From assembly GCF_051860475.1 (NCBI RefSeq), contig NZ_JBHYDW010000006.1, forward strand, positions 3,174 to 67,173: a stretch of DNA of 64,000 nucleotides, written 5' to 3'. The stretch is from Elioraea sp. Lineage in GTDB: Bacteria > Pseudomonadota > Alphaproteobacteria > Acetobacterales > Acetobacteraceae. Shown here in pieces: positions 1-64,000 of the stretch (its first letter is position 1; the number at the start of each line of letters is the position of its first letter). The translations under genes and the position numbers were made by a program. Under the pieces are notes generated by a model. The model worked only from the letters and a program-made list of their open reading frames with translations. It was not told the DNA's origin and made no database searches.

Positions 1-226
1 GCTGCCAGGCGAGCCAGGCGGCGATCGGCGCGATCAGCCAGCAATGGTTGTAGGCGGTGGAGGTCTCCCAGACCCGCACCGCCGCTGCCGCCTCGGTCCA
101 GAACACCGCGAGCAGCGCGGCGAGCCCGGCCAGCAGCGCGAGCGCGGCCGGCCGCCAGTCCGCGGGCGCGGGCGTCGCTTCGGTCGCGGCGGGGGGCGGG
201 GCGACCGTCTGGCCGATCGCGTTCAT
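1..226 (-). CDS. xrtA: Exosortase A, N-terminal part (runs off the window start)
   Basis: Manual translation from ATG at 226: MNAIGQTVAPPP...LALLAGLAALLAVFWTEAAAAVRVWETSTAYNHCWLIAPIAAWLAWQ. This matches the exosortase N-terminal W-x-S-x-x-Y-x-H-x-x-L-I-x-P-I-x-x-W-L-x-W motif. It lies downstream of the TIGR03087-type GT, as in canonical XrtA loci. Absent from the ORF track because no stop lies in the window. Confidence 0.88.
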   Translation of the reverse strand, partial: MNAIGQTVAPPPAATEATPAPADWRPAALALLAGLAALLAVFWTEAAAAVRVWETSTAYNHCWLIAPIAAWLAWQ

Positions 227-303
227 CGGGGGCTCCGCGGTGGTGGTGGCGGCGTCTCGATCCTAGCGTGATGTGTCGCAGAACGGGCGGGCGGGGTCAA
301 AAC

Positions 304-340
304 ACGAAAAGGGCGGCACCTCGCGGTGCCGCCCCTTCGT
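304..340 (-). terminator. Intrinsic terminator after the PEP-CTERM gene
   Basis: Minus strand reads acgaaggggcggcacc-gcga-ggtgccgcccttttcgtgtttt: a GC stem, a GNRA loop and a U-tract. Confidence 0.8.
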
Positions 341-361
341 GGCGGTTCCAGCCGGGCCGGA

Positions 362-1084
362 TCAGCCGCGGCGGCGGCGCGCGGCGAAGCCAAGGCCCGC
401 GAGGCCCATGCCGAGCAGCGCGAGCGAGGCCGGCTCGGGCACCGGCGTGACCAGACCCTTGATCTGGAACGACAGCGCCGAGGAGCCGGGCTTGCTGCCC
501 GTCCAGTTCAGCGTCGCCTTGCCGGCCAGCGTGAAGTCGCCAGTGATGCCTTCGATCAGCCACCATTCCGCGCCGTTCGCGTTCACGCTGGCGAAGGAAC
601 CGCTGCCGACCAGGTCGCTGTCCAGCATCAGATCGGTGATGTTCAGGCTGCTCGCGCCCGAGGTGCGCAGGCGCAGGGCGAGGGCGTTGACGTCCTCCAC
701 CAGGGCGTCGGTGTAGGTTGCCGAGTAGTTGCCCATGCTGAAGGTGACGGCATCGCCGACCCGCGCCAGGGTGAAGGCGACCGGAGCATTGTTGCCGCTG
801 TTGTTGCCCCAGATCCACTGCGTCGAGCCGCCGGCGATCGGGCCGGCATTGGTGAAGTTCGGCGGTGTGTGCAGACCGATCTCGTAGTCACCCGACAGCG
901 TGTTGCTGCCGACGCGGCCCTGGGCGACGAACGCCTCGGCCACGCCGGGTTCGGTCAGGAAGGCGTTGAACGCGGCATCGTTGGCGAAGGGCTGGGTGAC
1001 GACCGGCGCGGCCTGGGCCGCGGCGGTCAGGCCGACGGCGAAGGCCCCGGCAAGGGCGGTGGTCTTGAGGCTGAACGAGGACAT
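362..1084 (-). CDS. PEP-CTERM sorting-domain surface protein (240 aa; possibly choice-of-anchor W-like)
   Basis: Signal peptide ending AQA. C-terminal VPEPASLALLGMGLAGLGFAARRRRG (PEP + TM + basic tail). Confidence 0.95.
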   Translation of the reverse strand: MSSFSLKTTALAGAFAVGLTAAAQAAPVVTQPFANDAAFNAFLTEPGVAEAFVAQGRVGSNTLSGDYEIGLHTPPNFTNAGPIAGGSTQWIWGNNSGNNAPVAFTLARVGDAVTFSMGNYSATYTDALVEDVNALALRLRTSGASSLNITDLMLDSDLVGSGSFASVNANGAEWWLIEGITGDFTLAGKATLNWTGSKPGSSALSFQIKGLVTPVPEPASLALLGMGLAGLGFAARRRRG

Positions 1085-1129
1085 GGCTGCTCCCGGCAGA
1101 TCAGGTTGAACGGATGGTCCCGGCGGTCA

Positions 1130-1144
1130 GCAAGGGTTGTGCCA
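1130..1144 (-). promoter_or_regulatory. Sigma-54 -24/-12 promoter
   Basis: Minus strand TGGCACAACCCTTGC matches TGGCAC-N5-TTGC, 46 nt upstream of the PEP-CTERM ATG. Confidence 0.88.
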
Positions 1145-1207
1145 GGTGCGCGAAGTTCCTGATCCGCTTCGCCCTTGCATTGCGCCGCGGCATCGTTCGT
1201 GCCGGGG

Positions 1208-1224
1208 TGTAAGGTTTTCCGACA
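1208..1224 (-). promoter_or_regulatory. PEP-CTERM box (putative PrsR enhancer)
   Basis: Minus strand TGTCGGAAAACCTTACA. The same 17-mer family recurs 8 times in the window near sigma-54 promoters. Confidence 0.82.
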
Positions 1225-1305
1225 GGATTCCGTGCCCGCGGCGCACCGAACTCCCGTCCTCCCGGCGAAGCGGCGGGGGACGGGAACCACCCCCGCCGCC
1301 GCCGG

Positions 1306-4300
1306 TCAGGCGAACAGCGCCTCGGGGTTCAGCACGATCGTGTCGAGCGCAAGCCTGCGCTGCCCTTCCAGCACCACGCTGCCGCCCTCGAAGCCGATCA
1401 CCGTGTCCATGCCGGCCTGCGTGACGGAGAGGCTCGCCGCCGCCATGCCCTCGAACAGCAGACGGTCCTGTGCCGGGTTGAAGTCGGTCACCCGGTAGGC
1501 GCCGGGGGCCCGCACGACCAGCAGATCCTGGCCCGCCCCTGTGGTGATCCGGTCGGCGCCGCCGTTGAGCAGGAACACGTCGGCGCCGTCCGAACCGACC
1601 AGCACCTCGTCCGCCGCGCTGCCGGCATGGACGGTGAACCGGAACAGGCCGGAGGCACCGAAATCATGGCGCAGGGTCGGCAGGTCGAGCCCGTCGTGCA
1701 CGACCTGCGCCAGGCGCGGTCCGGCGGCCGGCAGGGTGGCGTCGGCGGTGTCGTAGCGCAGCACGAATTCGGTGCTGCCGGCCGCCGCGACGTCGATCGC
1801 GACCGTCTGCGGCAGTCCGGCGCCCGGCTCGCGCAGCGGCGGCCGATGCGCAAACACGAGCTCGCCATTGGCCTCGATCCGGAGGAGTCCGTGCGCGCGG
1901 CCGCCGTCGTCAGAGAAGTGGAACAGCAGCGGGCGGTCGCCCGGGTCGGAAGCCGCGGGGGGCGGGGCGGGGGCCTCGGGCGGTGCCTCCGCCTCGGGCT
2001 CCGCTGGCGCCGGGGGCGACGGCTCCGCCTCGGGCATTCTGGGCAGGACGTTGACCTCGAAGCCGCGCATGCCCGCATCCGCCATGGTCACGACGCTGCC
2101 GGGCACGGCATGGCCGTTGACCGTGATCCCCTCGATGTGCAGCGCCCGCTCGCCGAGATCCTGCCGGTACAGCACGGCGATCGGCACGGTCCCGGTGAAG
2201 TCGCCGCGCACGATCACCGTGTCGGCCACCCCATCGGACTTCAGCGCCTGCGCCTCGATCGTGTGCCGCGCGGGGTAGGTCACGCCGGCGACCATCACGG
2301 CGTAGAACGCCGAGCCCTCGAACGGGGTCTGCGAGATGCGGAACACCACCTCGTCCGGCCCCGACCCGAACACATGCATCGCCGGTTCGCGCGGCGTGGG
2401 CGGCGGCTCAGGTTCGGAGGGCGGTGGCGGGGGTGGAGGGGGCGCCTCCGAGACCGGCGGCGGCGATGGCGGAGGCACGGAGGGCAGCGTGGCCGACAGG
2501 CCGATCATGGCGGTGTCGCCGGTCAGCAGCAGATTCTTCTGGTCGACGGCGACGGCGAGGCCGTTGAACGTCGCCGACTGGATGAACAGGTTCCGATCCG
2601 CGCTCGTGTTGCCGTAATACGCGTCGTTGGTGAACCGGATCGCGATCGTCGTGTTGGCGTCGAACTCGCCGCGGATGATCAGCGTGTCGGTCTCGTTCTT
2701 TGCGCGCAGCGCCGAGGCCACCTGCACGCCGTCGAGCTGTACTCCGTCGACCAGCACGACATACTCGGCCGAGCCGTCGAACCAGGACTGGTTCAGCCGT
2801 ACCACCACCTGATCGGCCCCCTCGCCCAGTTCGACGGTCTTCGGCGTGAGCTCGGCAACCGGCGCGAGGAAGAAGATCGGCGCAACCTGCAACGGCGCCG
2901 TGGAAGGCGGCGGCGCCGGCACGCCGACCGTCGCGGTCGAAACCGCGCCGTTGGAGAGCAGCCCCCATTGCGATACCGCAAGCGCCGCGCCGTTCATCTC
3001 GGCGGCATGGACGAAGATGTCGCGGCCCTTGTTCCAGCCGGCATGCGTGTCGTTCATGAACTTCAGCCCGACCGCGGTGCCGTCGGGGAAGCTGCCGCGC
3101 ACGATCACGGTGTCGTACTCGCCATTGGCAAGCAGCGCGTTGACCGTCTGGCGCCCGCCGAGTTCCACGCCGTTGACCAGCACGACGTACTCGGACTTGC
3201 CCTGCCAGTAGTTCTGGTTGACCTGGAACACCATCTCGTCCGGACCGCTGCCGACCACCACCGTCTTCGGCGTCAGGTCCGGGCGCTCGAAGGCGATCAC
3301 GGCGGTCTCGTTCTGCGCCATCAGGCTCTTCTTCGGCGCGATGTCGAGCGTCTCGCCGTTGAGCGTGGCCGACTGCACGTACAGGTTCCGGTCGCGGCCA
3401 TAGCCGTCGCTCAGGTCGTTGACGTAACGGATCGCCAGCTTGACCGGACCGTCGGAGAAATGGCCGCGGATGATCAGCGTGTCGGTCTCGCCGGCGGAGC
3501 GGAACGCCGCGGCCTCCTGCACCCCGCCGACCTGCTTGCCGTCGAGCAGCACGACGTACTTGGCGGAGTCGAGGTACCAGTCCTGGTTCAGCCGGATTAC
3601 CACCTCGTCCGGCCCGTCGCCGAGCGCCACCGTCTTCGGCGGCAGCGGGTCGATCTCGGGAATCGCGATGACGTTCGGCTCCGGCTTCACGAGCGCCGGC
3701 GGGCTGATCATCGTCCCGTCGGCCTTGAACACGAAATCCTGCGGCGTGTTGTTCGCGAGATAGGCGCGCGTCGGCAGATCCTCGCCGTTGTAGCTGATCG
3801 CGTTGACGTAGAGGTTGCGGTCGCGTGCGAGCGAGCCGAAATAGAGGTCGTTGGTCATCTGCACGCGCACGGTGACGGTGTCGCCGAAATCGCCGCGGAT
3901 CGTCACGGTGTCGGCCTCGGCGAGCGACTTCAGCGCCGAGGCGGTGAACACGCCGCCCACCTGCTTGCCGTCGACGGAAATGACGTACTGGGCGCTGCCA
4001 TTGAACCAGTCCTGCGAGATCTTCAGCACGATCTCGTCGGGCCCCGTGCCGATCACGTGCGCGGCCGGCTTGTTCGCGGTGGTCGGGTAGAGCGGATCGT
4101 TCATGTAGAGATCGTGCAGCTCGCGGATCGTCACCGCGAACTGGGGCACGCGGACGTAGTTGTCGGTGCGCGCACCGGGCGGGGCGAGGGCGAGGAAGGT
4201 CTCGACCGCGTCGCGATAGCGCGCGTCGCCGGTGGCGGCGTAGGCCATGGTGAGGCCGCCCACCAGCATCCGGTGGTATTCCTGCTCGGTGTAGGTGAAC

Positions 4301-6084
4301 GCCCCGTCGGCATAGGTGCCGGCGGCGCGCATCACGTCCGCGACATCGCTCCAGCGGGTCAGCGGCGTGCCGTTCACGGCGGTCGGGATCGTGATCACCG
4401 CCGCGTTGTGCGGATCGAAGCCCTTGCTGGCCGAGTTGAGCGCGCCGAGCAGGAAGTTGGACATGAAGTCCAGCACCTGCAGCGCTTCCGTGCTGCCGCG
4501 CAGCGCGGAGAGCGCGACCACGCCGGCGAACATGTTGGTCTGCCAGACCGGGATGTGATCGCCGTAGGCCGCGCTCGGAATGAACCCGGCGATCTCGCCA
4601 TAGGTCGCGGTCCAGGCGTTGGCGTTGGCGAGAACCCAGTTCCAGTTGTCGGCGATCGTTTTGGTGAAGAACGCCGCCTCGGTGCTGCCGTCCTCGGCGA
4701 TCCAGGCGGCGTGTTCGAGCTGGCGCATCGACCAGGCGGCGCTGCGCAGCTGGGCGTCACGGATGACGATGCCCTCGCCGTTGCCGCGCACCGCCGGCCA
4801 GACATCCATCAGCGAGTGCGAGGCCTGGGTCATGACGTTGTCGTAGATCCAGCGCTCGCCCGTCAGCAGGTAGGGCACGAAGGAGAGGTCGGGCTGGTGC
4901 GCCCGGTCGGGCCCCCAGCCGGTGTCGGTGGAGACCTGCTGGGTGAGGCCGGTGGAGGCGCTGCTGCCGGGAGTGCCGGTGCCGCCGCGCCCGTCGGTCC
5001 AGAGCCGGGGATAGTGCTCGGTGGTGAGCACCGTGCCGTTGGCCATGTCATAGAAGTTCCACGGCACGTAGCCGGCGACCTTGGCCTGGCCGAGCGCGTA
5101 GTCCGCCGCCGCGGCATCCTGGCTGATGATCCAGGAGGCGTTCGGCGCGGTGGTGTAGCCGATGTCCGGCCGCCCGCCGGCATTGCCCATGGACTGGGCG
5201 ACCCCGTGGTTCCAGAAGATCTCGCCCCATTGGGGGTTGTTGGCGACCTGCTCGTAGTAGTGCCGCAGGTCTCCGGGGTTGATGACGAAGTCGGTGTCGT
5301 ACTGGAAGATCGCTGCCGCAGCCTTCAGGTACTCGATGTCGTGCTTGATGTTCAGCCAGCCTTCCTGCGGCGCGCCGAGGCCCTGGATGCCGTGCGCCTC
5401 GTTCGAGCTGAAGTCCAGGCTGACCCGCTGGTACTGACCATGGCTCAGGCCCTGCTCGAACACCGTCGCGCCGTCCAGCGTGACGGTGGCGACATAGTTG
5501 AGCCGCCCGCCGACCGCTTCCATCGCGCGGTCGTTGTTGAGCCCGACGGTGAAGCGGATCTCGCCATCGGCGTAGCCGGTGACGTCGAGCACCACGCGCA
5601 GCGAGGAGTTCTCGACCGGGATCTCGACGCGCGCCTGGGTCGCGAACGGGCCCTGCTGCCAGAACGACGCCGTGCCGGTCGCGATCGCCTGCGTGACGGC
5701 CGCGCCGATGTCGATGCCGAGCGGCGCCCGGCCGTCCTCGATCGCGAGCGTCAGGCTGGCGCTGTGCCCGGCAAGCACCTGCGCGAGCGAGACCGGCGCG
5801 GCCGGCGCTGCGGCCCCGCCGGCGAGCAGGGTCGCGGTCGCCTCCTGCCACGGCGCGAGCTCCGGCCGCTCCATGGTCAGCACCGCCATCTTCACCGACC
5901 CGTCGGGGTGGGTGTTGCGCACATCGACCTGCACCGCGACGAGCTGGCCGCCGATCTCGGCCAGCAACTGCTGGCCGGGCAGCAGGTCGCCGGCCTGGAA
6001 GGTCTGGCCGAAGGACGCGAAACCGCCCGCGAGGGTCAGCACGCCAGCATTCTGGAACGTCACCTGGGTGATCGGATCGGGCAT
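1306..6084 (-). CDS. Large secreted multidomain protein (1592 aa): lyase-like N-terminal region, five CBM60-like repeats, Pro-rich linkers and an RTX/T1SS-type C-terminus
   Basis: N-terminal FGQTF..GD..HPDGSVK (PcRGLX/YetA-like). Five repeats G.GPDE(V/I)V.....Y.V.VDG....G.........DT...RG.F......NDx..DRNL(Y/F)V. C-terminal GSAADEVLVGSDGADVFLLNGGADRITTGAGQD...VTDFNPAQDRL. GGAG RBS. Confidence 0.8.
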   Translation of the reverse strand: MPDPITQVTFQNAGVLTLAGGFASFGQTFQAGDLLPGQQLLAEIGGQLVAVQVDVRNTHPDGSVKMAVLTMERPELAPWQEATATLLAGGAAAPAAPVSLAQVLAGHSASLTLAIEDGRAPLGIDIGAAVTQAIATGTASFWQQGPFATQARVEIPVENSSLRVVLDVTGYADGEIRFTVGLNNDRAMEAVGGRLNYVATVTLDGATVFEQGLSHGQYQRVSLDFSSNEAHGIQGLGAPQEGWLNIKHDIEYLKAAAAIFQYDTDFVINPGDLRHYYEQVANNPQWGEIFWNHGVAQSMGNAGGRPDIGYTTAPNASWIISQDAAAADYALGQAKVAGYVPWNFYDMANGTVLTTEHYPRLWTDGRGGTGTPGSSASTGLTQQVSTDTGWGPDRAHQPDLSFVPYLLTGERWIYDNVMTQASHSLMDVWPAVRGNGEGIVIRDAQLRSAAWSMRQLEHAAWIAEDGSTEAAFFTKTIADNWNWVLANANAWTATYGEIAGFIPSAAYGDHIPVWQTNMFAGVVALSALRGSTEALQVLDFMSNFLLGALNSASKGFDPHNAAVITIPTAVNGTPLTRWSDVADVMRAAGTYADGAFTYTEQEYHRMLVGGLTMAYAATGDARYRDAVETFLALAPPGARTDNYVRVPQFAVTIRELHDLYMNDPLYPTTANKPAAHVIGTGPDEIVLKISQDWFNGSAQYVISVDGKQVGGVFTASALKSLAEADTVTIRGDFGDTVTVRVQMTNDLYFGSLARDRNLYVNAISYNGEDLPTRAYLANNTPQDFVFKADGTMISPPALVKPEPNVIAIPEIDPLPPKTVALGDGPDEVVIRLNQDWYLDSAKYVVLLDGKQVGGVQEAAAFRSAGETDTLIIRGHFSDGPVKLAIRYVNDLSDGYGRDRNLYVQSATLNGETLDIAPKKSLMAQNETAVIAFERPDLTPKTVVVGSGPDEMVFQVNQNYWQGKSEYVVLVNGVELGGRQTVNALLANGEYDTVIVRGSFPDGTAVGLKFMNDTHAGWNKGRDIFVHAAEMNGAALAVSQWGLLSNGAVSTATVGVPAPPPSTAPLQVAPIFFLAPVAELTPKTVELGEGADQVVVRLNQSWFDGSAEYVVLVDGVQLDGVQVASALRAKNETDTLIIRGEFDANTTIAIRFTNDAYYGNTSADRNLFIQSATFNGLAVAVDQKNLLLTGDTAMIGLSATLPSVPPPSPPPVSEAPPPPPPPPSEPEPPPTPREPAMHVFGSGPDEVVFRISQTPFEGSAFYAVMVAGVTYPARHTIEAQALKSDGVADTVIVRGDFTGTVPIAVLYRQDLGERALHIEGITVNGHAVPGSVVTMADAGMRGFEVNVLPRMPEAEPSPPAPAEPEAEAPPEAPAPPPAASDPGDRPLLFHFSDDGGRAHGLLRIEANGELVFAHRPPLREPGAGLPQTVAIDVAAAGSTEFVLRYDTADATLPAAGPRLAQVVHDGLDLPTLRHDFGASGLFRFTVHAGSAADEVLVGSDGADVFLLNGGADRITTGAGQDLLVVRAPGAYRVTDFNPAQDRLLFEGMAAASLSVTQAGMDTVIGFEGGSVVLEGQRRLALDTIVLNPEALFA

Positions 6085-6294
6085 TCGTGTCTCCGGGCTC
6101 TCGGCAGTCGGGGGGGCCCGAGGCGCCGGAGTGGCACACCCGGGAACGGGGGGGTCCGAGACGCCATGCGTAACGCGGTCTGTCAGACTGGCGTCAGCGC
6201 CTGACGATGAATTCTCGCTACGGTTGTCGGCTTGGAGCCTGACTGTGGCGAGAACAAGGTGGCTCCCCCTGCGGACAACGCCGCGCGGAACGGC

Positions 6295-7503
6295 CTACGC
6301 CGTCAGCACCGCGTCCAGGCGCCGGAGCGTGGCCGCCCAGTCATGCGCGGCCCGGACGGCCGCGCGCGCGGCCGTGCCGAGCCGCGGATGCGCCCCGTCC
6401 AGCACCGAGGCGACGGCGGCAGCGGTCGCCGCCGCACCCTCCGCCACCAGCAGGTCCTGGCCCGGGACAGCGCGGACACCCTCGAACGCCGCCGGGGTCG
6501 CGACCACGGGCCGGGCCATCGCCATCGCCTCCAGCACCTTGTTCTGGATGCCGCGCGCGATCGCGAGCGGCGCAACCGCGACCGCGGCATGCGCCAGATA
6601 CGGGCGCACATCCGGCACCGTGCCTGTCACGTGCACGCCGGGCAGGGAGGCAAGCGCCTGCACTGCCGGCGCAGGGTTCGCACCGACGATCCAGAACGAG
6701 GGCGGCGGCGCGCGGCGGCGCAGGAGCGGCAGCACGGACGCGGCGAACCATGCCACCGCCTCGACATTCGGGCGGTAGCCCATGGTGCCGGTGAACACGA
6801 TCGGCACGACCCCGTCCGGGTAGGGGCTCGGCCAGTCGTGCGCGGGATCGAACCGGGCGAGATCCACCCCGTTCTCGACCCAATCGACGCGCCCCGCACA
6901 GTCGGGCGCGAGCGTGACGAAGTGCCGCGCCTCCTCCTCGGAGACGAACAGGGTGCGGTCGAAGTCGAGGGCGGCGCGCCGCTCGAGGCCGAGCAACGTG
7001 CGCGCCTCGCGCGCCCAGACGAGCCGCATCGGCGGCTTCGCCCCGGCGGCGTAGGCCTGCCACTTGGCCGAATCGACGTCGACCATGTCGAGCACGCGTC
7101 GGAAGTCCGGCCGGTGCGCCTCGGGTCCCATCACGTAGGGCGCCATGGCCGAGGAATAGACCAGGGCCGCGTCCCAGCGGCGGTCGCACAGCCCCTGACG
7201 GACCCAGGCGGCGAGCATGGGGTGGTGGAACCAGCCGAGCGAGAGCGGCTGGCCGGGCCGCAGCCGGGTCAGTGCCCGTGCCGCTGCCTGCCACCGGCCG
7301 CGCAGCCGCTGCGCCTCGACATGGGCGCAGCGGGCGCGGAGCGTCGCGAGGTGGTCGAGGTCGCGCGGGTCATCGACCAGGCAGCCGAGCTCCACCGTCC
7401 AGGAGCCGGCGAGGTGGTCGAGCATGTGCCAGGCGCGGATCTTCTCGCCCTTGTCGGGCGGATAGGGGATGCGGTGGGCCAGGAAGAGCAGGCGGCGGGG
7501 CAT
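6295..7503 (-). CDS. XrtA/PEP-CTERM system glycosyltransferase (GT4, TIGR03087-type)
   Basis: Starts LLFLAHRIPYPPDKGEKIRAWH and has GIQNKVLEAMAM, both diagnostic of this family. Confidence 0.93.
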   Translation of the reverse strand: MPRRLLFLAHRIPYPPDKGEKIRAWHMLDHLAGSWTVELGCLVDDPRDLDHLATLRARCAHVEAQRLRGRWQAAARALTRLRPGQPLSLGWFHHPMLAAWVRQGLCDRRWDAALVYSSAMAPYVMGPEAHRPDFRRVLDMVDVDSAKWQAYAAGAKPPMRLVWAREARTLLGLERRAALDFDRTLFVSEEEARHFVTLAPDCAGRVDWVENGVDLARFDPAHDWPSPYPDGVVPIVFTGTMGYRPNVEAVAWFAASVLPLLRRRAPPPSFWIVGANPAPAVQALASLPGVHVTGTVPDVRPYLAHAAVAVAPLAIARGIQNKVLEAMAMARPVVATPAAFEGVRAVPGQDLLVAEGAAATAAAVASVLDGAHPRLGTAARAAVRAAHDWAATLRRLDAVLTA

Positions 7504-7699
7504 CGGCGCCCCTTACAGCATGTCCGTTGCCCCGGGCCTACCGCCGCGCGCGGCGCAGTCCCGCGAGGATCCCCGCGTTCGGCACACCCTCGGCGTCTAG
7601 CAGGGCTGCGAAGCCCGGCGCGATCGCCACCACGCCGCCCGGCAACAGGTCGGCGAAGCCCGCGAAGGTGAAGGCCACACCGCTGCCCGCATGGGCGAT

Positions 7700-7930
7700 C
7701 CCGCCCGCGCCCGCGCAGCTCCTCCGCGGTGCTGACCAGGTGCCGCAGGTCGCGGCCGAGGCGGTCCAGTCGCCACAGCACGAGCGTGTCGCCGGGCCGC
7801 AGCGCCTTGAGACACGCGGCAAGGCCTGGCCGGTCGTCGTGCCGGCCGGAGGCGAGATCCTGATAGATGCGCCCCGCGTCCACGCCGGCGGCGAGCAGCG
7901 CGTCGTACGGCGGGGCGAGCGTCGGCGCGG
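7700..7930 (-). pseudogene. Serine resolvase/invertase fragment
   Basis: DALLAAGVDAGRIYQDLASGRHDDRPGLAACLKALRPGDTLVLWRLDRLGRDLRHLVSTAEELRGRG. It lacks the N-terminal GYARVS catalytic motif and the C-terminal half. Boundaries approximate. Confidence 0.82.
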
Positions 7931-7956
7931 AGTTACCCCCGCCCAGTCGGGTTCCC

Positions 7957-9126
7957 TCAGCCGATACGGACGCGCCGCGTCACCTGCCCGTTGCTCTCCC
8001 AGTAGGTGCGCTTGTTGGCGATCAACGGGTCGTCCATCGCCGGCTGCACCCGCCCCGCGGCGTCGGTCGCCCGCGACGTGACCGCGTGCTCGCCCGGCCT
8101 CGGGTCGGCCCACTCCAGCGACCAGATCTTCCACGCGAACTCGGCGTCCTCGGTGCGGTCGATGACGGCCGGCACCCACGCGCCGCCGTCGATCTGCACC
8201 TCGACCCGCGCCACGTCGCCGCCCCACGCCGCGCCGACGATCCGGTGCCGCCCCTCCAGCCGCGTGACCCTCGCCGGCGCGGACTTGAGCAGCGCCCGCC
8301 CCACCGAGGTCTCCACGCCCACCATCCGCCCGTTGCGCGGCTCCTCCCGGAGGGTCACGTAGTCCCGCGCCATGAACCGGCCCATGTAGCGCCGGTCGCG
8401 CACCTCGATCCGCTCAAGCCACTTCACGTTGGCGATGCCGTACCAGCCCGGCGCGATCAGCCGCAGCGGGAATCCGTTCGCCTGGGGCAGCGGCACCCCG
8501 TTCATCTCGTAGCAGAGCAGGTTCTGCGGGCTCATCGCGTCGGCGAGTGACATGCTGCGGGCGAAGTGCTGCCGCGTCCGGACCGTGCGCACCACCTCCT
8601 CTCCGGTGTCGGCGCCGAAGAACACCACCTCGATGCCGTCCCGCAGCACCCCGGCCTCCTCCAGGACCGCGGCGAGCGGCGTGCCCGCCCACCGGGCGTT
8701 GCCGATGCCGCCGACGAAGAAGGGCGGGCCGTGATTGCCGGCGCACTCCAGCGTGAATACGACTTCGCGCCGCGGCCGGGCCTTGATCTCGGCGAGCGAG
8801 AAGGTGCGCGGTCGTTGGACGCGGCCGGAAAGCTCCAGCTTCCAGGATGCCTCGTCGAGCGCCGGCCAGTCGTAGTGCCCGATCTGGAAGAATCTCTCGT
8901 TGGGGGTGATCCAGGAGCCGAGTTCCTCCCAGCGAAGGACGTTGCGGACGACGTCGGGCACCGGGTTGGCCGCCGGCTGGTCGAGCCAGGGCAGGACCTC
9001 CTCGCCGGTCCTGCTCGGGAAGGCCCAGGCGGGGACCGCGGCGTGAGCGAGCGCCAGCCCCGTGAGCGTCGCCGCGGCGCCCCCGCGGGCCAGAAGGTCC
9101 CTGCGCAGCATGCCTTCGGTGTTCAT
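7957..9126 (-). CDS. Tat-exported molybdopterin oxidoreductase (sulfite oxidase family), 389 aa
   Basis: Start reassigned to ATG 9126 (GAGGAGG RBS). Twin-Arg LRRDLL. Motifs TLECAGN, GNARWAG, NGFPLRLIAPGWYGIANVKWL..I and a C-terminal Mo-co dimer domain (SRATD..GRVQP). Confidence 0.92.
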   Translation of the reverse strand: MNTEGMLRRDLLARGGAAATLTGLALAHAAVPAWAFPSRTGEEVLPWLDQPAANPVPDVVRNVLRWEELGSWITPNERFFQIGHYDWPALDEASWKLELSGRVQRPRTFSLAEIKARPRREVVFTLECAGNHGPPFFVGGIGNARWAGTPLAAVLEEAGVLRDGIEVVFFGADTGEEVVRTVRTRQHFARSMSLADAMSPQNLLCYEMNGVPLPQANGFPLRLIAPGWYGIANVKWLERIEVRDRRYMGRFMARDYVTLREEPRNGRMVGVETSVGRALLKSAPARVTRLEGRHRIVGAAWGGDVARVEVQIDGGAWVPAVIDRTEDAEFAWKIWSLEWADPRPGEHAVTSRATDAAGRVQPAMDDPLIANKRTYWESNGQVTRRVRIG

Positions 9127-9166
9127 CGCTCGCCTCCTCGGTTCCACGGCCGGATGAGGCCCGGCG

Positions 9167-9475
9167 GTGCACGCGGCGGCTATCCGCTTTCGGTCAGCCC
9201 ATCCGCGGACGGCCAGATTCTTCATCGCCGGGCGGTACGGCGCCGCCGCGCTCTGGCTGCGGAAGGAAGTGCTGGCGAACCCCGCCGCCGCCTGGGTCAA
9301 CCGCCAGCTCGCCGCGAACTACGCCCTGCTCGGCGACCGCCCCGCCGCGCTCGGCGCGATGTGCCGCGCATACCCGGACGCCACGGTGGACAGCGTCGCG
9401 GCGGTCCCCCCGCCCATCGCCGCGTGCCGCGAGCGAACCGTCGAGACGCTGGCCGGGCGCGGCCTGCCCCGCTGA
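9167..9475 (+). pseudogene. Probable C-terminal TPR fragment (adenylate-cyclase/TolB-associated type)
   Basis: FFIAGRYGAAALWLRK..LANPAAAWVNRQLAANYALLG...RAYPDATV....ETLAGRGLP resembles TPR tails. There is no convincing start. Confidence 0.45.
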
Positions 9476-9550
9476 CCGGGGTGCGCGGCCGCGCGGCAAG
9501 GCCTTCGACGCCCGCCGTACCGACCCCTAGGCGCCCGGCCGGAGCCCGCC

Positions 9551-9664
9551 GTGGCGTGCACGCGGAACTGGGAGCAGTGCAAGCGCCTGCCTGCCGGCCC
9601 CGCCAGGGCGCTGCTCAGGATCCTCGATCGCGCGCCGGAGGCGGCGCTCGCAGCCCTTGGCTGA
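9551..9664 (+). pseudogene. C-terminal remnant of an XRE-family HTH antitoxin/regulator
   Basis: Manual translation RNWEQCKRLPAGPARALLRILDRAPEAALAALG* matches the NWEQGRR.P.GPA.ALL..I...PE pattern. The N-terminal helices are missing. Confidence 0.75.
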
Positions 9665-9883
9665 CGCTTGCGTAGGCAAGCCAAAAGATGATTGTGACAA
9701 CAGCGTTCAAGAAATCTCTCGCTTAAAATGTAGAAACTCGGTCGAAACAGCATGTTAGCCGGCCCTTAGCCGGACCCCGGCCTTCATCCAACTGTCATCA
9801 AAATGCAATCGGAGAGTCTCGGACCGCACGTAGAACGAGGGCGCGGCCTGCGTAAGGCCGCGCCCTGGAAGGAGGTCAAAAAG

Positions 9884-9991
9884 ATGAGCCCCTTTGAGGC
9901 CATCACTGTAAGCCTTCTAGGCCTAGGGGTCCTCTGCCGAGCCCTCGACATCTACCTGAAGTGGAAGACCGGCAGCGGCTCAAAGTCCTAG
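9884..9991 (+). CDS. 35-aa hydrophobic peptide, candidate type I toxin
   Basis: MSPFEAITVSLLGLGVLCRALDIYLKWKTGSGSKS. Strong GGAGGT RBS. Flanked by perfect hairpins 9838-9866 and 9998-10026. Lies in a locally lower-GC patch. Confidence 0.65.
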   Translation: MSPFEAITVSLLGLGVLCRALDIYLKWKTGSGSKS

Positions 9992-10103
9992 GGTGGGGGT
10001 CCCCCCTTTGTGCAGAAGGGGGGACCTTCCAGGCGGTCTATTACCGCACACTACTCGCGCTGGGCAATACGATCTCCTAGCAGCGGGAAGGAGGACGAGC
10101 ACC

Positions 10104-11147
10104 CTACCCCAACCCGCGCACGAGTGGCGGCCCCAGCACGTTCGCGACCGGCACCGGCAGGCGCTTCCAGAGCGCGATGAACAGCCGGTACTTCGGGTTG
10201 CTCGGGTTGTTCTCGGGGATCGCCGCGCCAGGGGCGAGCCGGTAGCAGTAGTGCAGCTGCTCGGGCTCGAAGCCCCAGTTCTTCTTGTAGTCGAACGCGC
10301 CGGTGCCGGACTTGGAGCGGCCGAAATCGAACCGCGTCGCCCCCCGCTCGTTGCCGGCCCGGCGCATCACCTCCCAGTACATCACCTCGTTGGCCGAGAG
10401 CTGGCGCGCGGCGACCGTGCCGCCGCCGTAATAGGGCAGCACCTCGCCCCGGAAGTGGAAGTTCAGCACCGCGGCGGCCGGGCGTCCTTCGTGCAGCACG
10501 GTGGTGACGTCGTGCTCGTCGGGGAACGCCTCGGCGAGGGCACGGAAATACCGTCGCGGGAACACCGGCGAGCCGAGGTTGCGCACGGACTCGGCATAGA
10601 CCCGGTGCAGCGTGTCGGTGTCGCTGTTCGAGACCGAGGTGAGCCCGCGCTTGAAGCCCTTGCGCACTTCGGCGCGCTGCTTGCGCGGGATGTTGCGCGC
10701 CATGTCCTTCTCGTCGTCGCCGGTGAGCGCGATGGCTTTCCGGAACGTGTAGTAGAGCGGCGGCCGGGCGGCCCAGCCCGGGTCCTCGGCGGCGATGCGG
10801 CGGAACTCGAGCGCGGGCGCGCCAAGTTTCGTCTGCAGATCGATCGCATGGGCTTCGAGGGCGGCGGCCGCCTCGGGTGTCGCGGCCGCGGTGCCGCCAT
10901 AGACGCAGAACGGCGTCGAGGCGAGCACGTCGCCGAACAGCAGCGTCTTCATGCGCGCGAGCGGCAGCACGCCGACGATCGCGCCGTCCTGCTCGGCATA
11001 CGCGTAGTGCGTCGCGTGGCCGAACACGTCGCGGATCACGCGTTCCCAGCCAGAGCGATGGAAGAACGTCGCCGCCTCGGTCGCGCGCACGAAGTCGTCC
11101 CAGGCGGGTGCACTCGCCGCATCGAGGACGCGAATGCGGACGGTCAT
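10104..11147 (-). CDS. FemAB-family XrtA/PEP-CTERM system protein (TIGR03019-type), 347 aa
   Basis: Start MTVRIRVL at 11147 (GGAG RBS). Motifs WDDFV....ATFFHRSGW, IPRKQRAEVRKG, YAESVRNLGSPVFP..YF, FDFGRSK.GTGAF.YKKNWGFEP. Confidence 0.93.
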   Translation of the reverse strand: MTVRIRVLDAASAPAWDDFVRATEAATFFHRSGWERVIRDVFGHATHYAYAEQDGAIVGVLPLARMKTLLFGDVLASTPFCVYGGTAAATPEAAAALEAHAIDLQTKLGAPALEFRRIAAEDPGWAARPPLYYTFRKAIALTGDDEKDMARNIPRKQRAEVRKGFKRGLTSVSNSDTDTLHRVYAESVRNLGSPVFPRRYFRALAEAFPDEHDVTTVLHEGRPAAAVLNFHFRGEVLPYYGGGTVAARQLSANEVMYWEVMRRAGNERGATRFDFGRSKSGTGAFDYKKNWGFEPEQLHYCYRLAPGAAIPENNPSNPKYRLFIALWKRLPVPVANVLGPPLVRGLG

Positions 11148-11157
11148 GCGCGTCTCC

Positions 11158-11979
11158 TCAGCGTTCGGCGCGTTCGAGGATGCAGAACTTGCCGGCCATT
11201 GGCAGCGGCATGTGGCGGACGAAACGTCCGGCCGAGGCATCAACGAACTCGTCGACCGCAAGCTGCGCACCCTCGGAGAAGAAACCGTAGTCGTCCACCA
11301 CAATCCATCCACCGGGCTGCAGCACGCGGTCGAGGAACTGCAGCGCGTCCCGGATCGGCTCGTAGAAGTCGAAATCGACATAGGCGAAGCAGGCCGTGTC
11401 AGGCACATCGGGCCGCGCGAGAGTCTTTTTAATCCAGCCCTTGATCAGCCGCGTCCGCTCCGGCGGGAAGCCTCCCTTGGCCAGCTTGTCGCGCACCTGG
11501 TCCTCGGTCGCGCGCATCTGGCCGCGATACGCTGCCATCGAGCCGAGCCCGGCGATGTCGTCGATCAGCCGGTCCTTCCCGGTCGGCTCGGGCAGGCCCT
11601 CGAAGCTGTCGAACAGCCAGAGCGTGCGGGTCGGGTCGTGCAGGATCTCCTGCGCGAGCAGCCGCGACGTCGCGCCCTCGTTGCAGCCGAACTCGCACAC
11701 ATCGCCCGACAGCGCGAGTGCCTGGTGCAGATGATGGACGATGTAGATCGCCTCGCCGACGGTGGTGCCGTGCAGCTCGTGCAGCGCATCCGCCCGTCGC
11801 CCGTCCCGCGGCAGGTCAGGGAAGACGAAGCGCCGGTACAGCTCCTCGATCTCCACCACGTCCTTCTTGTGGACGGCGCGCATGGTCCGCAGCTGGCGCC
11901 ATTCGTCTTGTGCGACGGCTACATAGCCGAAGCGGTCGAGGAGGGTTCGGCCGGCAGCTCGGAGCATTGAAGAAAGCAT
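11158..11979 (-). CDS. TylF/MycF-family O-methyltransferase
   Basis: GDVCEFGCNEG, LWLFDSFEGLP, AYVDFDFYEP, LQPGGWIVVDDYG. Confidence 0.88.
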   Translation of the reverse strand: MLSSMLRAAGRTLLDRFGYVAVAQDEWRQLRTMRAVHKKDVVEIEELYRRFVFPDLPRDGRRADALHELHGTTVGEAIYIVHHLHQALALSGDVCEFGCNEGATSRLLAQEILHDPTRTLWLFDSFEGLPEPTGKDRLIDDIAGLGSMAAYRGQMRATEDQVRDKLAKGGFPPERTRLIKGWIKKTLARPDVPDTACFAYVDFDFYEPIRDALQFLDRVLQPGGWIVVDDYGFFSEGAQLAVDEFVDASAGRFVRHMPLPMAGKFCILERAER

Positions 11980-12052
11980 CCGGCGTGTTCCCCCCTGACC
12001 GCATGCGTGTGGCTCTCAGCGCGGCGCCGGTTAAGCCTTGCCGGGCGGCGGC

Positions 12053-12931
12053 TCACCGGCGCGGCCGCAGCACCAGCAGGTAGTCGGCGGCGTCGCGGAT
12101 CAGCGCGGTCTCGCACGCCTCCCAGAGCAGCGCGCGCACGACGTGCCAGACCGGCAGCGCGTCCTCCTTGATGTCCTCGATCACCAGCACGCCATGAGCG
12201 GAGAGCGCATCGAGCGCGAACAGCAGAACCGCCAGATTCGCGCCCGGCGAATGCAGCCCGTCATCGATGATCACGTCGAAGCCCTGAGCGCCCGCGATCG
12301 CACGCAGTTCGGCGAAACTTGCGAGATCCGTCTGGTCGACGAACACCGTCGCGATCCGCTCCTCGCGGAACAGGATCGCCCGGTCGACATCGGCGCCGTG
12401 GATCTCGGCACCGGGCAGGTAGTCGCGGAACGCGCGCAGCGAGGCGCCCGGCCGCCCCTCGACGCCCATGTGCGAGGCGATCGCGGTGTTCGGCGTGCCG
12501 AGGCCGATCTCGAGCAGCCGCGAGACCCGCGGCAGATCGGCGAAGACCTTGGCGTAGACGTAGTGGTAGCTGTGGAAATTCGCCTTGTCGCTGCCGTAGC
12601 GGTTCAGGAGTGCGGCGAGCGCCTCGGCCTCGGCATGGCGCTCGGCGCAGAATGCCTGCGCGGTCACCTCCTCGAACACCGCCGGCCGATCGCGGCGCAG
12701 CAGCAGGTTCAGCAGCGGGAAGGTGCTGCGCACCGACTGCCAGGTCAGGTCGGCGAGCAGGCCCTGGCTGCCGCGGGAGTTCGGCACGAAGGCCGGCAGG
12801 TCCTTGAGGACCCGCTCGCTCATCACCTGCTGGCCGACCTGCTGCCTGATGCGGCGCTTGATCGCCCCGCTGAACGGCATCGCCCGTGCGGCGAACGAGA
12901 GCAGGGAGTCGATCGTCTGGTCACGCGGCAT
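12053..12931 (-). CDS. Class I SAM-dependent methyltransferase (sugar O-methyltransferase-like)
   Basis: YGSDK..FHSYHYVY, LLEIGLG, GASLRAFRDYLP..IHGADVD, FDVIIDDGLH, GVLVIEDI. Confidence 0.8.
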   Translation of the reverse strand: MPRDQTIDSLLSFAARAMPFSGAIKRRIRQQVGQQVMSERVLKDLPAFVPNSRGSQGLLADLTWQSVRSTFPLLNLLLRRDRPAVFEEVTAQAFCAERHAEAEALAALLNRYGSDKANFHSYHYVYAKVFADLPRVSRLLEIGLGTPNTAIASHMGVEGRPGASLRAFRDYLPGAEIHGADVDRAILFREERIATVFVDQTDLASFAELRAIAGAQGFDVIIDDGLHSPGANLAVLLFALDALSAHGVLVIEDIKEDALPVWHVVRALLWEACETALIRDAADYLLVLRPRR

Positions 12932-12952
12932 CCGGCTCTCCGTTTTTCCGGC

Positions 12953-13798
12953 TCATGACGCCGCGATCGTGGGTGCGAACACCTGGTCCATCCGGCCCCA
13001 GGCGAAGTCGCACAGCAGCCGGGCGACGCGCCCTTCCATGGCCGCGAGCCCGACATAGTGGCGGAAGCGCGCGAGCCGCCCGGCCGCCACGCGCGGCTGA
13101 TCCGGATCGACCTCCCAGGGGTGGAAGTAGAACAGTCCGGCCGTGCCGCCGGCGTTCACGCGCCTGAGCCCGGCGCGGAACAGCGCGTAGGGCACCAGGC
13201 GGAACCAGCCGCCGCCGGCGCAGGGCAGGTTGCGCCCGCCCACGCGCACCGTGGTCATCGGCAGTTCCACCACGCCCGAGGGGTCCGGCCAGTGCGGGCC
13301 GCGCGGCGCGTCCGGCTCGCCGTACAGGTCGTGTTTCACCGGGAACACCGAGGATGAGTAGCGATGCCCCTCCTCGGCCAGCACCGCATGCGCCCACGGC
13401 GCCGAACGCCGGCCGATCGAGAAGGTCGGCGCGCGGTAGCCGATCACCGTCACGCCGCCCGTGTCCTCCAGCACCGCCTTGGCGCGGCGGAGATCGGCGC
13501 GGAACGCCTCCGGCCCGATCGCATGCACCAGTTCGTGGCCGTAGCCATGGCTCGCGAGCTCGTGGCCGCCCGCGACGATGCGCCGGATCAGCGCCTTGTG
13601 CCGTTCCGCCACCCAGCCGAGGGTGAAGAAGGTCGCGCGCACGTCCGCGCCCTCGAACAGCGCCAGGATGCGCTCGGTGTTCGCCTCGACCCGGCGCGGC
13701 AACGACTCCCAGGCGGAACGGCCGATCGTCCCGGCGAAGGCCTGGACCTGGAACCAGTCCTCCACGTCCACGCTCATCGCGTTGACGGGAGCGCTCAT
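12953..13798 (-). CDS. XrtA system polysaccharide deacetylase (TIGR03006-type)
   Basis: NAMSVDVEDWFQV, ATFFTLGWVAER, HELASHGYGH, GYRAPTFSI, FYFHPWEVDPDQPR. Confidence 0.95.
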   Translation of the reverse strand: MSAPVNAMSVDVEDWFQVQAFAGTIGRSAWESLPRRVEANTERILALFEGADVRATFFTLGWVAERHKALIRRIVAGGHELASHGYGHELVHAIGPEAFRADLRRAKAVLEDTGGVTVIGYRAPTFSIGRRSAPWAHAVLAEEGHRYSSSVFPVKHDLYGEPDAPRGPHWPDPSGVVELPMTTVRVGGRNLPCAGGGWFRLVPYALFRAGLRRVNAGGTAGLFYFHPWEVDPDQPRVAAGRLARFRHYVGLAAMEGRVARLLCDFAWGRMDQVFAPTIAAS

Positions 13799-14805
13799 CG
13801 CCGCCCTTCCAGCCCCGAGAACAGGTCCATCAGCCGGTTGAACAGGCGCTCACGCCGCGCCGCCTGGATCTCCAGCATCTCGATCCGGCGCGCGAGATCC
13901 GCGATCGCCGAGGCCGGCACCGTCCCGCCCTCGTGCGCCGGCTGATGCTGCGCGGCGAACTCGCGCAGCGGCGCCCGGCCCGCGGGCTGCCCGCCGGTGA
14001 GATCCTCCTCGAGCTCGCGCGCGGTGATCTCGACCATTGGCGCGGTCAGCGTCTGCGCGTGTTCGAGCGCGCCGCCGAGCAGCACGCGCGCGCAGAGCCG
14101 GTTGATCCGGCGCGGGATGCCGGAGCTGAAGCGATGGACAAGGTCGAGCGCGGCCGGCTCCCACTGCGGCGTGCCGGACCAGCCGACCGCGCGCATGCGG
14201 TGCTCGACATAGGCATGCGTCTCGTCCTTGGAGAGCCCGCCGAGATGATAGGAGGCGAGCACGCGCTGCCGGAGCTGGTCGAGATCGGGGCTGGCGATCG
14301 TGCGGCGGAGCTGCGGCTGGCCGAGCAGGATGGTCTGCAGCAGCGCGCGGCCGTCCTCGGTCACGTTCGAGAGCATGCGGAGCTCTTCGAGCGCCGAGGG
14401 CGGCAGCCCTTGCGCCTCGTCGACGATCAGCAGATGCCGCCGACCGACGCTCTCGCCTGCGCGCAGCGCGTCCATGATGCCGCGCAGCACGGCGGCCTTG
14501 GTGCCGTCGGAGGCGACGCCGAAGGCGTCGGCGACGAGCCGCAGCAGATCGTCGCCCGCAACCTGGCTGGTCATGATGCGCGCGACGGTGAAGCTTGTGG
14601 GATCGAGCTCGTCGCAGAGCCGCTCGACCAGCGTGGTCTTCCCCGCACCCACCTCGCCGGTGATGATCACGAAGCCCTCGCGCTGCGCGAGCCCGTAGAC
14701 CAGATGCGCATGCGCGCGCGCGTGCACGCTCGAGGCGAAGAACAGCCGCGCATCCGGCGTCATCAGGAACGGATGCGCGGTGAAGCCGTAGTAGTCGAGA
14801 TACAT
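13795..14805 (-). CDS. XrtA/PEP-CTERM system ATPase (ExeA-like, TIGR03015-type)
   Basis: MYLDYYGF...PF.MTPD, Walker A GEVGAGKT, Walker B LLIVDEAQ, GIPRRINRLC. Confidence 0.93.
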   Translation of the reverse strand: MYLDYYGFTAHPFLMTPDARLFFASSVHARAHAHLVYGLAQREGFVIITGEVGAGKTTLVERLCDELDPTSFTVARIMTSQVAGDDLLRLVADAFGVASDGTKAAVLRGIMDALRAGESVGRRHLLIVDEAQGLPPSALEELRMLSNVTEDGRALLQTILLGQPQLRRTIASPDLDQLRQRVLASYHLGGLSKDETHAYVEHRMRAVGWSGTPQWEPAALDLVHRFSSGIPRRINRLCARVLLGGALEHAQTLTAPMVEITARELEEDLTGGQPAGRAPLREFAAQHQPAHEGGTVPASAIADLARRIEMLEIQAARRERLFNRLMDLFSGLEGRR

Positions 14806-14817
14806 GGGGTGGCCCCC

Positions 14818-16572
14818 TCAGAAGGTCTTCTGCAGCGCCGCCACGATGATGTTCTGCAGCACGCTGCCGTCGAGCCCGCCGCCGTCGCGGTAACTCACAC
14901 GGTAGCTCAACGAGCCTGCCAGGGTCGGGTTGATCAAATGTGTCAGCGCGGCGCCGGCGGTATAGTTGTTGGTGTCGCCCCGGCCTTCCCGCGTGCTGAT
15001 GCCGTAGCGGGCGAAGGCGCTGAGATTGGTCGCCTCGTCGAGCGGGCGCGACCAGCTCACGCTGATCGAGGAGGCCTTCTGCGCGAACTGGGGCGTGGTC
15101 TGATCCGGCGCCGCCGCGACCGGGCGGCGGTTCTCGTGGGTCAGCGCGAGCGTGACGACGTCACGCCTGAGCATGTGGCTGAGCGAGACCGTGGCGCTGC
15201 GGGTGCGGAACAGCCCGCCCTGGATGCCGAGCAGCGAGCCCGCCCCGGAGGGCAGCACCGGCGCGCCGGTCTGCGCGTCCACCGGGTTGCCGAGCGGGTC
15301 GAGCACGATCGCCTGCAGCAGATCCGAGGCGCTCAGCGCCGAGGTGCTGATCCGGTCGGTGTAGCTCGCGAAGATCCGGGTGCGCGGCCCGAGCTCGGTC
15401 CGGCCCTGCACGAAGGCCGAATCGTAGCCGTCCCGGCGGCCGTACTTGACGGTGATGGAGGTCGCCTCGTTGGGCGTGAAGCGCACGCCGGCGGCCCAGA
15501 TCAGCCCCTCGAACCGGGTCACGGGCACGGTGTTGTAGCGCTGCTGCTCGTAGCCGACCTCGACCAGCCCGGCGATTGCGCGGGTGATGGCGTAGCCGGC
15601 CTCCAGCAGCACATCCCGGCGATAGGCGCCGTCATAGATGCCCTGGCCGTCGAACTCGGTGGCATTGACGCTGCCCTGCAGCAGCAGCCGGCCGAAATCC
15701 TCACCCGAGCGGATCACCGCATAGCCGGTGTGCGAGCTGAACTCCGAGGCGCTGAAGCCGACCGGACCGAACCCGGTGTTGCTCGGCGCCCGGCGGTCCG
15801 TCGCGCGGCTCTGGTCGGTGAAGCTGTAGGTGTAGCCTGCGCGCAGCGTGGCCAGGTTCCGGAAGCGCTGTACGATGTAAGGCGAGATCGAGGCGGTGAA
15901 GGTCTGCACCTGGTCGTTGCGAGTGATCGCGGTGTTGTCGTCCTGGGCGAAGCCGCTCGACAGCGACTGCACCGAGGCCGAGGCGCGGGCGTCGAGGAAC
16001 AGCAGATCCGGCACGAGGATCGTCGACACCTGGCCGAACCCGCGATGCACCAGCTGATTCTGGTCGCTGTTGCTGACGTAGAAGCTGGCGGTCGGCGCGT
16101 AGCTCAGCGTGCCCTGCATCCGCGCCGTATCGGCCCGCACCAGGATCCCCGGCGTGACGCCGAAGATCAGGTCGGATTGCCGGTTGCGCGGCGTGCCGCG
16201 GATGTTGTCGTTGAAGGTCAGGCTGAGGCCGAGGCTCGGTGTGATGGTCCAGGCACGGGGCGGCCCGACCGGAGCGGCGTAGAGGGCGGTGAAGGGGAAG
16301 CCGAGTGTGCCCGGGCGGAATGGCGAGTCCGGGGCGACGAAGGTGCCCGGGGCGGGCGGCGGCGCGGCGCGGGCCGGCGGAGCCGGCGGGCCGGCCGGGG
16401 CGGGGGAGAGATCGGTCTGCGCGGCGCCGGGCGGGGCAGCGAGCAGGGCGAGCAGGGCACCGGACCACCCCGCATGCCGCAGCGGCCCGAACAAAGTGGG
16501 CCGTGCACCATCAGGGGGACGGAACGATCGGCGCGCGGTCCTAGCCGCTCGGCGGCGCAGCGTACGCATCAT
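14818..16572 (-). CDS. PEP-CTERM system outer-membrane beta-barrel protein (TIGR03016-type)
   Basis: WTITPSLGLSLTFNDNI, amphipathic beta strands, terminal Phe (LQKTF), canonical position. Start uncertain. Confidence 0.85.
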   Translation of the reverse strand: MMRTLRRRAARTARRSFRPPDGARPTLFGPLRHAGWSGALLALLAAPPGAAQTDLSPAPAGPPAPPARAAPPPAPGTFVAPDSPFRPGTLGFPFTALYAAPVGPPRAWTITPSLGLSLTFNDNIRGTPRNRQSDLIFGVTPGILVRADTARMQGTLSYAPTASFYVSNSDQNQLVHRGFGQVSTILVPDLLFLDARASASVQSLSSGFAQDDNTAITRNDQVQTFTASISPYIVQRFRNLATLRAGYTYSFTDQSRATDRRAPSNTGFGPVGFSASEFSSHTGYAVIRSGEDFGRLLLQGSVNATEFDGQGIYDGAYRRDVLLEAGYAITRAIAGLVEVGYEQQRYNTVPVTRFEGLIWAAGVRFTPNEATSITVKYGRRDGYDSAFVQGRTELGPRTRIFASYTDRISTSALSASDLLQAIVLDPLGNPVDAQTGAPVLPSGAGSLLGIQGGLFRTRSATVSLSHMLRRDVVTLALTHENRRPVAAAPDQTTPQFAQKASSISVSWSRPLDEATNLSAFARYGISTREGRGDTNNYTAGAALTHLINPTLAGSLSYRVSYRDGGGLDGSVLQNIIVAALQKTF

Positions 16573-17509
16573 AGCCGCCGTATGCGCCGAAGGTGTCGTT
16601 GGCTGTCAATACCGCACGGTTGAGCAACAGCTGCAGGTTCGGGCAGGCCTCGACCAGATCGAGCGCCGCCTCGACCTCGGCCCGCTGGGTCCGCTCGGCC
16701 TCGACCACCATCACCACCTGGCCGACGATCGGGGCGAGGATCGGGGCGTCGGAGGTGGAGAGGCAGGGGGGTGTGTCGAGCACGATGATGTGGTCGGGCA
16801 GCGCGGCGGCGAGCCGCGACAGCGCCGCCGTCATCATCGTCCCGGGTGTCATGACCGGCTGGCCGGCCGGGTGCGGCCCGTAGGACAGGAAGGAGAGGCG
16901 CGGGACCGCGGTCGGCACCAGCAGCGCCTGCGGGGCACGGTTCGGCTCGGCGGCGAGCATGCGCAGCCCGGGCGTCTCGGCATGGCCGAGCAGGCGGCTG
17001 ACCGAGAGATGCTTGCCGTCGGCATCGACCAGCACCACCGGGCGCGCGCCCGAGCCCGCGATCGCGGCGGCGAGGTTGAGCGCGGTGAAGGTCTTGCCCT
17101 CGCCCGGCCGGGCCGAGGCGATCATCACCATGCGGCCGCAGCGGCCGTCGACCGAGGGCGTGGTCTTCACCGTGCGCAGCACGGCGTGCTGGGTGACCGC
17201 GATCTCCTCGGAGATGCGCGACCGGCCCGGCCCGGTCGACCCGGACACCAGCCCGGCCTTCACCATCACGTCGAGCGGGATCGGCGGGAGCGCGGCCGGG
17301 GCGGGTTGCCCGGCCGGCTGGGTCGGCGCGGCGGGCCTGGGGGGCGGCGTCAGCGCCGCGGGAGCCGCGGCCGGCAGCGTGGGCGGCGGGGTGGTCTGCG
17401 GGGTGGTCTGCGGCGGGACGGCCGGGCGCGGGTCGCGCGCCTCCATCCCGCCCATCGCCTCGACGGCACGCTCGACCAGGTGGGCGCGGCCCTTCGGCGC
17501 GGAGTTCAT
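16541..17509 (-). CDS. XrtA-associated tyrosine autokinase (Wzc cytoplasmic domain, TIGR03018-type)
   Basis: SARPGEGKTFTALNLA, VVLVDAD, IIVLDTPP, Tyr-containing tail FGAYGGYDAY. Confidence 0.92.
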   Translation of the reverse strand: MNSAPKGRAHLVERAVEAMGGMEARDPRPAVPPQTTPQTTPPPTLPAAAPAALTPPPRPAAPTQPAGQPAPAALPPIPLDVMVKAGLVSGSTGPGRSRISEEIAVTQHAVLRTVKTTPSVDGRCGRMVMIASARPGEGKTFTALNLAAAIAGSGARPVVLVDADGKHLSVSRLLGHAETPGLRMLAAEPNRAPQALLVPTAVPRLSFLSYGPHPAGQPVMTPGTMMTAALSRLAAALPDHIIVLDTPPCLSTSDAPILAPIVGQVVMVVEAERTQRAEVEAALDLVEACPNLQLLLNRAVLTANDTFGAYGGYDAYAAPPSG

Positions 17510-19059
17510 GCGATCAGCCTCGCGACCAGATTGGGGACCTTCGCCATCAGCGCCGGACCGCCCGCCACCACCACGCCATAGGCCGCGATGAGCAGCGCGA
17601 GCCCGGCGGCGAAGGCGACCGCGGCGCCGGCGCGGCGCACCGGCCGGGCGGAGGAGATCGCGCCGAGCACCGGCAGGCCGAGCTTGCGCAGGTCGTGCAC
17701 GGTGTAGAAGCCGCGGTCGAGCTGCACCAGCAGCAGCGCCAGCATGCCGCCGGCGCCGAGCCCGGCGAACAGCACGCCGGTGGCGAACAGCAGCCGGTTC
17801 GGCCCGATCGGGGTCAGCGGCACGGTCGGCGGCTCGACCACTTCGAGGCGCACGCGGTCGGCATCGGTGCGCGCGGCCCCGGCGATCTGCAGCGACTCGC
17901 GCCGCGACAGCAGCTCCTCGTAGTTCCGCCGCAGCACGTCGTAGTCGCGGTTGAGGTTGACATACTCGGCCTGCAGCTGCGGCGCCGTGCGCAGCAGGTT
18001 CTCCAGCCGCTCGACCTCGGCCTCGACGTCGCGGATCTGGCGCTCGAGCGAGGCGATCTCGGAGTCGCTGTCGAGCACGCGCAGCTTCAGCTGCTCGTGC
18101 AGCGGATTGGGCGCGCCGCCGCCGGCCGCTGCGCGCGGCGCGCTGCTGCTGCCGCCCCCCCCGCCGCCGCCGCGGGCTCCCTGCGCGCGCAGCTCGGCGA
18201 TCATCGCGCGCGTGGCGAGCACCTCGGGGTGCTGATCGGTGAAGCGCAGCAGCAGGTCGCGCAGATTGCGCTCGGCCGTGGCGAGGCGCGGGTCGCCGCC
18301 GCCGCCGCCGCCGGTGGCCGGGCCGGCGAGCGTGGCGGGGGTATTGGCGAGCTGCTGCTGCAGCAGGATGCGCCGCTGGGTGGAGTCCTCGTGCTGGCCG
18401 CGCAGCGCGGTCAGCCGCCCGCGCGCCTGGTCGAGTTTGCTGACGCCGCCGAAACTGTCCGACGGCAGGAGGTCGATGTAGCGGGCGCGGAACTCGGCGC
18501 GCTTCTGCTCGACCGCGCGCAGCTGCGTCTCGTAGCTGGCGAGCTGCTGGGCGACGAACTGGCGCGCGGTCTGCATCTGCTGGCGGTCGGTGCTGGTGGC
18601 CGCCTCGATGAACAGGTTGATCACGGTCTGCACCACCGCATGCGCCATCCGCGGCTCGTGGTCACGGAACTCGACGCGGAACAGGCTGCGCGTCTGCGGC
18701 ATGATCCTGATCTCGCGGCCGAGCCGCTCGATCAGCGCCTCGCGCGAGGCAGGATCGGTCACGCGCAGGTCGAGATCGGTGCGCGCGACCACGCGCTCGA
18801 GGTTGGGGCGGCTGAGCAGGGTGCGCTGGAGCGTCTCGACCTGACGTTCGGGCGCGCCGTCGGTGGCGATGTCGCGCAGCACCGAGCCGAGGATCGCATC
18901 CACGTCGGCATAGACGCGCGCATTCGCCTGGTAGACGTCGGGCATCCGGTAGACCGCGATCCAGCCCACGCCGCAGACCAGCCAGGCCAGCAGCAACGCC
19001 TTCCAGCGGTGCCGCCAGCTGGCCGCGGCGTAGCGTCGGATCAGCGCGCCAATGTCCAT
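17506..19059 (-). CDS. XrtA system polysaccharide chain-length determinant (TIGR03007-type), 517 aa
   Basis: Start MDIGALIRRY at 19059. Two TM segments, a coiled-coil periplasmic region, LNRDYDV.R.NYEELL.RRES, VVEPPTVP..P.GPNR. Confidence 0.92.
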   Translation of the reverse strand: MDIGALIRRYAAASWRHRWKALLLAWLVCGVGWIAVYRMPDVYQANARVYADVDAILGSVLRDIATDGAPERQVETLQRTLLSRPNLERVVARTDLDLRVTDPASREALIERLGREIRIMPQTRSLFRVEFRDHEPRMAHAVVQTVINLFIEAATSTDRQQMQTARQFVAQQLASYETQLRAVEQKRAEFRARYIDLLPSDSFGGVSKLDQARGRLTALRGQHEDSTQRRILLQQQLANTPATLAGPATGGGGGGDPRLATAERNLRDLLLRFTDQHPEVLATRAMIAELRAQGARGGGGGGGSSSAPRAAAGGGAPNPLHEQLKLRVLDSDSEIASLERQIRDVEAEVERLENLLRTAPQLQAEYVNLNRDYDVLRRNYEELLSRRESLQIAGAARTDADRVRLEVVEPPTVPLTPIGPNRLLFATGVLFAGLGAGGMLALLLVQLDRGFYTVHDLRKLGLPVLGAISSARPVRRAGAAVAFAAGLALLIAAYGVVVAGGPALMAKVPNLVARLIA

Positions 19060-19063
19060 GGTC

Positions 19064-19696
19064 TCAGAACCAGCCCTGCGGGATGACGAGCGTGTCGCCG
19101 GGGCGCATCGGCAGGTCCTGGGAGACATCGCCGTCGCGCAGAAGGTCGGAGAGTCGCACGGAGATCACCTCGGCCGGTCCGCCGACAGTCTCGCGGCGAA
19201 TGATTTCCGCACTGTTTCCGGCGGCATAGCGGGTGAGCCCACCGGCCGCGATCATCACGTCAAGCACGCTCATGCCCTCGCGGTAGGGCAGGGCGACGGG
19301 CTGGGCAGCCTCGCCGATCACGCGGATCTGGCGGGACGGCGGGCCGACGAAGGAGGTGACCAGCACGGTGACGAAGGGCTCGCGCACGAACTTGCGCAAC
19401 TCCGCCTCGATCGCGGTGGACAGCTGGGAGGGGGTGCGGCCGGCAGCAACCAGGTCCTGCACGAGCGGGGTGGAGATCCGCCCATCCGGGCGCACCGGCA
19501 CCGAGGCGTTCAGCTCCGGCAGGCGATAGACGACGATGCTGAGCGTGTCGCCCGCGCCGATCACGTATTCGGGCGCGTCCATCGCCGGCAGCACCGGGCG
19601 GGGATCGGTGGCCGGCAGGTTGACGTTGCGCGGGCCGCAGGCGCCGAGCGCAAGCAGCACCATGAGGGCTATGAGGTGGGGGGATCGACCGTTCAT
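19064..19696 (-). CDS. wza: Polysaccharide export lipoprotein Wza (TIGR03027-type)
   Basis: Lipobox LGAC, YVIGAGDTL, VRPDGRISTPLV, SLBB domain, PGDTLVIPQGWF. Confidence 0.93.
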   Translation of the reverse strand: MNGRSPHLIALMVLLALGACGPRNVNLPATDPRPVLPAMDAPEYVIGAGDTLSIVVYRLPELNASVPVRPDGRISTPLVQDLVAAGRTPSQLSTAIEAELRKFVREPFVTVLVTSFVGPPSRQIRVIGEAAQPVALPYREGMSVLDVMIAAGGLTRYAAGNSAEIIRRETVGGPAEVISVRLSDLLRDGDVSQDLPMRPGDTLVIPQGWF

Positions 19697-20225
19697 CGCT
19701 GTCGCCTCGCTCTCCTGTCGGTACGGGCCTGTAGATTACGGCTGATCCTCGGCCGCCGGAACGGTCGGCATGCAACGCGACGCCTGCTGGCGATGGACCG
19801 TTCTTAGCAATGCCCGACGGCGGAGACAATAGAAAAAAACTAAACCACACGCATTTTCGAGACTGTTTTCCGCTGCAGGACCACTTTTCCCGACCGACTC
19901 ACCCGAATACCGCAACCCTACGTTGTCTTTCGCCTCAACAGCCACCCTGCAACCCTTGGGACGCTTCCGGGGAGCCCCGGCATTCATTTCGCCCTCACGG
20001 TCCTGCGCCGCTTCGGTGTAGAAGGAGCGGGCAAGGCAACCGGGTCGTGTAAAAAAGCATGAGCGCTCTCGCGATTTGTGCATTCCCGACTGGACTCTGG
20101 AAAAAATTTTGTCTTGGGCCCCGCCGGGGGGCCACCCATGGGGGGACGCCCCGCCGGCCTTCGGGCCGGCGCCGACGCGGGTGCGCGCGGACCAGCTCCG
20201 CCGCGCGCCCGGAGCGGAGGACGCG

Positions 20226-20948
20226 ATGACACACTGGCCCGGCCCCGCCGCCCGTTTCGATCGCCCGCCGCGCCGCGCCGTGGCCAGACCGCTCCGCGGC
20301 GTCCTTCCCGCCAGAAGCGACGCCGCGACCGAACCCTGCCTCGACGTCGACCGCCTGCCGCCGGGCTGGCTCGCCGAGGCCCGGCCCCGCCGCGACGGCC
20401 CGGCCCCGGCGGCACTGCGCCGCGCGATCGAGATCCTGCTCGCCGGCCTGGTGCTCGCCCTCGCCGCCCCGCTGCTCGCGGCCGCGGCGCTGAGCGCCCG
20501 GCTCGACGGTGCCGGCCCGGTGCTGGCGCGCGTGCCGCGGGTCGGCCGGCGCGGCCGCCCCTTCACGCTCTACCGCCTGCGCGTGCGCGCGGGCGGTCTC
20601 GGCCGGCTGCTGCGGCTCTGCCGGATCGAGGACGTGCCCCAGCTCGTCAACGTGCTGAAAGGCGAGATGGCCCTGGTCGGGCCCCGCCCCGAGGCGCCCG
20701 AGGCGGCCGCCGAGCACGCCCGCTGGATCGTCCGCTGGCGCGACCGCGAGGCGGTGCGCCCCGGCGTCACCGGCTGGGCCCAGGTGCACCAGGCCGTCAC
20801 CCATCTCGATCGCGGCGGCTCGCTCGCCCAGGCCCGCCGCATGCTCGGTTACGACCTCTACTATGTGCGGCACCAGAGCCTCGGCCTGGATCTCCGGATC
20901 CTGCTCGCCACGCTCCGCGTCGTGCTGCTCCAGGAGGAGGCGCGCTAG
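20226..20948 (+). CDS. Polyprenyl-phosphate sugar phosphotransferase, C-terminal domain only (Bac_transf), 240 aa
   Basis: GGAGG RBS before ATG 20226. EDVPQLVNVLKGEMALVGPRPE, VRPGVTGWAQV, YDLYYVRHQSLGLDLRILLATLRVVL. Confidence 0.85.
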   Translation: MTHWPGPAARFDRPPRRAVARPLRGVLPARSDAATEPCLDVDRLPPGWLAEARPRRDGPAPAALRRAIEILLAGLVLALAAPLLAAAALSARLDGAGPVLARVPRVGRRGRPFTLYRLRVRAGGLGRLLRLCRIEDVPQLVNVLKGEMALVGPRPEAPEAAAEHARWIVRWRDREAVRPGVTGWAQVHQAVTHLDRGGSLAQARRMLGYDLYYVRHQSLGLDLRILLATLRVVLLQEEAR

Positions 20949-20970
20949 CCTTGGCGTCCGCACCCGCGCC

Positions 20971-23043
20971 ATGACCGCCTCCGTCGTCCTGCACACCGGC
21001 GCCGCGGCGTTCTGCCTGTTCTGGGCCGCGCTCGTGCTGGCGGCCGGACGCGGCCGGATCGCGCTCGCGCTCGCCGCCGCCTGCGGGGCGGGCGCGCTCT
21101 GGGCCGTCACCGTCGCGTTCCTGCCCGACTGGCCGCTCGACGGGGTGTCGGGCGCGGCCGACGTGCTGCGCTCGGCGGTCTGGTTCGCGGTGCTGCTGGT
21201 GCTCTATCGCCGCACCGGCGGCGCCGAGGTCGCCCCGGCCATGCGTCGCTTCGCGGTCGCCGGCCTCCTGCTCGTGCTGGTCGGCTTCGCCGCGCTGCTG
21301 CCCGGCCCGACCGCGGATCTCGTCCTGCCCACGCTCGGCTCGCCTGCCCTGCTCGCCCGGCTCGGGCTCGCGCTCGTCACCGTGCTGCTCGCCGAGAACA
21401 TCTACCGCAACGCCGACGAGGCGGCACGCTGGCACGTCAACCTGCCCTGCATCGCGCTCGGCGGGCTCGCCGCCTTCGACGTGCTTGTCTGTGCCGACGC
21501 GGTGCTGGCGCGCGCCTTCTCGCCGCCGCTGCTCGACGCGCGCGCGGTCGTCATGGCGCTTGCGATGCCGCTGCTCGCGCTCGCCGCGGTGCGCGACCGC
21601 CGCTGGCGCCGCCAGCTGCCGGTCAGCCGCGCGGTGGTGTTCCATGGCGCGACCCTGGTGGTGGGGGGCGTATTCCTGCTCGGCATCGGGCTCGCCGGCG
21701 AGGCGGTGCGCCATCTCGGCGCCGACTGGGGCCGCGCGGTGCAGATCAGCCTGCTCGCCGCCGCCGCCCTCGCGCTGCTGGTTGCCGCCTCCTCGCAGTC
21801 GGCGCGCTCGCGGCTGCGCCGGCAGATCGTCGACAACTTCTTCACCGCAAGGCACGACTATCGGCGGGAATGGCTGCGCACCGTCGCCACTCTCTCCGCC
21901 GCCGATGCCGAGGCGCCGGCCGCCTTGCGCACGATCCGCGCGATTGCCGATCCGGTGGACAGCCCGGCCGGGCTGCTGCTGCTCCGCGAGGAGACCGAGG
22001 GCGCGCCACGCTTCGCCTGGGCACAGTCCTGGAACTGCCCCGATGCGCCGCTCGCCCTCGGCGCCGAGCATCCGCTGCTGCCGCTGCTGCGCGACGGCAC
22101 CTGGATCGCCGAACTCGGCGAGGCGACGCCGGCGGACCTCGCCCGCGCCTATGGCGCGCTCTGGATCGCCGTGCCGCTCCTGCACCATCGCGAGGGGCTC
22201 GCCGGCATCGTGCTGCTCGCCCCGCCGCGCGCCCCCTTCCCGCTCGACGGCGAGACCTTCGATCTCTTGCGCACGCTCGGCCGCGAGGTGGCGATGTTCC
22301 TCGCCGAGCGGCGCGCGGCCGAGCGGCTGGCCGAGAGCCGCAAGCTCGCCGAATACGCCAAGCGCTTCGCCTTCGTCGCGCACGACGTCAAGACCGTCTC
22401 GCACCAGCTGAGCCTGCTGCTCGCGAACGCCGAGGACCACATGCAGGACCCCGAGTTCCAGCGGGACGTGCTGCTGACGGTGCGCGCCGCCACCGACCGG
22501 ATCAACACCCTGATCGCGCGGCTGCGCCAGCCCGAGGAGGAGGCCGCCCCGGCGCGCGCCGAGCCCGCGCATCGCGTGGCTCCGGCGGCGCGGCTCGCCG
22601 CGCTCGCCGCCCCCCGTCAGAGCCGCGTGATCGTCGAGCCCGGGGACGATCCGGGCCTTGCCGCGATCGGGGCGGAAGCGTTCGATGCCGCGGTGACGCA
22701 TCTCATCAACAACGCCATCGACGCATCGCCCATGCATGAGCCGGTCCGCATTGCGCTGCGCCGCGACGGCGCCCGCATCGTCATCGACATCGCCGATCGC
22801 GGACCGGGAATGAGCCCAGGGTTCGTGCGCGACGTGCTGTTCCGCCCGCTCGGTACCTCCAAGGCGAAGGGCAGCGGCATCGGCGCCTGGCAGGCGCGCG
22901 AGCTGCTGCGCGAGGCGGGCGGGGATCTGGCGGTGCTGACGCAGCCGGGCGAAGGCACCACGATGCGCCTGACCCTGCCGCGCGCCGAGGCGGACGCCGC
23001 CGCCGCCCCGGCGGCGCAGGAGCAGGTGCGGAGGTGCGCATGA
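20971..23043 (+). CDS. prsK: PEP-CTERM system sensor histidine kinase PrsK, 690 aa
   Basis: Multi-TM N-terminus, GAF-like region, FAFVAHDVK H-box, NNAIDAS, DRGPGMS, GSGIGAWQAREL. Confidence 0.93.
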   Translation: MTASVVLHTGAAAFCLFWAALVLAAGRGRIALALAAACGAGALWAVTVAFLPDWPLDGVSGAADVLRSAVWFAVLLVLYRRTGGAEVAPAMRRFAVAGLLLVLVGFAALLPGPTADLVLPTLGSPALLARLGLALVTVLLAENIYRNADEAARWHVNLPCIALGGLAAFDVLVCADAVLARAFSPPLLDARAVVMALAMPLLALAAVRDRRWRRQLPVSRAVVFHGATLVVGGVFLLGIGLAGEAVRHLGADWGRAVQISLLAAAALALLVAASSQSARSRLRRQIVDNFFTARHDYRREWLRTVATLSAADAEAPAALRTIRAIADPVDSPAGLLLLREETEGAPRFAWAQSWNCPDAPLALGAEHPLLPLLRDGTWIAELGEATPADLARAYGALWIAVPLLHHREGLAGIVLLAPPRAPFPLDGETFDLLRTLGREVAMFLAERRAAERLAESRKLAEYAKRFAFVAHDVKTVSHQLSLLLANAEDHMQDPEFQRDVLLTVRAATDRINTLIARLRQPEEEAAPARAEPAHRVAPAARLAALAAPRQSRVIVEPGDDPGLAAIGAEAFDAAVTHLINNAIDASPMHEPVRIALRRDGARIVIDIADRGPGMSPGFVRDVLFRPLGTSKAKGSGIGAWQARELLREAGGDLAVLTQPGEGTTMRLTLPRAEADAAAAPAAQEQVRRCA

Positions 23044-24461
23044 GCAAGCCGAAGCTCCTGGTGGTCGAGGACGATCCCGCGCTCTGCGCCCAGTACAAGT
23101 GGGGCTTCCCGGCCTGGCGCGTGCTGATCGCGAATGATCGCGTCGAGGCCGAAGCGGTCGCGCGGCGCGAGCAACCCGCCGTGGTGCTGCTCGATCTCGG
23201 CCTGCCGCCCGACGCGGAGGGCGTGGCCGAGGGGTTCGCGGCGCTCGAGACGCTGCGCCGGCTCGCGCCGACCATGCCGGTGGTGGTGTCCTCGGGCCAG
23301 GACCACCGCGAGAACATGCTGCGCGCGATCGCGCTCGGCGCCTACGATTTCTGCGAGAAGCCGGCCGACCTGGCGCTGCTCCGCACCGTGCTCGACCGGG
23401 CGCTGCGCCTGCGCGAGCTCGAGGAGGAGAACCTCCGTCTCGCCGCCCAGCCCCGCCCCTCGCCGATCCGCGACCTCCTCACCGGCGACGAGGGGATGCT
23501 GAAGGTCTGCCGCACGGTGGAACGGCTCGCCTCCGTATCGGTGCCGGTGCTGCTGCTCGGCGAATCCGGCACCGGCAAGGAGGCGCTCGCGCGCGCGCTG
23601 CACGAGATGGGCACGCGCGCGGCGAAGCCCTTCATCCCGATCAACGCCGCCGCGATCCCCGAGACGCTGCTCGAGGCCGAGCTGTTCGGCCACGAGAAGG
23701 GCGCCTTCACCGGTGCGGTGCGCCAGGTGATCGGCAAGATCGAGCAGGCCAACGGCGGCACGCTCTTTCTCGACGAGATCGGCGATCTGCCCGGCAACCT
23801 GCAGGCCAAGCTGCTGCGCTTCCTCCAGGAGCAGATGATCGAGCGGATCGGCGGGCGGAGCCAGATCAAGGTCGATGTGCGCTTCGTCTCAGCGACCAAC
23901 CAGCCGCTCGAGCAGCAGGTCGAGGAGGGCCGCTTCCGCGCCGACCTGCTCTACCGGCTGAACGCCGTGACCGTGCGCATCCCGCCCTTGCGCGAGCGCG
24001 GCGAGGACGCGGCCCTGCTCGCGCGCGCCTTCCTCGCCCGCGACGGGCGCGAGTTCGGCCGCCGCTTCCGCGGCTTCGATGCCTCCGCCCTCGCCGCGAT
24101 CGCGGCCCATCCCTGGCCCGGCAATGTGCGCGAGCTGATGAACCGGGTGCGCCGTGCGGCGCTGATGGCCGAGGGCCCGCTGGTCAACGCCGAGGATCTC
24201 GAACTCGCCGCTCCCGATCGCGCCGCGATCGCCGCGCAGGAGGCCGACAGCGAGGTCGATCTCGATCTGCGCGCCGCGCGGATGCGCGCCGAGCGCGAGA
24301 CGATCGAGCGCGCGCTTGCGCGCAGCCAGGGCAGCCTCACCGCCGCCGCGCGGCTGCTCGGGATCAGCCGCCCCACCCTCTACACCCTGCTCGATACGCA
24401 CGGGATCCCGCTGCCGCGCCCCGAGGCTGGCAGCCCCGCCGCGTCCATCGACGCCGTCTGA
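23040..24461 (+). CDS. prsR: PEP-CTERM-box sigma-54 response regulator PrsR, 473 aa
   Basis: Receiver domain (LLDLGLPPD), AAA+ [29 protein letters not shown], Fis-type HTH. Confidence 0.95.
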
Positions 24462-24473
24462 CGGAGACACGCC

Positions 24474-27293
24474 ATGGCACGACCCCTCACCACGCGGATT
24501 GCCGCCCCCCTCGCCTTCGCCGCCGCGCTGATGCTGGCAGTGCCGGCCGACGCCTCGGTCGACCGCGCCCGCGCGGCGCAGCAGCGGGGCGACCTGCGCG
24601 CGGCCCAGATCGAGTTCCGCAACGCCGTGCGCGCCAGTCCGGACGATCCCGCGCTGCGGGCGGCGCTCGCCCGGGCGAGCCTCGATCTCGGCGACGGCGA
24701 CACCGCCGAGAAGGAGGCGCGCGCCGCGCTCGAGCGCGGCTACGACCGCGCGGACGGCACCGCGCTGCTGCTGCGCGCCTACATGACGCTGCGCCGCTTC
24801 GAGGAGATCCTGCGGGAGTTCCCGATGCAGGAGGGCCAGGTGCCGAACGCGGTCGCGGGCCAGGTCGCGGCCGGACGGAGCATGGCCTATCTCGCGCTGA
24901 ACCGGCGCGAGGACGCTGCCCGCGCCGCCGCCGATGCGGTCCGCCTCGCCCCCGACCGGGTCGATCCGCAGCTCGCCGCCGCCACCGTCGCCGCCGTGGC
25001 CGGCGACCGCGACGCCTCCGAGGCTGCGGTGGACCGCGCGCTCGCGATCGAGCCCGACAACGCCGACGCGTTGCTGCGCAAGGGCGGATTCCAGTTCGAG
25101 CGCGGCCAGCTCGCCGAGGCCTCCACCACCTTCGCCCGGGTGCTGGAGCTCGCGCCCGGCCATATCCCCGCCCGGCTGCGCCGCGGCGAGGTGCTGCTGC
25201 GCATGGGCAACGACGCCGAGGCGCGCCAGGAGATCGACCGGGTGCTGCGGCTCGCGCCAAGCGCGGTGCTGGGGATCTACATGAGCGCGATGCTGCACGG
25301 CCGCGCGCAGGACTGGCCGGCGGCGGACGAGGCGCTGCAGCGGATCCAGGGCCAGCTGCCCAACATCCCCGACGGGCTGTTGCTGTTCGCCACCGTCAAG
25401 CGCGCGCTCAACCAGCTCGAGCAGGCCGAGGACGCGGCGCGCCGCCATGTCGCGCGCCGGCCCGAGGATCCGCGCGGCGCCAAGCTGCTCGCCACGCTCG
25501 AGCTGCAGCGCGGCGCCGCCGATGCCGCCGCCGGCACGCTCGACCGGCTGGCGCAGCGCGGCGCGGCGGACGCCGAGGCCTATGACCTGCTGGGCCGCGC
25601 GCATGCGCAGATGGGACGCCGGCAGGAGGCGCTCGACGCGTTCAGCAAGGCATCCGAGCTCGCCGCCGACAATGCCGGCGTGCTCGCCCGGCTGGCGGTC
25701 GCCCGCCTCGCCACCGGCGACGCGGGCGGCGCGCAGCAGGCGGCGGAGGCGGCCCTCGCGCGCAACCCCGACCAGGCCGGCGCGCGCGAGATCCTGGCAT
25801 CCGCGGCACTCGCCCGCGGCGATCTCGCGGCCGCCTCGGCCCAGCTGGAGCGGCTCGGCCCGGCCGCGCGCGGCGGCGAGCTCGCCGGCGTGCTGGACGG
25901 CACGATCCGGGTGGTGCGGCTCGACATCGAAGGCGGCAAGCAAGCCTTCGAGGCGGTGCTGCGCGACCATCCGAACAGCGTGCGGGCGCGGCTCGGGCTT
26001 GCCCGCGTCGCCGCCATGCAGGGCGATCTGGAACGTGCCGAGCGGCTGTTCGGCGAGGTGCTGGAGCGCGAGCCGGGCAACCCGGAGGCGCTCGCGCGGC
26101 TCTCCGCGGCGGTGATAACCGGGGGGCCGCGCGCGGCGTCCTCGCGCGCCGTGCTGGAGACGGCGAACGCCGCCCAGCCCGGCGATCCCGCGCTCGCGAT
26201 GGCGCTCGGCACGGTGCTGGTGCGCGCCGGCGAGCCGGCCAAGGCGGCCGCCGTGCTGGATGCGCCCGCGTTCCGCGAGCGCCGCCGCGAGACCCGCCAC
26301 CTGCTGCTGCTGGCCGAGGCGCGCGCCGCCGCCGAGCAGCCGCGGGAGGCCGAGGAGGCCGCGCGCGCGGCGATGGCGCAGGACCCGGACAATCCGCTCG
26401 CCCGCCGCGTGGTGGCGGGGCTGCTCCTGCGCGCGAACGATCCGCGCGCCGCCGAGACGGTGCTTGAGCAGGGGCTGCGCAGCCGGCCGACCGATGCGCT
26501 GCTGCAGCAATCCCTGATCCAGACGGTGCGTGAGGGCCGCGGCCTCGACGCGGCGCTCGAGGTCGCCGACCGGCTGGCGCGCCAGGAGGCCACCCGCCCG
26601 ACCTCGCTGACGCTGCGCGGGGACCTGCTGATGGGCGCGGAGCGGTTCGAGGAGGCCGCCGCCGCCTACGCCGCCGCCTACCAGCAGGCGCCGTCGGGCG
26701 TGCTCGCGCAGCGGCGCGCGGCGGCCCTGCAGCGGCTCGGCAGGACGGACCAGGTCATGGCCGCGCTCGCCGCCTGGCTCGAGCGCCAGCCGGGCGACAC
26801 GCCGATCCTGGCGCTGCTGTCGCAGATCGAGATCGGCACCGGCAAGACCGTCGAGGCCGAGCGGCGGCTCGTGCAGGTGGTCGCGGCGCGGCCCGAGGAC
26901 GCGGTGTCGCTGAACAACCTCGCCTGGCTGATGCAGGCGCGCAGCACCCCCGAGACGGCCGAGGGCCGGGCCACGCTCGCGCAGGCGCGGCAGTACGCCG
27001 AGCGCGCCTACTACCTCGCGCCCTCGGCGGAGACCGCCGACACGCTCGGCTGGATCCTGGCGCGCACCGGCGAGGCCGCGCGCGCGGTGCCGCTGCTGCG
27101 CCAGGCGGCAGCGGCGTCGATGGCGCGGCAGCGTCCGGATGCCTCGATGTTCTACCGCTACGCGGTGGCGCTCGACGCGACCGGGCAGCGCGAGGAGGCG
27201 CGGCGCGTGATCGAGCCGGTGGTCGCCTCCACCGCGCAGTTCCCCGAGCGGGCAGAAGCCGAGCGGCTGCTCGCGCGGCTGCGCGGGGGCTGA
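24474..27293 (+). CDS. prsT: PEP-CTERM system TPR protein PrsT, 939 aa
   Basis: AAQIEFRNAV, many TPR repeats, LNNLAWL...ADTLGWIL, position after prsR. Confidence 0.9.
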   Translation: MARPLTTRIAAPLAFAAALMLAVPADASVDRARAAQQRGDLRAAQIEFRNAVRASPDDPALRAALARASLDLGDGDTAEKEARAALERGYDRADGTALLLRAYMTLRRFEEILREFPMQEGQVPNAVAGQVAAGRSMAYLALNRREDAARAAADAVRLAPDRVDPQLAAATVAAVAGDRDASEAAVDRALAIEPDNADALLRKGGFQFERGQLAEASTTFARVLELAPGHIPARLRRGEVLLRMGNDAEARQEIDRVLRLAPSAVLGIYMSAMLHGRAQDWPAADEALQRIQGQLPNIPDGLLLFATVKRALNQLEQAEDAARRHVARRPEDPRGAKLLATLELQRGAADAAAGTLDRLAQRGAADAEAYDLLGRAHAQMGRRQEALDAFSKASELAADNAGVLARLAVARLATGDAGGAQQAAEAALARNPDQAGAREILASAALARGDLAAASAQLERLGPAARGGELAGVLDGTIRVVRLDIEGGKQAFEAVLRDHPNSVRARLGLARVAAMQGDLERAERLFGEVLEREPGNPEALARLSAAVITGGPRAASSRAVLETANAAQPGDPALAMALGTVLVRAGEPAKAAAVLDAPAFRERRRETRHLLLLAEARAAAEQPREAEEAARAAMAQDPDNPLARRVVAGLLLRANDPRAAETVLEQGLRSRPTDALLQQSLIQTVREGRGLDAALEVADRLARQEATRPTSLTLRGDLLMGAERFEEAAAAYAAAYQQAPSGVLAQRRAAALQRLGRTDQVMAALAAWLERQPGDTPILALLSQIEIGTGKTVEAERRLVQVVAARPEDAVSLNNLAWLMQARSTPETAEGRATLAQARQYAERAYYLAPSAETADTLGWILARTGEAARAVPLLRQAAAASMARQRPDASMFYRYAVALDATGQREEARRVIEPVVASTAQFPERAEAERLLARLRGG

Positions 27294-27323
27294 TCAGGCG
27301 ACGGGCGGCGGCCGGGCAGGGCG

Positions 27324-28667
27324 ATGCGCGACCTCTTCTTCACCATGCTGATGGTCCCGCTGCTGGGGCTTGCCGGCGCGCAGCCGTTCGTCGGCGTGCT
27401 GCTGTGGTCGTGGATCTCGTTCATGAGCCCCCATCAGCTGACCTGGGGGTTCGCGGCCACGCTGCCCTGGGCGGCGATCGTGTTCATGGTGACGATCGTC
27501 GGCTGCTTCGTCGCGCGCGAGCCCAGACGCATCCCGCTCAACGTCCTCACCGTGCTGGTCGCGCTGCTGATGGTGGGGATCACCATCACCTCCTTCGCCG
27601 CACTCGGTCCGACCGAGATGGTCTGGCCGAAATGGGACCGCGTCTTCAAGATCATGCTCGGTGTGCTGCTGACCGCCTCGCTGCTGGACAGCCGCAGGCG
27701 GGTGCACGCGCTGATCTGGCTGATCGTGGTCTCGCTCGGCTATTTCGGCGTGAAGGGGGGGATCTTCACGCTGAAATCCGGCGGCGGCCACATCGTGCTG
27801 GGACCGCCGAACAGCATGATCTCCGACCGCAACCAGCTGGCGGCGGCGCTGCTGGTCTCGCTGCCGCTGATGAACTACCTGCGCCTGCAGTCGCGCCACC
27901 GGATGGTGCGGCTGGGCTTCGCGTTCGCGATGGCGACCACGCTGTTCTCGGTGGTGGGCAGCCAGTCGCGCGGCGCCCTGGTCGGGCTGGCGGCAACCGC
28001 GGTGGTGCTGTGGGCGCGCAGCCGCGGCAAGATCGTCTCCGGCGTGGCGATCGCGCTGTTCGTCGGCCTGGCGCTCGCGTTCATGCCCGACAGCTGGACC
28101 GAGCGCATGAACACGATTCTCAACTACGAGGAGGACGGCTCGGCGATGGGCCGGGTCACGGTCTGGCTGGCCTCGTTCGAGATCGCGCGCGCCCGGCCGC
28201 TGCTCGGCGGCGGGTTCCGCGCGATGTACATCCAGGCGGTCGTCGACCAGGTCATGCCGGGTGTCGCGGCCCGCGCCGCGCACAGCATCTGGTTCGAGGT
28301 GATCGGCGAGCAGGGCTTCATCGTCGCCGGGATCTGGTTCGCGATGCTGTTCACCGGCGGGTTCTACACGCTGCGGATCGTGCGCATGACACGCCACCGG
28401 CCCGATCTCCGCTGGGCCCATGACCTCGCGCGCATGACCCAGGTGGCGATGGTCGCGTACATGTCGGCAGGCTCGTTCGTCTCGCTCGCCTACTGGGACT
28501 GCTTCTGGACGCTGATGATCACGATGGGGGCGGTGCATCGACTGGTGAGCGAGGCCGTCCGCACGGCCCCCGCCGCCGCTTCCGCATCCGCCGCCGGCTG
28601 GCGCGCGCGCGCGCCGGTCGCCGCCACCCCGCCGCTGGGTCCGGCGCGCGCCGGCCTCAGGCCATGA
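27324..28667 (+). CDS. Exosortase A-associated O-glycosylation ligase / Wzy-like membrane protein (TIGR03097-type)
   Basis: MRDL..., PFVGVLLWSWISFMSPH, SRGALVGL, ERMNTI..YEEDGSAMGR, AAHSIWFEVIGEQG. Confidence 0.9.
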   Translation: MRDLFFTMLMVPLLGLAGAQPFVGVLLWSWISFMSPHQLTWGFAATLPWAAIVFMVTIVGCFVAREPRRIPLNVLTVLVALLMVGITITSFAALGPTEMVWPKWDRVFKIMLGVLLTASLLDSRRRVHALIWLIVVSLGYFGVKGGIFTLKSGGGHIVLGPPNSMISDRNQLAAALLVSLPLMNYLRLQSRHRMVRLGFAFAMATTLFSVVGSQSRGALVGLAATAVVLWARSRGKIVSGVAIALFVGLALAFMPDSWTERMNTILNYEEDGSAMGRVTVWLASFEIARARPLLGGGFRAMYIQAVVDQVMPGVAARAAHSIWFEVIGEQGFIVAGIWFAMLFTGGFYTLRIVRMTRHRPDLRWAHDLARMTQVAMVAYMSAGSFVSLAYWDCFWTLMITMGAVHRLVSEAVRTAPAAASASAAGWRARAPVAATPPLGPARAGLRP

Positions 28668-28698
28668 GAGACGCCGCGACCGAACAGGGAGATCTCGG

Positions 28699-29025
28699 AT
28701 GGAGAGCCTCTACTACCTCATCATGCTCCTCGGGATCGTCTGGCTCTGCGCCTGGAGCATCGCCCCGGAGCCGTACCGCACCCAGTTCTGGTGGCCCTTC
28801 GACATGCACGCCGACGCTGACGGCGCCGCGCGCGACGCCGGCGACGGCGGCGGCGAGAGCGCCCGAGGCCGGGCGCGCCGAGGCAGCGCGGCCATGCCAG
28901 CAAGCCCTGTCGCGGCCACTCCGGCTGCTGACCTTCAGCACGCTCTACCCAAACCCCGCCCAGCCCAATCATGGCGTGTTCGTCGAGAACAGGCTCAGGC
29001 ACCTGGTCGCTGGCGACGCGGCTGA
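28699..29025 (+). CDS. Small membrane protein (N-terminal TM helix, WWPFDM motif); 3' part overlaps the next gene
   Basis: GGGAG RBS. MESLYYLIMLLGIVWLCAWSIAPEPYRTQFWWPFDM. Host-like GC3 codons up to about 28895. Confidence 0.55.
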   Translation: MESLYYLIMLLGIVWLCAWSIAPEPYRTQFWWPFDMHADADGAARDAGDGGGESARGRARRGSAAMPASPVAATPAADLQHALPKPRPAQSWRVRREQAQAPGRWRRG

Positions 29026-30100
29026 GAGCACCGTGCTCGCCCCGGTGCCGTGGTTTCCCGGCCGCGGCCCGGACGGACGCCCGAAAGCCGGCTTTCCCGA
29101 AATCCCGATCCGCGAGACCCGCCACGGCATCACGGTGCACCACCCGCGCTTCCTCGCCGTACCCGGGCTCGGGATGGTCTCCAATCCCTTCACGCTCCAC
29201 CGCGCGGCGAAGCGGGCGGTCGCGCGGATGGTGGCGGACGGCGTCGCCTTCGATGCGATCGACGCGCACTACCTCTACCCCGACGGCGTCGCGGCGGTGT
29301 GGCTCGCGCGCGACTACGGCGTGCCCGTGGTGCTGACCGCGCGCGGGTCGGACACGTCCCAGCTGCCGCACTACCGCATTCCGGGGCGGCTGATCCGCGC
29401 CGCGATCGCGCGCGCCGACGCGCTGATCGCGGTCAGTGCGGCGCTGAAGGAGGGGCTCGTTTCGCTCGGTGCGGCGCCGGAGAAGGTGACGGTGCTGCGC
29501 AACGGCGTCGACCTGGACACGTTCCGCCCCCTGCCCGACCGCGCGGCGGCGCGCGCCGAGCTCGGCTTCGACGGCCCCACCCTGCTCTCGGTCGGCCTGC
29601 TGATCGAGCGCAAGCGCCACCACCTGACGATCGAGGCGCTCGCGCGTCTGCCCGGGCACCGCCTGGTGATCGCGGGCGAGGGGCCGGAACGATCCGCGCT
29701 CGCAGCGCTCGCCGCGCGCCTCGGCGTCGCCGAGCGCGTGCGCCTGGTCGGGCCGGTGCCGCATGCGCGCCTGCCGCTCTACTACGGCGCGGCGGACGTG
29801 ATGGTGCTCGCCTCCTCGCGCGAGGGCTGGGCGAACGTGCTGCTGGAATCGATGGCCTGCGGCACGCCGGTCGTTGCGACGCCAGCCTGGGGCTCGCGCG
29901 AGGCGGTCGCGGCGCCGGAGGCCGGGCTGGTGCTCGACGAGGCCACGCCCGAGGCGCTTGCCGCCGGCATCCGCCGCGTGCTCGCCGCCCCGGCCGATCG
30001 CGCCGCCACCCGCGCCTATGCCGAGCGGTTCGGCTGGGACGAGACCACGGCCGGCCAGCTCGCGCTGTTCCGCCGCGTGCTGGGGCATCGAGAGACATGA
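28919..30100 (+). CDS. Glycosyltransferase family 4 (start unresolved; open frame extends up to 28664)
   Basis: LRLLTFSTLYPNP.QPNHGVFVENRL, IDAHYLYPDG, SSREGWANVLLESMACGTPVV. Confidence 0.9.
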   Translation, partial: LRLLTFSTLYPNPAQPNHGVFVENRLRHLVAGDAAESTVLAPVPWFPGRGPDGRPKAGFPEIPIRETRHGITVHHPRFLAVPGLGMVSNPFTLHRAAKRAVARMVADGVAFDAIDAHYLYPDGVAAVWLARDYGVPVVLTARGSDTSQLPHYRIPGRLIRAAIARADALIAVSAALKEGLVSLGAAPEKVTVLRNGVDLDTFRPLPDRAAARAELGFDGPTLLSVGLLIERKRHHLTIEALARLPGHRLVIAGEGPERSALAALAARLGVAERVRLVGPVPHARLPLYYGAADVMVLASSREGWANVLLESMACGTPVVATPAWGSREAVAAPEAGLVLDEATPEALAAGIRRVLAAPADRAATRAYAERFGWDETTAGQLALFRRVLGHRET

Positions 30101-30531
30101 AGCTCACCCGCCGCGAGCTCGCGCCCCTCGCGCTCTCGATCGCGGCCGCCTGCGCCTCGCCGGTGCCGCCGGCGATCGCGCAGCAGCGGCGGCCGCCGCC
30201 CCGTGCCCTGCCGCCGCCGCCGCCCATGCCGGCACCGCGGCGCGCGGGCGATATCGGCGGGCTGGTGCTCGAAGGCCACGGCACTCCCGCCGGCACCGTG
30301 ATGCTGGTCGGCCACGCCTTCCCGCCGGGTGCCCTGCCGCGCGGGCACGGCGTGGCGCTCAGGCTGGTCGCCGGGGATCGTCCGATCGAGGCGGCGCTGC
30401 AGGTGCTCGCGCGCCACCCGGACGGCTCGGCGCGGGCCGGACTGATCAGCCTCGCCGCGCCGGCGCTGCCGCGCGGCGGCCGCGCCGGCGTGCTGATCGC
30501 ACGGGTTCCCGCCCAGGGCTCGGCACTGTAG
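30097..30531 (+). CDS. Tat-exported 144-aa protein: stand-alone copy of the lyase-like N-terminal domain
   Basis: ATGA overlap with the GT stop. MKLTRRELAPLALS twin-Arg signal. GHAFPPGALP...RHPDGSARAGL, homologous to the N-termini of 1306-6084 and 31731-35930. Confidence 0.75.
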   Translation: MKLTRRELAPLALSIAAACASPVPPAIAQQRRPPPRALPPPPPMPAPRRAGDIGGLVLEGHGTPAGTVMLVGHAFPPGALPRGHGVALRLVAGDRPIEAALQVLARHPDGSARAGLISLAAPALPRGGRAGVLIARVPAQGSAL

Positions 30532-30585
30532 CGTGCCCTCCCTCCCCTTCCGCAGCACGGCCGTCTCCGGACGAACGAGGACGTC

Positions 30586-31473
30586 ATGAGCACGACCCAG
30601 GGCTATCTCACCCTCGCCACGGGGGACCGGAAGTATGTCGAGATGGCGGCCAATTTCGCCGCCTCGATCAAGGTGATGGACCCGAAACGGCGGGTCTGCC
30701 TGGTGCACGACTTCGCCGAGGGGCTCGACCCTGCGCTCGCCGCCTTCTTCGACGACCTCGTGGTGATCCCGCGCGACGCGCGCTACCCGCACGTGATGAA
30801 CAAGATCCGCCTGTTCGAGGCCTCGCCCTACGATCAGACGATGTTCGTCGATGCCGACTGCCTGCTGATGAAGCATGACGTCGACCGCTACTGGGCGCAC
30901 GCCATCCAGCACTTCTTCTGCATCACCGGCAGCCCCGAGCGGCGCGGCGAGTGGAAGGGGATCATGATCGAGGACATCCTGCGCGAGCGCGGGCTCGAGT
31001 ACATGGTCGTGATGAACGCCGGGATCTTCTACTTCGACCGCTCGGACGAGAGCCGGCACTTCTTTTCGGAATTGGAAGAATTCTACCTGAAGGAGATCGA
31101 GACCCTGGCGATCTCCAACTACAAGGGCAAGGGCAGCCACAGCTTCGAGCTCTATCTCGGCATCTTCCTCGGCATGAAGGACCTGAAGCGGCTGCTGATG
31201 CCGAATTTCGGCAACAACTCGTGGATGGTCTCGACCTGGCGCATCGCCTTCTGCCGGTTCGACATCCGCGCCGGGCAATCGGAGATCTTCAAGCTTAGCA
31301 ACTTCCTGTTCGGCCTGCCGGTGCTGCCCACCCGGGTGGTGCGGCTGTCGCCGACCTTCCCGCATTTCGTCGGCCTGAAGCCGAAGCGCACCTATGCCCG
31401 ACTCGCCGCCGAGTTCCGTCGGCTCGCTCGTGCCCGCACGCAATCGCCGGCCGACCTGGCGACCGCCGCCTGA
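30586..31473 (+). CDS. Putative GT-A fold glycosyltransferase (GT8-like)
   Basis: YLTLATG..Y..MA.N.AASIK, KIRLFEASPYDQTMFVDAD (DxD), NAGIFYF. Confidence 0.6.
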   Translation: MSTTQGYLTLATGDRKYVEMAANFAASIKVMDPKRRVCLVHDFAEGLDPALAAFFDDLVVIPRDARYPHVMNKIRLFEASPYDQTMFVDADCLLMKHDVDRYWAHAIQHFFCITGSPERRGEWKGIMIEDILRERGLEYMVVMNAGIFYFDRSDESRHFFSELEEFYLKEIETLAISNYKGKGSHSFELYLGIFLGMKDLKRLLMPNFGNNSWMVSTWRIAFCRFDIRAGQSEIFKLSNFLFGLPVLPTRVVRLSPTFPHFVGLKPKRTYARLAAEFRRLARARTQSPADLATAA

Positions 31474-31497
31474 TACCGCACGGAACCGCCGCGCAGC

Positions 31498-31527
31498 TTG
31501 ACCTCAAGGATTATATTCCTCTATGCT
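31498..31527 (+). promoter_or_regulatory. Candidate sigma-70 promoter
   Basis: TTGACC-N18-TATGCT in an AT-rich patch upstream of the 1399-aa gene. Confidence 0.5.
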
Positions 31528-31730
31528 GGTGAAGCCATCGGGCGAGTTGCGCCTGCCCGACCGCGCCCGCCATGCCACCCGCCCTGCCGGCGCCGCCTGC
31601 CCACGCAATGCGGCACGCCGACCCGTCGCGATCCCCGTCGTGTGAGTGCCGAGACGGCCCGCCGGGACGGCGGGGATGCCGTCGCGTGCCTGTCCGCCGC
31701 CATCGCGCTACCGTCATTCCGGAGCCCCGC

Positions 31731-34700
31731 ATGCCCCGCATCCTCCCCTCCCGTGGAGCACTGCTCCGCCGCCGCACCCCTGTCCTGCCGCAGATCAGCA
31801 TCGCCACGCCGGTCTCGCCGCAGCCACCGGGTGCGCCGATCCTCGTCTCCGGCACCTATGGCGGCAGCCCCACGGCGATCACCCTCGTCTGGCGCCAGAA
31901 CGGCCAGGACATCTCCGCGCCGGTCGCCGCCACCACGCTCTCCGCGGGCCAGTGGTCAGCCACCCTCACCACGCCGGCCCAGGAAGGCGATTACGTCCTG
32001 CGGGTCGCCTTCGATGACATCGCCCCAGTCGCCGACAGCGAGCCGATCCAGATCGTCGCAGGCGCGGCACAGGCGACGCAGGCCGCCTTCGTGTTCGAGG
32101 GCACGGGCACGACCACCGACACCGTCGCCCTGTTCGGACACGCCTTCGAGCGGGGCATGCTTGCCCCCGCCGACCCGGTGGTGCTGCGCCGCACGGACAC
32201 CCAGGCGCCGCTGCGCACCCAGCTGAACCCGCTCAGCACCTGGACCGACGGCAGCGTGAAGACCGCGCTGCTCGCCGCCGAGCTTCCCGCCCTCGCCGAC
32301 CAGGCGACGCTGACGGCCGAGCTGGTGCGCGGCGCGGCGCATCCCGACCCCGGCAGCACGCTCGCCTTCACGACCGCGCTCTCCGGCCGCAGCGCCGTCG
32401 TCACCGTCTATCCGGCGAGCGGCAGCCCCTGGGTGTTCGACGTGCTCGGCGCGATCGGCGCGGATCGCTGGCACCAGGGGCCGCTCGCGCTCTCGACGCG
32501 GGTGGCCACCGCGGTGCCGCAATCGGCCTGCGGCGTGACCTCCGTGCGGCTGATGGTCGACGTGGTCGTCACCAAGGAGGGGTTTCTCGAACTCGATGTC
32601 TGCTTCTCGAACGACCGGGTGCAGCACTCGGGCGGCGGCATCGCCACCTTCGGCTACACCATCACGATCGACGGGACGACGGTCTACGATCAGCGGCCGA
32701 GCTCGGGGGCGGCGCGCCAGCTTCTGCAGTATTCGCAGTGGATCCGCCGCCGCGGCCGCGCGGTCGGCGCGGCGATGCCCGAGCGGCCCTTCGTCCGCCC
32801 CGACCTCGACCTGCTGGTGCGCGCCGGCGTGCAGCTCGACTACGACCGCAGCCAGGCGATCGGCACTCCGCATGTGACCGGCTCGGTGGACAACGTGCTG
32901 GCCGCCGGCAGCGCGGTGCCGACCGATCCCTACTGGCATTGGGGGCTGGCGCGCGGCGCCGGCGATGTCGGCGGCCGGCCGGAGATCGGCTACCGCACCT
33001 TCGCCTGCGCGATGTGGCTGCGCGACGGCTACCGCAACGCGATCTCGCTCGCGCACCGGCAGTTCGAGGCGGCCTCGACGCGCGGCATGTACTTCTACGA
33101 CTGGGATCTCGGCCGCTGGCTCAACCCGGTGGACTGGCCAAGGATGGCGTACACGGCGCATTCGGCCTCGCCCGCCGGCACCTCGCGCGCCACCGCCACA
33201 GGCTTGCCGTCCGATCAGCGGCCGACCCACAACACCACCGACCACATCACGATCGACCACGCGCATCACGGCTCGTTCAACTGGACCGTGGCGCTGCTGT
33301 CCGGCCGCCGCCTCGCCTATGACGGGCTGGCCGCACGCTCGGCCTGGGCGTCGATGGACCAGCAGATCAAGGCGAACGGGGCGCTCGGGGCGAACGTGCC
33401 GGACTGGCGCAGTTTCACCCCCGACCACACCACCGGGCGCGCCTGGGCGGTGCGGCCCTGGGCACCGCAGACGCGCTCCTGGGCCTGGGACTTCCGCGAC
33501 ATCGTCGACTGCGCGACGATCCTGCCCGACGGCTACGAGGGCGCGCACCGCCTCTTCTACGACCGCAACGTCGAAGCCTGGGTGAACAGCGTCAAGGACG
33601 TGCTGCCGCTCGTCCGGTCGATGTTCACGGCGAATGTCATCGGCACGCCGATGCTCCACGCCGACGAGAACCACCTCGCCGGCTTCATGTACTCCTTCAT
33701 CTTCTACGGCGCCGGCACGGCGATGAAGGCCGGCGTAGGCGGCGCGAACCTGGCCGAGGTGGTCGAGGGCTGGACGACGTTCCGCACCGGCAGCGTGATC
33801 GACGGCGGCTATCCCTATCGCAGCGCGCTCGCCGGCGGGAACATCAACGTGCGCGGCAACCCCCAGCCGCCGTTCAACGCGCAGACCTGGGCCGAAGCCT
33901 GGGCCAAGTCGCAGGCGGCCGGCATGCCGACCGTGCCGGAGGACTGGTCGGCTGGACAGCAGGAGGGCGACTGGCAGCGCAACACGCTGTCCGGGCTCGC
34001 GCTGATGCTCGATCTCGACCTGCCGGTCGGGCTGAAGGCGCGGGTCGCGGACTCGCTCGTGCTGCTGCGCTCGGAGCGGCAGAACGCGCAGGCGCACCCG
34101 CATCCGCGCACCCAGCCGAACGACTTCTTCTCGAGCTTCTTCATGTCGAACACGGTCACGTCGCTCGGCGTGACCTGGCAGTGGGACAGCGCGCCCGTGA
34201 TCGTGCCGGGGCAGTCCTTCCAGGTCGCGGGCGATGCGGCGCCCGGCGCGATCGTCGGCGTGGTGCGGTTCACCGGGCCGATCCCGCGCAACAGCGACTC
34301 CGGGCTGACGCCGGCAACCAAGGCGTGGGAGATCACGGCGCAGCCCGCCGGCGATCCGTTCACGATCAGCCAGGGCGGCGCGATCAGCCTCGCCGGCAAC
34401 CCGCCCGCCGCCGGCACGTCGAGCGTGACCGTGCGCGCGCGGACCTACAACCAGAACTCCACCACGCCCATCCTGTCCGCGCCGGTGACGGTGAGCATCA
34501 CCACGACCGCGGTGCCGGCGGAGATCCTCTCGGTCACCCCAGCGAGCCCGCAGGAGGTGCTGGTCGGCGCGCCGGTCGGCACGACGATCTATACCGTGGC
34601 GGTGCGCGGCAATGCGCCAATCACCCCCAGCATCGCGAGCGGCAACACGACGCTGTTCGAGTTCGTGCCCGCGACCGGCAACAGCTACGTCGTGCGCACC

Positions 34701-35930
34701 AGGGCGACGCTGAGCCTCGGCACCTATCCGCTGACGCTGCGCGTCGAGAACGCGCACGGCCAGGCCACGATCGATGTCTCGGTCGGCGTGGTCGAGAACG
34801 TGACGGCATCGGTCGTCACGCTTGGACAGACGATCGAACTGCGCGAGACGATGACCGCGGGCCAGCAGGCCGAGAGCACGATCGCCTACACCGGCGACCC
34901 GCCGGGCAGCGCGGCCATCATCGCGGGCAACGACGCCGGCCTGCTGGCCTCGCCGCTCACCATCGACGGCGCGCAGGTGCGCCTGTTCACGGCCGGACCG
35001 GTGCGCAAGCGCGACGTGGCGCAGATCACCCCGACCATCCAGATGTACAACGCCGCCAACGCCGCCAATCCGTCGAGCGCGGTCGTCACGGTCAACGTCG
35101 CGCAGCCCTGGGTGCACCGCGCGGCCGCGCCGAGCCTGACCTATATCGGCGTCTGGTCGATCGCGCGCCGCCTGGTGGAGACCTACACGGGGCCGCTGAT
35201 CCGCATCCGCCGTGCGAGCGACAACGCGGAAGCCGATATCGGCTTCGTGCCGAGCGGCGGGCACCACGTGCTCGACGAGGCGGCGGTGACGGGCTTCGCC
35301 GGCGCGAGCAACTGGTTCATCCGCACGATCTACGACCAGTCCACCGAGGGCGCACATCTCCAGCAGGCCAATGCCTCGGTCCAGCCGCTCGGCGGCGCCT
35401 CCGGCGGGTTCACGCGCGTGGGCGCGAACAACCGCGCGGGCGCGCTGTTCGGCTCGAACCGGCGGATGGACCATACCTTCACGGTCCTGCCCGCCGGCGA
35501 CACGCTGGCGCTCTACACGGCGGTGCAGATGCACAGCTCCGTCGCCGGGTTCCAGCGGATCGCCGCGGTCGCCGAGCTGCAGCTGATGACGGACAGCGGC
35601 CCGCCCTATCTGCTGCTGGGCAATGGCGGGGTGAAGCACTCCCAGACCACCACGGCGGGCCAGAACGTGATCCTCTACGCGCGCCACCGCAACGTCATCA
35701 GCGCCGCGGACCGCAACCGCGTCGGCTTCACCGCCCGCGCGGTCGAGGTGTCGACCGGCGGCAACAACGCGCTGACCACCAGCAATGCGCAGGTGACGCT
35801 GGGGACGAACAATCAGGGCCACAACCCGTGGCCCGGCCGCTGCGCCGAGCTGGTGCTGGCGAGCGCCCTGACGGTCGGCACCGAGGAGGCCGGCCTCTAC
35901 GCGGCCGCGGGCGCCTTCTTCGGCGTGTAG
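31731..35930 (+). CDS. Large multidomain protein (1399 aa): Ig-like N-terminus, lyase-like catalytic region, cadherin-like repeats, C-terminal ConA/LamG-like domain
   Basis: GGAG RBS before ATG 31731. FGHAFERG..TWTDGSVK, GGRPEIGY, DHAH, QTRSWAW shared with 1306-6084. WSIARRLVETYTGPLIRIRRASDNAEADIGF...YDQS lectin-like motif. Confidence 0.78.
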   Translation: MPRILPSRGALLRRRTPVLPQISIATPVSPQPPGAPILVSGTYGGSPTAITLVWRQNGQDISAPVAATTLSAGQWSATLTTPAQEGDYVLRVAFDDIAPVADSEPIQIVAGAAQATQAAFVFEGTGTTTDTVALFGHAFERGMLAPADPVVLRRTDTQAPLRTQLNPLSTWTDGSVKTALLAAELPALADQATLTAELVRGAAHPDPGSTLAFTTALSGRSAVVTVYPASGSPWVFDVLGAIGADRWHQGPLALSTRVATAVPQSACGVTSVRLMVDVVVTKEGFLELDVCFSNDRVQHSGGGIATFGYTITIDGTTVYDQRPSSGAARQLLQYSQWIRRRGRAVGAAMPERPFVRPDLDLLVRAGVQLDYDRSQAIGTPHVTGSVDNVLAAGSAVPTDPYWHWGLARGAGDVGGRPEIGYRTFACAMWLRDGYRNAISLAHRQFEAASTRGMYFYDWDLGRWLNPVDWPRMAYTAHSASPAGTSRATATGLPSDQRPTHNTTDHITIDHAHHGSFNWTVALLSGRRLAYDGLAARSAWASMDQQIKANGALGANVPDWRSFTPDHTTGRAWAVRPWAPQTRSWAWDFRDIVDCATILPDGYEGAHRLFYDRNVEAWVNSVKDVLPLVRSMFTANVIGTPMLHADENHLAGFMYSFIFYGAGTAMKAGVGGANLAEVVEGWTTFRTGSVIDGGYPYRSALAGGNINVRGNPQPPFNAQTWAEAWAKSQAAGMPTVPEDWSAGQQEGDWQRNTLSGLALMLDLDLPVGLKARVADSLVLLRSERQNAQAHPHPRTQPNDFFSSFFMSNTVTSLGVTWQWDSAPVIVPGQSFQVAGDAAPGAIVGVVRFTGPIPRNSDSGLTPATKAWEITAQPAGDPFTISQGGAISLAGNPPAAGTSSVTVRARTYNQNSTTPILSAPVTVSITTTAVPAEILSVTPASPQEVLVGAPVGTTIYTVAVRGNAPITPSIASGNTTLFEFVPATGNSYVVRTRATLSLGTYPLTLRVENAHGQATIDVSVGVVENVTASVVTLGQTIELRETMTAGQQAESTIAYTGDPPGSAAIIAGNDAGLLASPLTIDGAQVRLFTAGPVRKRDVAQITPTIQMYNAANAANPSSAVVTVNVAQPWVHRAAAPSLTYIGVWSIARRLVETYTGPLIRIRRASDNAEADIGFVPSGGHHVLDEAAVTGFAGASNWFIRTIYDQSTEGAHLQQANASVQPLGGASGGFTRVGANNRAGALFGSNRRMDHTFTVLPAGDTLALYTAVQMHSSVAGFQRIAAVAELQLMTDSGPPYLLLGNGGVKHSQTTTAGQNVILYARHRNVISAADRNRVGFTARAVEVSTGGNNALTTSNAQVTLGTNNQGHNPWPGRCAELVLASALTVGTEEAGLYAAAGAFFGV

Positions 35931-36069
35931 CGGGCATCCGCCGCCGCGCGCGGGCGAGATCGCAGCCTCACCCTTGCCAAGCCAGTGCCGAGCGGGTTCT
36001 GTGGCGCCCGCCCGGCCGGCCGCGCGCCGCGACCCAGGGTACCAGCGGTGCGACGACGGGGCGGAGAGG

Positions 36070-36984
36070 ATGCTCTACAGGCTGCGGCAGCGGTACAACT
36101 ACTGGCAGTTCGAGCGGATCATCGCCGCCGTGCACGACACGCCGCCCGTGCGGGTGGTCGAGTCGGACCTGCGCATCCTCAGCATGATCGCCGAGCGCGA
36201 CATCGCGATGTACCTGATGGCCGCCAAGGTGCTGTACCGGCGGCTCGGCCATGGGCGGTTCGTCCTCATCATCGACCGCGACCTGCCGCAGCCGCGCCGC
36301 GACGCGCTCAGCCGCCATCTCGGCGGCGCGGTCGAGTTCGTGATCCTGGAGGACATCCCGGTCGGGCGCTGCCAGCGGGGCGGCACCTGGGAGCGGCTGC
36401 TCACCTGCCTCGACTGGTCCGAGCGGCACTACGTGGTGCAGATGGACGCCGACACGCTGGCGATCGGCGACATCCCCGAGGCACGCGACGCGATCGCGGC
36501 CAACCGCGCCTTCACGCTGGCCGAGGGCATTCCGCTGCAGAGCTTCGACGAGGCGGTCGCCTGGATGGAGGCCAACGTCCCCTCCCCCACCCACATCATC
36601 GACGCCACCCAGTATGCCTTCGCGCAGCACCCGGACCGCGCGCGGCTGAACTACATCCGCGGCTCCTCGGGCTTCGCGGGCTTCGCCAAGGGCGGGGTGA
36701 CGCGCGCGCTCGCCGAGGACTTCCATGTCCGGATGGAGGAGATCCTGGGGCGCGCGCGGTGGCGCGAATGGGGCACCGAGCAGGTCGCCTCCAACTTCGT
36801 GGTGGCGAACTCGCCCGACCCGGTGGTGCTGCCGCATCCGGACTACGCCACGATCGGCCCCGAGGCCGACATGAGCCGGGTGCGGTTCGGCCACTTCATC
36901 GGCAGCTACCGCTTCGAGCGGCAGCGCTTCGCCCGCGCCGGCGCCGCGCTGATCCGCGATCTGCTGACCAACCGGGCCGCCTGA
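36070..36984 (+). CDS. Hypothetical EPS-locus protein, putative glycosyltransferase (DxD)
   Basis: GAGG RBS and ATG 36070. HYVVQMDADTL, GGTWERLL, WGTEQVASNF. Lies in the operon with the FkbM genes. Confidence 0.6.
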   Translation: MLYRLRQRYNYWQFERIIAAVHDTPPVRVVESDLRILSMIAERDIAMYLMAAKVLYRRLGHGRFVLIIDRDLPQPRRDALSRHLGGAVEFVILEDIPVGRCQRGGTWERLLTCLDWSERHYVVQMDADTLAIGDIPEARDAIAANRAFTLAEGIPLQSFDEAVAWMEANVPSPTHIIDATQYAFAQHPDRARLNYIRGSSGFAGFAKGGVTRALAEDFHVRMEEILGRARWREWGTEQVASNFVVANSPDPVVLPHPDYATIGPEADMSRVRFGHFIGSYRFERQRFARAGAALIRDLLTNRAA

Positions 36985-36996
36985 GGAGCCCAGCCC

Positions 36997-37779
36997 ATGC
37001 TGCCGCTGCTCTATCCCGGAGAAAGCCTCGCGAGCTTTCTTGGACGGCCGGGCCTCTACCGGCGGCTCCGCTTCCGGGTCCGGCAGGTCCTCTGGACCTG
37101 GCAGGGCAACCACGAGGAAGCCGAGTGGCATCTGCTGGACCATCTGGTCGATCCGAACCGGGCGGCGGTCGATGTCGGTGCCAATTACGGCGGCTATGCC
37201 GGCCGGCTCGCCCGGCTCGCCACGCGCGTCTACTGCTTCGAGCCCTTCCCCGAGACCGCCGAGCGGCTGGCGCTGCGGATGCCGCCCTCGGCCGTGGTCC
37301 GGCGCGCGGCCGTCTCCGACCATGCGGGGACCGCCGAGCTGCTGGTGCCAAGCAAGGCGAGCGGCGAACCGGCGGTCGCCAACGCGACCCTAGAGGCGGC
37401 CAACCCCGTCACCGCGCGCGATGACCTCCGCGCGGTCACCTGCGAGCTGGTGACGCTCGACGAGGTGGTGCCGGAGCCTGTCGGCTTCATCAAGATCGAC
37501 GTCGAGGGCCACGAGCTCGCGGTGCTGCGGGGGGCCGCGGGCATCCTCGAGCGGGATCGGCCGGCGCTGCTGGTTGAGAGCGCCCCGATCCTGAACCCGG
37601 AGGCGCCTGAGCACGTGTTCCGGTTCCTGGGGGAACGCGGCTACGAGGGGCTGTTCCTGCTGCGCCAGCGACTGCACAGCATCCACGCCTTCGACAAGGC
37701 GCGCCATCAGCGCCAAGACGCGACGGGCCGGCCGATGGATCCCTACGCCTACAACTTCATCTTTCTCCCCGGCGGCTGA
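36997..37779 (+). CDS. FkbM-family methyltransferase
   Basis: AVDVGANYG, CFEP, VGFIKIDVEGHELAVLRGA. Confidence 0.92.
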   Translation: MLPLLYPGESLASFLGRPGLYRRLRFRVRQVLWTWQGNHEEAEWHLLDHLVDPNRAAVDVGANYGGYAGRLARLATRVYCFEPFPETAERLALRMPPSAVVRRAAVSDHAGTAELLVPSKASGEPAVANATLEAANPVTARDDLRAVTCELVTLDEVVPEPVGFIKIDVEGHELAVLRGAAGILERDRPALLVESAPILNPEAPEHVFRFLGERGYEGLFLLRQRLHSIHAFDKARHQRQDATGRPMDPYAYNFIFLPGG

Positions 37780-37814
37780 CGCATGCGCCCTCCCGTCGGG
37801 CGACAGGCAGCGCC

Positions 37815-38588
37815 GTGATCCCCCGCGCCGTCCGCTGGCTCAAGCGGCGGCTCAACAGCGAGCTCGCGGCGCGCGGCTATACCCTCTCGTGGCTGCCGCC
37901 ACAGGTACTGGCACGGCGTGAACACCAGCTCGCGCTCGATTTCGAGTTCCTCGCCGGGCATCTGATGCTGACGCGGCCGCGGCCGTTCTTTCTCGGCATC
38001 GGAGCGAATGACGGGGTCACCCACGACCCCCTCTACCCCTTCATCCGGGCTTTCAACTGGCCCGGCGTGATGGTCGAGCCGATCCCGGAGGCGTTCGCCG
38101 CACTCACGCGGAACTACGAGACCCTGCCGCACGTGACGCTGGTAAACGCAGCGGTGGGGCCGAGCGACGGCATGGGCACGATCTACTCGGTGGCGGCCTC
38201 GGACAAGGAGGTGGAGCGAATCTCGCTGCACTCCTCGTTCGACCGGGCGGTGCTGCTGAAGGCCCGCAGCTGGTATCCGGACATCGAGCAGCGCATCGTC
38301 GCCCGCGACGTCCCGGTGCTCTCCTTCGTGAGCGTGCTCGCGCACGCCAGGCGGCAGACGGTCGACGTCCTGAAGATCGACACCGAGGGCTACGATCTCG
38401 AGATCCTGCGGATGGTCGACCTGGCAACCCTCGCACCGAGCATCGTGATGGCCGAGCACGCCAACCTGTCGCGGGCGGACAAGGTCGCGATGGCCGAGCT
38501 GCTGCTTGGCCACGGCTACCGGGTGGCGATGACGTCACTCGATATGCTCGCCTATCGCGGCGCACGGTTCGACAAGCCGATGTCGTGA
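37815..38588 (+). CDS. FkbM-family methyltransferase
   Basis: FLGIGANDGVTHDP, GVMVEP, VDVLKIDTEGYD. Confidence 0.9.
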   Translation: MIPRAVRWLKRRLNSELAARGYTLSWLPPQVLARREHQLALDFEFLAGHLMLTRPRPFFLGIGANDGVTHDPLYPFIRAFNWPGVMVEPIPEAFAALTRNYETLPHVTLVNAAVGPSDGMGTIYSVAASDKEVERISLHSSFDRAVLLKARSWYPDIEQRIVARDVPVLSFVSVLAHARRQTVDVLKIDTEGYDLEILRMVDLATLAPSIVMAEHANLSRADKVAMAELLLGHGYRVAMTSLDMLAYRGARFDKPMS

Positions 38589-38643
38589 GACGCCAAGCCC
38601 CTCCGGTTCCGTCGCCCTGCTCTCGGGCCTTCCATCTTTGCGA

Positions 38644-38699
38644 CTGACTGTCTTTCCGTGTTGCCCGCTCTCCCGCTTTCCCTATTTCCGGCTTTTGCG
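38644..38699 (-). repeat. 8-bp tandem array (parS-like), 7 degenerate units
   Basis: Minus strand cgcaaaag/ccggaaat/agggaaag/cgggagag/cgggcaac/acggaaag/acagtcag at the 3' end of the RHH gene. Confidence 0.65.
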
Positions 38700-39074
38700 C
38701 TCGTCGGTGATGTCGGCATCCCGCACCTCCACTCCGGCGAGGCGCAGCGCGAACAGGATCTGGTTGCGGATCGTCACCCCGCTCTCGGCATAGCGCCGGC
38801 GCAACTGGCGCAGCACGTAGTCCGGCACCTTGGTCGAGAGCGCCACCTCCGGGGCGGTGCGGCGCGAGACGCGCGCCGGCGGCGCGAGCAGCCCGGTCGC
38901 GGTCTCGGTGTTGATCGCGCGCACCCGGCCCGCGGCAACCGCCTCGCGGATCACCTCGGGCCGCTCGAGGCTCTCGGCGACCGCGAAGCGCGGATCGTCG
39001 GGCGCCACACGCGCGCGCGTCGCGGGCTCGATCACCGGCGGCTGAAGCCCCGGTCGGCGGGTCGTCTGGCTCAT
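38682..39074 (-). CDS. ParA partner, ribbon-helix-helix DNA-binding protein (ParG-like), 130 aa
   Basis: GAGGGGAGGG RBS before ATG 39074. C-terminal LSTKVPDYVLRQLRRRYAESGVTIRNQILFAL (beta-alpha-alpha). Directly downstream of parA. Confidence 0.72.
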   Translation of the reverse strand: MSQTTRRPGLQPPVIEPATRARVAPDDPRFAVAESLERPEVIREAVAAGRVRAINTETATGLLAPPARVSRRTAPEVALSTKVPDYVLRQLRRRYAESGVTIRNQILFALRLAGVEVRDADITDERKSRK

Positions 39075-39087
39075 CCCTCCCCTCCCC

Positions 39088-39759
39088 TCAGGCCGCCGCA
39101 TCCGCCGGCAGCGCGGCCAGCAGCCCGAGCATCTCGTCGAAGATCGCGGCGAAGTTCTGCGCGGCGTGGCTGTCGCGATCGTGCAGCGGCGGCACCCAGT
39201 GCGCGTAGCTCATCTCCTTCCACACCGTGCGTTCGCCGAAGCTCGCGGTGAGCACGCGCGCGCCGGCGCTCTCGTAGGCTTCGCGCAGGAAGCCCTCGAC
39301 GCGCGGGCGCACCGCGCCGGACGACGTGCGCACCATCAGCACGCCGCGGCCGATCGGCCGGCGCGCCACCGCCTCGGCCTCCTCGATCTGGCGCCAGGTC
39401 TCGATCCCGCCGCGGAAATCGTCCTCGCTCATCTGCGACGGCACGATCACCAGATCCGACAGCGCCATCGCCACCTGGGTGTCGTTGGTCGCCGCCCCCA
39501 TCAGGTCGATCACCACGGTGTCGTGGCGCGCGGCGAGATCGCGCACCAATACGCTGACGCGTCGTTCGCCATCCGGCACGGCGACCTCGACGCCCGCAAG
39601 TTCGGGGATGCGGGCGAAGAACCGCCCGAGCGGGCGGTTCGGATCGAGATCCATCGCCGCGACCGACCGGCCGCGCGCGACGAACTCGGCCACGGTGCAT
39701 TTCGCGAGCGTGGTCTTGCCGCTGCCGCCCTTCACCTGGGCGAAGGTGATGATCGCCAT
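39088..39759 (-). CDS. parA: ParA-family partition ATPase (short, type Ib)
   Basis: KGGSGKTT deviant Walker A, MDLDPN, VVIDL, LSDLVIVP. No N-terminal HTH. Confidence 0.9.
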   Translation of the reverse strand: MAIITFAQVKGGSGKTTLAKCTVAEFVARGRSVAAMDLDPNRPLGRFFARIPELAGVEVAVPDGERRVSVLVRDLAARHDTVVIDLMGAATNDTQVAMALSDLVIVPSQMSEDDFRGGIETWRQIEEAEAVARRPIGRGVLMVRTSSGAVRPRVEGFLREAYESAGARVLTASFGERTVWKEMSYAHWVPPLHDRDSHAAQNFAAIFDEMLGLLAALPADAAA

Positions 39760-39780
39760 CCCGTCCCTCCTCCGACTCGG

Positions 39781-39868
39781 CCGGAAAGCCGGAAACCAGG
39801 ACAGCCGGGTTTCAGTGTCTCAGGCAAGCCGGGTTTCGGGAAATCCTGAAAGCCGACAAACAAGGGCG
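39781..39868 (+). repeat. 8-bp tandem array (parS/centromere-like), 11 units, upstream of parA
   Basis: ccggaaag/ccggaaac/caggacag/ccgggttt/cagtgtct/caggcaag/ccgggttt/cgggaaat/cctgaaag/ccgacaaa/caagggcg. Confidence 0.72.
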
Positions 39869-39975
39869 CGGGATCGTGGCCGGCATGCCACAGGCAGACG
39901 CTGGCAGGTGGCATTCCCTTCTGAGGCGCCGTTTCAAATGGTGGTTTGATTATATGTGCCCAGATATGAAAGCGC

Positions 39976-40923
39976 ATGAGATTGATCGGCTACGCCCGCG
40001 TCTCGACCGCGGAACAGGATCTCGCCGCACAGCGCGCAGCCCTTGAAGCCGCCGGTTGCGCGGAGATCGTCGAGGAGACCGCCTCGGGAGCCGACCCCGG
40101 GCGCCCTGCGCTCGGTCGGCTGCTGGCTCGGATCGGCCGCGGCGACACCCTGGTCGTGGCTCGGCTCGACCGGCTGGCCCGCTCGCTCGCCCACCTGCTC
40201 GCCGTGATCGCTCAACTGCAGGCGAGGGGGGTGGGGTTTCGCTCCCTGTCGGACCCGATCGACACCGCGGGACCCTCGGGCACGCTCGTGCTGCAGATCC
40301 TCGGCGCGGTCGCGGAGTTCGAGCGGGCGCTGATCCGCGAGCGCACCCGCGCCGGGCTCGCCGCAGCGCGGGCGCGGGGCAGGCGAGGGGGCAATCCGGG
40401 GTTGGTGGCGCGCGATCCCGCCGCCATCGCCCGGCTGGCCCGGGCACGCGAGGACGCCCGACTCGCCCGCGCGCTACCGGCCGCCGAGACTTGGCTCGGC
40501 CCGGTCCGATGCCTGCGTCCGACCACCCCCTGGCCGGAAGTCGCGCGGACGGTGAACGCCGGTCTGCCGCCGGGCGCCTTGACGCTCTCCGTCGCACGCC
40601 TCAAGCGCCTCGCGCGCAGCTTCGTCTGCCATGGCTTGCTCGACGCCGCCGTGCTCACGCCGGCCCGGCGCCGGGGCAGGGCAGGGGGGCGGTTCCGGGC
40701 CATCGAGCTCGCCGCCGCCGCCTACCTGCGCGGCCGCCCCGACGCCACGCTCGCCGAGCTCGGCGCTGCGCTGCTACGCCTCGGCGTGCGCCCGCCGCGC
40801 GGCGGCGCGGCCTGGGCGCCGGCCTCGCTCAAGCGGTTGCGCGACCGCGGCCGGATGGTCGGGCTGACCGGAGTGCCGCCTGCGAGTTCTCCTTTACCCG
40901 CTGGTCGTGTCCCGCGAGGATAG
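39976..40923 (+). CDS. Serine recombinase (resolvase family) with extended C-terminus
   Basis: MRLIGYARVST, GDTLVVARLDRLARS, VAEFERALIRERT.AGL. Confidence 0.93.
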   Translation: MRLIGYARVSTAEQDLAAQRAALEAAGCAEIVEETASGADPGRPALGRLLARIGRGDTLVVARLDRLARSLAHLLAVIAQLQARGVGFRSLSDPIDTAGPSGTLVLQILGAVAEFERALIRERTRAGLAAARARGRRGGNPGLVARDPAAIARLARAREDARLARALPAAETWLGPVRCLRPTTPWPEVARTVNAGLPPGALTLSVARLKRLARSFVCHGLLDAAVLTPARRRGRAGGRFRAIELAAAAYLRGRPDATLAELGAALLRLGVRPPRGGAAWAPASLKRLRDRGRMVGLTGVPPASSPLPAGRVPRG

Positions 40924-40961
40924 AGACTGTCCTGGTCCCCGGCAGTTGAGGCCCGCACTCC

Positions 40962-41870
40962 ATGGTCAACCTGGAACGCTGGAAGCCGTCGCGCAGCCGG
41001 GCGGCCATCGAGCATCTCGCCGCCCCGGCGGTCTATCTGCTGAACCGGCCGCGCTTCGCTGGCGTCGGCCGGCTGATCTACGAGTTCGCATTGCGCTGCA
41101 ACGGCATCGGCAACAACGCCACCGGCCCCTCAGGGCTTGCGCGCGGCGAGGAGCGTTTCCTGCGCCGAGCGGCTCCGGGCTTCCGCACTGGCACTGTGCT
41201 GGATGTCGGCGCCAATGCAGGGGATTATGCCCGTTACGTCCGCAGCCTCGCTCCTGAGGCGCGCATCGTCGCGTTCGAGCCTCATCCACGCACATTCGCC
41301 AGGCTCCTGCGGGCCGCCGAGACGCATCGCTTCGAGGCGATCAACGTCGCGGTCAGCGACACCGCCGGAACGGCCAGCCTCTATGATTTCCCTGATACCG
41401 ACGGCTCCACCCAGGCGAGTCTCGATCCCGGTGTGATCATGCTTCATGGCGGGATGGCTCCGGTCAGCCATGAGGTGACGTGTACCACCCTGGATGCTTT
41501 CGCCGAGGAGCGGGACATCGACACCATCCATCTGCTCAAGATCGACACTGAGGGCTTCGACCTGAACGTGCTCAAGGGCGCGCGCCGGCTACTGGCCGAG
41601 GGCCGGATCGGGCTGATTCACTTCGAGTTCATCGGTTCGAACGTGGTCAGGCGGATCGCCATGCGTGACTTCTTCGACGTGCTTGAGGAAGGCGGGTATG
41701 GGATCGCGCGGATCTGTTTGAACGGGACGCTGCTGCCGCTCAGGGCCTATTCGCCAAAGTTCCACGAGATCTTCGTCCGCCACAATCTTGTTTCCTTCCC
41801 GCAGCGCTTCCCGATGACACCCGTGACAGCCGACTTCGCTGTGCGTCGCCACGAAAGCCAGACCTCATGA
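40962..41870 (+). CDS. FkbM-family methyltransferase
   Basis: VLDVGANAG, AFEPHP, IHLLKIDTEGFDLNVLKGA. Visibly lower GC than the neighbouring genes. Confidence 0.92.
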   Translation: MVNLERWKPSRSRAAIEHLAAPAVYLLNRPRFAGVGRLIYEFALRCNGIGNNATGPSGLARGEERFLRRAAPGFRTGTVLDVGANAGDYARYVRSLAPEARIVAFEPHPRTFARLLRAAETHRFEAINVAVSDTAGTASLYDFPDTDGSTQASLDPGVIMLHGGMAPVSHEVTCTTLDAFAEERDIDTIHLLKIDTEGFDLNVLKGARRLLAEGRIGLIHFEFIGSNVVRRIAMRDFFDVLEEGGYGIARICLNGTLLPLRAYSPKFHEIFVRHNLVSFPQRFPMTPVTADFAVRRHESQTS

Positions 41871-41988
41871 GCGATGCCGCGCGCACGCCGGCCCGGGTGT
41901 GACGGCTGGTAGTGCACCTCGCCCCCAGGACCGGCGACGGAGTTGCCGGTTAACCTCCGCGTGAGCCGGCTGTGGGAGTAGTCCGTCC

Positions 41989-42864
41989 GTGACCTCGCTC
42001 CATCCGTTCCTCTCTGTCCCGATCCGCGCGCTCTGCTGGCGGCCGCTCTGGGTACGCCACAGCCCGGCCTATGCCGAGGCCCCGCTCGCCACGCTCGGCC
42101 GCGCGCTGCGCTTCACCCTGGCCGAGCTCGGCGGGGGCGAGATCACCGCCCGCACACCGGACGGGCTGGTGCTCGCCACCATGCCGAACAACTTCAGCTC
42201 CTTCGCCATGGCGGTCGCCGGGGCGCGCGACCCGCTGATCTGGGCGTTCATCCGCCGCCGCCTGGGGCCGGGGGCGGTGGTCGTCGATGCCGGGGCGAAT
42301 GTCGGCAGCTACACCCTGCCGGCCGCCCGGCTGGTCGGTCCCGCGGGCCGGGTGATCGCCTTCGAGGCGCATCCGGTGACCTTCGGCTTCCTCGCCCGCA
42401 ACGTCGCCGCCAACGGGCTCGCCAACGTCACCGCGCTGAACCTCGCGCTCGGCGCGGGGCCGGGCCGGATCGCGATGGCGTTCAGCCCCGCCAATCCCGG
42501 CGAGACCCATGTCGCGACCGCCGCCGAGACGCGCACGACCGAGGTCGCGATGGTCCCGCTGGACGATGCCCTGGAAGGGCAGGGGCTCGGCGCGGTGGAC
42601 TACCTCAAGATCGACGTCGAGGGGTTCGAACTGCCGGTGCTGCACGGCGCGGCGCGGACGATCGCGGCGAGCCCCGGGATCGTCATCCAGACCGAGCTCC
42701 AGCCCCAGCACGCCGGCCGCTACGGCCACCGCATCGAGGACATCGCCGCCCTGCTGCGCGGCCTCGGGCTCGACCCGCATGGGCTCCGCCCTGACGGCGG
42801 CACGGTCCGGCTGGAGGGGACGCTGCGCGGCGACGTGCTCTGGATGCGGCCCCCGGCGACGTGA
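41989..42864 (+). CDS. FkbM-family methyltransferase
   Basis: VVDAGANVGSYT, AFEAHP, VDYLKIDVEGFELPVLHGA. Confidence 0.92.
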   Translation: MTSLHPFLSVPIRALCWRPLWVRHSPAYAEAPLATLGRALRFTLAELGGGEITARTPDGLVLATMPNNFSSFAMAVAGARDPLIWAFIRRRLGPGAVVVDAGANVGSYTLPAARLVGPAGRVIAFEAHPVTFGFLARNVAANGLANVTALNLALGAGPGRIAMAFSPANPGETHVATAAETRTTEVAMVPLDDALEGQGLGAVDYLKIDVEGFELPVLHGAARTIAASPGIVIQTELQPQHAGRYGHRIEDIAALLRGLGLDPHGLRPDGGTVRLEGTLRGDVLWMRPPAT

Positions 42865-44384
42865 GCGGCCCCCCCCCGCCGCCGGCCGCGCCCCGGCTCG
42901 GCCAACGGGTCGCGCTCGCCTCGCTCTACGCGATCCTGCAGCGGGTGATCCTGCGCGGGATCGGCCTGGTCAGCACGGTGATCCTGGCCCGGCTGCTGAC
43001 GCCCGAGGATTTCGGCATCATCGGCGTCGCCGCGGTGGTCCAGACCGCCCTGGAGGGCCTCACCTCGACCGGCTTCGGGCTGGCGCTGATCCGCATGCGC
43101 GAGCCGCAGCGGGTGCACTACGACACCGCCTTCACCCTCACCGTGCTGCGCGGCCTGGTGGTCGCCGGCGGCATTGCCGGCACGTCCTGGTGGCAGGCCG
43201 GGTTCATGGGCGAGCCCCGGGTCGCGCCGGTGATGTGGGTGATGGCGCTGACGGCGCTGATGCAGTCGCTCGAGAGCATCCGGATGTTCGATCTGCAGCG
43301 CGAGCTCCGGTTCGACACGCTGCTGCGCTACCACGTGCTGCAGAAGCTGCTCGGCTTCGCGATCGTCATCCCGCTCGCGTTCTGGCTGCGCAGCTACTGG
43401 GCCCTGGTGCTGGCCGCGCCGCTCAGCCGGATCGTCATGATCCCGCTGAGCTATCGGCTCGCCCCGCACCGGCCGCGCCTCGCGCTCGGCGCCTGGCGCG
43501 AGTTCTTCCATTTCTCCAAATGGCTGTTCCTCGGCAACATCTCGGCGATCATCAACCAGCAGATGATGAACCTGGTGATCGGCCGGTTCCAGGGCATGGC
43601 GGCGGTGGGGCTCTACCAGATCGCCTACCAGATCGCCGCCCTGCCGATCAGCGAGATCGCCGCCCCGCTCGGCCAGCCGGCCTATGCCGGGTTCGCCAAG
43701 GTCCGGCACCACCCGGGCGAGCTCGTCCGCTACGTGCTGGCGGGGCTCGCGCTCCAGTGGCTGGTGATCCTGCCGCTCTCGGCCGGGATCGCGCTGACCG
43801 CGCGCGAGGTGACGCTCGTGTTCCTGGGCGACCGCTGGACCGCGCTCGTGCCGCTGATGCCGATCGTGGCGATGTTCGCGCTGTTCGACGCGCTCGCGGG
43901 GTATCTCGCCACTCTGTTCATCGTGCTGGACCGGCAGGCCCGCATGGTGCTGACCGGCTACGGCGTGATGCTGCTGCGGCTCGGATCGGTGGTCTATGCG
44001 GCCGATACGTATGGGCTGATCGGCGCGGCCTGGGCCATGCTGGGCGCCGCGTGCCTCAATGTCGCGCTGTGGCAGGCGATGGCCGGACGGCTGCTCGGCC
44101 AGCGGCCGGGCTGGATGCTCGGCGCGCTGTGGCGGCCGGCCCTCGCCGCGGCGCTGATGGCCGGGTCGGTGCTCGCCATTCCGGCCGATGCGGCCGTGCG
44201 GCTCAGCCTGCCCTGGCCGATCGCCGCCACGCTCGGGATCAAGGCCGCCGCCGGCGCGGCGGTCTATCTCACCGTCACCCTCGCGCTGTGGCAGGCCTCC
44301 GGCCGGCCCGGCCAGTCGGCCGAGTCGCATCTCGCCCGCATGGCCGGCGGCGCGCTCGCCCGGTTCACCCGCCGGACCGCCTGA
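42861..44384 (+). CDS. wzx: Wzx-type polysaccharide flippase (PST family)
   Basis: LARLLTPEDFGIIG, about 12 TM segments, WREFFHFSKWL, VGLYQIAY. Confidence 0.9.
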   Translation: MSGPPPPPAAPRLGQRVALASLYAILQRVILRGIGLVSTVILARLLTPEDFGIIGVAAVVQTALEGLTSTGFGLALIRMREPQRVHYDTAFTLTVLRGLVVAGGIAGTSWWQAGFMGEPRVAPVMWVMALTALMQSLESIRMFDLQRELRFDTLLRYHVLQKLLGFAIVIPLAFWLRSYWALVLAAPLSRIVMIPLSYRLAPHRPRLALGAWREFFHFSKWLFLGNISAIINQQMMNLVIGRFQGMAAVGLYQIAYQIAALPISEIAAPLGQPAYAGFAKVRHHPGELVRYVLAGLALQWLVILPLSAGIALTAREVTLVFLGDRWTALVPLMPIVAMFALFDALAGYLATLFIVLDRQARMVLTGYGVMLLRLGSVVYAADTYGLIGAAWAMLGAACLNVALWQAMAGRLLGQRPGWMLGALWRPALAAALMAGSVLAIPADAAVRLSLPWPIAATLGIKAAAGAAVYLTVTLALWQASGRPGQSAESHLARMAGGALARFTRRTA

Positions 44385-44402
44385 GCCCAGGAGCAGCCCC
44401 CC

Positions 44403-45359
44403 ATGCCCCTCCACCTCGTCACCGGCGGCTGCGGCTTCATCGGCTCGCACCTCGCCGCCGCGCTGATCGCCCGCGGCGACGCCGTGCGCGTGCTCGACGA
44501 CCTCTCCACCGGGTCGCGCGCCAATCTCGCGCCCGGCGCCGAGCTGGTGGTGGGCGATGTCGCCGATCCGGCCACGGTGCGCGCTGCCATGGCGGGGGTG
44601 GACGGGGTGGTCCACCTCGCCGCGATCGCCTCCGTGCAGCGCTGCACCGAGGACTGGCTGGGCGCGCACCGGGTGAACCTGGGCGGCACGATCGCGGTGT
44701 TCGACGCGGCCCGGGCCGGGCGGGGCAGGGCGCCCGTGCCGGTCGTCTATGCCTCCTCGGCGGCGGTGTACGGCGAGCAGGCGCGGCTGCCGATCACCGA
44801 GGACGCGCCCTGCCGCCCGCTCTCGGCCTATGGCGCCGACAAGCTCGGCTCGGAGCTGCACGCGCGGGTCGCCGGCGCGGTGCACGGCGTGCCGACGATG
44901 GGCTTGCGCTTCTTCAACGTGTTCGGGCCGCGCCAGGACCCGCGCTCGCCCTATTCGGGGGTGATCTCGATCTTCTGCGACCGGTTCGCCCGCGGCGAAG
45001 GGGTGGAGGTCTACGGCGATGGCGGCCAGACGCGCGACTTCATCGCGGTCTCCGACATCGTCGCCGGGCTGCTGGCCGGACTGGCGGCGGCCTCGACCGA
45101 CGCCCCGGTGCTGAACCTGTGCACGGGGCAGGCGACCTCGGTGCTGGAGCTCGCCCGCACGATCGCGGGGCTCTGCGGGGTGGCGCCGGCGATCGCGCAC
45201 CGCGAGCCCCGCGCGGGGGAGATCCGCCACTCGGTGGGCTCGGCCGAGGCGGCGCGCGCGCTGCTGGGGCTCGGTCCGCCCAGGGGGCTCGCGGAGGGGC
45301 TGGCGGAGGTGGTGGCGTGGCTCAGGGCCGGGCGGCCGGGGCTGGCCGGGGCGGGGTAG
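44403..45359 (+). CDS. NAD-dependent nucleotide-sugar epimerase/dehydratase
   Basis: VTGGCGFIGSH, ASSAAVYG, YGADK (YxxxK), LRFFNVFGPRQDP.SPYSGV. Confidence 0.93.
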   Translation: MPLHLVTGGCGFIGSHLAAALIARGDAVRVLDDLSTGSRANLAPGAELVVGDVADPATVRAAMAGVDGVVHLAAIASVQRCTEDWLGAHRVNLGGTIAVFDAARAGRGRAPVPVVYASSAAVYGEQARLPITEDAPCRPLSAYGADKLGSELHARVAGAVHGVPTMGLRFFNVFGPRQDPRSPYSGVISIFCDRFARGEGVEVYGDGGQTRDFIAVSDIVAGLLAGLAAASTDAPVLNLCTGQATSVLELARTIAGLCGVAPAIAHREPRAGEIRHSVGSAEAARALLGLGPPRGLAEGLAEVVAWLRAGRPGLAGAG

Positions 45360-45365
45360 GAGGGG

Positions 45366-45397
45366 CCGGAAAGCCCGAAATCGGGAAACCCGGAAAG
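45366..45397 (+). repeat. Third 8-bp parS-like array (4 units)
   Basis: ccggaaag/cccgaaat/cgggaaac/ccggaaag. Confidence 0.6.
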
Positions 45398-45401
45398 AGG
45401 C

Positions 45402-45575
45402 TCAGCCGATCAGCCAGGCGATCCCGAGCCCGATCACACCCCAGAGCCCGAGCGAGACCACCGCGATCACCGCCGCCGCGGCGGGCCAGGACAGCCGTTC
45501 CGGCAGGACGGCCTCGGTCTCGGCGGGCAGGGAAGCGGCCCGCGCCGGGCGGCCTTCGGGTCCGAATCTGGTCAT
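45402..45575 (-). CDS. 57-aa small membrane protein (below the ORF-track cutoff)
   Basis: GGAGGC RBS. MTRFGPEGRPARAASLPAETEAVLPERLSWPAAAAVIAVVSLGLWGVIGLGIAWLIG, with one C-terminal TM helix. Confidence 0.6.
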   Translation of the reverse strand: MTRFGPEGRPARAASLPAETEAVLPERLSWPAAAAVIAVVSLGLWGVIGLGIAWLIG

Positions 45576-45746
45576 CGTCTGCCTCCGTCCGCATCCCTGG
45601 TCGTCGACATGGCCCGCGCTCCTGTTGCGGATCCACCACAGATCTGGTGCGAGGCGGCCGCGGCGCCAGTCACACCATCGTAAGTTGTGCCCGGCCTCTG
45701 TGGCAACGCCAAGGCGCGCAGGCAGAATGCCGTCTTCTGCGTAGCC

Positions 45747-45838
45747 ATGATGCGGCGCGGCCCGCTGCTGGTCCGTCCCCGATCACGCTGGACGAGGCCG
45801 AGGCCGCCCTCGCGGCCTCCCGTGACCGGCCGGCGTGA
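45747..45838 (+). pseudogene. Truncated/frameshifted VapB-like antitoxin tail
   Basis: MMRRGPLLV in one frame joins PITLDEAEAALAASRDRPA* in another. The stop overlaps the GTG of the PIN gene. Confidence 0.45.
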
Positions 45839-46302
45839 GCGCGCCGGCCGGACTGCTCGACAGCACCGTCGTCATCGCCTGCCTCGCCGAGGCGCACGAG
45901 CACCACGCCCCTTCGCTCACGCTGCTGGCCGAGGGGAACCCGCGGCGCTACGCCGTCGGCGCGCACAGCTACGCCGAGGCCTATGCGACGCTGACCCGGA
46001 CCGGACCGCCGGCACCGTTCCGCTTCACCGCTGCCGAGGCCTGGGCGGCGCTGCAAAGCCTGCGCGCCGTGACGGCGCTTGTCGGACTCACGCCGGCGCA
46101 GGGCTTCGATGTCGTGCGCGCCTATGCGGCGACGGACGGCATCGGCGCCCGGCTGTACGACGTCCTGATCGGACAGGTGGCGGTCGTCCATGGCATCCCG
46201 CTCCTGATCACCTGGAACACGCGCCACAGGACCGGGCTGTTCCCGGCCCTGACCGTGGCGAGCCCGGCGGAGCTTCTGGCGGACCGGCCGCGGCGGCGGT
46301 GA
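45835..46302 (+). CDS. vapC: PIN-domain protein (VapC-like toxin)
   Basis: LLDSTVVIA, YAEAYATLTR, LYDVLI, ITWNTRH: the PIN acidic active-site pattern. Confidence 0.85.
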   Translation: MSAPAGLLDSTVVIACLAEAHEHHAPSLTLLAEGNPRRYAVGAHSYAEAYATLTRTGPPAPFRFTAAEAWAALQSLRAVTALVGLTPAQGFDVVRAYAATDGIGARLYDVLIGQVAVVHGIPLLITWNTRHRTGLFPALTVASPAELLADRPRRR

Positions 46303-46325
46303 CGGGGCCGGCGCGGGCGCGCGGG

Positions 46326-46529
46326 TGTAAAGTTTTCCGACGCCTTCCCCCGCCCGACCCCGCCGGGAGGCTTGCCGGCGGCGGTGGAAACCGAGGCTTT
46401 TCCTGCCTCTCCGCGGGGCCGGGGGGGGTGGGCCGAGGAACCGCGTCGGAAAACTTTACGGTCGGGGTCAGGAGCCCACCCCACCCAGCCGCTAACCCGC
46501 CGGAATCCGCCACTGGCACATGCATTGCT
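46326..46529 (+). promoter_or_regulatory. Two PEP-CTERM boxes plus a sigma-54 promoter
   Basis: TGTAAAGTTTTCCGACG (46326-46342, inverted), CGTCGGAAAACTTTACG (46444-46460) and TGGCACATGCATTGCT (46514-46529). Confidence 0.85.
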
Positions 46530-46595
46530 TCTATGCGTGGTGAGCGTGGCGCCGGGGGCGCTACCCAGGGGACACGGTTCCGAAAGGACAGGACG

Positions 46596-47171
46596 ATGAG
46601 CAAGTTCAGGACAGCGCTTCTGGCCGGTGCGATGGTGGTGGGCCTCGGCGCGGCGGCCGATGCGGCGCCGATCACGGGCGGCATCAGCTTGGCGGGCGGG
46701 TTCACGCCCATCGACGGCTTCAGCGCTCCGACCACCCTCGCTGCCGCGACGGGCATCGACTTCGGCGCGAGCTTCGCAACCGGGGCAAGCGGTACTCTCG
46801 CCTCGTTCGGCAGTGTCAGCACCGCGGCCGGTACGCTGACCATGACGGACTTCCAGTTCGTCTCGGTGCCGCCGCCGGTCTCGCCGCTGTTCACCGCGTT
46901 CGACGGCGTCGCCACGCTGAGCTTCGACCTCAACACGGTCAGCATTATCAGCCAGAACAGTTCAACTCTGCAGCTCAGCGGGACCGGTATCCTGAGCCTG
47001 CCTGGCTTCGATCCGACACCCGGCGACTGGGTCCTCACTGCCAACTCGCTGGGGGGCACGTTCTCCTGGAGTTCGAGCACCGCCGCGGTCATCCCCGAGC
47101 CCGCCTCGCTGGCGCTGCTCGGCATGGGCCTGCTCGGCCTCGGCTTCGCCGCCCGCCGGCGCGCCGCCTGA
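46596..47171 (+). CDS. PEP-CTERM surface protein, 191 aa
   Basis: MSKFRTALLAGAMVVGLGAAADA signal peptide. C-terminal IPEPASLALLGMGLLGLGFAARRRAA. Confidence 0.95.
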   Translation: MSKFRTALLAGAMVVGLGAAADAAPITGGISLAGGFTPIDGFSAPTTLAAATGIDFGASFATGASGTLASFGSVSTAAGTLTMTDFQFVSVPPPVSPLFTAFDGVATLSFDLNTVSIISQNSSTLQLSGTGILSLPGFDPTPGDWVLTANSLGGTFSWSSSTAAVIPEPASLALLGMGLLGLGFAARRRAA

Positions 47172-47219
47172 ACCTGGGCTAGCCTTCCGATCGGGGCGGC
47201 CCCGTGCCGCTCCACCAAG

Positions 47220-47253
47220 GCAGCGGTCCCGCAAGGGACCGCTGCTTTCGTTT
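47220..47253 (+). terminator. Intrinsic terminator
   Basis: gcagcggtccc-gcaa-gggaccgctgc-tttcgttt. Confidence 0.88.
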
Positions 47254-47269
47254 GCGCGCCCCGTCGGGG

Positions 47270-47418
47270 CGTCGGAAAACTTTACATCCCCAGGCTTCCC
47301 TGGCGGCGGCAGGCCCGCCCGGCTTCGGATCGTGTCGGCGGATTTTACAGTCCAGTGTCACGGACGGACGGCCAGGCCCACAACCCCTTGAAATGCTGAC
47401 ACTGGCACGGCCATTGCT
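47270..47418 (+). promoter_or_regulatory. Two PEP-CTERM boxes plus a sigma-54 promoter, with no downstream protein gene
   Basis: CGTCGGAAAACTTTACA (47270-47286), TGTCGGCGGATTTTACA (47333-47349) and TGGCACGGCCATTGCT (47403-47418). Confidence 0.85.
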
Positions 47419-47428
47419 GGATCGTGAC

Positions 47429-47532
47429 CGGCGGCGCAAGGCCGCAAGCCCGGCTCTCGGGCGTTTCCGGGGTGGTCGGGGGGCTACCCCGTGACGAGGC
47501 AGCGGTCCCGCAAGGGGCCGCTGCTTGTGTCT
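47429..47532 (+). ncRNA. Candidate sigma-54/PrsR-dependent small RNA (~100 nt, 4 hairpins)
   Basis: Predicted +1 near 47429. Hairpins at 47431-47445, 47448-47462 and 47469-47490, then a terminator at 47499-47532. No RBS or ATG ORF inside. Confidence 0.5.
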
Positions 47533-47545
47533 GGGCGCCACGCGC

Positions 47546-47672
47546 TTCTCCCTCTCCCGCCTGGGCGGGAGATGGTCGGGGTGAGGGTGGGAAGCGTTGC
47601 AAACGTCCGTTGGCGGGCTCTCGGCGCCAGCCCCCTCACCCAACCCTCTCTCCCGCCTGGTCGGGGAAAGGG
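47546..47672. repeat. Inverted pair of REP-like palindromic elements
   Basis: ccctctcccgcctgggcgggagatggtcggggtgaggg (about 47549-47587) and ccccctcacccaaccctctctcccgcctggtcggggaaaggg (47631-47672) are mutually inverted. A related hairpin lies at 63399-63445. Confidence 0.7.
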
Positions 47673-47745
47673 CACATGCGATCACCCTGGCCATACCCCC
47701 AACCCCCGACAGGTTCCGCCGGCCGCGGCACACGCGGCTCGTGTG

Positions 47746-47830
47746 TGTCAGGAAATCTTACACGGCAGACGACTGCACGCTGGGCGTGTAGCTGAATGTC
47801 CCAGTTTTGTTGACTTGGCCCGTCATTTGC
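47746..47830 (+). promoter_or_regulatory. PEP-CTERM box plus sigma-54 promoter
   Basis: TGTCAGGAAATCTTACA (47746-47762) and TGGCCCGTCATTTGC (47816-47830). Confidence 0.82.
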
Positions 47831-47894
47831 ACATCGGCTCCCGTCTCCGGCTGCGGTCCACCCGCGGCCGCCACCCGACCCGACAGGAGCTCCC

Positions 47895-48503
47895 GTGCGC
47901 CAGATCCGATCCCTCCTTCTCGCCGGCGCGGTCCTCGCGGCCTCCGCCACCGCCGCCGTCGCCGCGCCGATCTCCGGCTCGATCGGGATGGCGTTCCAGT
48001 TCCAGGCCAAGGACGCGGCCGGCGTGAACGTGCCGTTCAGCCAGGCGGTCGGGATCGACTTCCTCGGCCTGAACGCCGGCCCGGTCAGCAGCGGCAATTC
48101 CGGCATCTTCCTGGTCACCGGCTCGACCGGCGATCTCGCCGGAATCCCGATCGCCTCGGTCGGTACGATCACGGATCTGCCGTTCGCGCCCTTCGCCCCG
48201 ATCGCGGGGTTCTTCTCGGTCGGCGGGCTCTCCTTCGACCTCGCGCAGCTCTGGATCACCACCCAGACCGACAACACCCTCGGGCTGATGGGCCGCGGCA
48301 CGCTGATGCTCGCCGGCTTCGACGACACCCTCGGCACCTGGGCGTTCAGCGGCAACACCGCGGGCGGCGCACTCACCGGCACCTTCAGCTGGAGCGCCGA
48401 TGCCGCTCCGATCCCCGAACCCGCCGGGCTGGCCCTGTTCGGCCTCGCCCTGCTGGGGCTCGGGCTGGCGTGGCGGACGCAGCGCAGCACCGTCCACGCC
48501 TGA
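47895..48503 (+). CDS. PEP-CTERM surface protein, 202 aa (paralog of 46596-47171)
   Basis: AGGAG RBS and GTG start. Signal peptide. IPEPAGLALFGLALLGLGLAWRTQR. Shares LSFDL...Q...TL.L.G.G.L...GFD.T.G.W...N...TFSWS with the upstream paralog. Confidence 0.92.
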   Translation: MRQIRSLLLAGAVLAASATAAVAAPISGSIGMAFQFQAKDAAGVNVPFSQAVGIDFLGLNAGPVSSGNSGIFLVTGSTGDLAGIPIASVGTITDLPFAPFAPIAGFFSVGGLSFDLAQLWITTQTDNTLGLMGRGTLMLAGFDDTLGTWAFSGNTAGGALTGTFSWSADAAPIPEPAGLALFGLALLGLGLAWRTQRSTVHA

Positions 48504-48624
48504 TCGCCCCCTTCAGGGGAGGCGAGGCGGGGCCGGGCCTCGGGGGGGCGCCCGGCCCCGCTGATTCCAGGACGGGCCGCTGACCGCCCGGCCGTGCTAT
48601 GGGGAATCGGAAGGAGCCACTCGG

Positions 48625-48933
48625 ATGATTCCCGAGCTCGATCAGCACCGCGCTGAAATTGCCGAACTCTGCCGCCGCTTCGGCGTCCGTCGGCTCGATG
48701 TGGTCGGTTCGGCGGCGCGGGGGACGGATTTCGATCCCGTCCGGTCGGACGTGGATTTCCTCGTCGAGTATGTGCCCGAGGCCACCCCCTCGCTCGGCGC
48801 CTTCTTCGGCCTGCGTGACGCACTCGCCAAGCTGCTCGGCCGGCCGGTCGACCTCATCATGGCCTCCGGGCTGCGCAATCCGTTCGTACGCGCCGAGATG
48901 GAGCGCGCCCGTACCCCGCTCTATGCGGGCTGA
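48625..48933 (+). CDS. mntA: Minimal nucleotidyltransferase (MNT antitoxin)
   Basis: VRRLDVVGSAARG.DF....SDVDFLVEY, LLGRPVDL. Confidence 0.88.
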   Translation: MIPELDQHRAEIAELCRRFGVRRLDVVGSAARGTDFDPVRSDVDFLVEYVPEATPSLGAFFGLRDALAKLLGRPVDLIMASGLRNPFVRAEMERARTPLYAG

Positions 48934-49276
48934 CCCGCGGGGCCTGCTGTGGGACGCGCACGATGCGGCCGAGACGGTCGCGGTGTTCATCCGCGGCCAC
49001 ACGCTCGCGGAGTATCGAGCGGACCGGATGTTGCGCTCCGCCGTCGAGCGCCAGTGCGAGGTGGTCGGCGAGGCCCTGAACCGCCTGGCGAAGGTCGCTC
49101 CCGACCTTGCCGCCCGCGTCCCGGGCCTCGCGCAGGCCGTCGCGTTCCGCAATCTGCTGATCCACGGCTATGCGGTGGTTGACGATGCGGTCGTCTGGCG
49201 GACCGTGCAGCAGGATCTCCCCGTGCTCTCCCGCGATCTCGCCGCCCTGCTGGCCGAGACCGGCCCCCAGGGCTAG
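48923..49276 (+). CDS. hepT: HEPN/DUF86 RNase toxin (HepT-like), 117 aa
   Basis: AVERQCEVVGEAL, FRNLLIHGY (RNxxxH motif), VVWRTV. Overlaps the MNT stop. Confidence 0.88.
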   Translation: MRADPRGLLWDAHDAAETVAVFIRGHTLAEYRADRMLRSAVERQCEVVGEALNRLAKVAPDLAARVPGLAQAVAFRNLLIHGYAVVDDAVVWRTVQQDLPVLSRDLAALLAETGPQG

Positions 49277-49295
49277 CAGGCGGGCAACGATCGTC

Positions 49296-50339
49296 ATGGA
49301 CGATCCGCCTCCCCGCCTCGATCCCCTGCCGCGCGCCGGCCTGCCCGGCTGGGCCGAGCCGCTGCTCGACCCGCGCGCCTTCTGGTCAGGTCGGATCTGG
49401 TACGACACCACGCTCGCGCATGCCCTGCCGCTCGGCGCCGAGCCGGTCGCCGCACGCTGCGGCGCCGGCGCCGTGCCGCTGCTCCGCACCGGCGAGGCGC
49501 TCCGCAGCCTGACCACGCCCTACACCCAGGACTGGCGCCCGCTTGGTCCTCCCGGGCTCGGCGCCACCGGCTGGCAGGACGCCGGGCAGGGCTTCGGCGC
49601 CCTGCTGCGGCTCCGCCCGCCCGTGCTGCTGGAGGCGATCGATCCCGCCGGCGCCTGGCTCGCCCCCTTTCTCGCCGGGCTGCGCGGCAGCGGCATCCGG
49701 TCGGCGCGGTTCGACCATGTCGGCGTCTGGCGCGAGACCCTGCCGGAGGGGCAGGGCTGGGAGGACTACCTCGCCGGCCGCCCCTCCAGCCTGCGCCATA
49801 CGGTCGAGCGCAAGGGGAAGCGGGCCGCGCGCGAAACCCGCTTCAGCCTGATCGCCGCCCCCGGTGCGGCGCTCGAGGCCGGGATCGAGGCGTTCCACGC
49901 GGTGCGTGCCGGCTCCTGGAAGCCCGCCGAACCCTTCCCGGACTTCGACGCCGCGCTGATGCGGGCCGCCGCCGCTGCCGGCGCGCTGCGACTCGGCGTG
50001 CTCACCCGAGTCGCCGACGACACGCCGCTCGCCGCGCAGTACTGGATCCTCGACCAGGGCGGGGCGCGCGCCACCGTGCCCAAGCTCTTCCACCTGGAGA
50101 CCGAGCGCACGGCCTCGCCCGGCACGGTGCTCACCGCCATGATGCTGCGCCATCTCATAACGGAGGACCGGGTGCGCACGCTCGACTTCGGCCGGGGCGA
50201 CGACGCCTACAAGGCGCACTGGGTCGCGGACCGGGTGCAGCTGATCGGCCTCGTTCTTGCCGATCCGCGCCACCCGGCCGGGCTGGCCGCGCTCGCGCGC
50301 CAGGCGGCGGGACGGCTGCTGCGTCGGATCCGCCGATGA
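49296..50339 (+). CDS. GNAT acyltransferase (CelD/BcsL-like), 347 aa
   Basis: WEDYLAGRPSSLRHTVERKGKR, LAAQYW, SPGTVL, LDFGRGDDAYKAHW. Confidence 0.85.
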   Translation: MDDPPPRLDPLPRAGLPGWAEPLLDPRAFWSGRIWYDTTLAHALPLGAEPVAARCGAGAVPLLRTGEALRSLTTPYTQDWRPLGPPGLGATGWQDAGQGFGALLRLRPPVLLEAIDPAGAWLAPFLAGLRGSGIRSARFDHVGVWRETLPEGQGWEDYLAGRPSSLRHTVERKGKRAARETRFSLIAAPGAALEAGIEAFHAVRAGSWKPAEPFPDFDAALMRAAAAAGALRLGVLTRVADDTPLAAQYWILDQGGARATVPKLFHLETERTASPGTVLTAMMLRHLITEDRVRTLDFGRGDDAYKAHWVADRVQLIGLVLADPRHPAGLAALARQAAGRLLRRIRR

Positions 50340-51475
50340 GGATCCTCTACAGCCACCGCATCCAGTCGCGCGACGGCCAGGGCGTGCATCTCGACGCCCT
50401 GGTCGCCGCGCTGCGGGCGGACGGCCACGAGGTGCGCGTGGTCGGGCCGTCCGCCTACGACCAGGCGGAGCTGGGGGGCGAGAGCCGGCTCGTGCCGCTG
50501 ATCCGCCGTCTGCTGCCGCGCTTCGCGGTCGAACTCCTGGAGCTCGCCTACAGCCTCCCCGCTTTCCTGAAGCTCGACCGGGCTGCACGCGAATTCACCC
50601 CGGATGCCCTCTACGAGCGCTACAACTTGTTCTACCTCGCAGGTGCGCTCGTGGCCCGTCGTCGGCGCCTGCCCTTCCTGGTCGAGGTGAACGCGCCGCT
50701 GGCCGAGGAGCGCGCGCGCTTCGGCGGCCTCGCGCTCAAGGGGCTGGCCCGCTGGTCCGAACGCTTCGTCTGGCGCCGCGCCGACCGGGTGCTTCCCGTC
50801 ACCGCGGTGCTGGGCGGGCACGTGACGGCCGCCGGGGTGCCGGCCGAGCGGATCGTCGTCATCCCGAACGGCATCGACCTGGAAGACTTCCCCGAGGTGC
50901 CTGCGGCGCGCCAGTCCGGCCCGGAGGCCGAGCTGGTGCTCGGCTTCGTCGGCTTCGTGCGCGACTGGCACGGGCTCGATGCCGTGGTGCGCGGCATCGC
51001 CGCCTGGGACGGCCCGACGCGGCTGAAGCTGCGCGTGGTGGGGGAGGGGCCGGCGCGGCCTGGGCTCGAACGCCTCGCCGCAGAGTTCGGCATCGCGGAT
51101 CGGGTGGAGTTCACCGGGCTCGCCAGGCGCGAGGCGATCCCCGGGCTCGTCGCCGGCTTCGACGTTGCGCTGCAGCCAGCCGTGGTGCCCTACGCCTCGC
51201 CCCTGAAGGTGTTCGAGTACATGGCCGCCGGGCGGGCGATCGTCGCGCCGGACCAGCCCAACATCCGCGAGGTGCTGGAGGACGGGCGCACCGCGATATT
51301 GTTTGACGTGAAACAGTCCGACGGGTTGTGGCAGGCGATCCGCCGCCTCGCCGCCGACCCGGCCCTGCGCGCCCGGCTCGGGCAGGCGGCGCGCGACGAG
51401 GTGATCGGCCGCGAGCGCACCTGGGCCGGCAATGCCCGGCGGGTGGCCGGGCTTGCCCGGGAGCTGGCGCGGTGA
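50336..51475 (+). CDS. Glycosyltransferase family 4
   Basis: MRILYSHRI.SRDGQGVH, LVEVNAPL, YASPLKVFEYMAAGRAIV. Confidence 0.93.
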   Translation: MRILYSHRIQSRDGQGVHLDALVAALRADGHEVRVVGPSAYDQAELGGESRLVPLIRRLLPRFAVELLELAYSLPAFLKLDRAAREFTPDALYERYNLFYLAGALVARRRRLPFLVEVNAPLAEERARFGGLALKGLARWSERFVWRRADRVLPVTAVLGGHVTAAGVPAERIVVIPNGIDLEDFPEVPAARQSGPEAELVLGFVGFVRDWHGLDAVVRGIAAWDGPTRLKLRVVGEGPARPGLERLAAEFGIADRVEFTGLARREAIPGLVAGFDVALQPAVVPYASPLKVFEYMAAGRAIVAPDQPNIREVLEDGRTAILFDVKQSDGLWQAIRRLAADPALRARLGQAARDEVIGRERTWAGNARRVAGLARELAR

Positions 51476-51477
51476 GC

Positions 51478-52392
51478 TCAGCGCACCTCGCCCGGCCCGA
51501 CCAGCACCACGACCGCGCCGCGGATCTCGTTGCCCTCCACCAGTACCGGCGTGGCGGTGCGGTTCTCGACGAAATGGGTGCCGCGCGGCATCAGGTTCTC
51601 GAACCGGTTGCCGGTCACCCGCAGGCTGGTGGTGGGGTGGCGCACCCCCTCGGCCCCGATCATCACCGCTGTGGTCGGATTGCCGTGATCGGGGCCCTTG
51701 CGCAGCACGGTGTTGCGCAGCAGCAGGTCGCCGCCATTGGGGATGTCGACCAGGTAGCTCGCCCGATTGCCCGGCGTGTCCAGGATCGCGCTGTCCTCGA
51801 TCTCGGTGGCGCGCGCGCGCGACTTCACATGGTGGCAGATCCGGGTGGCCTCGAACCGGCTGCGCCGGATCGCGACGAGCGCCCACTGCCCGGCATAGAG
51901 CCCATGGGCGCATTCGTGGATCAGCGCACCGTTGCCGACGAACACGCTGTCCTCGATCGTGAGCCGGGCCTCCGGCAGGCTGTGGTGGGTCAGGATGCCG
52001 TTCTGGTTGTCCTCGAAGCGCGACCGGACGATGCGCAGATCGCCCCCTTCGGCGCGGATGCCGGCGGCGTTGCCGCCCGCGAAGGCCGCGCCGCGGAAGG
52101 TCAGCCCGATCACCGTCACCCGCGGGGCGGCAATCACGAACAGCGCCTTCTGCGCGCAGATCGGCCCGGTGATCACGACCTCGCCACCCCCTGCCTCGAT
52201 CGTCAGGTCAGGGGCACGCCAGACCGCGCAGTCGCGGTAGAGGCCGGGCGCGATCACCACCCGGTCGCCCGGCTGGGCGACGCGCGCGGCCTGGCTCGGC
52301 ACGGTGAAGCGCTCGCCGGGGCCGACGCGCAGCGTCTCGGCCGCGGCCGGCGCGGTCAGCAGCAGGGCGAGCAGCAGGGCCAGACGGATCAT
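51478..52392 (-). CDS. Secreted right-handed parallel beta-helix protein (pectin-lyase-like fold), 304 aa
   Basis: Start MIRLALLLALLLTAPAAA (signal peptide). GDRVVIAPGLY, GNAAGIRAEGG, FEDNQNGIL, HGLYAG, GHHVKSRA-like CHHVKSRA, VDIPNGG. Confidence 0.82.
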   Translation of the reverse strand: MIRLALLLALLLTAPAAAETLRVGPGERFTVPSQAARVAQPGDRVVIAPGLYRDCAVWRAPDLTIEAGGGEVVITGPICAQKALFVIAAPRVTVIGLTFRGAAFAGGNAAGIRAEGGDLRIVRSRFEDNQNGILTHHSLPEARLTIEDSVFVGNGALIHECAHGLYAGQWALVAIRRSRFEATRICHHVKSRARATEIEDSAILDTPGNRASYLVDIPNGGDLLLRNTVLRKGPDHGNPTTAVMIGAEGVRHPTTSLRVTGNRFENLMPRGTHFVENRTATPVLVEGNEIRGAVVVLVGPGEVR

Positions 52393-52427
52393 CCGGTCGG
52401 TCCTTCGCAGCGGGGGATCGCCTGACC

Positions 52428-53558
52428 ATGCCTGCCGCGCCTGCCCGGGGTCCAGCCCCGCCGCCGGGAACGGCACCACTGCTGCTTCACGTCTTCCCGA
52501 CCTTCGCGATCGGCGGCGCCCAGGTGCGGTTCGCCGCGCTCGCCAACCGGTTCGGCGGCCGCTGGCGCCACGCCATCGTCGCGCTCGACGGCCGGGCAGA
52601 CTGCGCCGAGCGGCTGGAGCCAGGGGTCGCGTTCGCCGTGCTGCCGTCGCCGGTCGGGCCGGGCGACGGCCCTCTGCGCTTCCGGCGCATCCGGGGCTTC
52701 CTGCACCGGCTCGCCCCGGCGGTCATCATCACCAGCAACTGGGGCGCGATCGAGTGGGCGGCCGCCAACCTGATCCCGCCGCGCATCCGCCACCTCCACA
52801 CCGAGGACGGCTTCGGTCCAGACGAAGCCGGCGGGCAGAAGCCGCGAAGGGTGCTGTTCCGCCGGCTCGTCCTGCGCCGCTCGACCGTCGCTCTGCCCTC
52901 GCTGACACTGCTCAAGGCCGCGCGCGAGACCTGGCGGCTGCCCGGGGAGCGGCTGCACTACATCCCGAACGGGCTCGACCTCGCCCGCTTTCACCCCGAA
53001 GGTCCGCGCGCCACGCTTGCCCCGCCCGGCGACGGCCCGGTGATCGGCACGGTCGCGCGGCTGCGCGCCGAGAAGAACCTCGCCCGGCTGCTGCGCACCG
53101 CCGCGCTGCTGCACCGCGACGGGCTCGCGTTCCGCCTGGTCGTGATCGGCGACGGGCCGGAGGAGGAGGCGCTGAAGGCACTCGCGGCCGCGCTCGGCAT
53201 CGGCGGGATCACCCGCTTCGCTGGCCATGTGCCTGACCCGGCCGCCGCCTACCGGGCGATGGACGTGTTCGCGCTCTCCTCCGACACCGAGCAGATGCCG
53301 TTCTCGGTGATGGAGGCGATGGCGACCGGCCTGCCGGTCGCGTCCACCGATGTCGGCGATGTTGCAGCCATGCTGGGCGCGGAGAGCCGCCCGTTCCTCG
53401 CGCCGAAGGACGACCGCGCGCTCGCCGCCGCGCTGCGGCCGCTGCTCGCGGAGGCGCCGCTGCGCCACCGGCTCGGCGCGGCCAACCGCGCCCGCGCCGA
53501 GGCCGCCTACGACCAGGAAGCCATGTTCCAGGCCTATGCGCGGTTGATCGACGGATAG
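52428..53558 (+). CDS. Glycosyltransferase family 4
   Basis: HVFPTFAIGGAQVR, IGTVARLRAEKN, SSDTEQMPFSVMEAMA. Confidence 0.92.
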   Translation: MPAAPARGPAPPPGTAPLLLHVFPTFAIGGAQVRFAALANRFGGRWRHAIVALDGRADCAERLEPGVAFAVLPSPVGPGDGPLRFRRIRGFLHRLAPAVIITSNWGAIEWAAANLIPPRIRHLHTEDGFGPDEAGGQKPRRVLFRRLVLRRSTVALPSLTLLKAARETWRLPGERLHYIPNGLDLARFHPEGPRATLAPPGDGPVIGTVARLRAEKNLARLLRTAALLHRDGLAFRLVVIGDGPEEEALKALAAALGIGGITRFAGHVPDPAAAYRAMDVFALSSDTEQMPFSVMEAMATGLPVASTDVGDVAAMLGAESRPFLAPKDDRALAAALRPLLAEAPLRHRLGAANRARAEAAYDQEAMFQAYARLIDG

Positions 53559-53567
53559 GAGGGACGG

Positions 53568-54548
53568 GTGCTCGAGGTCGTCATCCCCGCCTACAACGCC
53601 GCCCCGTTCCTGCGCGAGACCATCGAGAGCCTCGCTGCGCAGACCCGTCCGGCCGATCTCGTCACCATCGTCGACGACCGCTCCACCGACGGCACCGGCG
53701 ACCTCGCCCGCGCGCTCGTGGCCGACCTCTCGCCGCGCCTGGCGATCCGGGTGCTCGACAATGCCGGCCCGCAAGGGCCGGCCGCCGCGCGCAACACCGC
53801 CCTCCGCGCCTCCACGGCCGATGTGATCGCGCTGATGGACTCGGACGATCTGGCCGAGCCCGACCATCACCGGACCCTGCTCGACCTGATCGAAACCGCG
53901 CCCGACATCGTGCTCGGCTTCGGCAACAGCCTGGTGTTTCGGGGAGTGGAGGTGCTGATCCCGGACATGCACGCCAAGAGCGGGATCAGCGGGTTTCCCG
54001 CCGAGGAGCTCGGCCCGGACCGGCTTACCCTGGGTGAGCGCATGTTCGAGGTCATGCTCGGCGCGGGCATGTTCTCCACCTCGGCCTGCGCGTTCCGCCG
54101 CGAGGCCGCGCGCGAGGCCGGGCTGTTCGACGAGACGCTGCGCTACAGCGAGGACACCGACCTGTTCCTGCGCCTGACCCTGCTCGGCCGTTTCGCCTTC
54201 GCCCGGGCGATCATCACGCGCAAGCGGGTGCACGGGACCAACCTGGTCGGCCACAGCAAGCTGCATTTCTGCCGTGGCACGGCGCTCGCGCTGTCGCGGC
54301 TGGCCGACCGTGCCGCGGCCGGGGATCCGGTTGCGCGCCACCTCTCCGCACCGCGCCGGGCCGCGCTCGCCGAGGGGCTGCGGCGGGCGATGTATGGCTG
54401 GCTCTACGCGGCCTCCTGGGAAACCCCGCGCGTCTATCGCGAGGCGGCCGCTGCCGCGCGCCACGCGGGCCTGGGCCGGATGGCGCGCGATCCCAAGCAT
54501 CTCGCCCGGCTGCTGATCGCCCCGGTGTGGCGGCCCGAGACCCGCTGA
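53568..54548 (+). CDS. Glycosyltransferase family 2
   Basis: VVIPAYNAA, IVDDRSTDGT, ALMDSDD, SEDTDLFLRL. Confidence 0.92.
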   Translation: MLEVVIPAYNAAPFLRETIESLAAQTRPADLVTIVDDRSTDGTGDLARALVADLSPRLAIRVLDNAGPQGPAAARNTALRASTADVIALMDSDDLAEPDHHRTLLDLIETAPDIVLGFGNSLVFRGVEVLIPDMHAKSGISGFPAEELGPDRLTLGERMFEVMLGAGMFSTSACAFRREAAREAGLFDETLRYSEDTDLFLRLTLLGRFAFARAIITRKRVHGTNLVGHSKLHFCRGTALALSRLADRAAAGDPVARHLSAPRRAALAEGLRRAMYGWLYAASWETPRVYREAAAAARHAGLGRMARDPKHLARLLIAPVWRPETR

Positions 54549-54557
54549 GCCCGGCCA

Positions 54558-55283
54558 ATGTCGCTCCAGGCGCTCGCGACCACGCTGCTGCTGCCCCCGG
54601 TCGGGCTGCTGCTCGGCGCGCTCGTGCTGCTCGCCTGGCGCGGCCGCATTGCCCGGTTGCTGACCGCGCTGCTGCTGCTCGCCGCCCTTGGGGTCTCGAC
54701 GCCGTATGCCGCCGGCACGCTGCGGCTTTCGCTGGAGCGGCTGCTGCCCGAGGCGACGGTGGACGGCGCCGGCGCCATCGTGGTGCTGAGCGGCGACATC
54801 GCCCATACGCGCGACGGGATCGAACTCGGCCCGCTGACGCTCGAGCGGATGCGCACAGGTGCCGAGCTGCACCGCCTCACCCGACTGCCCCTGCTGGTGA
54901 CCGGCGGAACGCTGTCGCGCCGCCACACGGTGCCGGTCGCGGAGCTGATGCGCGCGGCCTATGCCGACGAGTTCGGCATCGCCGTCCGCTGGGTCGAGCC
55001 GGAGGCACGCGACACCCGCGACAACGCCGAGCTGAGCGCCGCGCTGCTGCGCGCGGCCGGGATCAACCGGGCCTACGTGGTCACCCATGGCTGGCACCTG
55101 CCGCGCGCGCTCGCTTCCTTCGCGCGGACCGGCGTCGCGCCCGTGCCTGCGCCGGTGCGGCTTGGCCCGGTGCCGGACGGCAGCCCGGCCGACTGGGTGC
55201 CAAGCCCGCGCGCCGCGCTGGAAAGCTGGTATTTCCTGCGCGAGTGGGCCGGCATCCTGGTCTATCGCCTGCGCGACGGATGA
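54558..55283 (+). CDS. YdcF/ElyC-family (DUF218) membrane protein
   Basis: AIVVLSG, ERMRTGA.L, LLVTGG, ARDTRDNA, VTHGWHLPRA, REWAG. Confidence 0.88.
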   Translation: MSLQALATTLLLPPVGLLLGALVLLAWRGRIARLLTALLLLAALGVSTPYAAGTLRLSLERLLPEATVDGAGAIVVLSGDIAHTRDGIELGPLTLERMRTGAELHRLTRLPLLVTGGTLSRRHTVPVAELMRAAYADEFGIAVRWVEPEARDTRDNAELSAALLRAAGINRAYVVTHGWHLPRALASFARTGVAPVPAPVRLGPVPDGSPADWVPSPRAALESWYFLREWAGILVYRLRDG

Positions 55284-55303
55284 GGCGTCAGTAGAGTCCC
55301 AAC

Positions 55304-56236
55304 TCAGACCAGGCCGAGCCGGCGCGCCTCCTGGCGCGGCACCGCTGGCGGGGAGGGGATCAGCAGGATGCCGTCGCGGTCGGGCTCCACCTTGGCTTCC
55401 GGATAGACCGCGAGCGCCAGTTTCAGCGCCTCGAGAAAGGTCGGCTTGAGCTGGCGGGCAAAGCGGAAGCCCGCGCCGAACTGGCCGTGGATCGCGCTCC
55501 AGCTGACCGCCGTGGGCTTGGCGAGCGCGTGCAGCCGGTAGGCGAGCCAGATATAGACGTCGATCGCCAGGCTGCGGTTGCTGATCGCCTTGATCGCCTC
55601 CTCGCGCACGGGCACCGGATGGTCACGCAAGGACCGCCAGAACCCCTCGTCGAGCCGTACCTTGTCCTGCCAGAGTGAGGGCTGGTCCGCGTCGTCGATC
55701 ACCCCGGCGAAGCTGATCGCGTCCTGCACGAAGGCGCCGTTGTGGCGCGCCTCGGCGCCGTTCTCGCGGGCGAAGAAGAAGGTCAGCCGGCAGGCCGAGA
55801 TGCGCCGCGCCTGCTCGGTGACCAACTGGTAGGTGCGCCCGCCGGTGGTGAGCGACATCCGCCCCATCCAGGCTTTCATCGACCGGCCGAGCTCGACCTC
55901 GGGCGAGCCCGTCCGCACCGCCTCGGTCTGGAGGTAGAGCAGGATCAGCCGGGCGAAGGAGCCGTAGGGCACGCCGACGAACTGGCCCTTGCGGTCGCGC
56001 CCCGACTCAACGAGCAGCGTGGTGCGGTGGCCGTCGCGCCGCCACAGCACCTCCTCGACGCGCTTGTGCGGCAGCGAGGTCATGGCGAACCCGGCATGGG
56101 TGATGCCGAGGCGGTTCTCCTCCTCGGCCATCACTGTTGCCGCGGCATCGATCGCCTGACGGTCGGCCTTGCTGGCGGCGAGCGCGCGGGCCCCATCCAG
56201 GCCATGCTCGCGGATCAGCCGATGCACATCACCCAT
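55304..56236 (-). CDS. repA: Plasmid replication initiator RepA (RepA_C-like), 310 aa
   Basis: Start MGDVHRLI at 56236. SLPH, GVPYGSFARLILLYLQTEAVRT.S.EVELGRS, HPVPV, S.AIDVYIWLAYRL, QFG.GF, AVYPEA. Confidence 0.9.
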   Translation of the reverse strand: MGDVHRLIREHGLDGARALAASKADRQAIDAAATVMAEEENRLGITHAGFAMTSLPHKRVEEVLWRRDGHRTTLLVESGRDRKGQFVGVPYGSFARLILLYLQTEAVRTGSPEVELGRSMKAWMGRMSLTTGGRTYQLVTEQARRISACRLTFFFARENGAEARHNGAFVQDAISFAGVIDDADQPSLWQDKVRLDEGFWRSLRDHPVPVREEAIKAISNRSLAIDVYIWLAYRLHALAKPTAVSWSAIHGQFGAGFRFARQLKPTFLEALKLALAVYPEAKVEPDRDGILLIPSPPAVPRQEARRLGLV

Positions 56237-56276
56237 GGCGGCGGATAACGCCCCAGCTCGTTCCCTGAATGCAAGG

Positions 56277-56461
56277 GGGACTCTACTGACACAGCCTAAT
56301 AGCAAGGTATTAGAAGGGTATTATTAGAGTCGTCAGTAGAGTCCCCTGGATAACCCCGAGTCGTGTCAGCAGGGTCCCAACCCGCGTCAGGAGAGTCCCC
56401 GGGATATTTCGGTAGCCTTGTGGATAACTCGGCGGACACAGGGCGTCAGTAGAGTCCCAAC
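56277..56461. other. Iteron-type replication origin (oriV)
   Basis: Iteron GTCAGTAGAGTCCC at 56277-56290 (inverted), 56332-56345, 56365-56378, 56386-56399 and 56445-56458, plus an extra copy at 55287-55300. AT-rich 56296-56329. Perfect DnaA box TGTGGATAA at 56419-56427. Confidence 0.85.
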
Positions 56462-56582
56462 CGCATGCCTGCGCCCCCGAGTCGCCGCATGGCCGCCGTT
56501 CCTCACCCGTGGCAGTCTCCGCTCGCCGCGGCGGTGCCGCTCCCCGCCGGCATCAGCCGGCCGCGGCTCCGATGAGGCCCGC

Positions 56583-57716
56583 ATGAGGATCGCGATCGTC
56601 GGCCCGTTCTTCTGGCCGCAGCTGGAAGGCGTGGAGAAGGTGATGCTGAACCACGCCCGCCACCTCGCCCGGCGCGGCCACGAGGTGCATGTGGTGGCGA
56701 GCGCGCTGCAGTTCCCCAAGGGCGAATTCGTCGGCCTGCCCGAGCGCGAGCAGCACGAGGGCTTCACCATCCACCGCATGCGCGTGCTGATGCGGGCCCC
56801 CAACTGGCGCTTCTTCTATCTCGCCAATGGCGGGGTCGTGATCCGCGGCATCGGCGCGACGCTGCGGCGGATCGATCCGGAAATCCTGCACGCACACCAG
56901 ATCGCCGCCCCGGCCTGGGCCTTCGCGGCGGCGTGGTATGCGCGCACCCGCCGGCGGAGGTTCTTCTACTCCCCACATCACCACCCGGATGCGGTGCTCG
57001 ACCGGTGGTTCCGCAACCTGCTGCTGCACGGGCTCAACCGGCTGCCGCTCTCGATCGCGCGCCGGGTGTTCCACCTGACCGCCAACGACTACGAGCCCTT
57101 TGCACGCGAATACCCCTATGTCCCCCGCGCGCGCTTCGCGGTGCTGCCGAACGGGGTCGATCCGGCGCCGCTTGTGCATGTCCCGCCGGCGCCCGGCTCG
57201 CTCCGGCTGCTGTTCGTCGGCCGGGTCGATGACCGGCGCAAGGGCTTCGACCTCTTGCGCCGCGCCTTCGCCGAGACCCGCCGGCCGGGCTGGGTGCTGA
57301 CCGTGATCGGCCGCGTCTCGGATGCCACCCGGGAGGCGCTCGCCGCCGAGTTCGGCCCGGCGGTGCGCGTGCTCGGTCCGGTGGACGAGCGGGCGCTCGA
57401 GCGCGAATACGCCGCCTGCGACCTGTTCGTCATGCCCTCGCGCTACGAGGGTTTCGGCATGCCGTACATCGAGGCAATGCGTTACGGTGCAGCGGTGATC
57501 GGCACGGCGGTCGGCGGCGTGCCCGAGGTGGTGCCGCCGGGGACCGGGGTGCTGGTCGCGGTCGATGACGGCGCCGGGCTCGCCGCGGCCCTCGCCCGGC
57601 TGGGCAACGACCCGGACGAACGGGCACGGCTGGGCGAGGCCGGGCGGGCCTGGGCGGCGCGGTTCCACTGGGACCGCATCGTCGACATGCTGGAGGCGGA
57701 GTACGCCGCAGCATGA
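56583..57716 (+). CDS. Glycosyltransferase family 4, 377 aa
   Basis: MRIAIVGPFFWP...GVE, LLFVGRVDDRRKG, PSRYEGFGMPYIEAM. Confidence 0.93.
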   Translation: MRIAIVGPFFWPQLEGVEKVMLNHARHLARRGHEVHVVASALQFPKGEFVGLPEREQHEGFTIHRMRVLMRAPNWRFFYLANGGVVIRGIGATLRRIDPEILHAHQIAAPAWAFAAAWYARTRRRRFFYSPHHHPDAVLDRWFRNLLLHGLNRLPLSIARRVFHLTANDYEPFAREYPYVPRARFAVLPNGVDPAPLVHVPPAPGSLRLLFVGRVDDRRKGFDLLRRAFAETRRPGWVLTVIGRVSDATREALAAEFGPAVRVLGPVDERALEREYAACDLFVMPSRYEGFGMPYIEAMRYGAAVIGTAVGGVPEVVPPGTGVLVAVDDGAGLAAALARLGNDPDERARLGEAGRAWAARFHWDRIVDMLEAEYAAA

Positions 57717-59974
57717 CCGGCGATGCGGCGGGGGGGAGGGGGCACGTGCGTGTCCTGCACATCTACCGGCGCTTCCACCCGGACTACACCGGCGACGGGA
57801 TCTATTTCACCCGGCTGATCCCGCTGATCGCCGAGCACGCGGTGGACGGCGAGGTGCTGGTGCACGAGACCGACCCGGGCGAGGGGCCGGCGACGGTGCA
57901 GCACCGCGGCGTCACCGTGCACTACCTCGCCAGGACCTATGGCCGGGTCTCGGCGCTCAACCTCGCCCGCTGGCTGATCCGCAACATCTGGCGCTTCCAG
58001 CTCATCCACCTCCATTCGCATGTCGACCGCACCTTCCTCACCTACGCGCTCGCGCGCGCCTGCGGCCGCCGCGTGCTGTTCTCCTGCACGCTCGACGACA
58101 GCCCGAGCCAGCTGCTTGAGCAGTACCGCCCGCGCTACCGGCGCCTCGTGCGCGCGCTGATGCGCACGATCGACCGGTTCGTGGTGATCAGCCCGCAGCT
58201 CCTGCGCCGGTCGCTCGAGATCGTGCCGCGCCCGCGCACCTGGTTCGTCCCCCAGGGCGGGGTGCTGGAGGCGGCCGAGCACAACGCGGAGGACCGCGCG
58301 CGGCTGCGCGCCGAGCTCGGCTTCAGCCCGGACGACGTGGTGCTGCTGAATGTCGGCTCGCTCTCGCGGCGCAAGAACATCGCCTGGCTGATCGACGCGC
58401 TCGCGCTGATCCCCGATCCCGCGGTGCGGCTGGTGGTGGTCGGGCCCGCGCTCGAGCCCGACTACACCGCCGAGCTCGAGCAGAAGATCTGCACCCACGG
58501 GCTTGGTGGCCGGGTCGTGCTGGCCGGGTTCCAGGACCGCACCGACGCCTTCTACGCCGCGGCGGACGCCTTCGTGTTCGCCTCGACCGCGGAAGGCTTC
58601 CCGAACGTCTATGTCGAGGCGATGGCGCACGGGCTGCCGATCATCACCCGGTTCCTGCCGGGGCTCACCGACTTCATCATCTCGCACGGCGAGAATGGCT
58701 TCCTCGCCCACCAGCCCGGCCAGTTCGTCGAGGCGGTGCTGGCGCTGCGCGACACGCCGGGGCTTGCCCGGCGGCTGGGCGCGGCCAGCCGGCGCTTCGC
58801 CGAGCGGAATCTCGACCTCAGCCGGATCGCCGGCGCCTATGCCATGCTCTACCGCGCGCCGCGCGGGCCCGGGCCGGACGCCTCGGCCGCCTTCCCGGAC
58901 CTCAGGCCGCGCTTCACCCGCGATCTCGCCCAGGGTCCGGCGGCGATCGGACTCGCGGAGTTCGACACGCCCGCGGACTGGCCGCCGATGCTGCAGGTGG
59001 TGATCGACACCGAGGCCGCCTTCGAGTGGGACAAGGGCACCTACACCGACACCGGCAAGGTCGCGCCGACCCGCGGGCTTCAGGTCAATCTCGACGTGTT
59101 CCGCCGCTACGGCGTGCTGCCCTGCCTGGTGGTCGACACCCCGGTGGCGAGCCAGGAGGAGAGTGCGGGGATCATCCGCGGGCTCGCCGCCGAGGGCTGT
59201 GAGATCGGCGTCCATCTCCATCCCTGGAGCGCGCCGCCGGTGGTCGAGCCGAAGGACGACTGGCACTCCTTCTCGGGCAATCTCGGGCCGTGGCTCGAAC
59301 GCACCAAGCTCGAGGCGCTGACCCGCCAGGTGACGGCCCTGCTCGGCGCGCGCCCGCGCATCTTCAAGGCCGGGCGGTACGGGCTCAGCGCCGACACGGT
59401 CGAGCTGCTCGAGACGCTCGGCTTCGAGATCGATCTCAGCGTCTGCCCGTTCTACGACTACGCGCCGATGGGCGGGCCCGACTTCCGCCGCTTCACCGCC
59501 CGGCCCGGCTGGCTCGGCGCGAACCGGCGCATCCTGTCGCTGCCGACCACGGCCGGGCCGATCGGCTGGCTCGCCGGGCAGGCCGGCACGCTCGGCGCGC
59601 TCGCGCGGAGTCCGCTCGGCCGGCTGCTGCCGATCAGCCGTCTGGCCGCGCGCGCCAATGCGGTCTATCCGCTCAGGCTCTCGCCCGAGGGCAGCAGCTT
59701 CGCGCAGATGCGCGAGCTCACCGAGCGGCGGCTGCACCAGGGCCTGCGCGTGTTCACGCTGACCCTGCACAGCCCGACCCTGATGCCGGGCAACACCCCC
59801 TATACCCGCACCGAGGCCGAGCTCGCCGGGCTGCTGGACACGATCGACCGCTATCTCGGCTTCTTCCGCGACACGCTCGGCGGCCGTTTTACCACGCCGT
59901 CGGAGCTGCACGCGCGGCTGAGCGCCTTCGCCGGCCGCGCGCCCGCCCCTCCGGTTGCGGCGGCGGCGGACTGA
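57713..59974 (+). CDS. Fusion of a GT4 glycosyltransferase and a WalW-like polysaccharide deacetylase (753 aa)
   Basis: N-terminal half has NVGSLSRRKN and STAEGFPNVYVEAMA. C-terminal half has VVIDTE, EIGVHLHPW, FKAGRYG and LTLHSPTLMPG.TPY. Confidence 0.85.
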   Translation: MTGDAAGGRGHVRVLHIYRRFHPDYTGDGIYFTRLIPLIAEHAVDGEVLVHETDPGEGPATVQHRGVTVHYLARTYGRVSALNLARWLIRNIWRFQLIHLHSHVDRTFLTYALARACGRRVLFSCTLDDSPSQLLEQYRPRYRRLVRALMRTIDRFVVISPQLLRRSLEIVPRPRTWFVPQGGVLEAAEHNAEDRARLRAELGFSPDDVVLLNVGSLSRRKNIAWLIDALALIPDPAVRLVVVGPALEPDYTAELEQKICTHGLGGRVVLAGFQDRTDAFYAAADAFVFASTAEGFPNVYVEAMAHGLPIITRFLPGLTDFIISHGENGFLAHQPGQFVEAVLALRDTPGLARRLGAASRRFAERNLDLSRIAGAYAMLYRAPRGPGPDASAAFPDLRPRFTRDLAQGPAAIGLAEFDTPADWPPMLQVVIDTEAAFEWDKGTYTDTGKVAPTRGLQVNLDVFRRYGVLPCLVVDTPVASQEESAGIIRGLAAEGCEIGVHLHPWSAPPVVEPKDDWHSFSGNLGPWLERTKLEALTRQVTALLGARPRIFKAGRYGLSADTVELLETLGFEIDLSVCPFYDYAPMGGPDFRRFTARPGWLGANRRILSLPTTAGPIGWLAGQAGTLGALARSPLGRLLPISRLAARANAVYPLRLSPEGSSFAQMRELTERRLHQGLRVFTLTLHSPTLMPGNTPYTRTEAELAGLLDTIDRYLGFFRDTLGGRFTTPSELHARLSAFAGRAPAPPVAAAAD

Positions 59975-59985
59975 CCGGCCGGTCC

Positions 59986-61047
59986 GTGGCGGGGCTCGCC
60001 GTCGCGGCCGGTCCGGTCCGCGATCCCGCCGCCCTGGAACGGCTCTGGCGCGGGCTCGAGGCCGAGGCGGGCCCGATCCCGCCGTTCCGCGCCTGGACCT
60101 GGATCGGCTGCCTCGCCGAGGAGCGCTACCGCGATCCCTGGCTGGTCCGCGCCGAGGCGGGCGGGCGGATCGTGGGGCTGGCGCTGTTCAGCCGCCGCCG
60201 CGGTCGGTTCTGCCTCGCCGAGAGCGGCGATGCCGTGCTGGACGCGCCCTTCATCGAGCACAACGCCCCGCTCGTCGCCGCCGATGCCGGGCCGGAGGTC
60301 GCGGCCTCACTCATGCGCGCGGCCTGGGGCGCGGGTGCGCGCCGGCTCGTGCTGTCGGGGGTGGAGGAGGGGCTCGCCGCGGCCGCGGGCGGGGTGGCGC
60401 TGCGCCGGCAGATCCGGCCGGCGCCCTTCGTCGCGCTCGACCGCGTGCGCGCCTCGGGCGATCCGCTCGCCCATCTCAGCGCCAATGCGCGCGGCCAGCT
60501 CCGCCGGTCGCTGCGCCGCTTCGCCGAGGCGGGCGAGGTCGTGCTCACCCGCGCCGGGACGGAGGCGGAGGCGCTCGCCTGGCTTGAGGCGCTGATCGCG
60601 CTGCATCAGCGGAGCTGGCAGGCGCGCGGCAAGCCCGGTGCCTTCGCCGATCCGTTCATGCGCCGCTTCCACCGCGAACTGGTCGCGCGCGCGCTGCCGC
60701 GGGGCGAGGTGGACCTGCTGCGCCTCGCCGCGGGCCCGGACGTGCTCGGCTATCTCTACAATCTCCGCCGCGACGGGCATGTCTGCGCCTACCAGTCCGG
60801 GTTCGACCCGGCCGCGGCGGACCCGCACCGCAAGCCGGGGCTGGTCGCGCATCTGCTGGCGATCGGCCGCGCGGCCGGGGAGGGGATGGCAGTCTACGAC
60901 TTCCTCGCCGGCGAGGACCGCTACAAGCGCAGCCTCGCCACCGGCAGCCGTGATCTCGTCTGGACCGAGCTCGTCCGTCCGCGCTCGCCGCTCGCCCTCG
61001 CCGCCTGGCTCAGGGGGTGTCTCGGGCGGCGTCTCGGGCGCGGCTGA
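59986..61047 (+). CDS. GNAT acyltransferase (CelD/BcsL-like), about 353 aa
   Basis: PPFRAWTWIG, FIEHNAPL, LSANARGQLRRSLR, YQSGF, KPGLVAH, YDFLAGEDRYKRSL. Start approximate. Confidence 0.85.
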   Translation: MAGLAVAAGPVRDPAALERLWRGLEAEAGPIPPFRAWTWIGCLAEERYRDPWLVRAEAGGRIVGLALFSRRRGRFCLAESGDAVLDAPFIEHNAPLVAADAGPEVAASLMRAAWGAGARRLVLSGVEEGLAAAAGGVALRRQIRPAPFVALDRVRASGDPLAHLSANARGQLRRSLRRFAEAGEVVLTRAGTEAEALAWLEALIALHQRSWQARGKPGAFADPFMRRFHRELVARALPRGEVDLLRLAAGPDVLGYLYNLRRDGHVCAYQSGFDPAAADPHRKPGLVAHLLAIGRAAGEGMAVYDFLAGEDRYKRSLATGSRDLVWTELVRPRSPLALAAWLRGCLGRRLGRG

Positions 61048-61885
61048 CCCGGCGCCGCGCCGCCGCGAGGCCGAGCAGGCCGAGCCCCAGCAGCGCGAGG
61101 CTCGCGGGCTCGGGCACGGCGGTCGCGGGTTCCGCCTGGGACGGCCCGGGATCGGGGCCGCCTGTGCCGGGCGCAGCGATGGCGGCAAGCGGGGCATCAG
61201 GCCCCTCGGTGCCCGGACCCGGCGGGTCCAGGCCGGGGACCGCCGGTTCGTCGGGCTTGGTGTCCGCGATGTCGACCACGGGGATCAGGCTGCCCGGCGG
61301 GTCGGCATCGGCCTGTCCATCGGGCGCCGGCGGGGTGTCGCCACCCGGACCCTGCGGGTCGTTGGCGCCGGCCGGGCCGCCGCCCCCGGCGGCGCTGCCG
61401 TCCGGACCGCTCCCCGCGCTCCCACCTGACCCGCCGCCGGACCCTCCGGCCCCGCTGCCCGTTCCGCCGCCGCCCGATCCGCCGCCCGATCCGCCGCCCG
61501 ATCCGCCACCGCCGCCGCCGAAGCCGGCGAGCGTGAACGGATCGTGTCCGCCCCCGCCACCGGCGCCGCCGCCCGGCCCGCCGGGGGGAGGATCGCCCAG
61601 GACCAGCCCGTCACCCCCGGCCTCGTCCGCGGGACGGTCGTCCGGCGCGACCGGATCGGCCGGGTCCTTCCAGCCGCCCGGCCCGGTTCCCGGCGGGCCG
61701 CTCAGCAGTTCCAGCACGAACCCGGTGCGCCCGCCCGGTGCCGCGGCGGACCGCGCCGGCGCGGCCCAGTCCTCCATGGCCGGGCCGAACACGGCCGCCG
61801 GCTGGGACAGCATCGTGCTGGCGAGCAGCAGGGCGAGCGGCGGTCCGGCGAGCAGGCGGCGGAGCCTTGAACGGGAGTGGCGCAT
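61010..61885 (-). CDS. Low-complexity Gly/Ser/Pro-rich PEP-CTERM protein, 291 aa
   Basis: VPEPASLALLGLGLLGLAAARRR near the C-terminus. GGGSGGGSGGGSGGGG tract encoded by 12-bp repeats near 61466-61505. Confidence 0.85.
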   Translation of the reverse strand: MRHSRSRLRRLLAGPPLALLLASTMLSQPAAVFGPAMEDWAAPARSAAAPGGRTGFVLELLSGPPGTGPGGWKDPADPVAPDDRPADEAGGDGLVLGDPPPGGPGGGAGGGGGHDPFTLAGFGGGGGGSGGGSGGGSGGGGTGSGAGGSGGGSGGSAGSGPDGSAAGGGGPAGANDPQGPGGDTPPAPDGQADADPPGSLIPVVDIADTKPDEPAVPGLDPPGPGTEGPDAPLAAIAAPGTGGPDPGPSQAEPATAVPEPASLALLGLGLLGLAAARRRVSRARDAARDTP

Positions 61886-61940
61886 GACGGTGTCGATTCG
61901 TGTCTGGCGTGCAGTGAATCCCTGTTTTGCAAGAGGTCAT

Positions 61941-62034
61941 GCGAGTTCCGTGCCAGGAAAGCATATTCTTTTCAAGACAAGTCACTATCACTGCGTCATC
62001 GTAGCGTCTTCAGCAGGTGTAAAGAAAACTGACA
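61941..62034 (-). promoter_or_regulatory. PEP-CTERM box plus sigma-54 promoter
   Basis: Minus strand TGTCAGTTTTCTTTACA (62018-62034) and TGGCACGGAACTCGC (61941-61955). Confidence 0.78.
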
Positions 62035-62168
62035 TGCAGCCGAGACGCGTATGATTGGGATTGCCATGCCCGCGGACCCGCATCGCCGCACCGGAACGAA
62101 CCCGGACACCCGTCAACGCTCAATCCCCCATGCACGCAAGGGTCCGGGTGAGGGCAGGGACCAACGCA

Positions 62169-62198
62169 AAGGGCCGGGAGGTTGCCCTCCCGGCCCTT
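62169..62198 (-). terminator. Terminator hairpin
   Basis: Minus strand aagggccgggagg-gcaa-cctcccggccctt. An identical stem lies at 63469-63498. Confidence 0.8.
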
Positions 62199-62243
62199 GC
62201 GGCGCGCGGCGGCCGGTGTGGCTGCCCGTCCCTGGTCAGCGTG

Positions 62244-63260
62244 TCAGGCGCGGCGCCGGCGCGCCGCGAAGCCGAGGCCCAGGAGGCCCATGCCGAGCAG
62301 CGCGAGGCTCGCCGGCTCGGGCACGGTGGTGGGCGGCGGAGGTGGCGGGGGTGGCGGCGCGGCAAAGCCGCTCACCATCAGCACCTGGTTGCCGGCACCG
62401 AAGGTGAAGGTCGAGAACAGGAAGGCGCCGGTCAGCGGATCGATCACCGCGCCCTCGGCGCCGGTGAGCCCGGTGATGAACGGCGTGCAGGTGGCACCGA
62501 CCGGCAGGCCGTTGGTGTCGATCCCGCAGGCATCCACGCGGTTGGCGCTCCAGAGCGAGACGAGCGCCGTGTCCGGGCCGAAATCCGGGCTGCCCGGTGG
62601 CACGTAGACGATGCCCTCCGGCCCGCCGGGGGTGTTGGTCAGCGCCGTGAGCCCGCTGATGTCGTAGGTGCCGAAGCCGTCTGGGGTGAGCGTGGCGACG
62701 CCCCAGTTGCTCTGGTTGAAGCTGCCGACGACCATGTTGCCGGCGCCGGGGAAGCCGGCCGGGACGAACTGCAGCGTGCCAAGCGAGTTGAACGCGGCGG
62801 GCATGGTATCGACCCGGGCTGGGGCAACACCGCCCGGCAGGATCTGGCCGATCTGGTTGGTCGGAAAGGCAGAGTAGAACAGCACCCCGCCTGGGCCGAA
62901 GGCGAGGCCGCCGTCGATGTTCGGCGCCGAGGCGTAGAAGCTGACTGGGCCGGAGAAGCCGGTGATCAGCTGCGTGCCTGGGTCGCGCGTGAGGCCGACG
63001 CTGTAGATCGCGCCCGAGGCGTTGTTGGCGTTGCCGCCGATCAGCAGCGTGTTGTTGTTCAGGAAGGCGATGCCGCCGAACGGCGTCGGCAGGCCGGTCG
63101 GCGCGCCGAAGCTGGTCAGCGTGTAGTTGGCGTCGAACGGCGCGACGATGGTGGCAGCCTCGGCGCGCGGCAGGGCAGCAAGCCCGACCACCACCGCCGC
63201 CGCCATGGCCGTGCGCGCCAGCGGGCGCGCGAACCGGGCAACGACATCCTGAGCGTGCAT
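62244..63260 (-). CDS. PEP-CTERM surface protein with beta-propeller-like repeats, 338 aa
   Basis: GGGGAG RBS before ATG 63260. Signal peptide ending AEA. Repeats GIAF, DGGLAFGPGG, GPEGIVY, GAEGAVIDP. C-terminal VPEPASLALLGMGLLGLGFAARRRRA. Confidence 0.92.
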   Translation of the reverse strand: MHAQDVVARFARPLARTAMAAAVVVGLAALPRAEAATIVAPFDANYTLTSFGAPTGLPTPFGGIAFLNNNTLLIGGNANNASGAIYSVGLTRDPGTQLITGFSGPVSFYASAPNIDGGLAFGPGGVLFYSAFPTNQIGQILPGGVAPARVDTMPAAFNSLGTLQFVPAGFPGAGNMVVGSFNQSNWGVATLTPDGFGTYDISGLTALTNTPGGPEGIVYVPPGSPDFGPDTALVSLWSANRVDACGIDTNGLPVGATCTPFITGLTGAEGAVIDPLTGAFLFSTFTFGAGNQVLMVSGFAAPPPPPPPPPTTVPEPASLALLGMGLLGLGFAARRRRA

Positions 63261-63301
63261 CGTTGGTCTCCCCCGAGATTCCAAGATCGCCCGGAAGGCA
63301 G

Positions 63302-63396
63302 GCATGATTCATGCCATGCTGGGGAAGGGTTTCAGGTCAACGCGTTATCCAGGCCCCATCGGCGCGGGTGGCAGCGAGGTGTAAAGTTTTCCGACA
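63302..63396 (-). promoter_or_regulatory. PEP-CTERM box plus sigma-54 promoter
   Basis: Minus strand TGTCGGAAAACTTTACA (63380-63396) and TGGCATGAATCATGC (63302-63316). Confidence 0.82.
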
Positions 63397-63468
63397 CGCC
63401 CTCACCCTGTCCCTCGCCCTCTCCCCCTGGGGGAGGTCAGGGTGACGGTCGGCGGCAGGGCCAACGCG

Positions 63469-63498
63469 AAGGGCCGGGAGGTTGCCCTCCCGGCCCTT
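63469..63498 (-). terminator. Terminator hairpin (duplicate of 62169-62198)
   Basis: Same 13-bp stem and GCAA loop, exactly 1300 bp from the first copy. Confidence 0.8.
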
Positions 63499-63539
63499 GC
63501 TCACAGGCCGCCGTGGCGGCCTGTCCCCTGGTCAACGGG

Positions 63540-64000
63540 TCAGACGCGACGGCGGCGGGCGGCGTAGCCGAGGCCCAGCAGCCCCATGCCGAGCAGCGCG
63601 AGGCTCGCCGGCTCGGGCACGCCGATCGGGTTGAACACCACGTCGGCGCTGAACACGAGGCCGGCCTGGACGACGTTGCGGTCGGTGAAGAACACGTCGA
63701 TCCGGTTGGTGCCGGGCGTGAGGCCGGAGACCGTCACGGGGGCCGCGGTCAGCGGCTTCACCCCGCCGAGATCGACCACGAGCTGGCCGTTGATGAACAC
63801 CCAGGCGTCGTCGTCAGCGCCCATCGTGATGGTGATCTCGCCGCCGGCCGGCGCGTCGAACGTGCCGAACATGTGCAGCGCGAGGAAGCCGGTGGTGTTG
63901 TTCGGCCCGCCGCCCGGGAACAGGTTCGACGGCTGGTTGAACGGGATCGCCACCGGCGAGGAGTAGAACGGGTCGACCGCGACCGAGTAGTTCACCGGCC
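63540..64000 (-). CDS. PEP-CTERM protein with a fibro-slime/PA14-like domain (5' end outside the window)
   Basis: GADDDAWVFINGQLVVDLGGV...IDVFFTDR. C-terminal VPEPASLALLGMGLLGLGYAARRRRV. Confidence 0.9.
   Translation of the reverse strand, partial: PVNYSVAVDPFYSSPVAIPFNQPSNLFPGGGPNNTTGFLALHMFGTFDAPAGGEITITMGADDDAWVFINGQLVVDLGGVKPLTAAPVTVSGLTPGTNRIDVFFTDRNVVQAGLVFSADVVFNPIGVPEPASLALLGMGLLGLGYAARRRRV

Follow-up and report, generated by a model that had tools for sequence, protein, structure and literature searches.

The window analysed here, a 64,000-nucleotide stretch of an Elioraea sp. contig, covers an EPS locus that holds xrtA, prsK, prsR and prsT, a TIGR03016 OMP, a pepcterm FemAB protein, a DUF3473 deacetylase and PEP-CTERM proteins. 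Three genes, named A, B and C here, lie inside this locus. The features are as follows.

1..226, minus strand: 5' end of xrtA; the gene runs on left of the window (G000:C6:1903-3399)
362..1144, minus strand: PEP-CTERM protein gene (362-1084), between gene A and xrtA
1306..6084, minus strand: gene A, 1592 aa, with the family core, five CBM60-like repeats and an RTX tail
5800..6084, minus strand: RIFT barrel of gene A, aa 1-95 (AF2 model and family alignment)
5335..5799, minus strand: beta-sandwich of gene A, aa ~96-250 (AF2 model and alignment)
4090..5334, minus strand: alpha/alpha toroid of gene A, aa ~251-665 (AF2 model and alignment)
2080..4068, minus strand: five CBM60-like, Ca-dependent carbohydrate-binding repeats of gene A (Pfam CBM60, 3.1e-32; repeat map)
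1309..1635, minus strand: RTX nonapeptide block and C-terminal tail of gene A, a putative type I secretion signal (Pfam)
20863-23043, plus strand: prsK, first gene of the conserved block 20863..30100
23034-24461, plus strand: prsR, conserved block
24474-27293, plus strand: prsT, conserved block
27324-28667, plus strand: wzy/O-antigen-ligase-like gene, conserved block
28664-30100, plus strand: GT4 gene, conserved block, which in sister genera terminates in a full-length C-type gene
30097..30531, plus strand: gene C, 144 aa, with a twin-arginine-type signal peptide, a Pro-rich linker and a RIFT barrel only (30247-30516)
30586..31473, plus strand: unassigned 295-aa ORF between C and B, at the place expected for the remainder of a C-type gene
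31731..35930, plus strand: gene B, 1399 aa as called, with an Ig-like domain, the core, cadherin-like repeats and a LamG/AbfB-like C-terminal domain
32073..32330, plus strand: RIFT barrel of gene B (Pfam PcRGLX_1st, 23.4-25.4 bits against a cut-off of 22.1)
32394..34151, plus strand: beta-sandwich and toroid of gene B (AF2 pLDDT 92.5; Foldseek against PL26)
34212..35111, plus strand: cadherin-like repeats of gene B (profile against PDB cadherins, E 1.7e-28)
35124..35927, plus strand: C-terminal jelly-roll domain of gene B (Pfam PF09206, 3.2e-12, partial)

A perfect sigma-54 -24/-12 match was found at 1130-1144 with the PEP-CTERM protein gene, and no sigma-54 promoter match was found upstream of A or B. 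The PEP-CTERM sorting signal (PF07589) was present in the neighbouring genes 362-1084, 47895-48503 and 62244-63305 and gave no match in A, B or C.

Genes A and B share a colinear core of about 490 aa. A single BLASTP alignment joined residues 10-466 of A to residues 173-654 of B (28% identity, E 4e-28), and all the colinear motif pairs listed in an earlier sequence-only reading were present in the translations. Gene C aligned just to the start of this core (against B, 39% identity in 59 aa at E 3e-8; against A, 27% identity in 62 aa at E 0.005), and its similarity is limited to the first ~90-aa domain, as that reading had noticed. When the complete genome (4.7 Mb) was searched in six frames for the B core, exactly A, B and C were returned. 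The three genes are thus paralogs without further copies in the genome, and the reading had placed them at the correct coordinates. With a GC3 of 0.92-0.94, A and B look like real genes. The family has at least four clades: A-type, B-type, C-type and a further clade that includes metagenome members adjoining xrtA.

The AF2 models of the B and A cores (pLDDT 92.5 and 93.5, respectively; pTM 0.94) have the same domain order, a RIFT barrel followed by a beta-sandwich and an alpha/alpha toroid. The Foldseek comparison proposed in the sequence-only reading gave related folds, and the best PDB match for both was PL26 PcRGLX (E 2e-6, prob 1.0). PcRGLX chains were the only PDB matches of the B core at E < 1e-3. 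At the same threshold, the A core also matched PL27 BACCELL_00875 as its second-best fold (E 5.6e-6, TM ~0.25). Next in rank for A came glycosidases of the (alpha/alpha)6 kind, from GH76, GH88/105 and GH48. The TM-scores to PL26 and PL27 were low (0.22-0.36). In sequence, PcRGLX_1st (PF19501) matched 20 of 28 relatives at E <= 0.01, and its matches to gene A and most A-type members were sub-threshold (E 1e-4 to 1e-2). Neither PcRGLX_2nd (PF21345), which we take to be the central beta-sandwich, nor PcRGLX_3rd (PF21346), presumably the C-terminal alpha/alpha toroid, was matched anywhere in the genome at E <= 10, and with hmmscan (E <= 0.1) PcRGLX_2nd was also absent from A and B. Sequence profiles of the family reached no solved enzyme and no PL27 chain in the PDB, and there is no NCBIfam model for the family. 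Since Pfam recognises the barrel alone and the other two PcRGLX models fail, the proteins are, by these profiles, a distinct and unmodelled family, which is lyase-like in fold only and to which catalytic residues cannot be transferred. The PcRGLX/YetA resemblance suggested earlier therefore holds as a remote one: it stands for the barrel, the domain order and the best PDB fold, and fails for the second and third domain models.

The family alignment (29 sequences at 24-45% identity) has 15 invariant and about 29 near-invariant columns. They include many Trp together with N184, D185, Y218, R305, H396, R447 and R454, all present in A and B. In gene A, the family-invariant residues of the barrel are F29, Q52 and D61-G62-S63 and those of the sandwich are N184-D185 and Q217-Y218, while R305, D307, H396, D415, R447, W451, R454 and W578 of the toroid are invariant or near-invariant.

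Outside the core, the three proteins differ. The CBM60-like repeats of gene A begin at aa 679, 822, 945, 1087 and 1240, with Pro-rich linkers between them. The HemolysinCabind match at aa 1488-1522 is barely over the cut-off (Pfam, 4.2e-5), and A-type relatives have strong RTX matches. Gene A has no N-terminal signal peptide, and its barrel begins right at the N-terminus. A PrtD-like ABC exporter gene is present elsewhere in the genome (C36:487-2097; 481 bits, below the cut-off of 510). With a C-terminal RTX region, no N-terminal signal and an ABC exporter gene in the genome, the make-up of gene A fits type I secretion, and the route proposed for it in the sequence-only reading, type I secretion with carbohydrate-binding modules, is supported.

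The start of gene B at 31731 is the choice of the gene callers (1399-aa product, P0004), and the open frame extends back to 31572. Its sandwich reaches to ~32798, and the alpha/alpha toroid occupies 32805-34151. Pfam Cadherin matches were found in gene B orthologs. The PF09206 match covers profile positions 13-102 of 315 (the AbfB catalytic beta-sandwich), and the C-terminal jelly-roll domain, conserved in orthologs, is read as LamG-like. No recognisable export signal was found in gene B, so the cadherin-plus-lectin delivery route suggested for it was not confirmed.

Gene C is an intact ORF that shares an ATGA overlap with the stop codon of the GT4 gene before it, and its signal peptide region carries a conserved Cys. 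In sister genera, the C-type gene is full-length (~700 aa), has a signal peptide and stands at the exact position of gene C, in the order prsK-prsR-prsT-wzy-GT-X, where X is the C-type gene. Gene C is a barrel-only derivative of this third orthogroup. The 30586-31473 ORF matches no Pfam model and does not resemble the family. Because gene C has neither sandwich nor toroid, it cannot serve to deliver the enzyme, and the idea of a single catalytic scaffold exported in three ways fails. In the Elioraea genus the C-type gene has been reduced to its barrel, which persists as a separate small protein with an export signal and may be an adaptor or a binding subunit.

The family is tied to XrtA/PrsK EPS loci well beyond the Elioraea genome, as the profiling proposed earlier revealed. 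Complete flanks were available for 13 C-type loci, and in 12 of them XrtA-system markers occur, arranged as in the window. Nine A-type loci have such markers within 10 kb, and xrtA itself was found in eight; among the A-type loci with full flanks, only 7 of 38 show XrtA markers at this distance. The plasmid copies of Skermanella are not located in an EPS locus. Of the four distant members from metagenomes that were examined, three (P0113, P0106 and P0158) lie in XrtA/PrsK loci and the other, P0074, in a GT cluster. A search of 200 other genomes of the phylum gave a single family match, 23 kb from xrtA. Among 40 relatives, PrsK was present in 10 of 12 family-positive genomes, the two PrsK-negative ones being only 75% and 87% complete. 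The family is missing from 7 of the 17 PrsK-positive relatives and therefore counts as accessory rather than core. Neither the PEP-CTERM founding paper (Haft 2006) nor the literature searched describes the family as an XrtA-system component, consistent with the earlier remark that no such module had been described for XrtA loci.

The lyase-like fold and the recurrence in such clusters elsewhere suggest that the family is probably the unrecognised polymer-trimming enzyme of XrtA clusters. We slightly favour, from the models and the locus association, that A and B are extracytoplasmic EPS-cleaving or EPS-trimming enzymes, accessory to XrtA/PEP-CTERM loci, with a toroid of the (alpha/alpha)6 type, and distant fold relatives of PL26 and PL27. 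The family would cleave or trim the polymer made by the locus, by either lyase or hydrolase chemistry, and in this way control chain length, release or remodelling. A-type proteins would leave the cell by type I secretion, and the matrix would retain them through their CBM60-like modules. For C-type proteins of ~700 aa, the periplasm or the envelope is the probable site of action, comparable to AlgL and BcsZ. B-type proteins have diverged strongly and are fused to Ig, cadherin-like and LamG-like binding domains. Their sister group is fused to phage tail-fibre anchor domains, an arrangement common in tail fibres that recognise glycans and often bear a depolymerase, and two phage proteins have the same fold (TM 0.5-0.6). 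Several points stand against this explanation: the low TM-scores, the failure of sequence profiles to reach a solved enzyme, the many A-type loci and Skermanella copies away from XrtA markers or EPS loci, the PrsK-positive relatives without the family, the lack of an export signal in B and of a sigma-54 match upstream of A or B. In addition, a lyase needs a uronate-containing substrate, and the window encodes no UDP-sugar dehydrogenase; the two of the genome are on other contigs.

Other readings can be weighed against EPS trimming. The barrel-sandwich-toroid body could be a non-catalytic polysaccharide-binding or scaffolding module (an adhesin or matrix organiser) linking EPS to the cell or to PEP-CTERM proteins. 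All the accessory domains are indeed carbohydrate binders (five CBM60 in A, cadherin-like and LamG-like in B), the family alignment of 29 sequences has no invariant Glu and no obvious carboxylate pair, and the barrel kept alone as a protein in the genus suggests a non-catalytic role of its own. In Rhizobium, the cadherin-like Rap proteins, secreted by type I systems, are EPS lectins and offer an analogy. We consider this reading unlikely, as all significant fold neighbours are enzymes, the conserved Asn, Asp, Tyr, Arg, His and many Trp are typical for a glycan-processing cleft, and an extra binder of 660 aa is hardly needed beside five CBMs. It is still less probable that the enzymes target foreign polysaccharides (plant or algal pectin-like glycans, or the EPS of competitors) for nutrition or competition, with an incidental position in the EPS locus. 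PL26 and PL27, which have the closest folds, comprise exo-lyases of plant glycan catabolism, CBM60 was defined on binding of xylan and galactan (Pfam description), and many A-type copies are far from XrtA markers; however, C-type genes keep a fixed place after prsKRT-wzy-GT in many genera, distant members adjoin xrtA, the family is nearly restricted to PrsK-positive genomes among the relatives, and no sugar-uptake or catabolic genes adjoin A, B or C.

For single genes, two further origins were considered. Gene B may descend from a phage or GTA-like tail-fibre (receptor-binding) protein acquired through mobile DNA and stand outside the EPS machinery, and may then recognise or degrade EPS as a receptor. 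In the tree, B-type is a long-stemmed clade whose sister subclade (P0047, P0048 and P0050) has Gp80 fibre N-termini, PHROG tail-protein matches and phage-like cassettes. Gene B, as is the case for virion proteins, lacks a secretion signal, ParA-like and resolvase genes lie 3-4 kb downstream of it, and in genome G002 gene B and the prsK locus are on different contigs. However, gene B has no Gp80 domain and no PHROG match, its core matched none of 50,697 phage records, no other phage structural gene was found among the window ORFs scanned, and 8 of the 9 other genomes in the genus retain it, in most cases at a distance of 9-14 kb from prsK. Such a descent is accordingly rather improbable. That gene C is a decaying, functionless remnant of a C-type gene is likewise doubtful. 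It covers just residues ~8-135 of the ~700 in full-length orthologs, and no trace of the remainder is found downstream; yet the search of 9 further genomes of the genus gave an ortholog in 7, of which one is truncated at a contig edge and six are complete with intact ORFs of 138-150 aa. At only 33-69% identity, the complete ones end at the same stop position and agree in the RR motif, the Cys and the barrel motifs. The pairwise dN/dS of the copies is 0.26-0.72, and gene C retains the family-invariant barrel residues.

A bolder extension of EPS trimming is tentative: the family could be a new CAZyme family, a third branch beside PL26 and PL27, serving as a dedicated, overlooked XrtA-EPS depolymerase that was recruited by phage or GTA-like tail fibres and whose barrel became autonomous as C. 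Tail fibres would then use the family as an EPS-cutting receptor-binding domain, and the exported 144-aa C could be, for example, an EPS- or enzyme-docking subunit.

Among known systems, PcRGLX (the PL26 exo-rhamnogalacturonan lyase of Penicillium chrysogenum; PDB 5XQ3, 5XQG, 5XQJ and 5XQO) and YetA-like proteins have the domain order of A and B, and the barrel of the family matches PcRGLX_1st. In contrast, besides the low TM-scores, identity in structural alignments is 8-12%, the PcRGLX_2nd and PcRGLX_3rd models (360 and 411 positions) fail on the family, its sandwich is much smaller (only ~135-155 aa), and its core, at ~670-700 aa, is shorter than PcRGLX with ~885 aa. The family is found in a biosynthetic rather than a catabolic gene setting. 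PL27 combines a beta-sandwich with an (alpha/alpha)6 lyase domain and acts on Rha-alpha1,4-GlcA (PMC8377490). Its member BACCELL_00875 (L-Rha-alpha1,4-GlcA lyase; PDB 5NO8, 5NOK and 5NOA) was not significant for B, has no sequence-level relation to the family and is a catabolic enzyme of gut Bacteroides. The sister clade of B-type resembles phage tailspike and tail-fibre depolymerases in its Gp80 anchor, enzyme-like core and Ig or lectin domains, whereas gene B has neither a virion-anchor domain nor phage neighbours. Classical depolymerase spikes are beta-helix trimers, unlike the B-type core. Depolymerases of EPS loci include AlgL (PL5), BcsZ (GH8), PslG and ExoK, and RTX-type glycanases secreted by type I systems include ExsH of Sinorhizobium and PlyA/PlyB of Rhizobium; to our knowledge, none of them is described for XrtA/PEP-CTERM loci. 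Their protein families are unrelated to that of A, B and C, although AlgL and BcsZ are alpha/alpha-barrel enzymes too. The likeness is that a polymer-cleaving enzyme, as the present family is predicted to be, is encoded with biosynthesis genes; periplasmic enzymes of the AlgL type would correspond to C-type proteins, and type I-secreted enzymes with Ca-binding repeats to gene A.

Three genes, A, B and C, were assigned to one lyase-like family. A whole-genome six-frame search found the family at their three places and nowhere else.

1306-6084, minus strand: gene A, 1592 aa
30097-30531, plus strand: gene C, 144 aa
31731-35930, plus strand: gene B, 1399 aa as called

A and B align colinearly over about 490 residues with 28% identity (E 4e-28), and all the shared colinear motif pairs listed by the sequence-only reading were found in both. 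C matches the first domain only (E 3e-8 against B, 0.005 against A). The paralogy of the three genes proposed by that reading is thus borne out, within the first domain for C. Two conserved ORFs without a Pfam or NCBIfam match flank B. The sole match of the upstream ORF (30586-31473, plus strand, 295 aa) is a PHROG of unknown function (phrog_1903, 8.6e-8). Relatives of the downstream ORF (35974-36984, plus strand, 336 aa) are found close to A-type genes in L017 and L022, both of them Roseomonas loci.

AlphaFold2 models of the B core (alignment A1; pLDDT 92.5, pTM 0.94) and the A core (alignment A2; pLDDT 93.5, pTM 0.94) share one body, which consists of an N-terminal barrel of about 90 aa, a beta-sandwich of about 135-155 aa and a helical toroid of about 420-450 aa. 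Against the PDB, the only matches of the B model at E < 1e-3 were chains of the PL26 exo-rhamnogalacturonan lyase PcRGLX (2.4e-6 to 4.8e-5), and the A model matched PcRGLX (2e-6), the PL27 lyase BACCELL_00875 (5.6e-6) and then, more weakly, (alpha/alpha)6 glycosidases; the TM-scores of these fold matches are low (0.22-0.36). PL27 is a beta-sandwich plus (alpha/alpha)6 lyase acting on Rha-alpha1,4-GlcA (PMC8377490). Neither Pfam nor NCBIfam has a model for the core. Pfam sees the barrel alone, as PcRGLX_1st (above cut-off in B, with hits in 20 of 28 relatives), and PcRGLX_2nd and PcRGLX_3rd match nothing in the genome. When the sequences of A and B and the profiles A1 and A2 were searched against all PDB chains, the core reached no solved enzyme and only accessory domains were matched (cadherin, AbfB sandwich, RTX). 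No PcRGLX/YetA-like gene was found in 200 genomes of the phylum. The PcRGLX-like architecture suggested from sequence alone therefore holds as a remote fold relationship and fails as PL26 membership. These models indicate that the family core is a predicted remote fold relative of PcRGLX outside PL26.

The window (G+C 72%) is almost wholly one very large exopolysaccharide (EPS) locus of the XrtA/PEP-CTERM type, with three PEP-CTERM proteins and the following components.

PrsK (TIGR02916, 1e-148), PrsR and PrsT: regulators
Wzy/O-antigen-ligase-like protein, many GT4 and GT2 transferases and a Wzx-type flippase: polymer assembly and export
Wzz/GNVR protein with its tyrosine kinase, and Poly_export: polymer assembly and export
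TIGR03016 outer-membrane protein, pepcterm FemAB, DUF3473 deacetylase and AAA_22 ATPase: XrtA-system markers
xrtA, minus strand: starts at window position 226 and continues past the left edge

At the left end, transcription runs from a glycosyltransferase (GT) gene through A and a PEP-CTERM gene to xrtA. A molybdopterin oxidoreductase gene (sulfite-oxidase-like, Oxidored_molyb plus Mo-co_dimer; 7957-9300, minus strand) separates the pepcterm FemAB gene from the GT gene adjoining A; it is unusual for an EPS locus, and no counterpart was seen in the equivalent loci in other genera. Also inside the cluster are genes for a ParA/VirC1-like ATPase (39088-39759, minus strand), a serine resolvase (39976-40923, plus strand), a PIN-domain protein (45835-46302, plus strand) and a RepA_C plasmid replication protein (55304-56305, minus strand), a set that would fit a locus carried on a plasmid-type replicon or one that has taken up mobile DNA. 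Scanning for sigma-54 promoters (TGGCAC-N5-TTGC, -24/-12) gave perfect sites at 1130-1144 (minus strand), 46514-46528 and 47403-47417 (both plus strand); no such site precedes A, B or C. The first directly precedes the PEP-CTERM gene that sits between A and xrtA. Because 7 matches in total were observed against 3.8 expected by chance, only the site positions are suggestive.

Beyond this genome, the A core matched 1,794 representative proteins of 50%-identity clusters at E <= 1e-3 (412 at <= 1e-30), and those with a name are called 'hypothetical' or 'calcium-binding protein'. Members in named genomes come mainly from the Roseomonas, Falsiroseomonas, Roseococcus, Elioraea and Crenalkalicoccus group, apart from a few outliers. 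Eighty loci holding members in named genomes were searched by tblastn with the window's locus proteins. Seventeen of them carry a signal-peptide member of about 700 aa whose N-terminus is 37-55% identical to C (C-type), and in 12 of the 13 C-type loci with full flanks this gene follows prsK-prsR-prsT-wzy-GT, the exact order of the window. XrtA-system markers (xrtA, FemAB, deacetylase, AAA22, OMP) lie within 10 kb of nine A-type loci, xrtA itself in eight of the nine; among A-type loci with full flanks, an XrtA marker is that close in only 7 of 38 and some EPS marker in 20 of 38. Three of four distant metagenomic members adjoin xrtA or follow prsK/R/T-wzy, and the fourth is in a glycosyltransferase cluster. 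Phylogenetic profiling against XrtA/PrsK loci, as the sequence-only reading had proposed, also showed the association: among 40 relatives, PrsK was present in 10 of 12 family-positive genomes, the two exceptions being 75% and 87% complete, and seven PrsK-positive genomes lacked the family. Of 200 other genomes of the phylum, sampled evenly, a single one carries the family, 23 kb from its xrtA. Skermanella plasmid copies are outside such loci. Since related genomes are not independent samples, counts are given without statistics. These counts indicate that the family is an accessory of XrtA loci, and that its link to them is strong without being exclusive.

A quick maximum-likelihood tree, in which the mis-extracted row L062 sits on a long branch, resolved four supported clades: A-type (including A of the window), C-type (including the metagenomic protein P0106), 'far' (taking in P0113 and P0158, both adjoining xrtA) and B-type. 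The B-type clade is long-stemmed, and its sister subclade (P0047, P0048 and P0050) carries Gp80 tail-fibre N-termini. P0047 and P0048 are encoded in small phage-like cassettes amid housekeeping genes; P0047 also has PHROG tail-protein matches. In BFVD, two phage proteins have the same fold (TM 0.5-0.6); the B core had no match in the phage genome collection, nor did A and B in PHROGs. Two contigs from metagenome and NCBI data (L105:5578-16338 and L106:1666-13136) share a conserved cassette of about nine to ten genes between housekeeping genes, comprising small ORFs, Gp80-domain proteins and a fibre-like protein of 1711-1997 aa with a B-type core. From its gene content, this cassette resembles a tail-fibre module of phage- or GTA-like type that uses this enzyme-like domain. 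The tail-fibre link suggests that phage-like particles use the same module to penetrate an XrtA-type matrix.

The accessory parts of A and B differ. A has five CBM60-like repeats (Pfam 3e-32) starting at aa 679, 822, 945, 1087 and 1240, a degenerate sixth repeat and an RTX block. It lacks an N-terminal signal, its A-type relatives have strong RTX and serralysin-type C-terminal domains, and a PrtD-like ABC exporter is encoded elsewhere in the genome; from these features, A is likely exported by type I secretion. B has an Ig-like domain upstream of the core and cadherin-like repeats after it (profile against cadherins, 1.7e-28). Its C-terminal jelly-roll domain partially matches the AbfB sandwich and is read here as LamG-like. 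No Sec, Tat, RTX or PEP-CTERM signal was detected in B and its orthologs.

C consists of the barrel alone. In this part of the window, full-length C-type queries matched 30247-30513 only and found nothing downstream of 30531. The ORF at 30586-31473 was considered as the missing part of a split gene and rejected, having no similarity to the family. A full-length C-type query (699 residues) had matches in eight of nine other genomes of the genus, of which seven showed the barrel only (query residues about 7-135) and one (G003) gave a long A-type-like match alone. Six complete copies in the genus are intact ORFs of 138-150 aa that share the stop position, RR n-region, signal-peptide Cys, Pro-rich linker and barrel motifs (33-69% identity to each other, pairwise dN/dS 0.26-0.72); a seventh (G008) is interrupted by a contig end. 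The predicted signal may be of the Tat or the Sec type. In several species the stretch ahead of the Cys makes a poor lipobox, and the Cys is followed by Ala-x-Ala sites. In most genus genomes carrying C it lies within about 6 kb of B. The linkage is not constant, since in the near-complete genome G002 C is about 7 kb from prsK (contig C6:445028-445462) and B is on another contig (C7:151590-153785). The barrel-only matches and the intact, conserved copies point to C as an old truncation of a third orthogroup, retained as a small predicted exported protein, which may act as an adaptor, binder or regulator. Without sandwich and toroid, C is not a third delivery route of the enzyme, and the earlier proposal of three routes for one scaffold does not stand.

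The core is best read as a predicted glycan-processing enzyme whose substrate would be the locus's own polymer, because it resides in XrtA loci, its fold neighbours are all enzymes, it is fused to carbohydrate-binding modules or fibre anchors, and all clades have invariant Trp, Asn, Asp, Tyr, Arg and His in common, which the family alignment shows are kept in A and B as well. The His, Tyr, Asn and Arg pattern without an invariant Glu hints, weakly, at beta-elimination, the mechanism of other toroid lyases. Lyase chemistry would require uronic acid in the polymer. No UDP-sugar dehydrogenase is encoded in the window, and two such genes are found elsewhere in the genome.

The sequence-only reading knew of no such module in XrtA loci; consistently, the founding PEP-CTERM description mentions no lyase or hydrolase component (PMC1569441), and full-text searches returned no paper on one, judged by title or abstract. 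New here are the protein family with its remote PL26/PL27-like predicted fold and its recurrence in XrtA loci, the derivative reduced to the barrel, and the fusions to tail-fibre domains. If active, the core would found a new CAZy family with a fold so far known from just two rhamnose-uronate lyase families, and would explain about 1,800 clusters (50%-identity representatives) labelled 'hypothetical' or 'calcium-binding protein'. Many bacteria of the environment and of wastewater form flocs and biofilms by means of XrtA/PEP-CTERM systems, and to our knowledge almost nothing is established about the chemistry of the polysaccharides that these systems make or about how they are turned over. The candidate enzyme, being conserved and encoded in the locus, offers a direct handle: with a recombinant core the polymer could be cut, sized and analysed, and the control of matrix release could be probed in knockouts. 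That an EPS locus encodes its own depolymerase is well known from other systems. In function, C-type proteins, if periplasmic, would parallel AlgL, BcsZ and ExoK, and the RTX-bearing A would parallel ExsH and PlyA/PlyB.

Follow-up and report, generated by a model that had tools for sequence, protein, structure and literature searches.

A candidate PrsR/sigma-54-dependent non-coding RNA gene in a PEP-CTERM gene array of Elioraea

A regulatory unit of the kind that precedes PEP-CTERM protein genes was found without an open reading frame (ORF) behind it in a 64,000 nt stretch of DNA from Elioraea sp., referred to here as the window. Judged from its sequence and that of its relatives, this unit (unit 2) probably constitutes a gene of its own, giving rise to a structured ~100 nt non-coding RNA that would be PrsR/sigma-54-dependent, a reading held with somewhat better than even confidence. 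The ORF-less unit was also identified upstream of the orthologue of the next PEP-CTERM gene (gene 3) in eight further Elioraea-type genomes or contigs, giving nine loci with the source genome.

Regulatory units and predicted transcript

The region 45800-49000 was read and found to contain three tandem regulatory units on the + strand. The genes for the predicted regulators of the box (prsK, prsR and prsT) are all inside the window (20863..27293). The features are:

20863-23043, + strand: prsK (TIGR02916, 497 bits)
23034-24461, + strand: prsR (TIGR02915, 590 bits)
24474-27293, + strand: prsT (TIGR02917, 461 bits)
46444-46460, + strand: box of unit 1, with sigma-54 promoter TGGCACATGCATTGC at 46514
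46596-47171, + strand: gene 1, PEP-CTERM protein ORF downstream of its own box (46444) and sigma-54 promoter (46514)
47219-47246, + strand: gene 1 terminator, which matches that of the RNA at 29/30 positions
47270-47286, + strand: distal PEP-CTERM box of unit 2, a predicted PrsR site, from sequence reading (CGTCGGAAAACTTTACA)
47333-47349, + strand: proximal PEP-CTERM box of unit 2, TGT-N11-ACA, from sequence reading (TGTCGGCGGATTTTACA)
47403-47417, + strand: sigma-54 promoter of unit 2 (P2), motif match to TGGCAC-N5-TTGC with -24 GG and -12 GC (TGGCACGGCCATTGC); no ORF follows
47428-47535, + strand: predicted non-coding transcript, ~100-105 nt
47431-47445, + strand: hairpin 1 (GCGGC-GCAAG-GCCGC), with a sequence that corresponds to RRRKAA, the codons of a PEP-CTERM tail
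47448-47462, + strand: hairpin 2 (GCCCG-GCUCU-CGGGC), with a pyrimidine-rich loop
47468-47491, + strand: hairpin 3 (CGGGGUGGUC-GGGG-GGCUACCCCG)
47498-47535, + strand: terminator hairpin (GGCAGCGGUCCC-GCAA-GGGGCCGCUGCU) and weak U-tail, from fold and alignment
47746-47762, + strand: box 3, in unit 3
47816-47830, + strand: promoter of unit 3 (P3), TGGCCC-N5-TTGC (TGGCCCGTCATTTGC), conserved in 9/9 loci
47895-48503, + strand: gene 3, PEP-CTERM protein ORF of unit 3 (202 aa), always directly downstream of the RNA

The PrsK, PrsR, PrsT, RpoN and exosortase sequences all scored above the curated (NCBIfam) cut-offs, and rpoN, hfq and xrtA are encoded in the source genome. Dependence of a PEP-CTERM gene on RpoN has been demonstrated experimentally in Aquincola (PMC9850573). 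We infer that PrsR binds the boxes of unit 2 and would thereby activate its promoter.

When the sequence was read again, the two boxes of unit 2 (63 bp apart) and its promoter were found at the positions originally predicted, and the gap between the end of the box and the promoter was indeed that of both neighbouring genes, being 53 bp in units 1, 2 and 3 alike. The 15-mer core of the box (GTCGGAAAACTTTAC) occurs five times in the window versus 0.13 expected, and TGGC-N7-TTGC occurs six times versus 1.96 expected, with a box preceding four of the six. From GTCGG to TGGCA the distance measures 69 bp in units 1 and 3; the remaining PEP-CTERM genes of the source genome have 68-87 bp, with 77-79 bp in most. 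Approximately 10 units consisting of a box and a sigma-54 promoter were found genome-wide and, as a PEP-CTERM ORF follows every other unit with a box and a strong promoter, unit 2 is the sole orphan in this genome.

Units of this type were described by Haft et al. 2006 (PMC1569441), with a motif 1 that includes TTTACA and may be repeated and a sigma-54 motif 2 separated from it by 62.8 +/- 10.6 nt, and were located upstream of PEP-CTERM protein genes and of "a few" other genes. Unit 2 resembles the published units in its TTTACA box, which is repeated, in its 53-bp spacer, which falls inside the published range, and in its sigma-54 motif. However, it differs from them in that the ~100 nt it would drive are without an ORF in all nine loci.

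The ends of the predicted RNA were placed from the promoter and the terminator. As sigma-54 promoters have their +1 12 nt downstream of the C in the -12 GC, the start of the RNA was placed at ~47428-47429. The original prediction of ~100 nt with three hairpins and a GCAA-loop terminator almost identical to that of gene 1 was borne out, with the ~105 nt folding at -73 kcal/mol (z = -4.25 relative to shuffles) and the two terminators sharing 29/30 positions. The arrangement of hairpin 2, hairpin 3 and terminator was predicted in all variants, and 97% of cells were paired in the alignment of the nine sequences.

The hairpins differ in how much variation they tolerate. The stem of hairpin 1 is 5-10 bp long depending on the variant, and is remodelled in the variant L061 and absent in L066. 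The stem of hairpin 2 is present in 9/9 variants, with loss of the closing pair in L061 and a variable loop (GCUCU, ACUCU, CCUGC or CUUCACC). Hairpin 3, with the terminator, is the most conserved part, having 100% of cells paired in the nine variants and only two changes, both one-sided between G-U and G-C. The GC-rich 12-bp stem of the terminator carries a GCAA or GCGA (GNRA) loop, and is followed by UUUU(U/C) in five of the nine variants and by a weaker tail in the other four, among them the source genome (G000) and G005. A simple terminator scan did not call the terminator of the RNA in the source genome and, with such weak tails, G000 and G005 may allow read-through.

One part of the earlier structural argument was not upheld. 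The stems had been described as compensated, and the nine variants, which are very similar, contained no double-sided changes and five one-sided ones (G-U/G-C or A-U), a covariation signal no better than that of shuffles. The fold is thermodynamically strong, and what is conserved is the primary sequence, foremost that of hairpin 3 and the terminator. When Rfam was searched with the whole window at gathering thresholds and with 47200-47900 at E<=10, nothing was found on the element, and no second copy of it is present in the source genome except for the terminator of gene 1.

Gene 1 scored 21.6 bits against TIGR02595 (cut-off 16) and is a paralogue of gene 3 with 43% amino acid identity. Gene 1 was found in the source genome only, with no orthologue in the other Elioraea genomes; its terminator nevertheless matches that of the RNA at 29 of 30 positions, which suggests local duplication or gene conversion of the terminator.

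Several further observations were made on the DNA around genes 1 and 3. An ORF for a PIN-domain protein is located upstream of the array at 45835-46302. The slot downstream of gene 3 (48625-49276 in the window; 2680-3197 in L012; 2790-3442 in L064) holds toxin-antitoxin pairs that differ between strains, with an MntA-like nucleotidyltransferase and HepT in the source genome, and Phd/YefM and PIN in E. tepidiphila and several metagenome contigs. The 5' leader of gene 3 (47831-47894 in the window; 1866-1923 in L012) includes a hairpin, CCGGCG...CGCCGG, with a loop that differs between species, ahead of the Shine-Dalgarno region GAGCCGACAGGAG, which does not vary, and may itself be a conserved leader structure. 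A dispersed repeat of ~40 nt (ctccctctcccgcc...ggtgagggtggg) forms a long inverted repeat at 47545-47680 (core 47548-47590) and has at least 10 other copies in the source genome. It is found between the RNA terminator and box 3 in the source genome only, where the gap is 220 nt versus 83-119 nt in the three relatives measured.

Distribution and conservation

A DNA search of relatives detected the element at 83-84% identity in two congeners, and the ORF-less unit precedes the gene 3 orthologue in both E. tepidiphila (L012) and a metagenome-assembled genome (MAG; L011 plus L023). A fourth variant (L045/L046) was found using a pattern scan of metagenomes. Contigs with gene 3 orthologues were scanned using the covariance model R1, and this added L065, L064 and L072 (106-128 bits) as well as the divergent L061/L062 (50 bits) and L066 (56 bits). 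The carriers beside the source genome are E. tepidiphila DSM 17972, one uncultured Elioraea MAG and six metagenome or SRA-assembly contigs. In the MAG, an assembly break falls within the part of the RNA made up of hairpin 3 and terminator; the ends of L011 (contig C251) and L023 (C53) overlap by 56 nt and can be joined.

The RNA body is present in 9/9 variants, and a box located 68-69 bp from TGGCA[CT]-N5-TTGC was found in all eight variants for which upstream sequence is available, and in five of these another box lies farther upstream, 124-143 bp from the promoter. Relatives were searched for a conserved structure and for a PEP-CTERM ORF lying between this promoter and terminator, and the element was found to be conserved and the stretch from promoter to terminator to be ORF-less in all nine loci. 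The original proposal of a non-coding member of the regulon thus gains support from the ORF-less unit, box and promoter that are conserved across relatives, and this support is comparative in kind.

The R1 model identified the element in 3 of 10 Elioraea species genomes, precisely the three that carry gene 3. The element is absent from loci with gene 3 homologues of 51-58% identity (L067, L068 and L073), and a scan of ~150 other genomes of the family returned only weak GC-hairpin noise (<=36 bits). Among the genomes searched, the family is narrow, with no convincing match beyond Elioraea.

Conservation within the loci was compared in four species, and was highest in the RNA core, which is 94-98% identical. 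The spacer between box and promoter is 44-79% identical, the 10-12 nt that link TTGC to the core 33-55%, the DNA past the terminator 15-60%, and the region upstream of gene 3 63-78%. The coding sequence of gene 3 is 86-93% identical in the same species, and its four-fold sites 77-87%. When the seven close variants were considered, the RNA was 89-98% identical versus 69-88% for the four-fold sites of gene 3 (binomial p 5e-2 to 5e-11), and the flanking intergenic DNA was barely alignable in relatives. The conserved block begins 10-12 nt after the TTGC of the -12 element and ends at the terminator stem. As these limits coincide with the predicted +1 and the terminator, they form the pattern expected of a selected transcript.

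In L061 and L066, which diverge most, the RNA is 70-78% identical, which is no higher than the four-fold sites. Both retain hairpin 3, the terminator, the stem of hairpin 2, the box and the promoter. With the body conserved above four-fold sites and flanks in the close variants, and the promoter and box retained, the comparisons indicate that the element is not evolving neutrally.

Origin and alternative explanations

The RNA appears to include the remains of a protein gene. Its 5' end (CGGCGGCGCAAGGCCGCC, C CGG CGG CGC AAG GCC GCC GGA) reads RRRKAA, the basic tail of a PEP-CTERM protein, with GGA replacing the stop codon, and this tail stretch makes up the first 18-21 nt. The neighbouring PEP-CTERM gene of the MAG (G001) ends in GCG CGG CGG CGC AAG GCT GCC TGA, a 20/21 match to the 5' end of the RNA. 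The best match in the source genome to the first 15 nt of the RNA is the exact end of a PEP-CTERM ORF on contig C129 (AARRRKAA*), with 17/18 positions shared. The score of this match is within the shuffle null (31 vs 27 +/- 2.8) and it is its position at an ORF end that makes the match telling; on score, the terminator match alone beats the null.

The 3' half of the RNA resembles the 3'UTRs of PEP-CTERM genes, in which a short CGGGG...CCCCG hairpin is followed by a GGCAGCGG...CCGCUGCC terminator, as at gene 1 (34.7 bits) and a gene in L065 (24 bits). As the 5' end corresponds to PEP-CTERM tail codons and the 3' half is like PEP-CTERM 3'UTRs, an origin by deletion is indicated, and the element is probably a deletion scar by origin that was later fixed and selected. 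A scar from deletion of a PEP-CTERM ORF had originally been set against function as the alternative. The scar probably holds as history, given the tail codons and the 3'UTR likeness, but the opposition does not, as this scar retains its enhancer and promoter intact and, in close variants, is conserved beyond four-fold sites.

It is distinctly unlikely that the scar is functionless, namely a dead PEP-CTERM gene with a promoter and 3' end that persist for want of time. The tail codons and the PEP-CTERM-like 3' half would be expected of such a remnant, and the narrow, young distribution and lack of covariation also fit. However, in the same genome pairs the adjacent non-coding DNA is 15-79% identical and four-fold sites are 69-88% identical against 89-98% for the RNA, the conservation has sharp edges at the predicted +1 and the terminator, and box, spacing and promoter are intact in 8/8 variants for which upstream sequence is available, including lineages in which gene 3 is only 76-80% identical. 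That the element instead codes for a small protein is almost certainly wrong. Two ORFs (47424-47795 and 47491-48027) overlap it, and are the only ORFs to do so, but both are GTG-started artefacts that run past the terminator into unconserved DNA. No credible ORF, ATG or ribosome-binding site (RBS) was found after the unit 2 promoter, in agreement with the original reading, and the indels among relatives are not multiples of three, with those of 1-3 nt between close variants sufficient to shift every frame, so that no reading frame stays unbroken. The small-protein reading was rejected because of these frame-shifting indels and the lack of an ATG or RBS.

The tight linkage of the element to gene 3 keeps alive a further reading, in which it serves gene 3 as a cis-acting leader or additional upstream promoter, and transcripts from P2 pass the hairpin at 47498-47525, or undergo attenuation there, and continue to 47895. 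In that case the conserved RNA would be part of a regulatory 5' leader instead of a free sRNA. The element is directly upstream of a gene 3 orthologue in 9/9 loci and is missing where only the 51-58% homologues exist, and the weak U-tract in G000 and G005, with a hairpin that the simple scan leaves uncalled, is as expected if transcription continued. However, gene 3 has its own P3 conserved in 9/9 loci, which in the source genome follows a box at the 53-bp gap seen in the other units, and the DNA between terminator and box 3, 83-220 nt long, shows no conservation, differs in length between loci and is interrupted by the dispersed repeat in the source genome. In five of the nine variants a proper UUUU(U/C) tail follows the GC-rich 12-bp stem; in addition, no alternative antiterminator pairing is evident and there is no excess complementarity to the gene 3 leader. 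Such a cis-acting role was considered improbable, and a role at the level of DNA, as an extra docking site for PrsR and sigma-54 (an activator sink or insulator) or a protein site over the hairpins, very improbable. Conservation of both strands of hairpin 3 and the terminator in primary sequence, beyond what pairing needs, would suit a DNA element, but a sink needs no conserved body of 100 nt with a terminator hairpin and U-tail on the promoter strand, and the conserved block begins at the predicted transcription start.

Proposed role and relation to known systems

Under the preferred reading of unit 2 as a stand-alone RNA gene, PrsR bound at one or two PEP-CTERM boxes would activate the sigma-54 promoter, and the RNA would be produced alongside the PEP-CTERM cargo genes. 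A tandem PEP-CTERM gene would have lost its coding body in an ancestor of a single Elioraea sub-clade, joining its promoter to the RRRKAA codons (the final ~20 nt of the ORF), the 3'UTR and the terminator, and the remnant would since have been retained by purifying selection. With low confidence, the RNA may be a riboregulator that is co-induced with the cargo and acts post-transcriptionally on the PEP-CTERM/EPS system.

A search for antisense targets in the source genome (blastn-short) gave only matches with E>=0.5, which is chance level, and RNAduplex comparison of the RNA with the cognate gene 3 leaders in the nine loci gave z values of -0.1 to +1.3, no better than shuffles. A 23/27 complementarity was seen between 47448-47474 of the RNA (hairpin 2 and linker) and 26945-26971 in the coding sequence of prsT, and is probably due to chance as E = 0.56 in the whole-genome search.

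Hairpin 3 and the terminator hairpin are the invariant parts and form the type of 3' end found on PEP-CTERM mRNAs, and the antisense search gave no target. A 3'-end-binding protein (Hfq or an RNase, with the RNA as decoy or competitor) is therefore favoured over seed pairing, and our guess is that the RNA is recognised in this way. A more far-reaching idea, which we regard as doubtful, is that the RNA, sharing the PrsR enhancer and the terminal hairpins of cargo mRNAs, mimics their 3' ends and competes for Hfq or RNase, thereby setting the stability of cargo mRNA, and that PrsR regulons in several lineages may recurrently gut cargo genes into riboregulators.

The surface proteins under control of the PrsK/PrsR-sigma-54 system are of the PEP-CTERM/exosortase type, and bacteria such as those of activated sludge require them to form flocs and biofilms. 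In the searchable literature the PrsR regulon is given as protein genes only, with no RNA among its described members, and a conserved RNA output, if true, would add a post-transcriptional layer to the PrsK/PrsR system. A search of the same literature for Elioraea transcripts from this locus found none. As the element is present in a cultured type strain, E. tepidiphila DSM 17972, the prediction is directly testable.

Small RNAs are known to arise from decayed genes and 3'UTRs, either by exaptation of pseudogene remnants or as 3'UTR-derived sRNAs. The RNA described here is like these in that its body would derive from a former protein gene, of which it comprises the final codons, the 3'UTR and the terminator. 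However, it is neither processed from a live mRNA nor internally promoted in one, and would instead keep the enhancer-dependent promoter of the parent gene, joined straight to the 3' end. If so, it represents an unusually legible case of the birth of an sRNA gene, in which the body of a cargo gene was lost and an enhancer-dependent promoter was fused to the gene's own 3' end.

Among sRNAs that depend on an activator and sigma-54, the known examples are Qrr1-5 (activated by LuxO), GlmY (GlrR/QseF), CrcZ (CbrB) and NrsZ (NtrC). Unit 2 is not related to these in sequence or structure and has no Rfam match at E<=10; its RNA also does not include repeated GGA or A-rich protein-binding motifs, and its predicted activator is PrsR. 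What it shares with them is the architecture, in which activator sites lie ahead of a -24/-12 promoter and the transcript (here predicted) is short, structured and non-coding, ends in an intrinsic terminator and is subject to two-component co-regulation. Taken together, the comparisons indicate that unit 2 is a real, conserved and uncatalogued non-coding unit that would belong in the class of activator/sigma-54-dependent sRNAs.

Follow-up and report, generated by a model that had tools for sequence, protein, structure and literature searches.

Known exosortase clusters and iteron replicons

The presence of exosortase gene clusters on plasmids was noted as early as 2006. Plasmid pDV1 of Desulfovibrio vulgaris Hildenborough carries a large EPS cluster that includes an EpsH/exosortase homologue, together with the genes for most of the PEP-CTERM proteins of the cell (Haft et al., 2006, PMC1569441). 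The Elioraea locus that we describe here resembles pDV1 in its combination of an exosortase/EPS cluster with PEP-CTERM genes on a probable plasmid, but pDV1 comes from another phylum and has ~152 genes, amongst them nif, T3SS and CRISPR genes, and the likeness concerns the cargo. Within PLSDB, 7 of 72,556 plasmid records contain an XrtA homologue, which is annotated as xrtA in six of the seven; the annotated records belong to Vibrio alfacsensis (174-221 kb), Alteromonas mediterranea (~600 kb) and Sphingomonas parapaucimobilis (880 kb). The annotated matches reach 35-41% identity over about half of XrtA, and the replicons are much larger than the contig considered here.

Iteron-type replication by initiators of the RepA_C family is likewise established. 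In the island SGI1, a RepA_C initiator is combined with AT-rich DNA, four iterons and a single DnaA box, and their replication function has been proven by deletion; the island is integrated at trmE and replicates solely once a helper plasmid induces its excision (PMC7433901). The oriV of SGI1 lies downstream of rep and its iterons are unrelated, whereas the main array in Elioraea lies upstream of repA. RepA proteins that are 59-61% identical to the Elioraea protein occur on two complete, circular plasmids, unnamed3 of Roseomonas mucosa AD1 (NZ_CP025191, 137.9 kb) and p2 of Azospirillum sp. TSA2s (NZ_CP039644, 351.6 kb). Both have nearly the same iteron (GGTCGGTAGAGTCC; common core GTC[A/G]GTAGAGTCC) and the same layout, with a direct array, inverted copies before repA and ParA nearby; Azospirillum p2 also has one iteron right past the repA stop, as in Elioraea. 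Neither plasmid is amongst the PLSDB XrtA matches, whereas the Elioraea replicon sits inside an XrtA cluster and its closure into a circle is deduced from the contig ends.

Chromids, as Harrison et al. are said to have described them in 2010, are secondary replicons with plasmid-type replication and a host-like composition. The Elioraea unit shares with them its plasmid-type rep and par genes, a GC content within ~1% of that of the genome, and a cargo that is chromosomal in two congeners (G002 and G004, see below). It differs in being small (~70 kb) and in its gene content, in which no essential housekeeping gene was seen and the XrtA system is itself not a housekeeping function; its status as a separate replicon is presumptive. 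No new principle is involved: exosortase clusters on plasmids and iteron replicons of the RepA_C type are already known. Because exosortase/EPS clusters on plasmids were noted in 2006 (PMC1569441), the surprise is also smaller than the initial annotation of the locus had implied.

An intact replication module in the Elioraea cluster

The analyzed stretch of DNA (the window; 64,000 nucleotides) corresponds to positions 3174-67173 of contig C6, which has 69,203 bp and belongs to a draft genome of Elioraea sp. of 4.72 Mb in 324 contigs (G000). Unless a contig is named, positions refer to the window, and the features are collected in Table 1.

The sole RepA_C gene of the genome is repA. Its product matches Pfam PF04796 with an E-value of 3.8e-23 and 83.1 bits, against a cut-off of 26; no NCBIfam match and no solved structure were found for it. 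The iteron GTCAGTAGAGTCCC, when up to two mismatches are allowed, occurs six times in the 64-kb window, with every copy within 55287-56458. The chance expectation for the window is 0.21, and none of 100 shuffles reached six copies. Genome-wide, with at most one mismatch, the motif is confined to the replication module and to one isolated copy on contig C47. The DnaA box is the only perfect one in the window (expected number 0.05), and the AT-rich tract ranks among the four 60-nt stretches of the window with the lowest GC. The initial annotation had proposed an intact repA accompanied by an AT-rich tract, a perfect DnaA box and five adjacent iterons, four direct and one inverted; the profile score, the motif statistics and the GC dip bear out this description, to which a sixth, direct copy is added that follows the repA stop at the left edge of the region delimited at the time.

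The outermost two iterons match each other over 20 nt. A reading of these identical repeats around repA as insertion scars was rejected, because the downstream iteron also occurs in Azospirillum p2 and in all four Elioraea species compared below. An initiator above its cut-off, at least three direct repeats beyond chance, an AT-rich tract with a DnaA box and homologues on circular plasmids together characterize an iteron-type RepA_C replicon, and all of them are present here. Judged by these features and by the conservation described below, the segment from 55284 to ~56475 is an intact iteron-type replicon of the RepA_C family that looks functional.

Table 1. Positions of the features discussed in the text (window coordinates unless a contig is given).
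Feature	Position	Strand	Remarks
MazE-like/PemK toxin-antitoxin pair	contig C6 1203-1767		just left of the window; adjoins xrtA
xrtA-epsI fusion gene, 5' part	1-262 (whole gene: contig C6 1900-3435)	-	TIGR03109, 282 bits vs cut-off 208
XrtA-type EPS genes: stp1 glycosyltransferase, FemAB, deacetylase, ATPase, outer-membrane protein, tyrosine kinase, chain-length determinant, export protein	6295-19735	-	profile matches
Short Bac_transf sugar transferase, PrsK, PrsR, PrsT, XrtA-associated O-ligase-like protein	20022-28667	+	
Small parA partner, ParG/ParB-like (putative)	38682-39101	-	downstream of parA; kept beside ParA in relatives
ParA partition ATPase	39088-39759	-	83-84% identity in E. tepidiphila and E. 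rosea
Serine recombinase, resolvase domain with C-terminal extension	39976-40923	+	
PIN-domain (VapC-like) toxin	45835-46302	+	
MntA nucleotidyltransferase/HepT toxin-antitoxin pair	48625-49276	+	
Glycosyltransferase block around the replicon	49170-59974	mixed	GNAT-like, three stp2/stp3-like GT4, GT2, DUF218
NosD-like gene in the block	51478-52479	-	
Direct iteron 4 nt past the repA stop, left cassette edge	55287-55300 (feature 55284-55303)	+	motif search
repA, RepA_C-family replication initiator, 310 aa	55304-56236	-	PF04796; 61% identity to Roseomonas mucosa plasmid RepA
Inverted iteron, ~40 nt before the repA ATG	56276/56277-56290	-	motif search; place kept in four species
AT-rich tract, presumed DNA-unwinding element	56280-56339	none	GC 37.5-42.5% vs 72% overall
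Four direct iterons upstream of repA	56332, 56365, 56386, 56445 (array 56329-56461)	+	spacing 33, 21, 59 nt
Perfect DnaA box TTATCCACA	56419-56427	-	between third and fourth upstream direct iterons
Right part of the glycosyltransferase block	within 49170-59974		after repA and origin: GT4, then 753-aa GT4 protein
IS110-family element, left end	contig C6 68762-69203		right of the window
tRNA-Arg(CCG) sites	G002 contig C6 (L036:2291-2367); G000 contig C91 (L039:9437-9513)		

The exosortase cargo and the maintenance genes

The replication module was said to lie between glycosyltransferase genes. This is nearly right, as a GT2 gene is found on its left and a GT4 gene on its right, with a DUF218 gene as an additional left-hand neighbor. 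The wider surroundings make up an XrtA/PEP-CTERM system. By the TIGR03109 profile, the xrtA-epsI fusion is present as a single copy in the genome; the window holds only its 5' part, since the gene extends across the left border. PrsK, PrsR and PrsT each score above their cut-off, and their genes on contig C6 are the only ones of the genome, while the EPS ATPase and the tyrosine kinase score slightly under theirs. The contig further holds many glycosyltransferases, a flippase and an epimerase, and it encodes at least eight PEP-CTERM proteins. Exosortase A, PrsK/R/T, system-specific EPS genes and several PEP-CTERM substrates are hence all found on contig C6.

The initial annotation called this system complete, which is slightly too strong: XrtA, PrsK/R/T and the EPS genes are on the contig, but the priming sugar transferase that scores above the cut-off of TIGR03013 is encoded on contig C26 (19196-20428). 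The only sugar transferase of contig C6 is the short Bac_transf enzyme, and in the whole genome no protein exceeds the cut-off of the TIGR03108 amidotransferase profile. A crude motif count places at least 12 PEP-CTERM-like genes on other contigs. Contig C26 shows synteny with the chromosomal DNA that flanks the EPS block in the congener G002.

Two further groups of genes lie within the cluster. A gene for a sulfite-oxidase/SorA-like molybdoenzyme (7957-9318, minus strand) is inserted amongst the EPS genes, and blastn finds no homologue in the matching gap of two other Elioraea species (G005 and G009). Four FkbM-family methyltransferase genes (36985-38588 and 40962-42864) surround the parA-resolvase pair, which suggests a methylated sugar in the polymer.

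The maintenance functions comprise the ParA ATPase with its small partner, the resolvase, two toxin-antitoxin pairs (PemK/MazE and MntA/HepT) and a PIN toxin gene. The resolvase and the toxin-antitoxin modules of the window were correctly recognized at the outset; the PemK/MazE pair lies outside the window. The proposed pairing of ParA with an RHH protein holds for ParA itself and for a partner that is conserved beside it in relatives; the partner has no Pfam match, and its assignment to the RHH type is putative. Conjugation or mobilization genes were not seen on contig C6.

Contig ends that fit a circle

The last 448 nt of contig C6 are the left end of an IS110-family element (DEDD_Tnp_IS110). 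The right end of this element is seen in contigs C196 and C238, where a REP-like module that starts with CGCTCT comes after it, and base 1 of contig C6 begins in exact register after the IS110 right end, in an orientation that fits closure. The REP-like sequence forms a hairpin pair behind both copies whose right end is assembled, and the left end of the element, CCCTCACCCTGACCC, is the reverse complement of the REP tail, GGGTCAGGGTGAGGG. Contig ends in ...GTTGGTAT were considered as an alternative right end; this was ruled out by the pairing of contigs through synteny, which leaves the form seen in C196 and C238. Contig C6 has no terminal overlap and no 31-mers in common with other contig ends, and two exact-pattern scans of metagenome contigs for its right and left ends gave no match.

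The gene order in related species can be compared with that of the contig. In G001, another Elioraea species with this RepA, one contig joins the orthologues of the last and the first genes of contig C6 within 1.3 kb. The gene order of G005, on two contigs that sum to 62 kb, and that of G009, on three, are compatible with the same circle, broken at a different place in each. Altogether, eight cluster contigs of four Elioraea species contain little besides homologues of the cluster and IS sequences, and no core chromosomal flank was recognized on them; several stretches, for example one of 8.4 kb on contig C33 of G005, are without assigned origin. A T1SS ABC transporter gene, likewise of unassigned origin, is located at the end of contig C51 of G001. 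The GC content is 72.1% for contig C6 and 71.0% for the genome, a match that fits long residence but would also fit a chromosomal location.

The simplest reading of these ends is a circle of ~70 kb with one IS110 insertion, which would make contig C6 extrachromosomal. The genome contains five copies of the element, with five left flanks, and synteny with relatives pairs three of the four other copies (C176-C196, C70-C238 and C206-C182), which leaves the copy at C95 unpaired. As the middle of the element is missing from the assembly and no partner was found for the C95 copy, contig C6 could also be part of a larger replicon, flanked by two IS copies in direct orientation. This would be the case if a plasmid by descent had been integrated here as a cointegrate via IS110 copies, for example at C95, with its replicon intact but silent or redundant. 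Such a cointegrate predicts equally well that both ends of contig C6 abut the same type of IS in direct orientation, and it could account for the absence of a synteny partner for the C95 copy in the assembly. We nevertheless regard it as unlikely. It requires one event more than a plain IS insertion between genes that are adjacent in relatives, and searches for a full copy of the element found none, either in 30 genomes from the family or in nine Elioraea congeners; given its absence from these congeners, any integration would be recent, and the long-term conservation of RepA would be left unexplained.

A conserved cassette in four Elioraea species

The RepA proteins of G001, G005 and G009 are 93-94% identical to that of G000, and identities across all four species range from 91 to 96%. 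Close relatives found by RepA are E. tepidiphila DSM 17972, Elioraea sp. Yellowstone and one Elioraea MAG. Pairwise dN/dS amongst the four species is 0.09-0.18 at dS ~0.3, values that indicate that repA is under purifying selection. The six iterons hold their position in all four species, with spacings of 33, 21 and 59-60 nt in the direct array, and the DnaA box is perfect in G000, G001 and G005 and has one mismatch in G009.

The likeness between the four species ends directly outside both terminal iterons, where the flanking DNA diverges. The neighbors of the cassette are DUF218 and GT4 in G000 and G001, while a galE-like gene comes next in G005 (with DUF218) and in G009; the piece between the terminal iterons is the sole part held together in all four genomes. 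Comparison of 55284-56475 with contigs C39 of G005 and C310 of G009 indicates that the cassette has shifted its place within the cluster, and G009 has 58 extra nt between the repA stop and the downstream iteron.

Linkage of RepA and XrtA in other Acetobacteraceae

The association of this replicon type with the exosortase system extends beyond Elioraea. A RepA of ~81% identity occurs with XrtA and the whole PrsKRT/EPS set on a single 117-kb scaffold of Crenalkalicoccus roseus, and the same holds for one 74.7-kb contig of MAG D14. The Crenalkalicoccus scaffold additionally holds metabolic genes and a tyrosine integrase, which makes an integrative life style possible for some members, and a tyrosine integrase is also present on the contig of MAG D14. 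In MAG B12 the linkage of RepA and XrtA on single contigs is found twice. The two contigs concerned, C380 and C258 of bin B12_bin-0097 (G042; 35 kb and 194 kb, RepA at 80-81%), may stem from two strains that share the bin or from two such replicons. E. rosea has the resolvase, ParA, its partner, RepA and DUF218 in a row next to EPS-type genes, with XrtA on another draft contig. The link between RepA and XrtA is not universal, since other genomes with a RepA at 75-80% identity have no homologues of contig C6 genes within 10 kb of it.

Two congeners that lack this RepA, G002 and G004, have a chromosomal counterpart of the cluster. Their xrtA lies on contigs of 1.20 Mb and 1.60 Mb, and the PrsKRT/EPS block lies on other large contigs (685 kb in G002), where the XrtA-type EPS genes start directly beside tRNA-Arg(CCG). 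In G000 the same tRNA gene, on contig C91, is followed by unrelated genes and by no XrtA-type cluster. Neither a RepA remnant nor iterons were found at the chromosomal cluster of G002 and G004.

A position beside a tRNA gene is a classic island site, and it raises the question of whether the Elioraea unit is an SGI1-like integrative island, chromosomal by default and excised by a recombinase, with RepA and the iterons serving transient replication only. The replicon of SGI1, with its RepA_C protein, four iterons, DnaA box and AT-rich DNA, replicates after excision only (PMC7433901), and the tyrosine integrases that share a contig with RepA and XrtA in Crenalkalicoccus and MAG D14 would suit such an element. 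In contig C6 itself, however, there is a serine recombinase only, without a tyrosine integrase and without a tRNA gene, so that the pairing of an integrase with chromosomal att junctions that marks SGI1-like islands is absent. In G002, the far border of the cluster also showed no att-like repeat of the tRNA-Arg 3' end, and the eight cluster contigs of four species, some stretches of which are unassigned, have no recognizable chromosomal junction. In addition, the genes for partition, for the PIN toxin and for the two toxin-antitoxin pairs suit a stable plasmid life. An integrative island is even less probable than a cointegrate.

Finally, the module could be an inactive relic of a plasmid that inserted long ago into a chromosomal EPS cluster, as its position amid glycosyltransferase genes and a composition equal to that of the genome might suggest, but this is very improbable given an intact reading frame with dN/dS of 0.09-0.18 over a synonymous divergence of ~0.3, six iterons and a DnaA box (perfect in three of four species) that were kept while nearby intergenic DNA diverged, and a RepA ~81% identical in other genera that is still linked to XrtA.

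A probable plasmid with the only exosortase system of the cell

The explanation that we favor, with a probability of roughly 0.6, is that a working iteron theta replicon of the RepA_C family maintains contig C6 as a low-copy plasmid of ~70 kb, on which the sole XrtA system of the cell is carried. The proposal that matrix synthesis, protein sorting and their regulator share a secondary replicon or an integrated plasmid is in this respect supported by the conserved replication module, its circular-plasmid type, the linkage to XrtA and the fitting contig ends.

By analogy with known iteron systems, RepA monomers would bind the four direct iterons and, jointly with host DnaA bound to the single DnaA box, would open the adjacent AT-rich tract. 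The inverted iteron overlies the presumed repA promoter and is likely an autorepression operator, at which RepA would repress its own gene. The iteron past the repA stop is part of the conserved layout, and its probable role is copy control by pairing of origins. ParA and its partner, the resolvase, PemK/MazE, MntA/HepT and the PIN toxin would most likely help to maintain the plasmid, the circle of which would be closed through one IS110-family element. This plasmid would then provide the only XrtA-EpsI, the only PrsK/PrsR/PrsT and the XrtA-type polysaccharide genes of the cell, along with at least eight PEP-CTERM proteins. Since other PEP-CTERM genes and one priming transferase sit elsewhere in the genome, the two parts would depend on each other, which would favor retention of the plasmid. 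Within one Elioraea clade, the unit appears to have been inherited mainly vertically.

A broader view can be offered as tentative. In this account, which covers Elioraea, Crenalkalicoccus and uncultured genera, a small RepA_C 'matrix replicon' lineage has perhaps co-diverged with its Acetobacteraceae hosts, each cell having its only XrtA/PrsKRT system on the replicon, and in one genus the system may have switched between the replicon and a chromosomal site beside tRNA-Arg. The intact cassette might likewise represent a naturally mapped minimal replicon: a 1.2-kb piece between two identical iterons has alone been kept through the rearrangements of its surroundings, so that nature would in effect have delimited the minimal unit. 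Genetic tools for Acetobacteraceae might be built on this sharply bounded cassette as a candidate minimal replicon.

Should contig C6 be a plasmid, these hot-spring and wastewater-type bacteria could lose, or be cured of, the ability to form flocs and biofilms, a trait that would be held in place by partition and toxin-antitoxin genes and by mutual dependence with the PEP-CTERM genes on other contigs. The cultured strain E. tepidiphila DSM 17972 would be suited to testing the plasmid reading. Elioraea as a genus may moreover offer a natural comparison, in which the same XrtA system is found on a plasmid in some species and on the chromosome in others.
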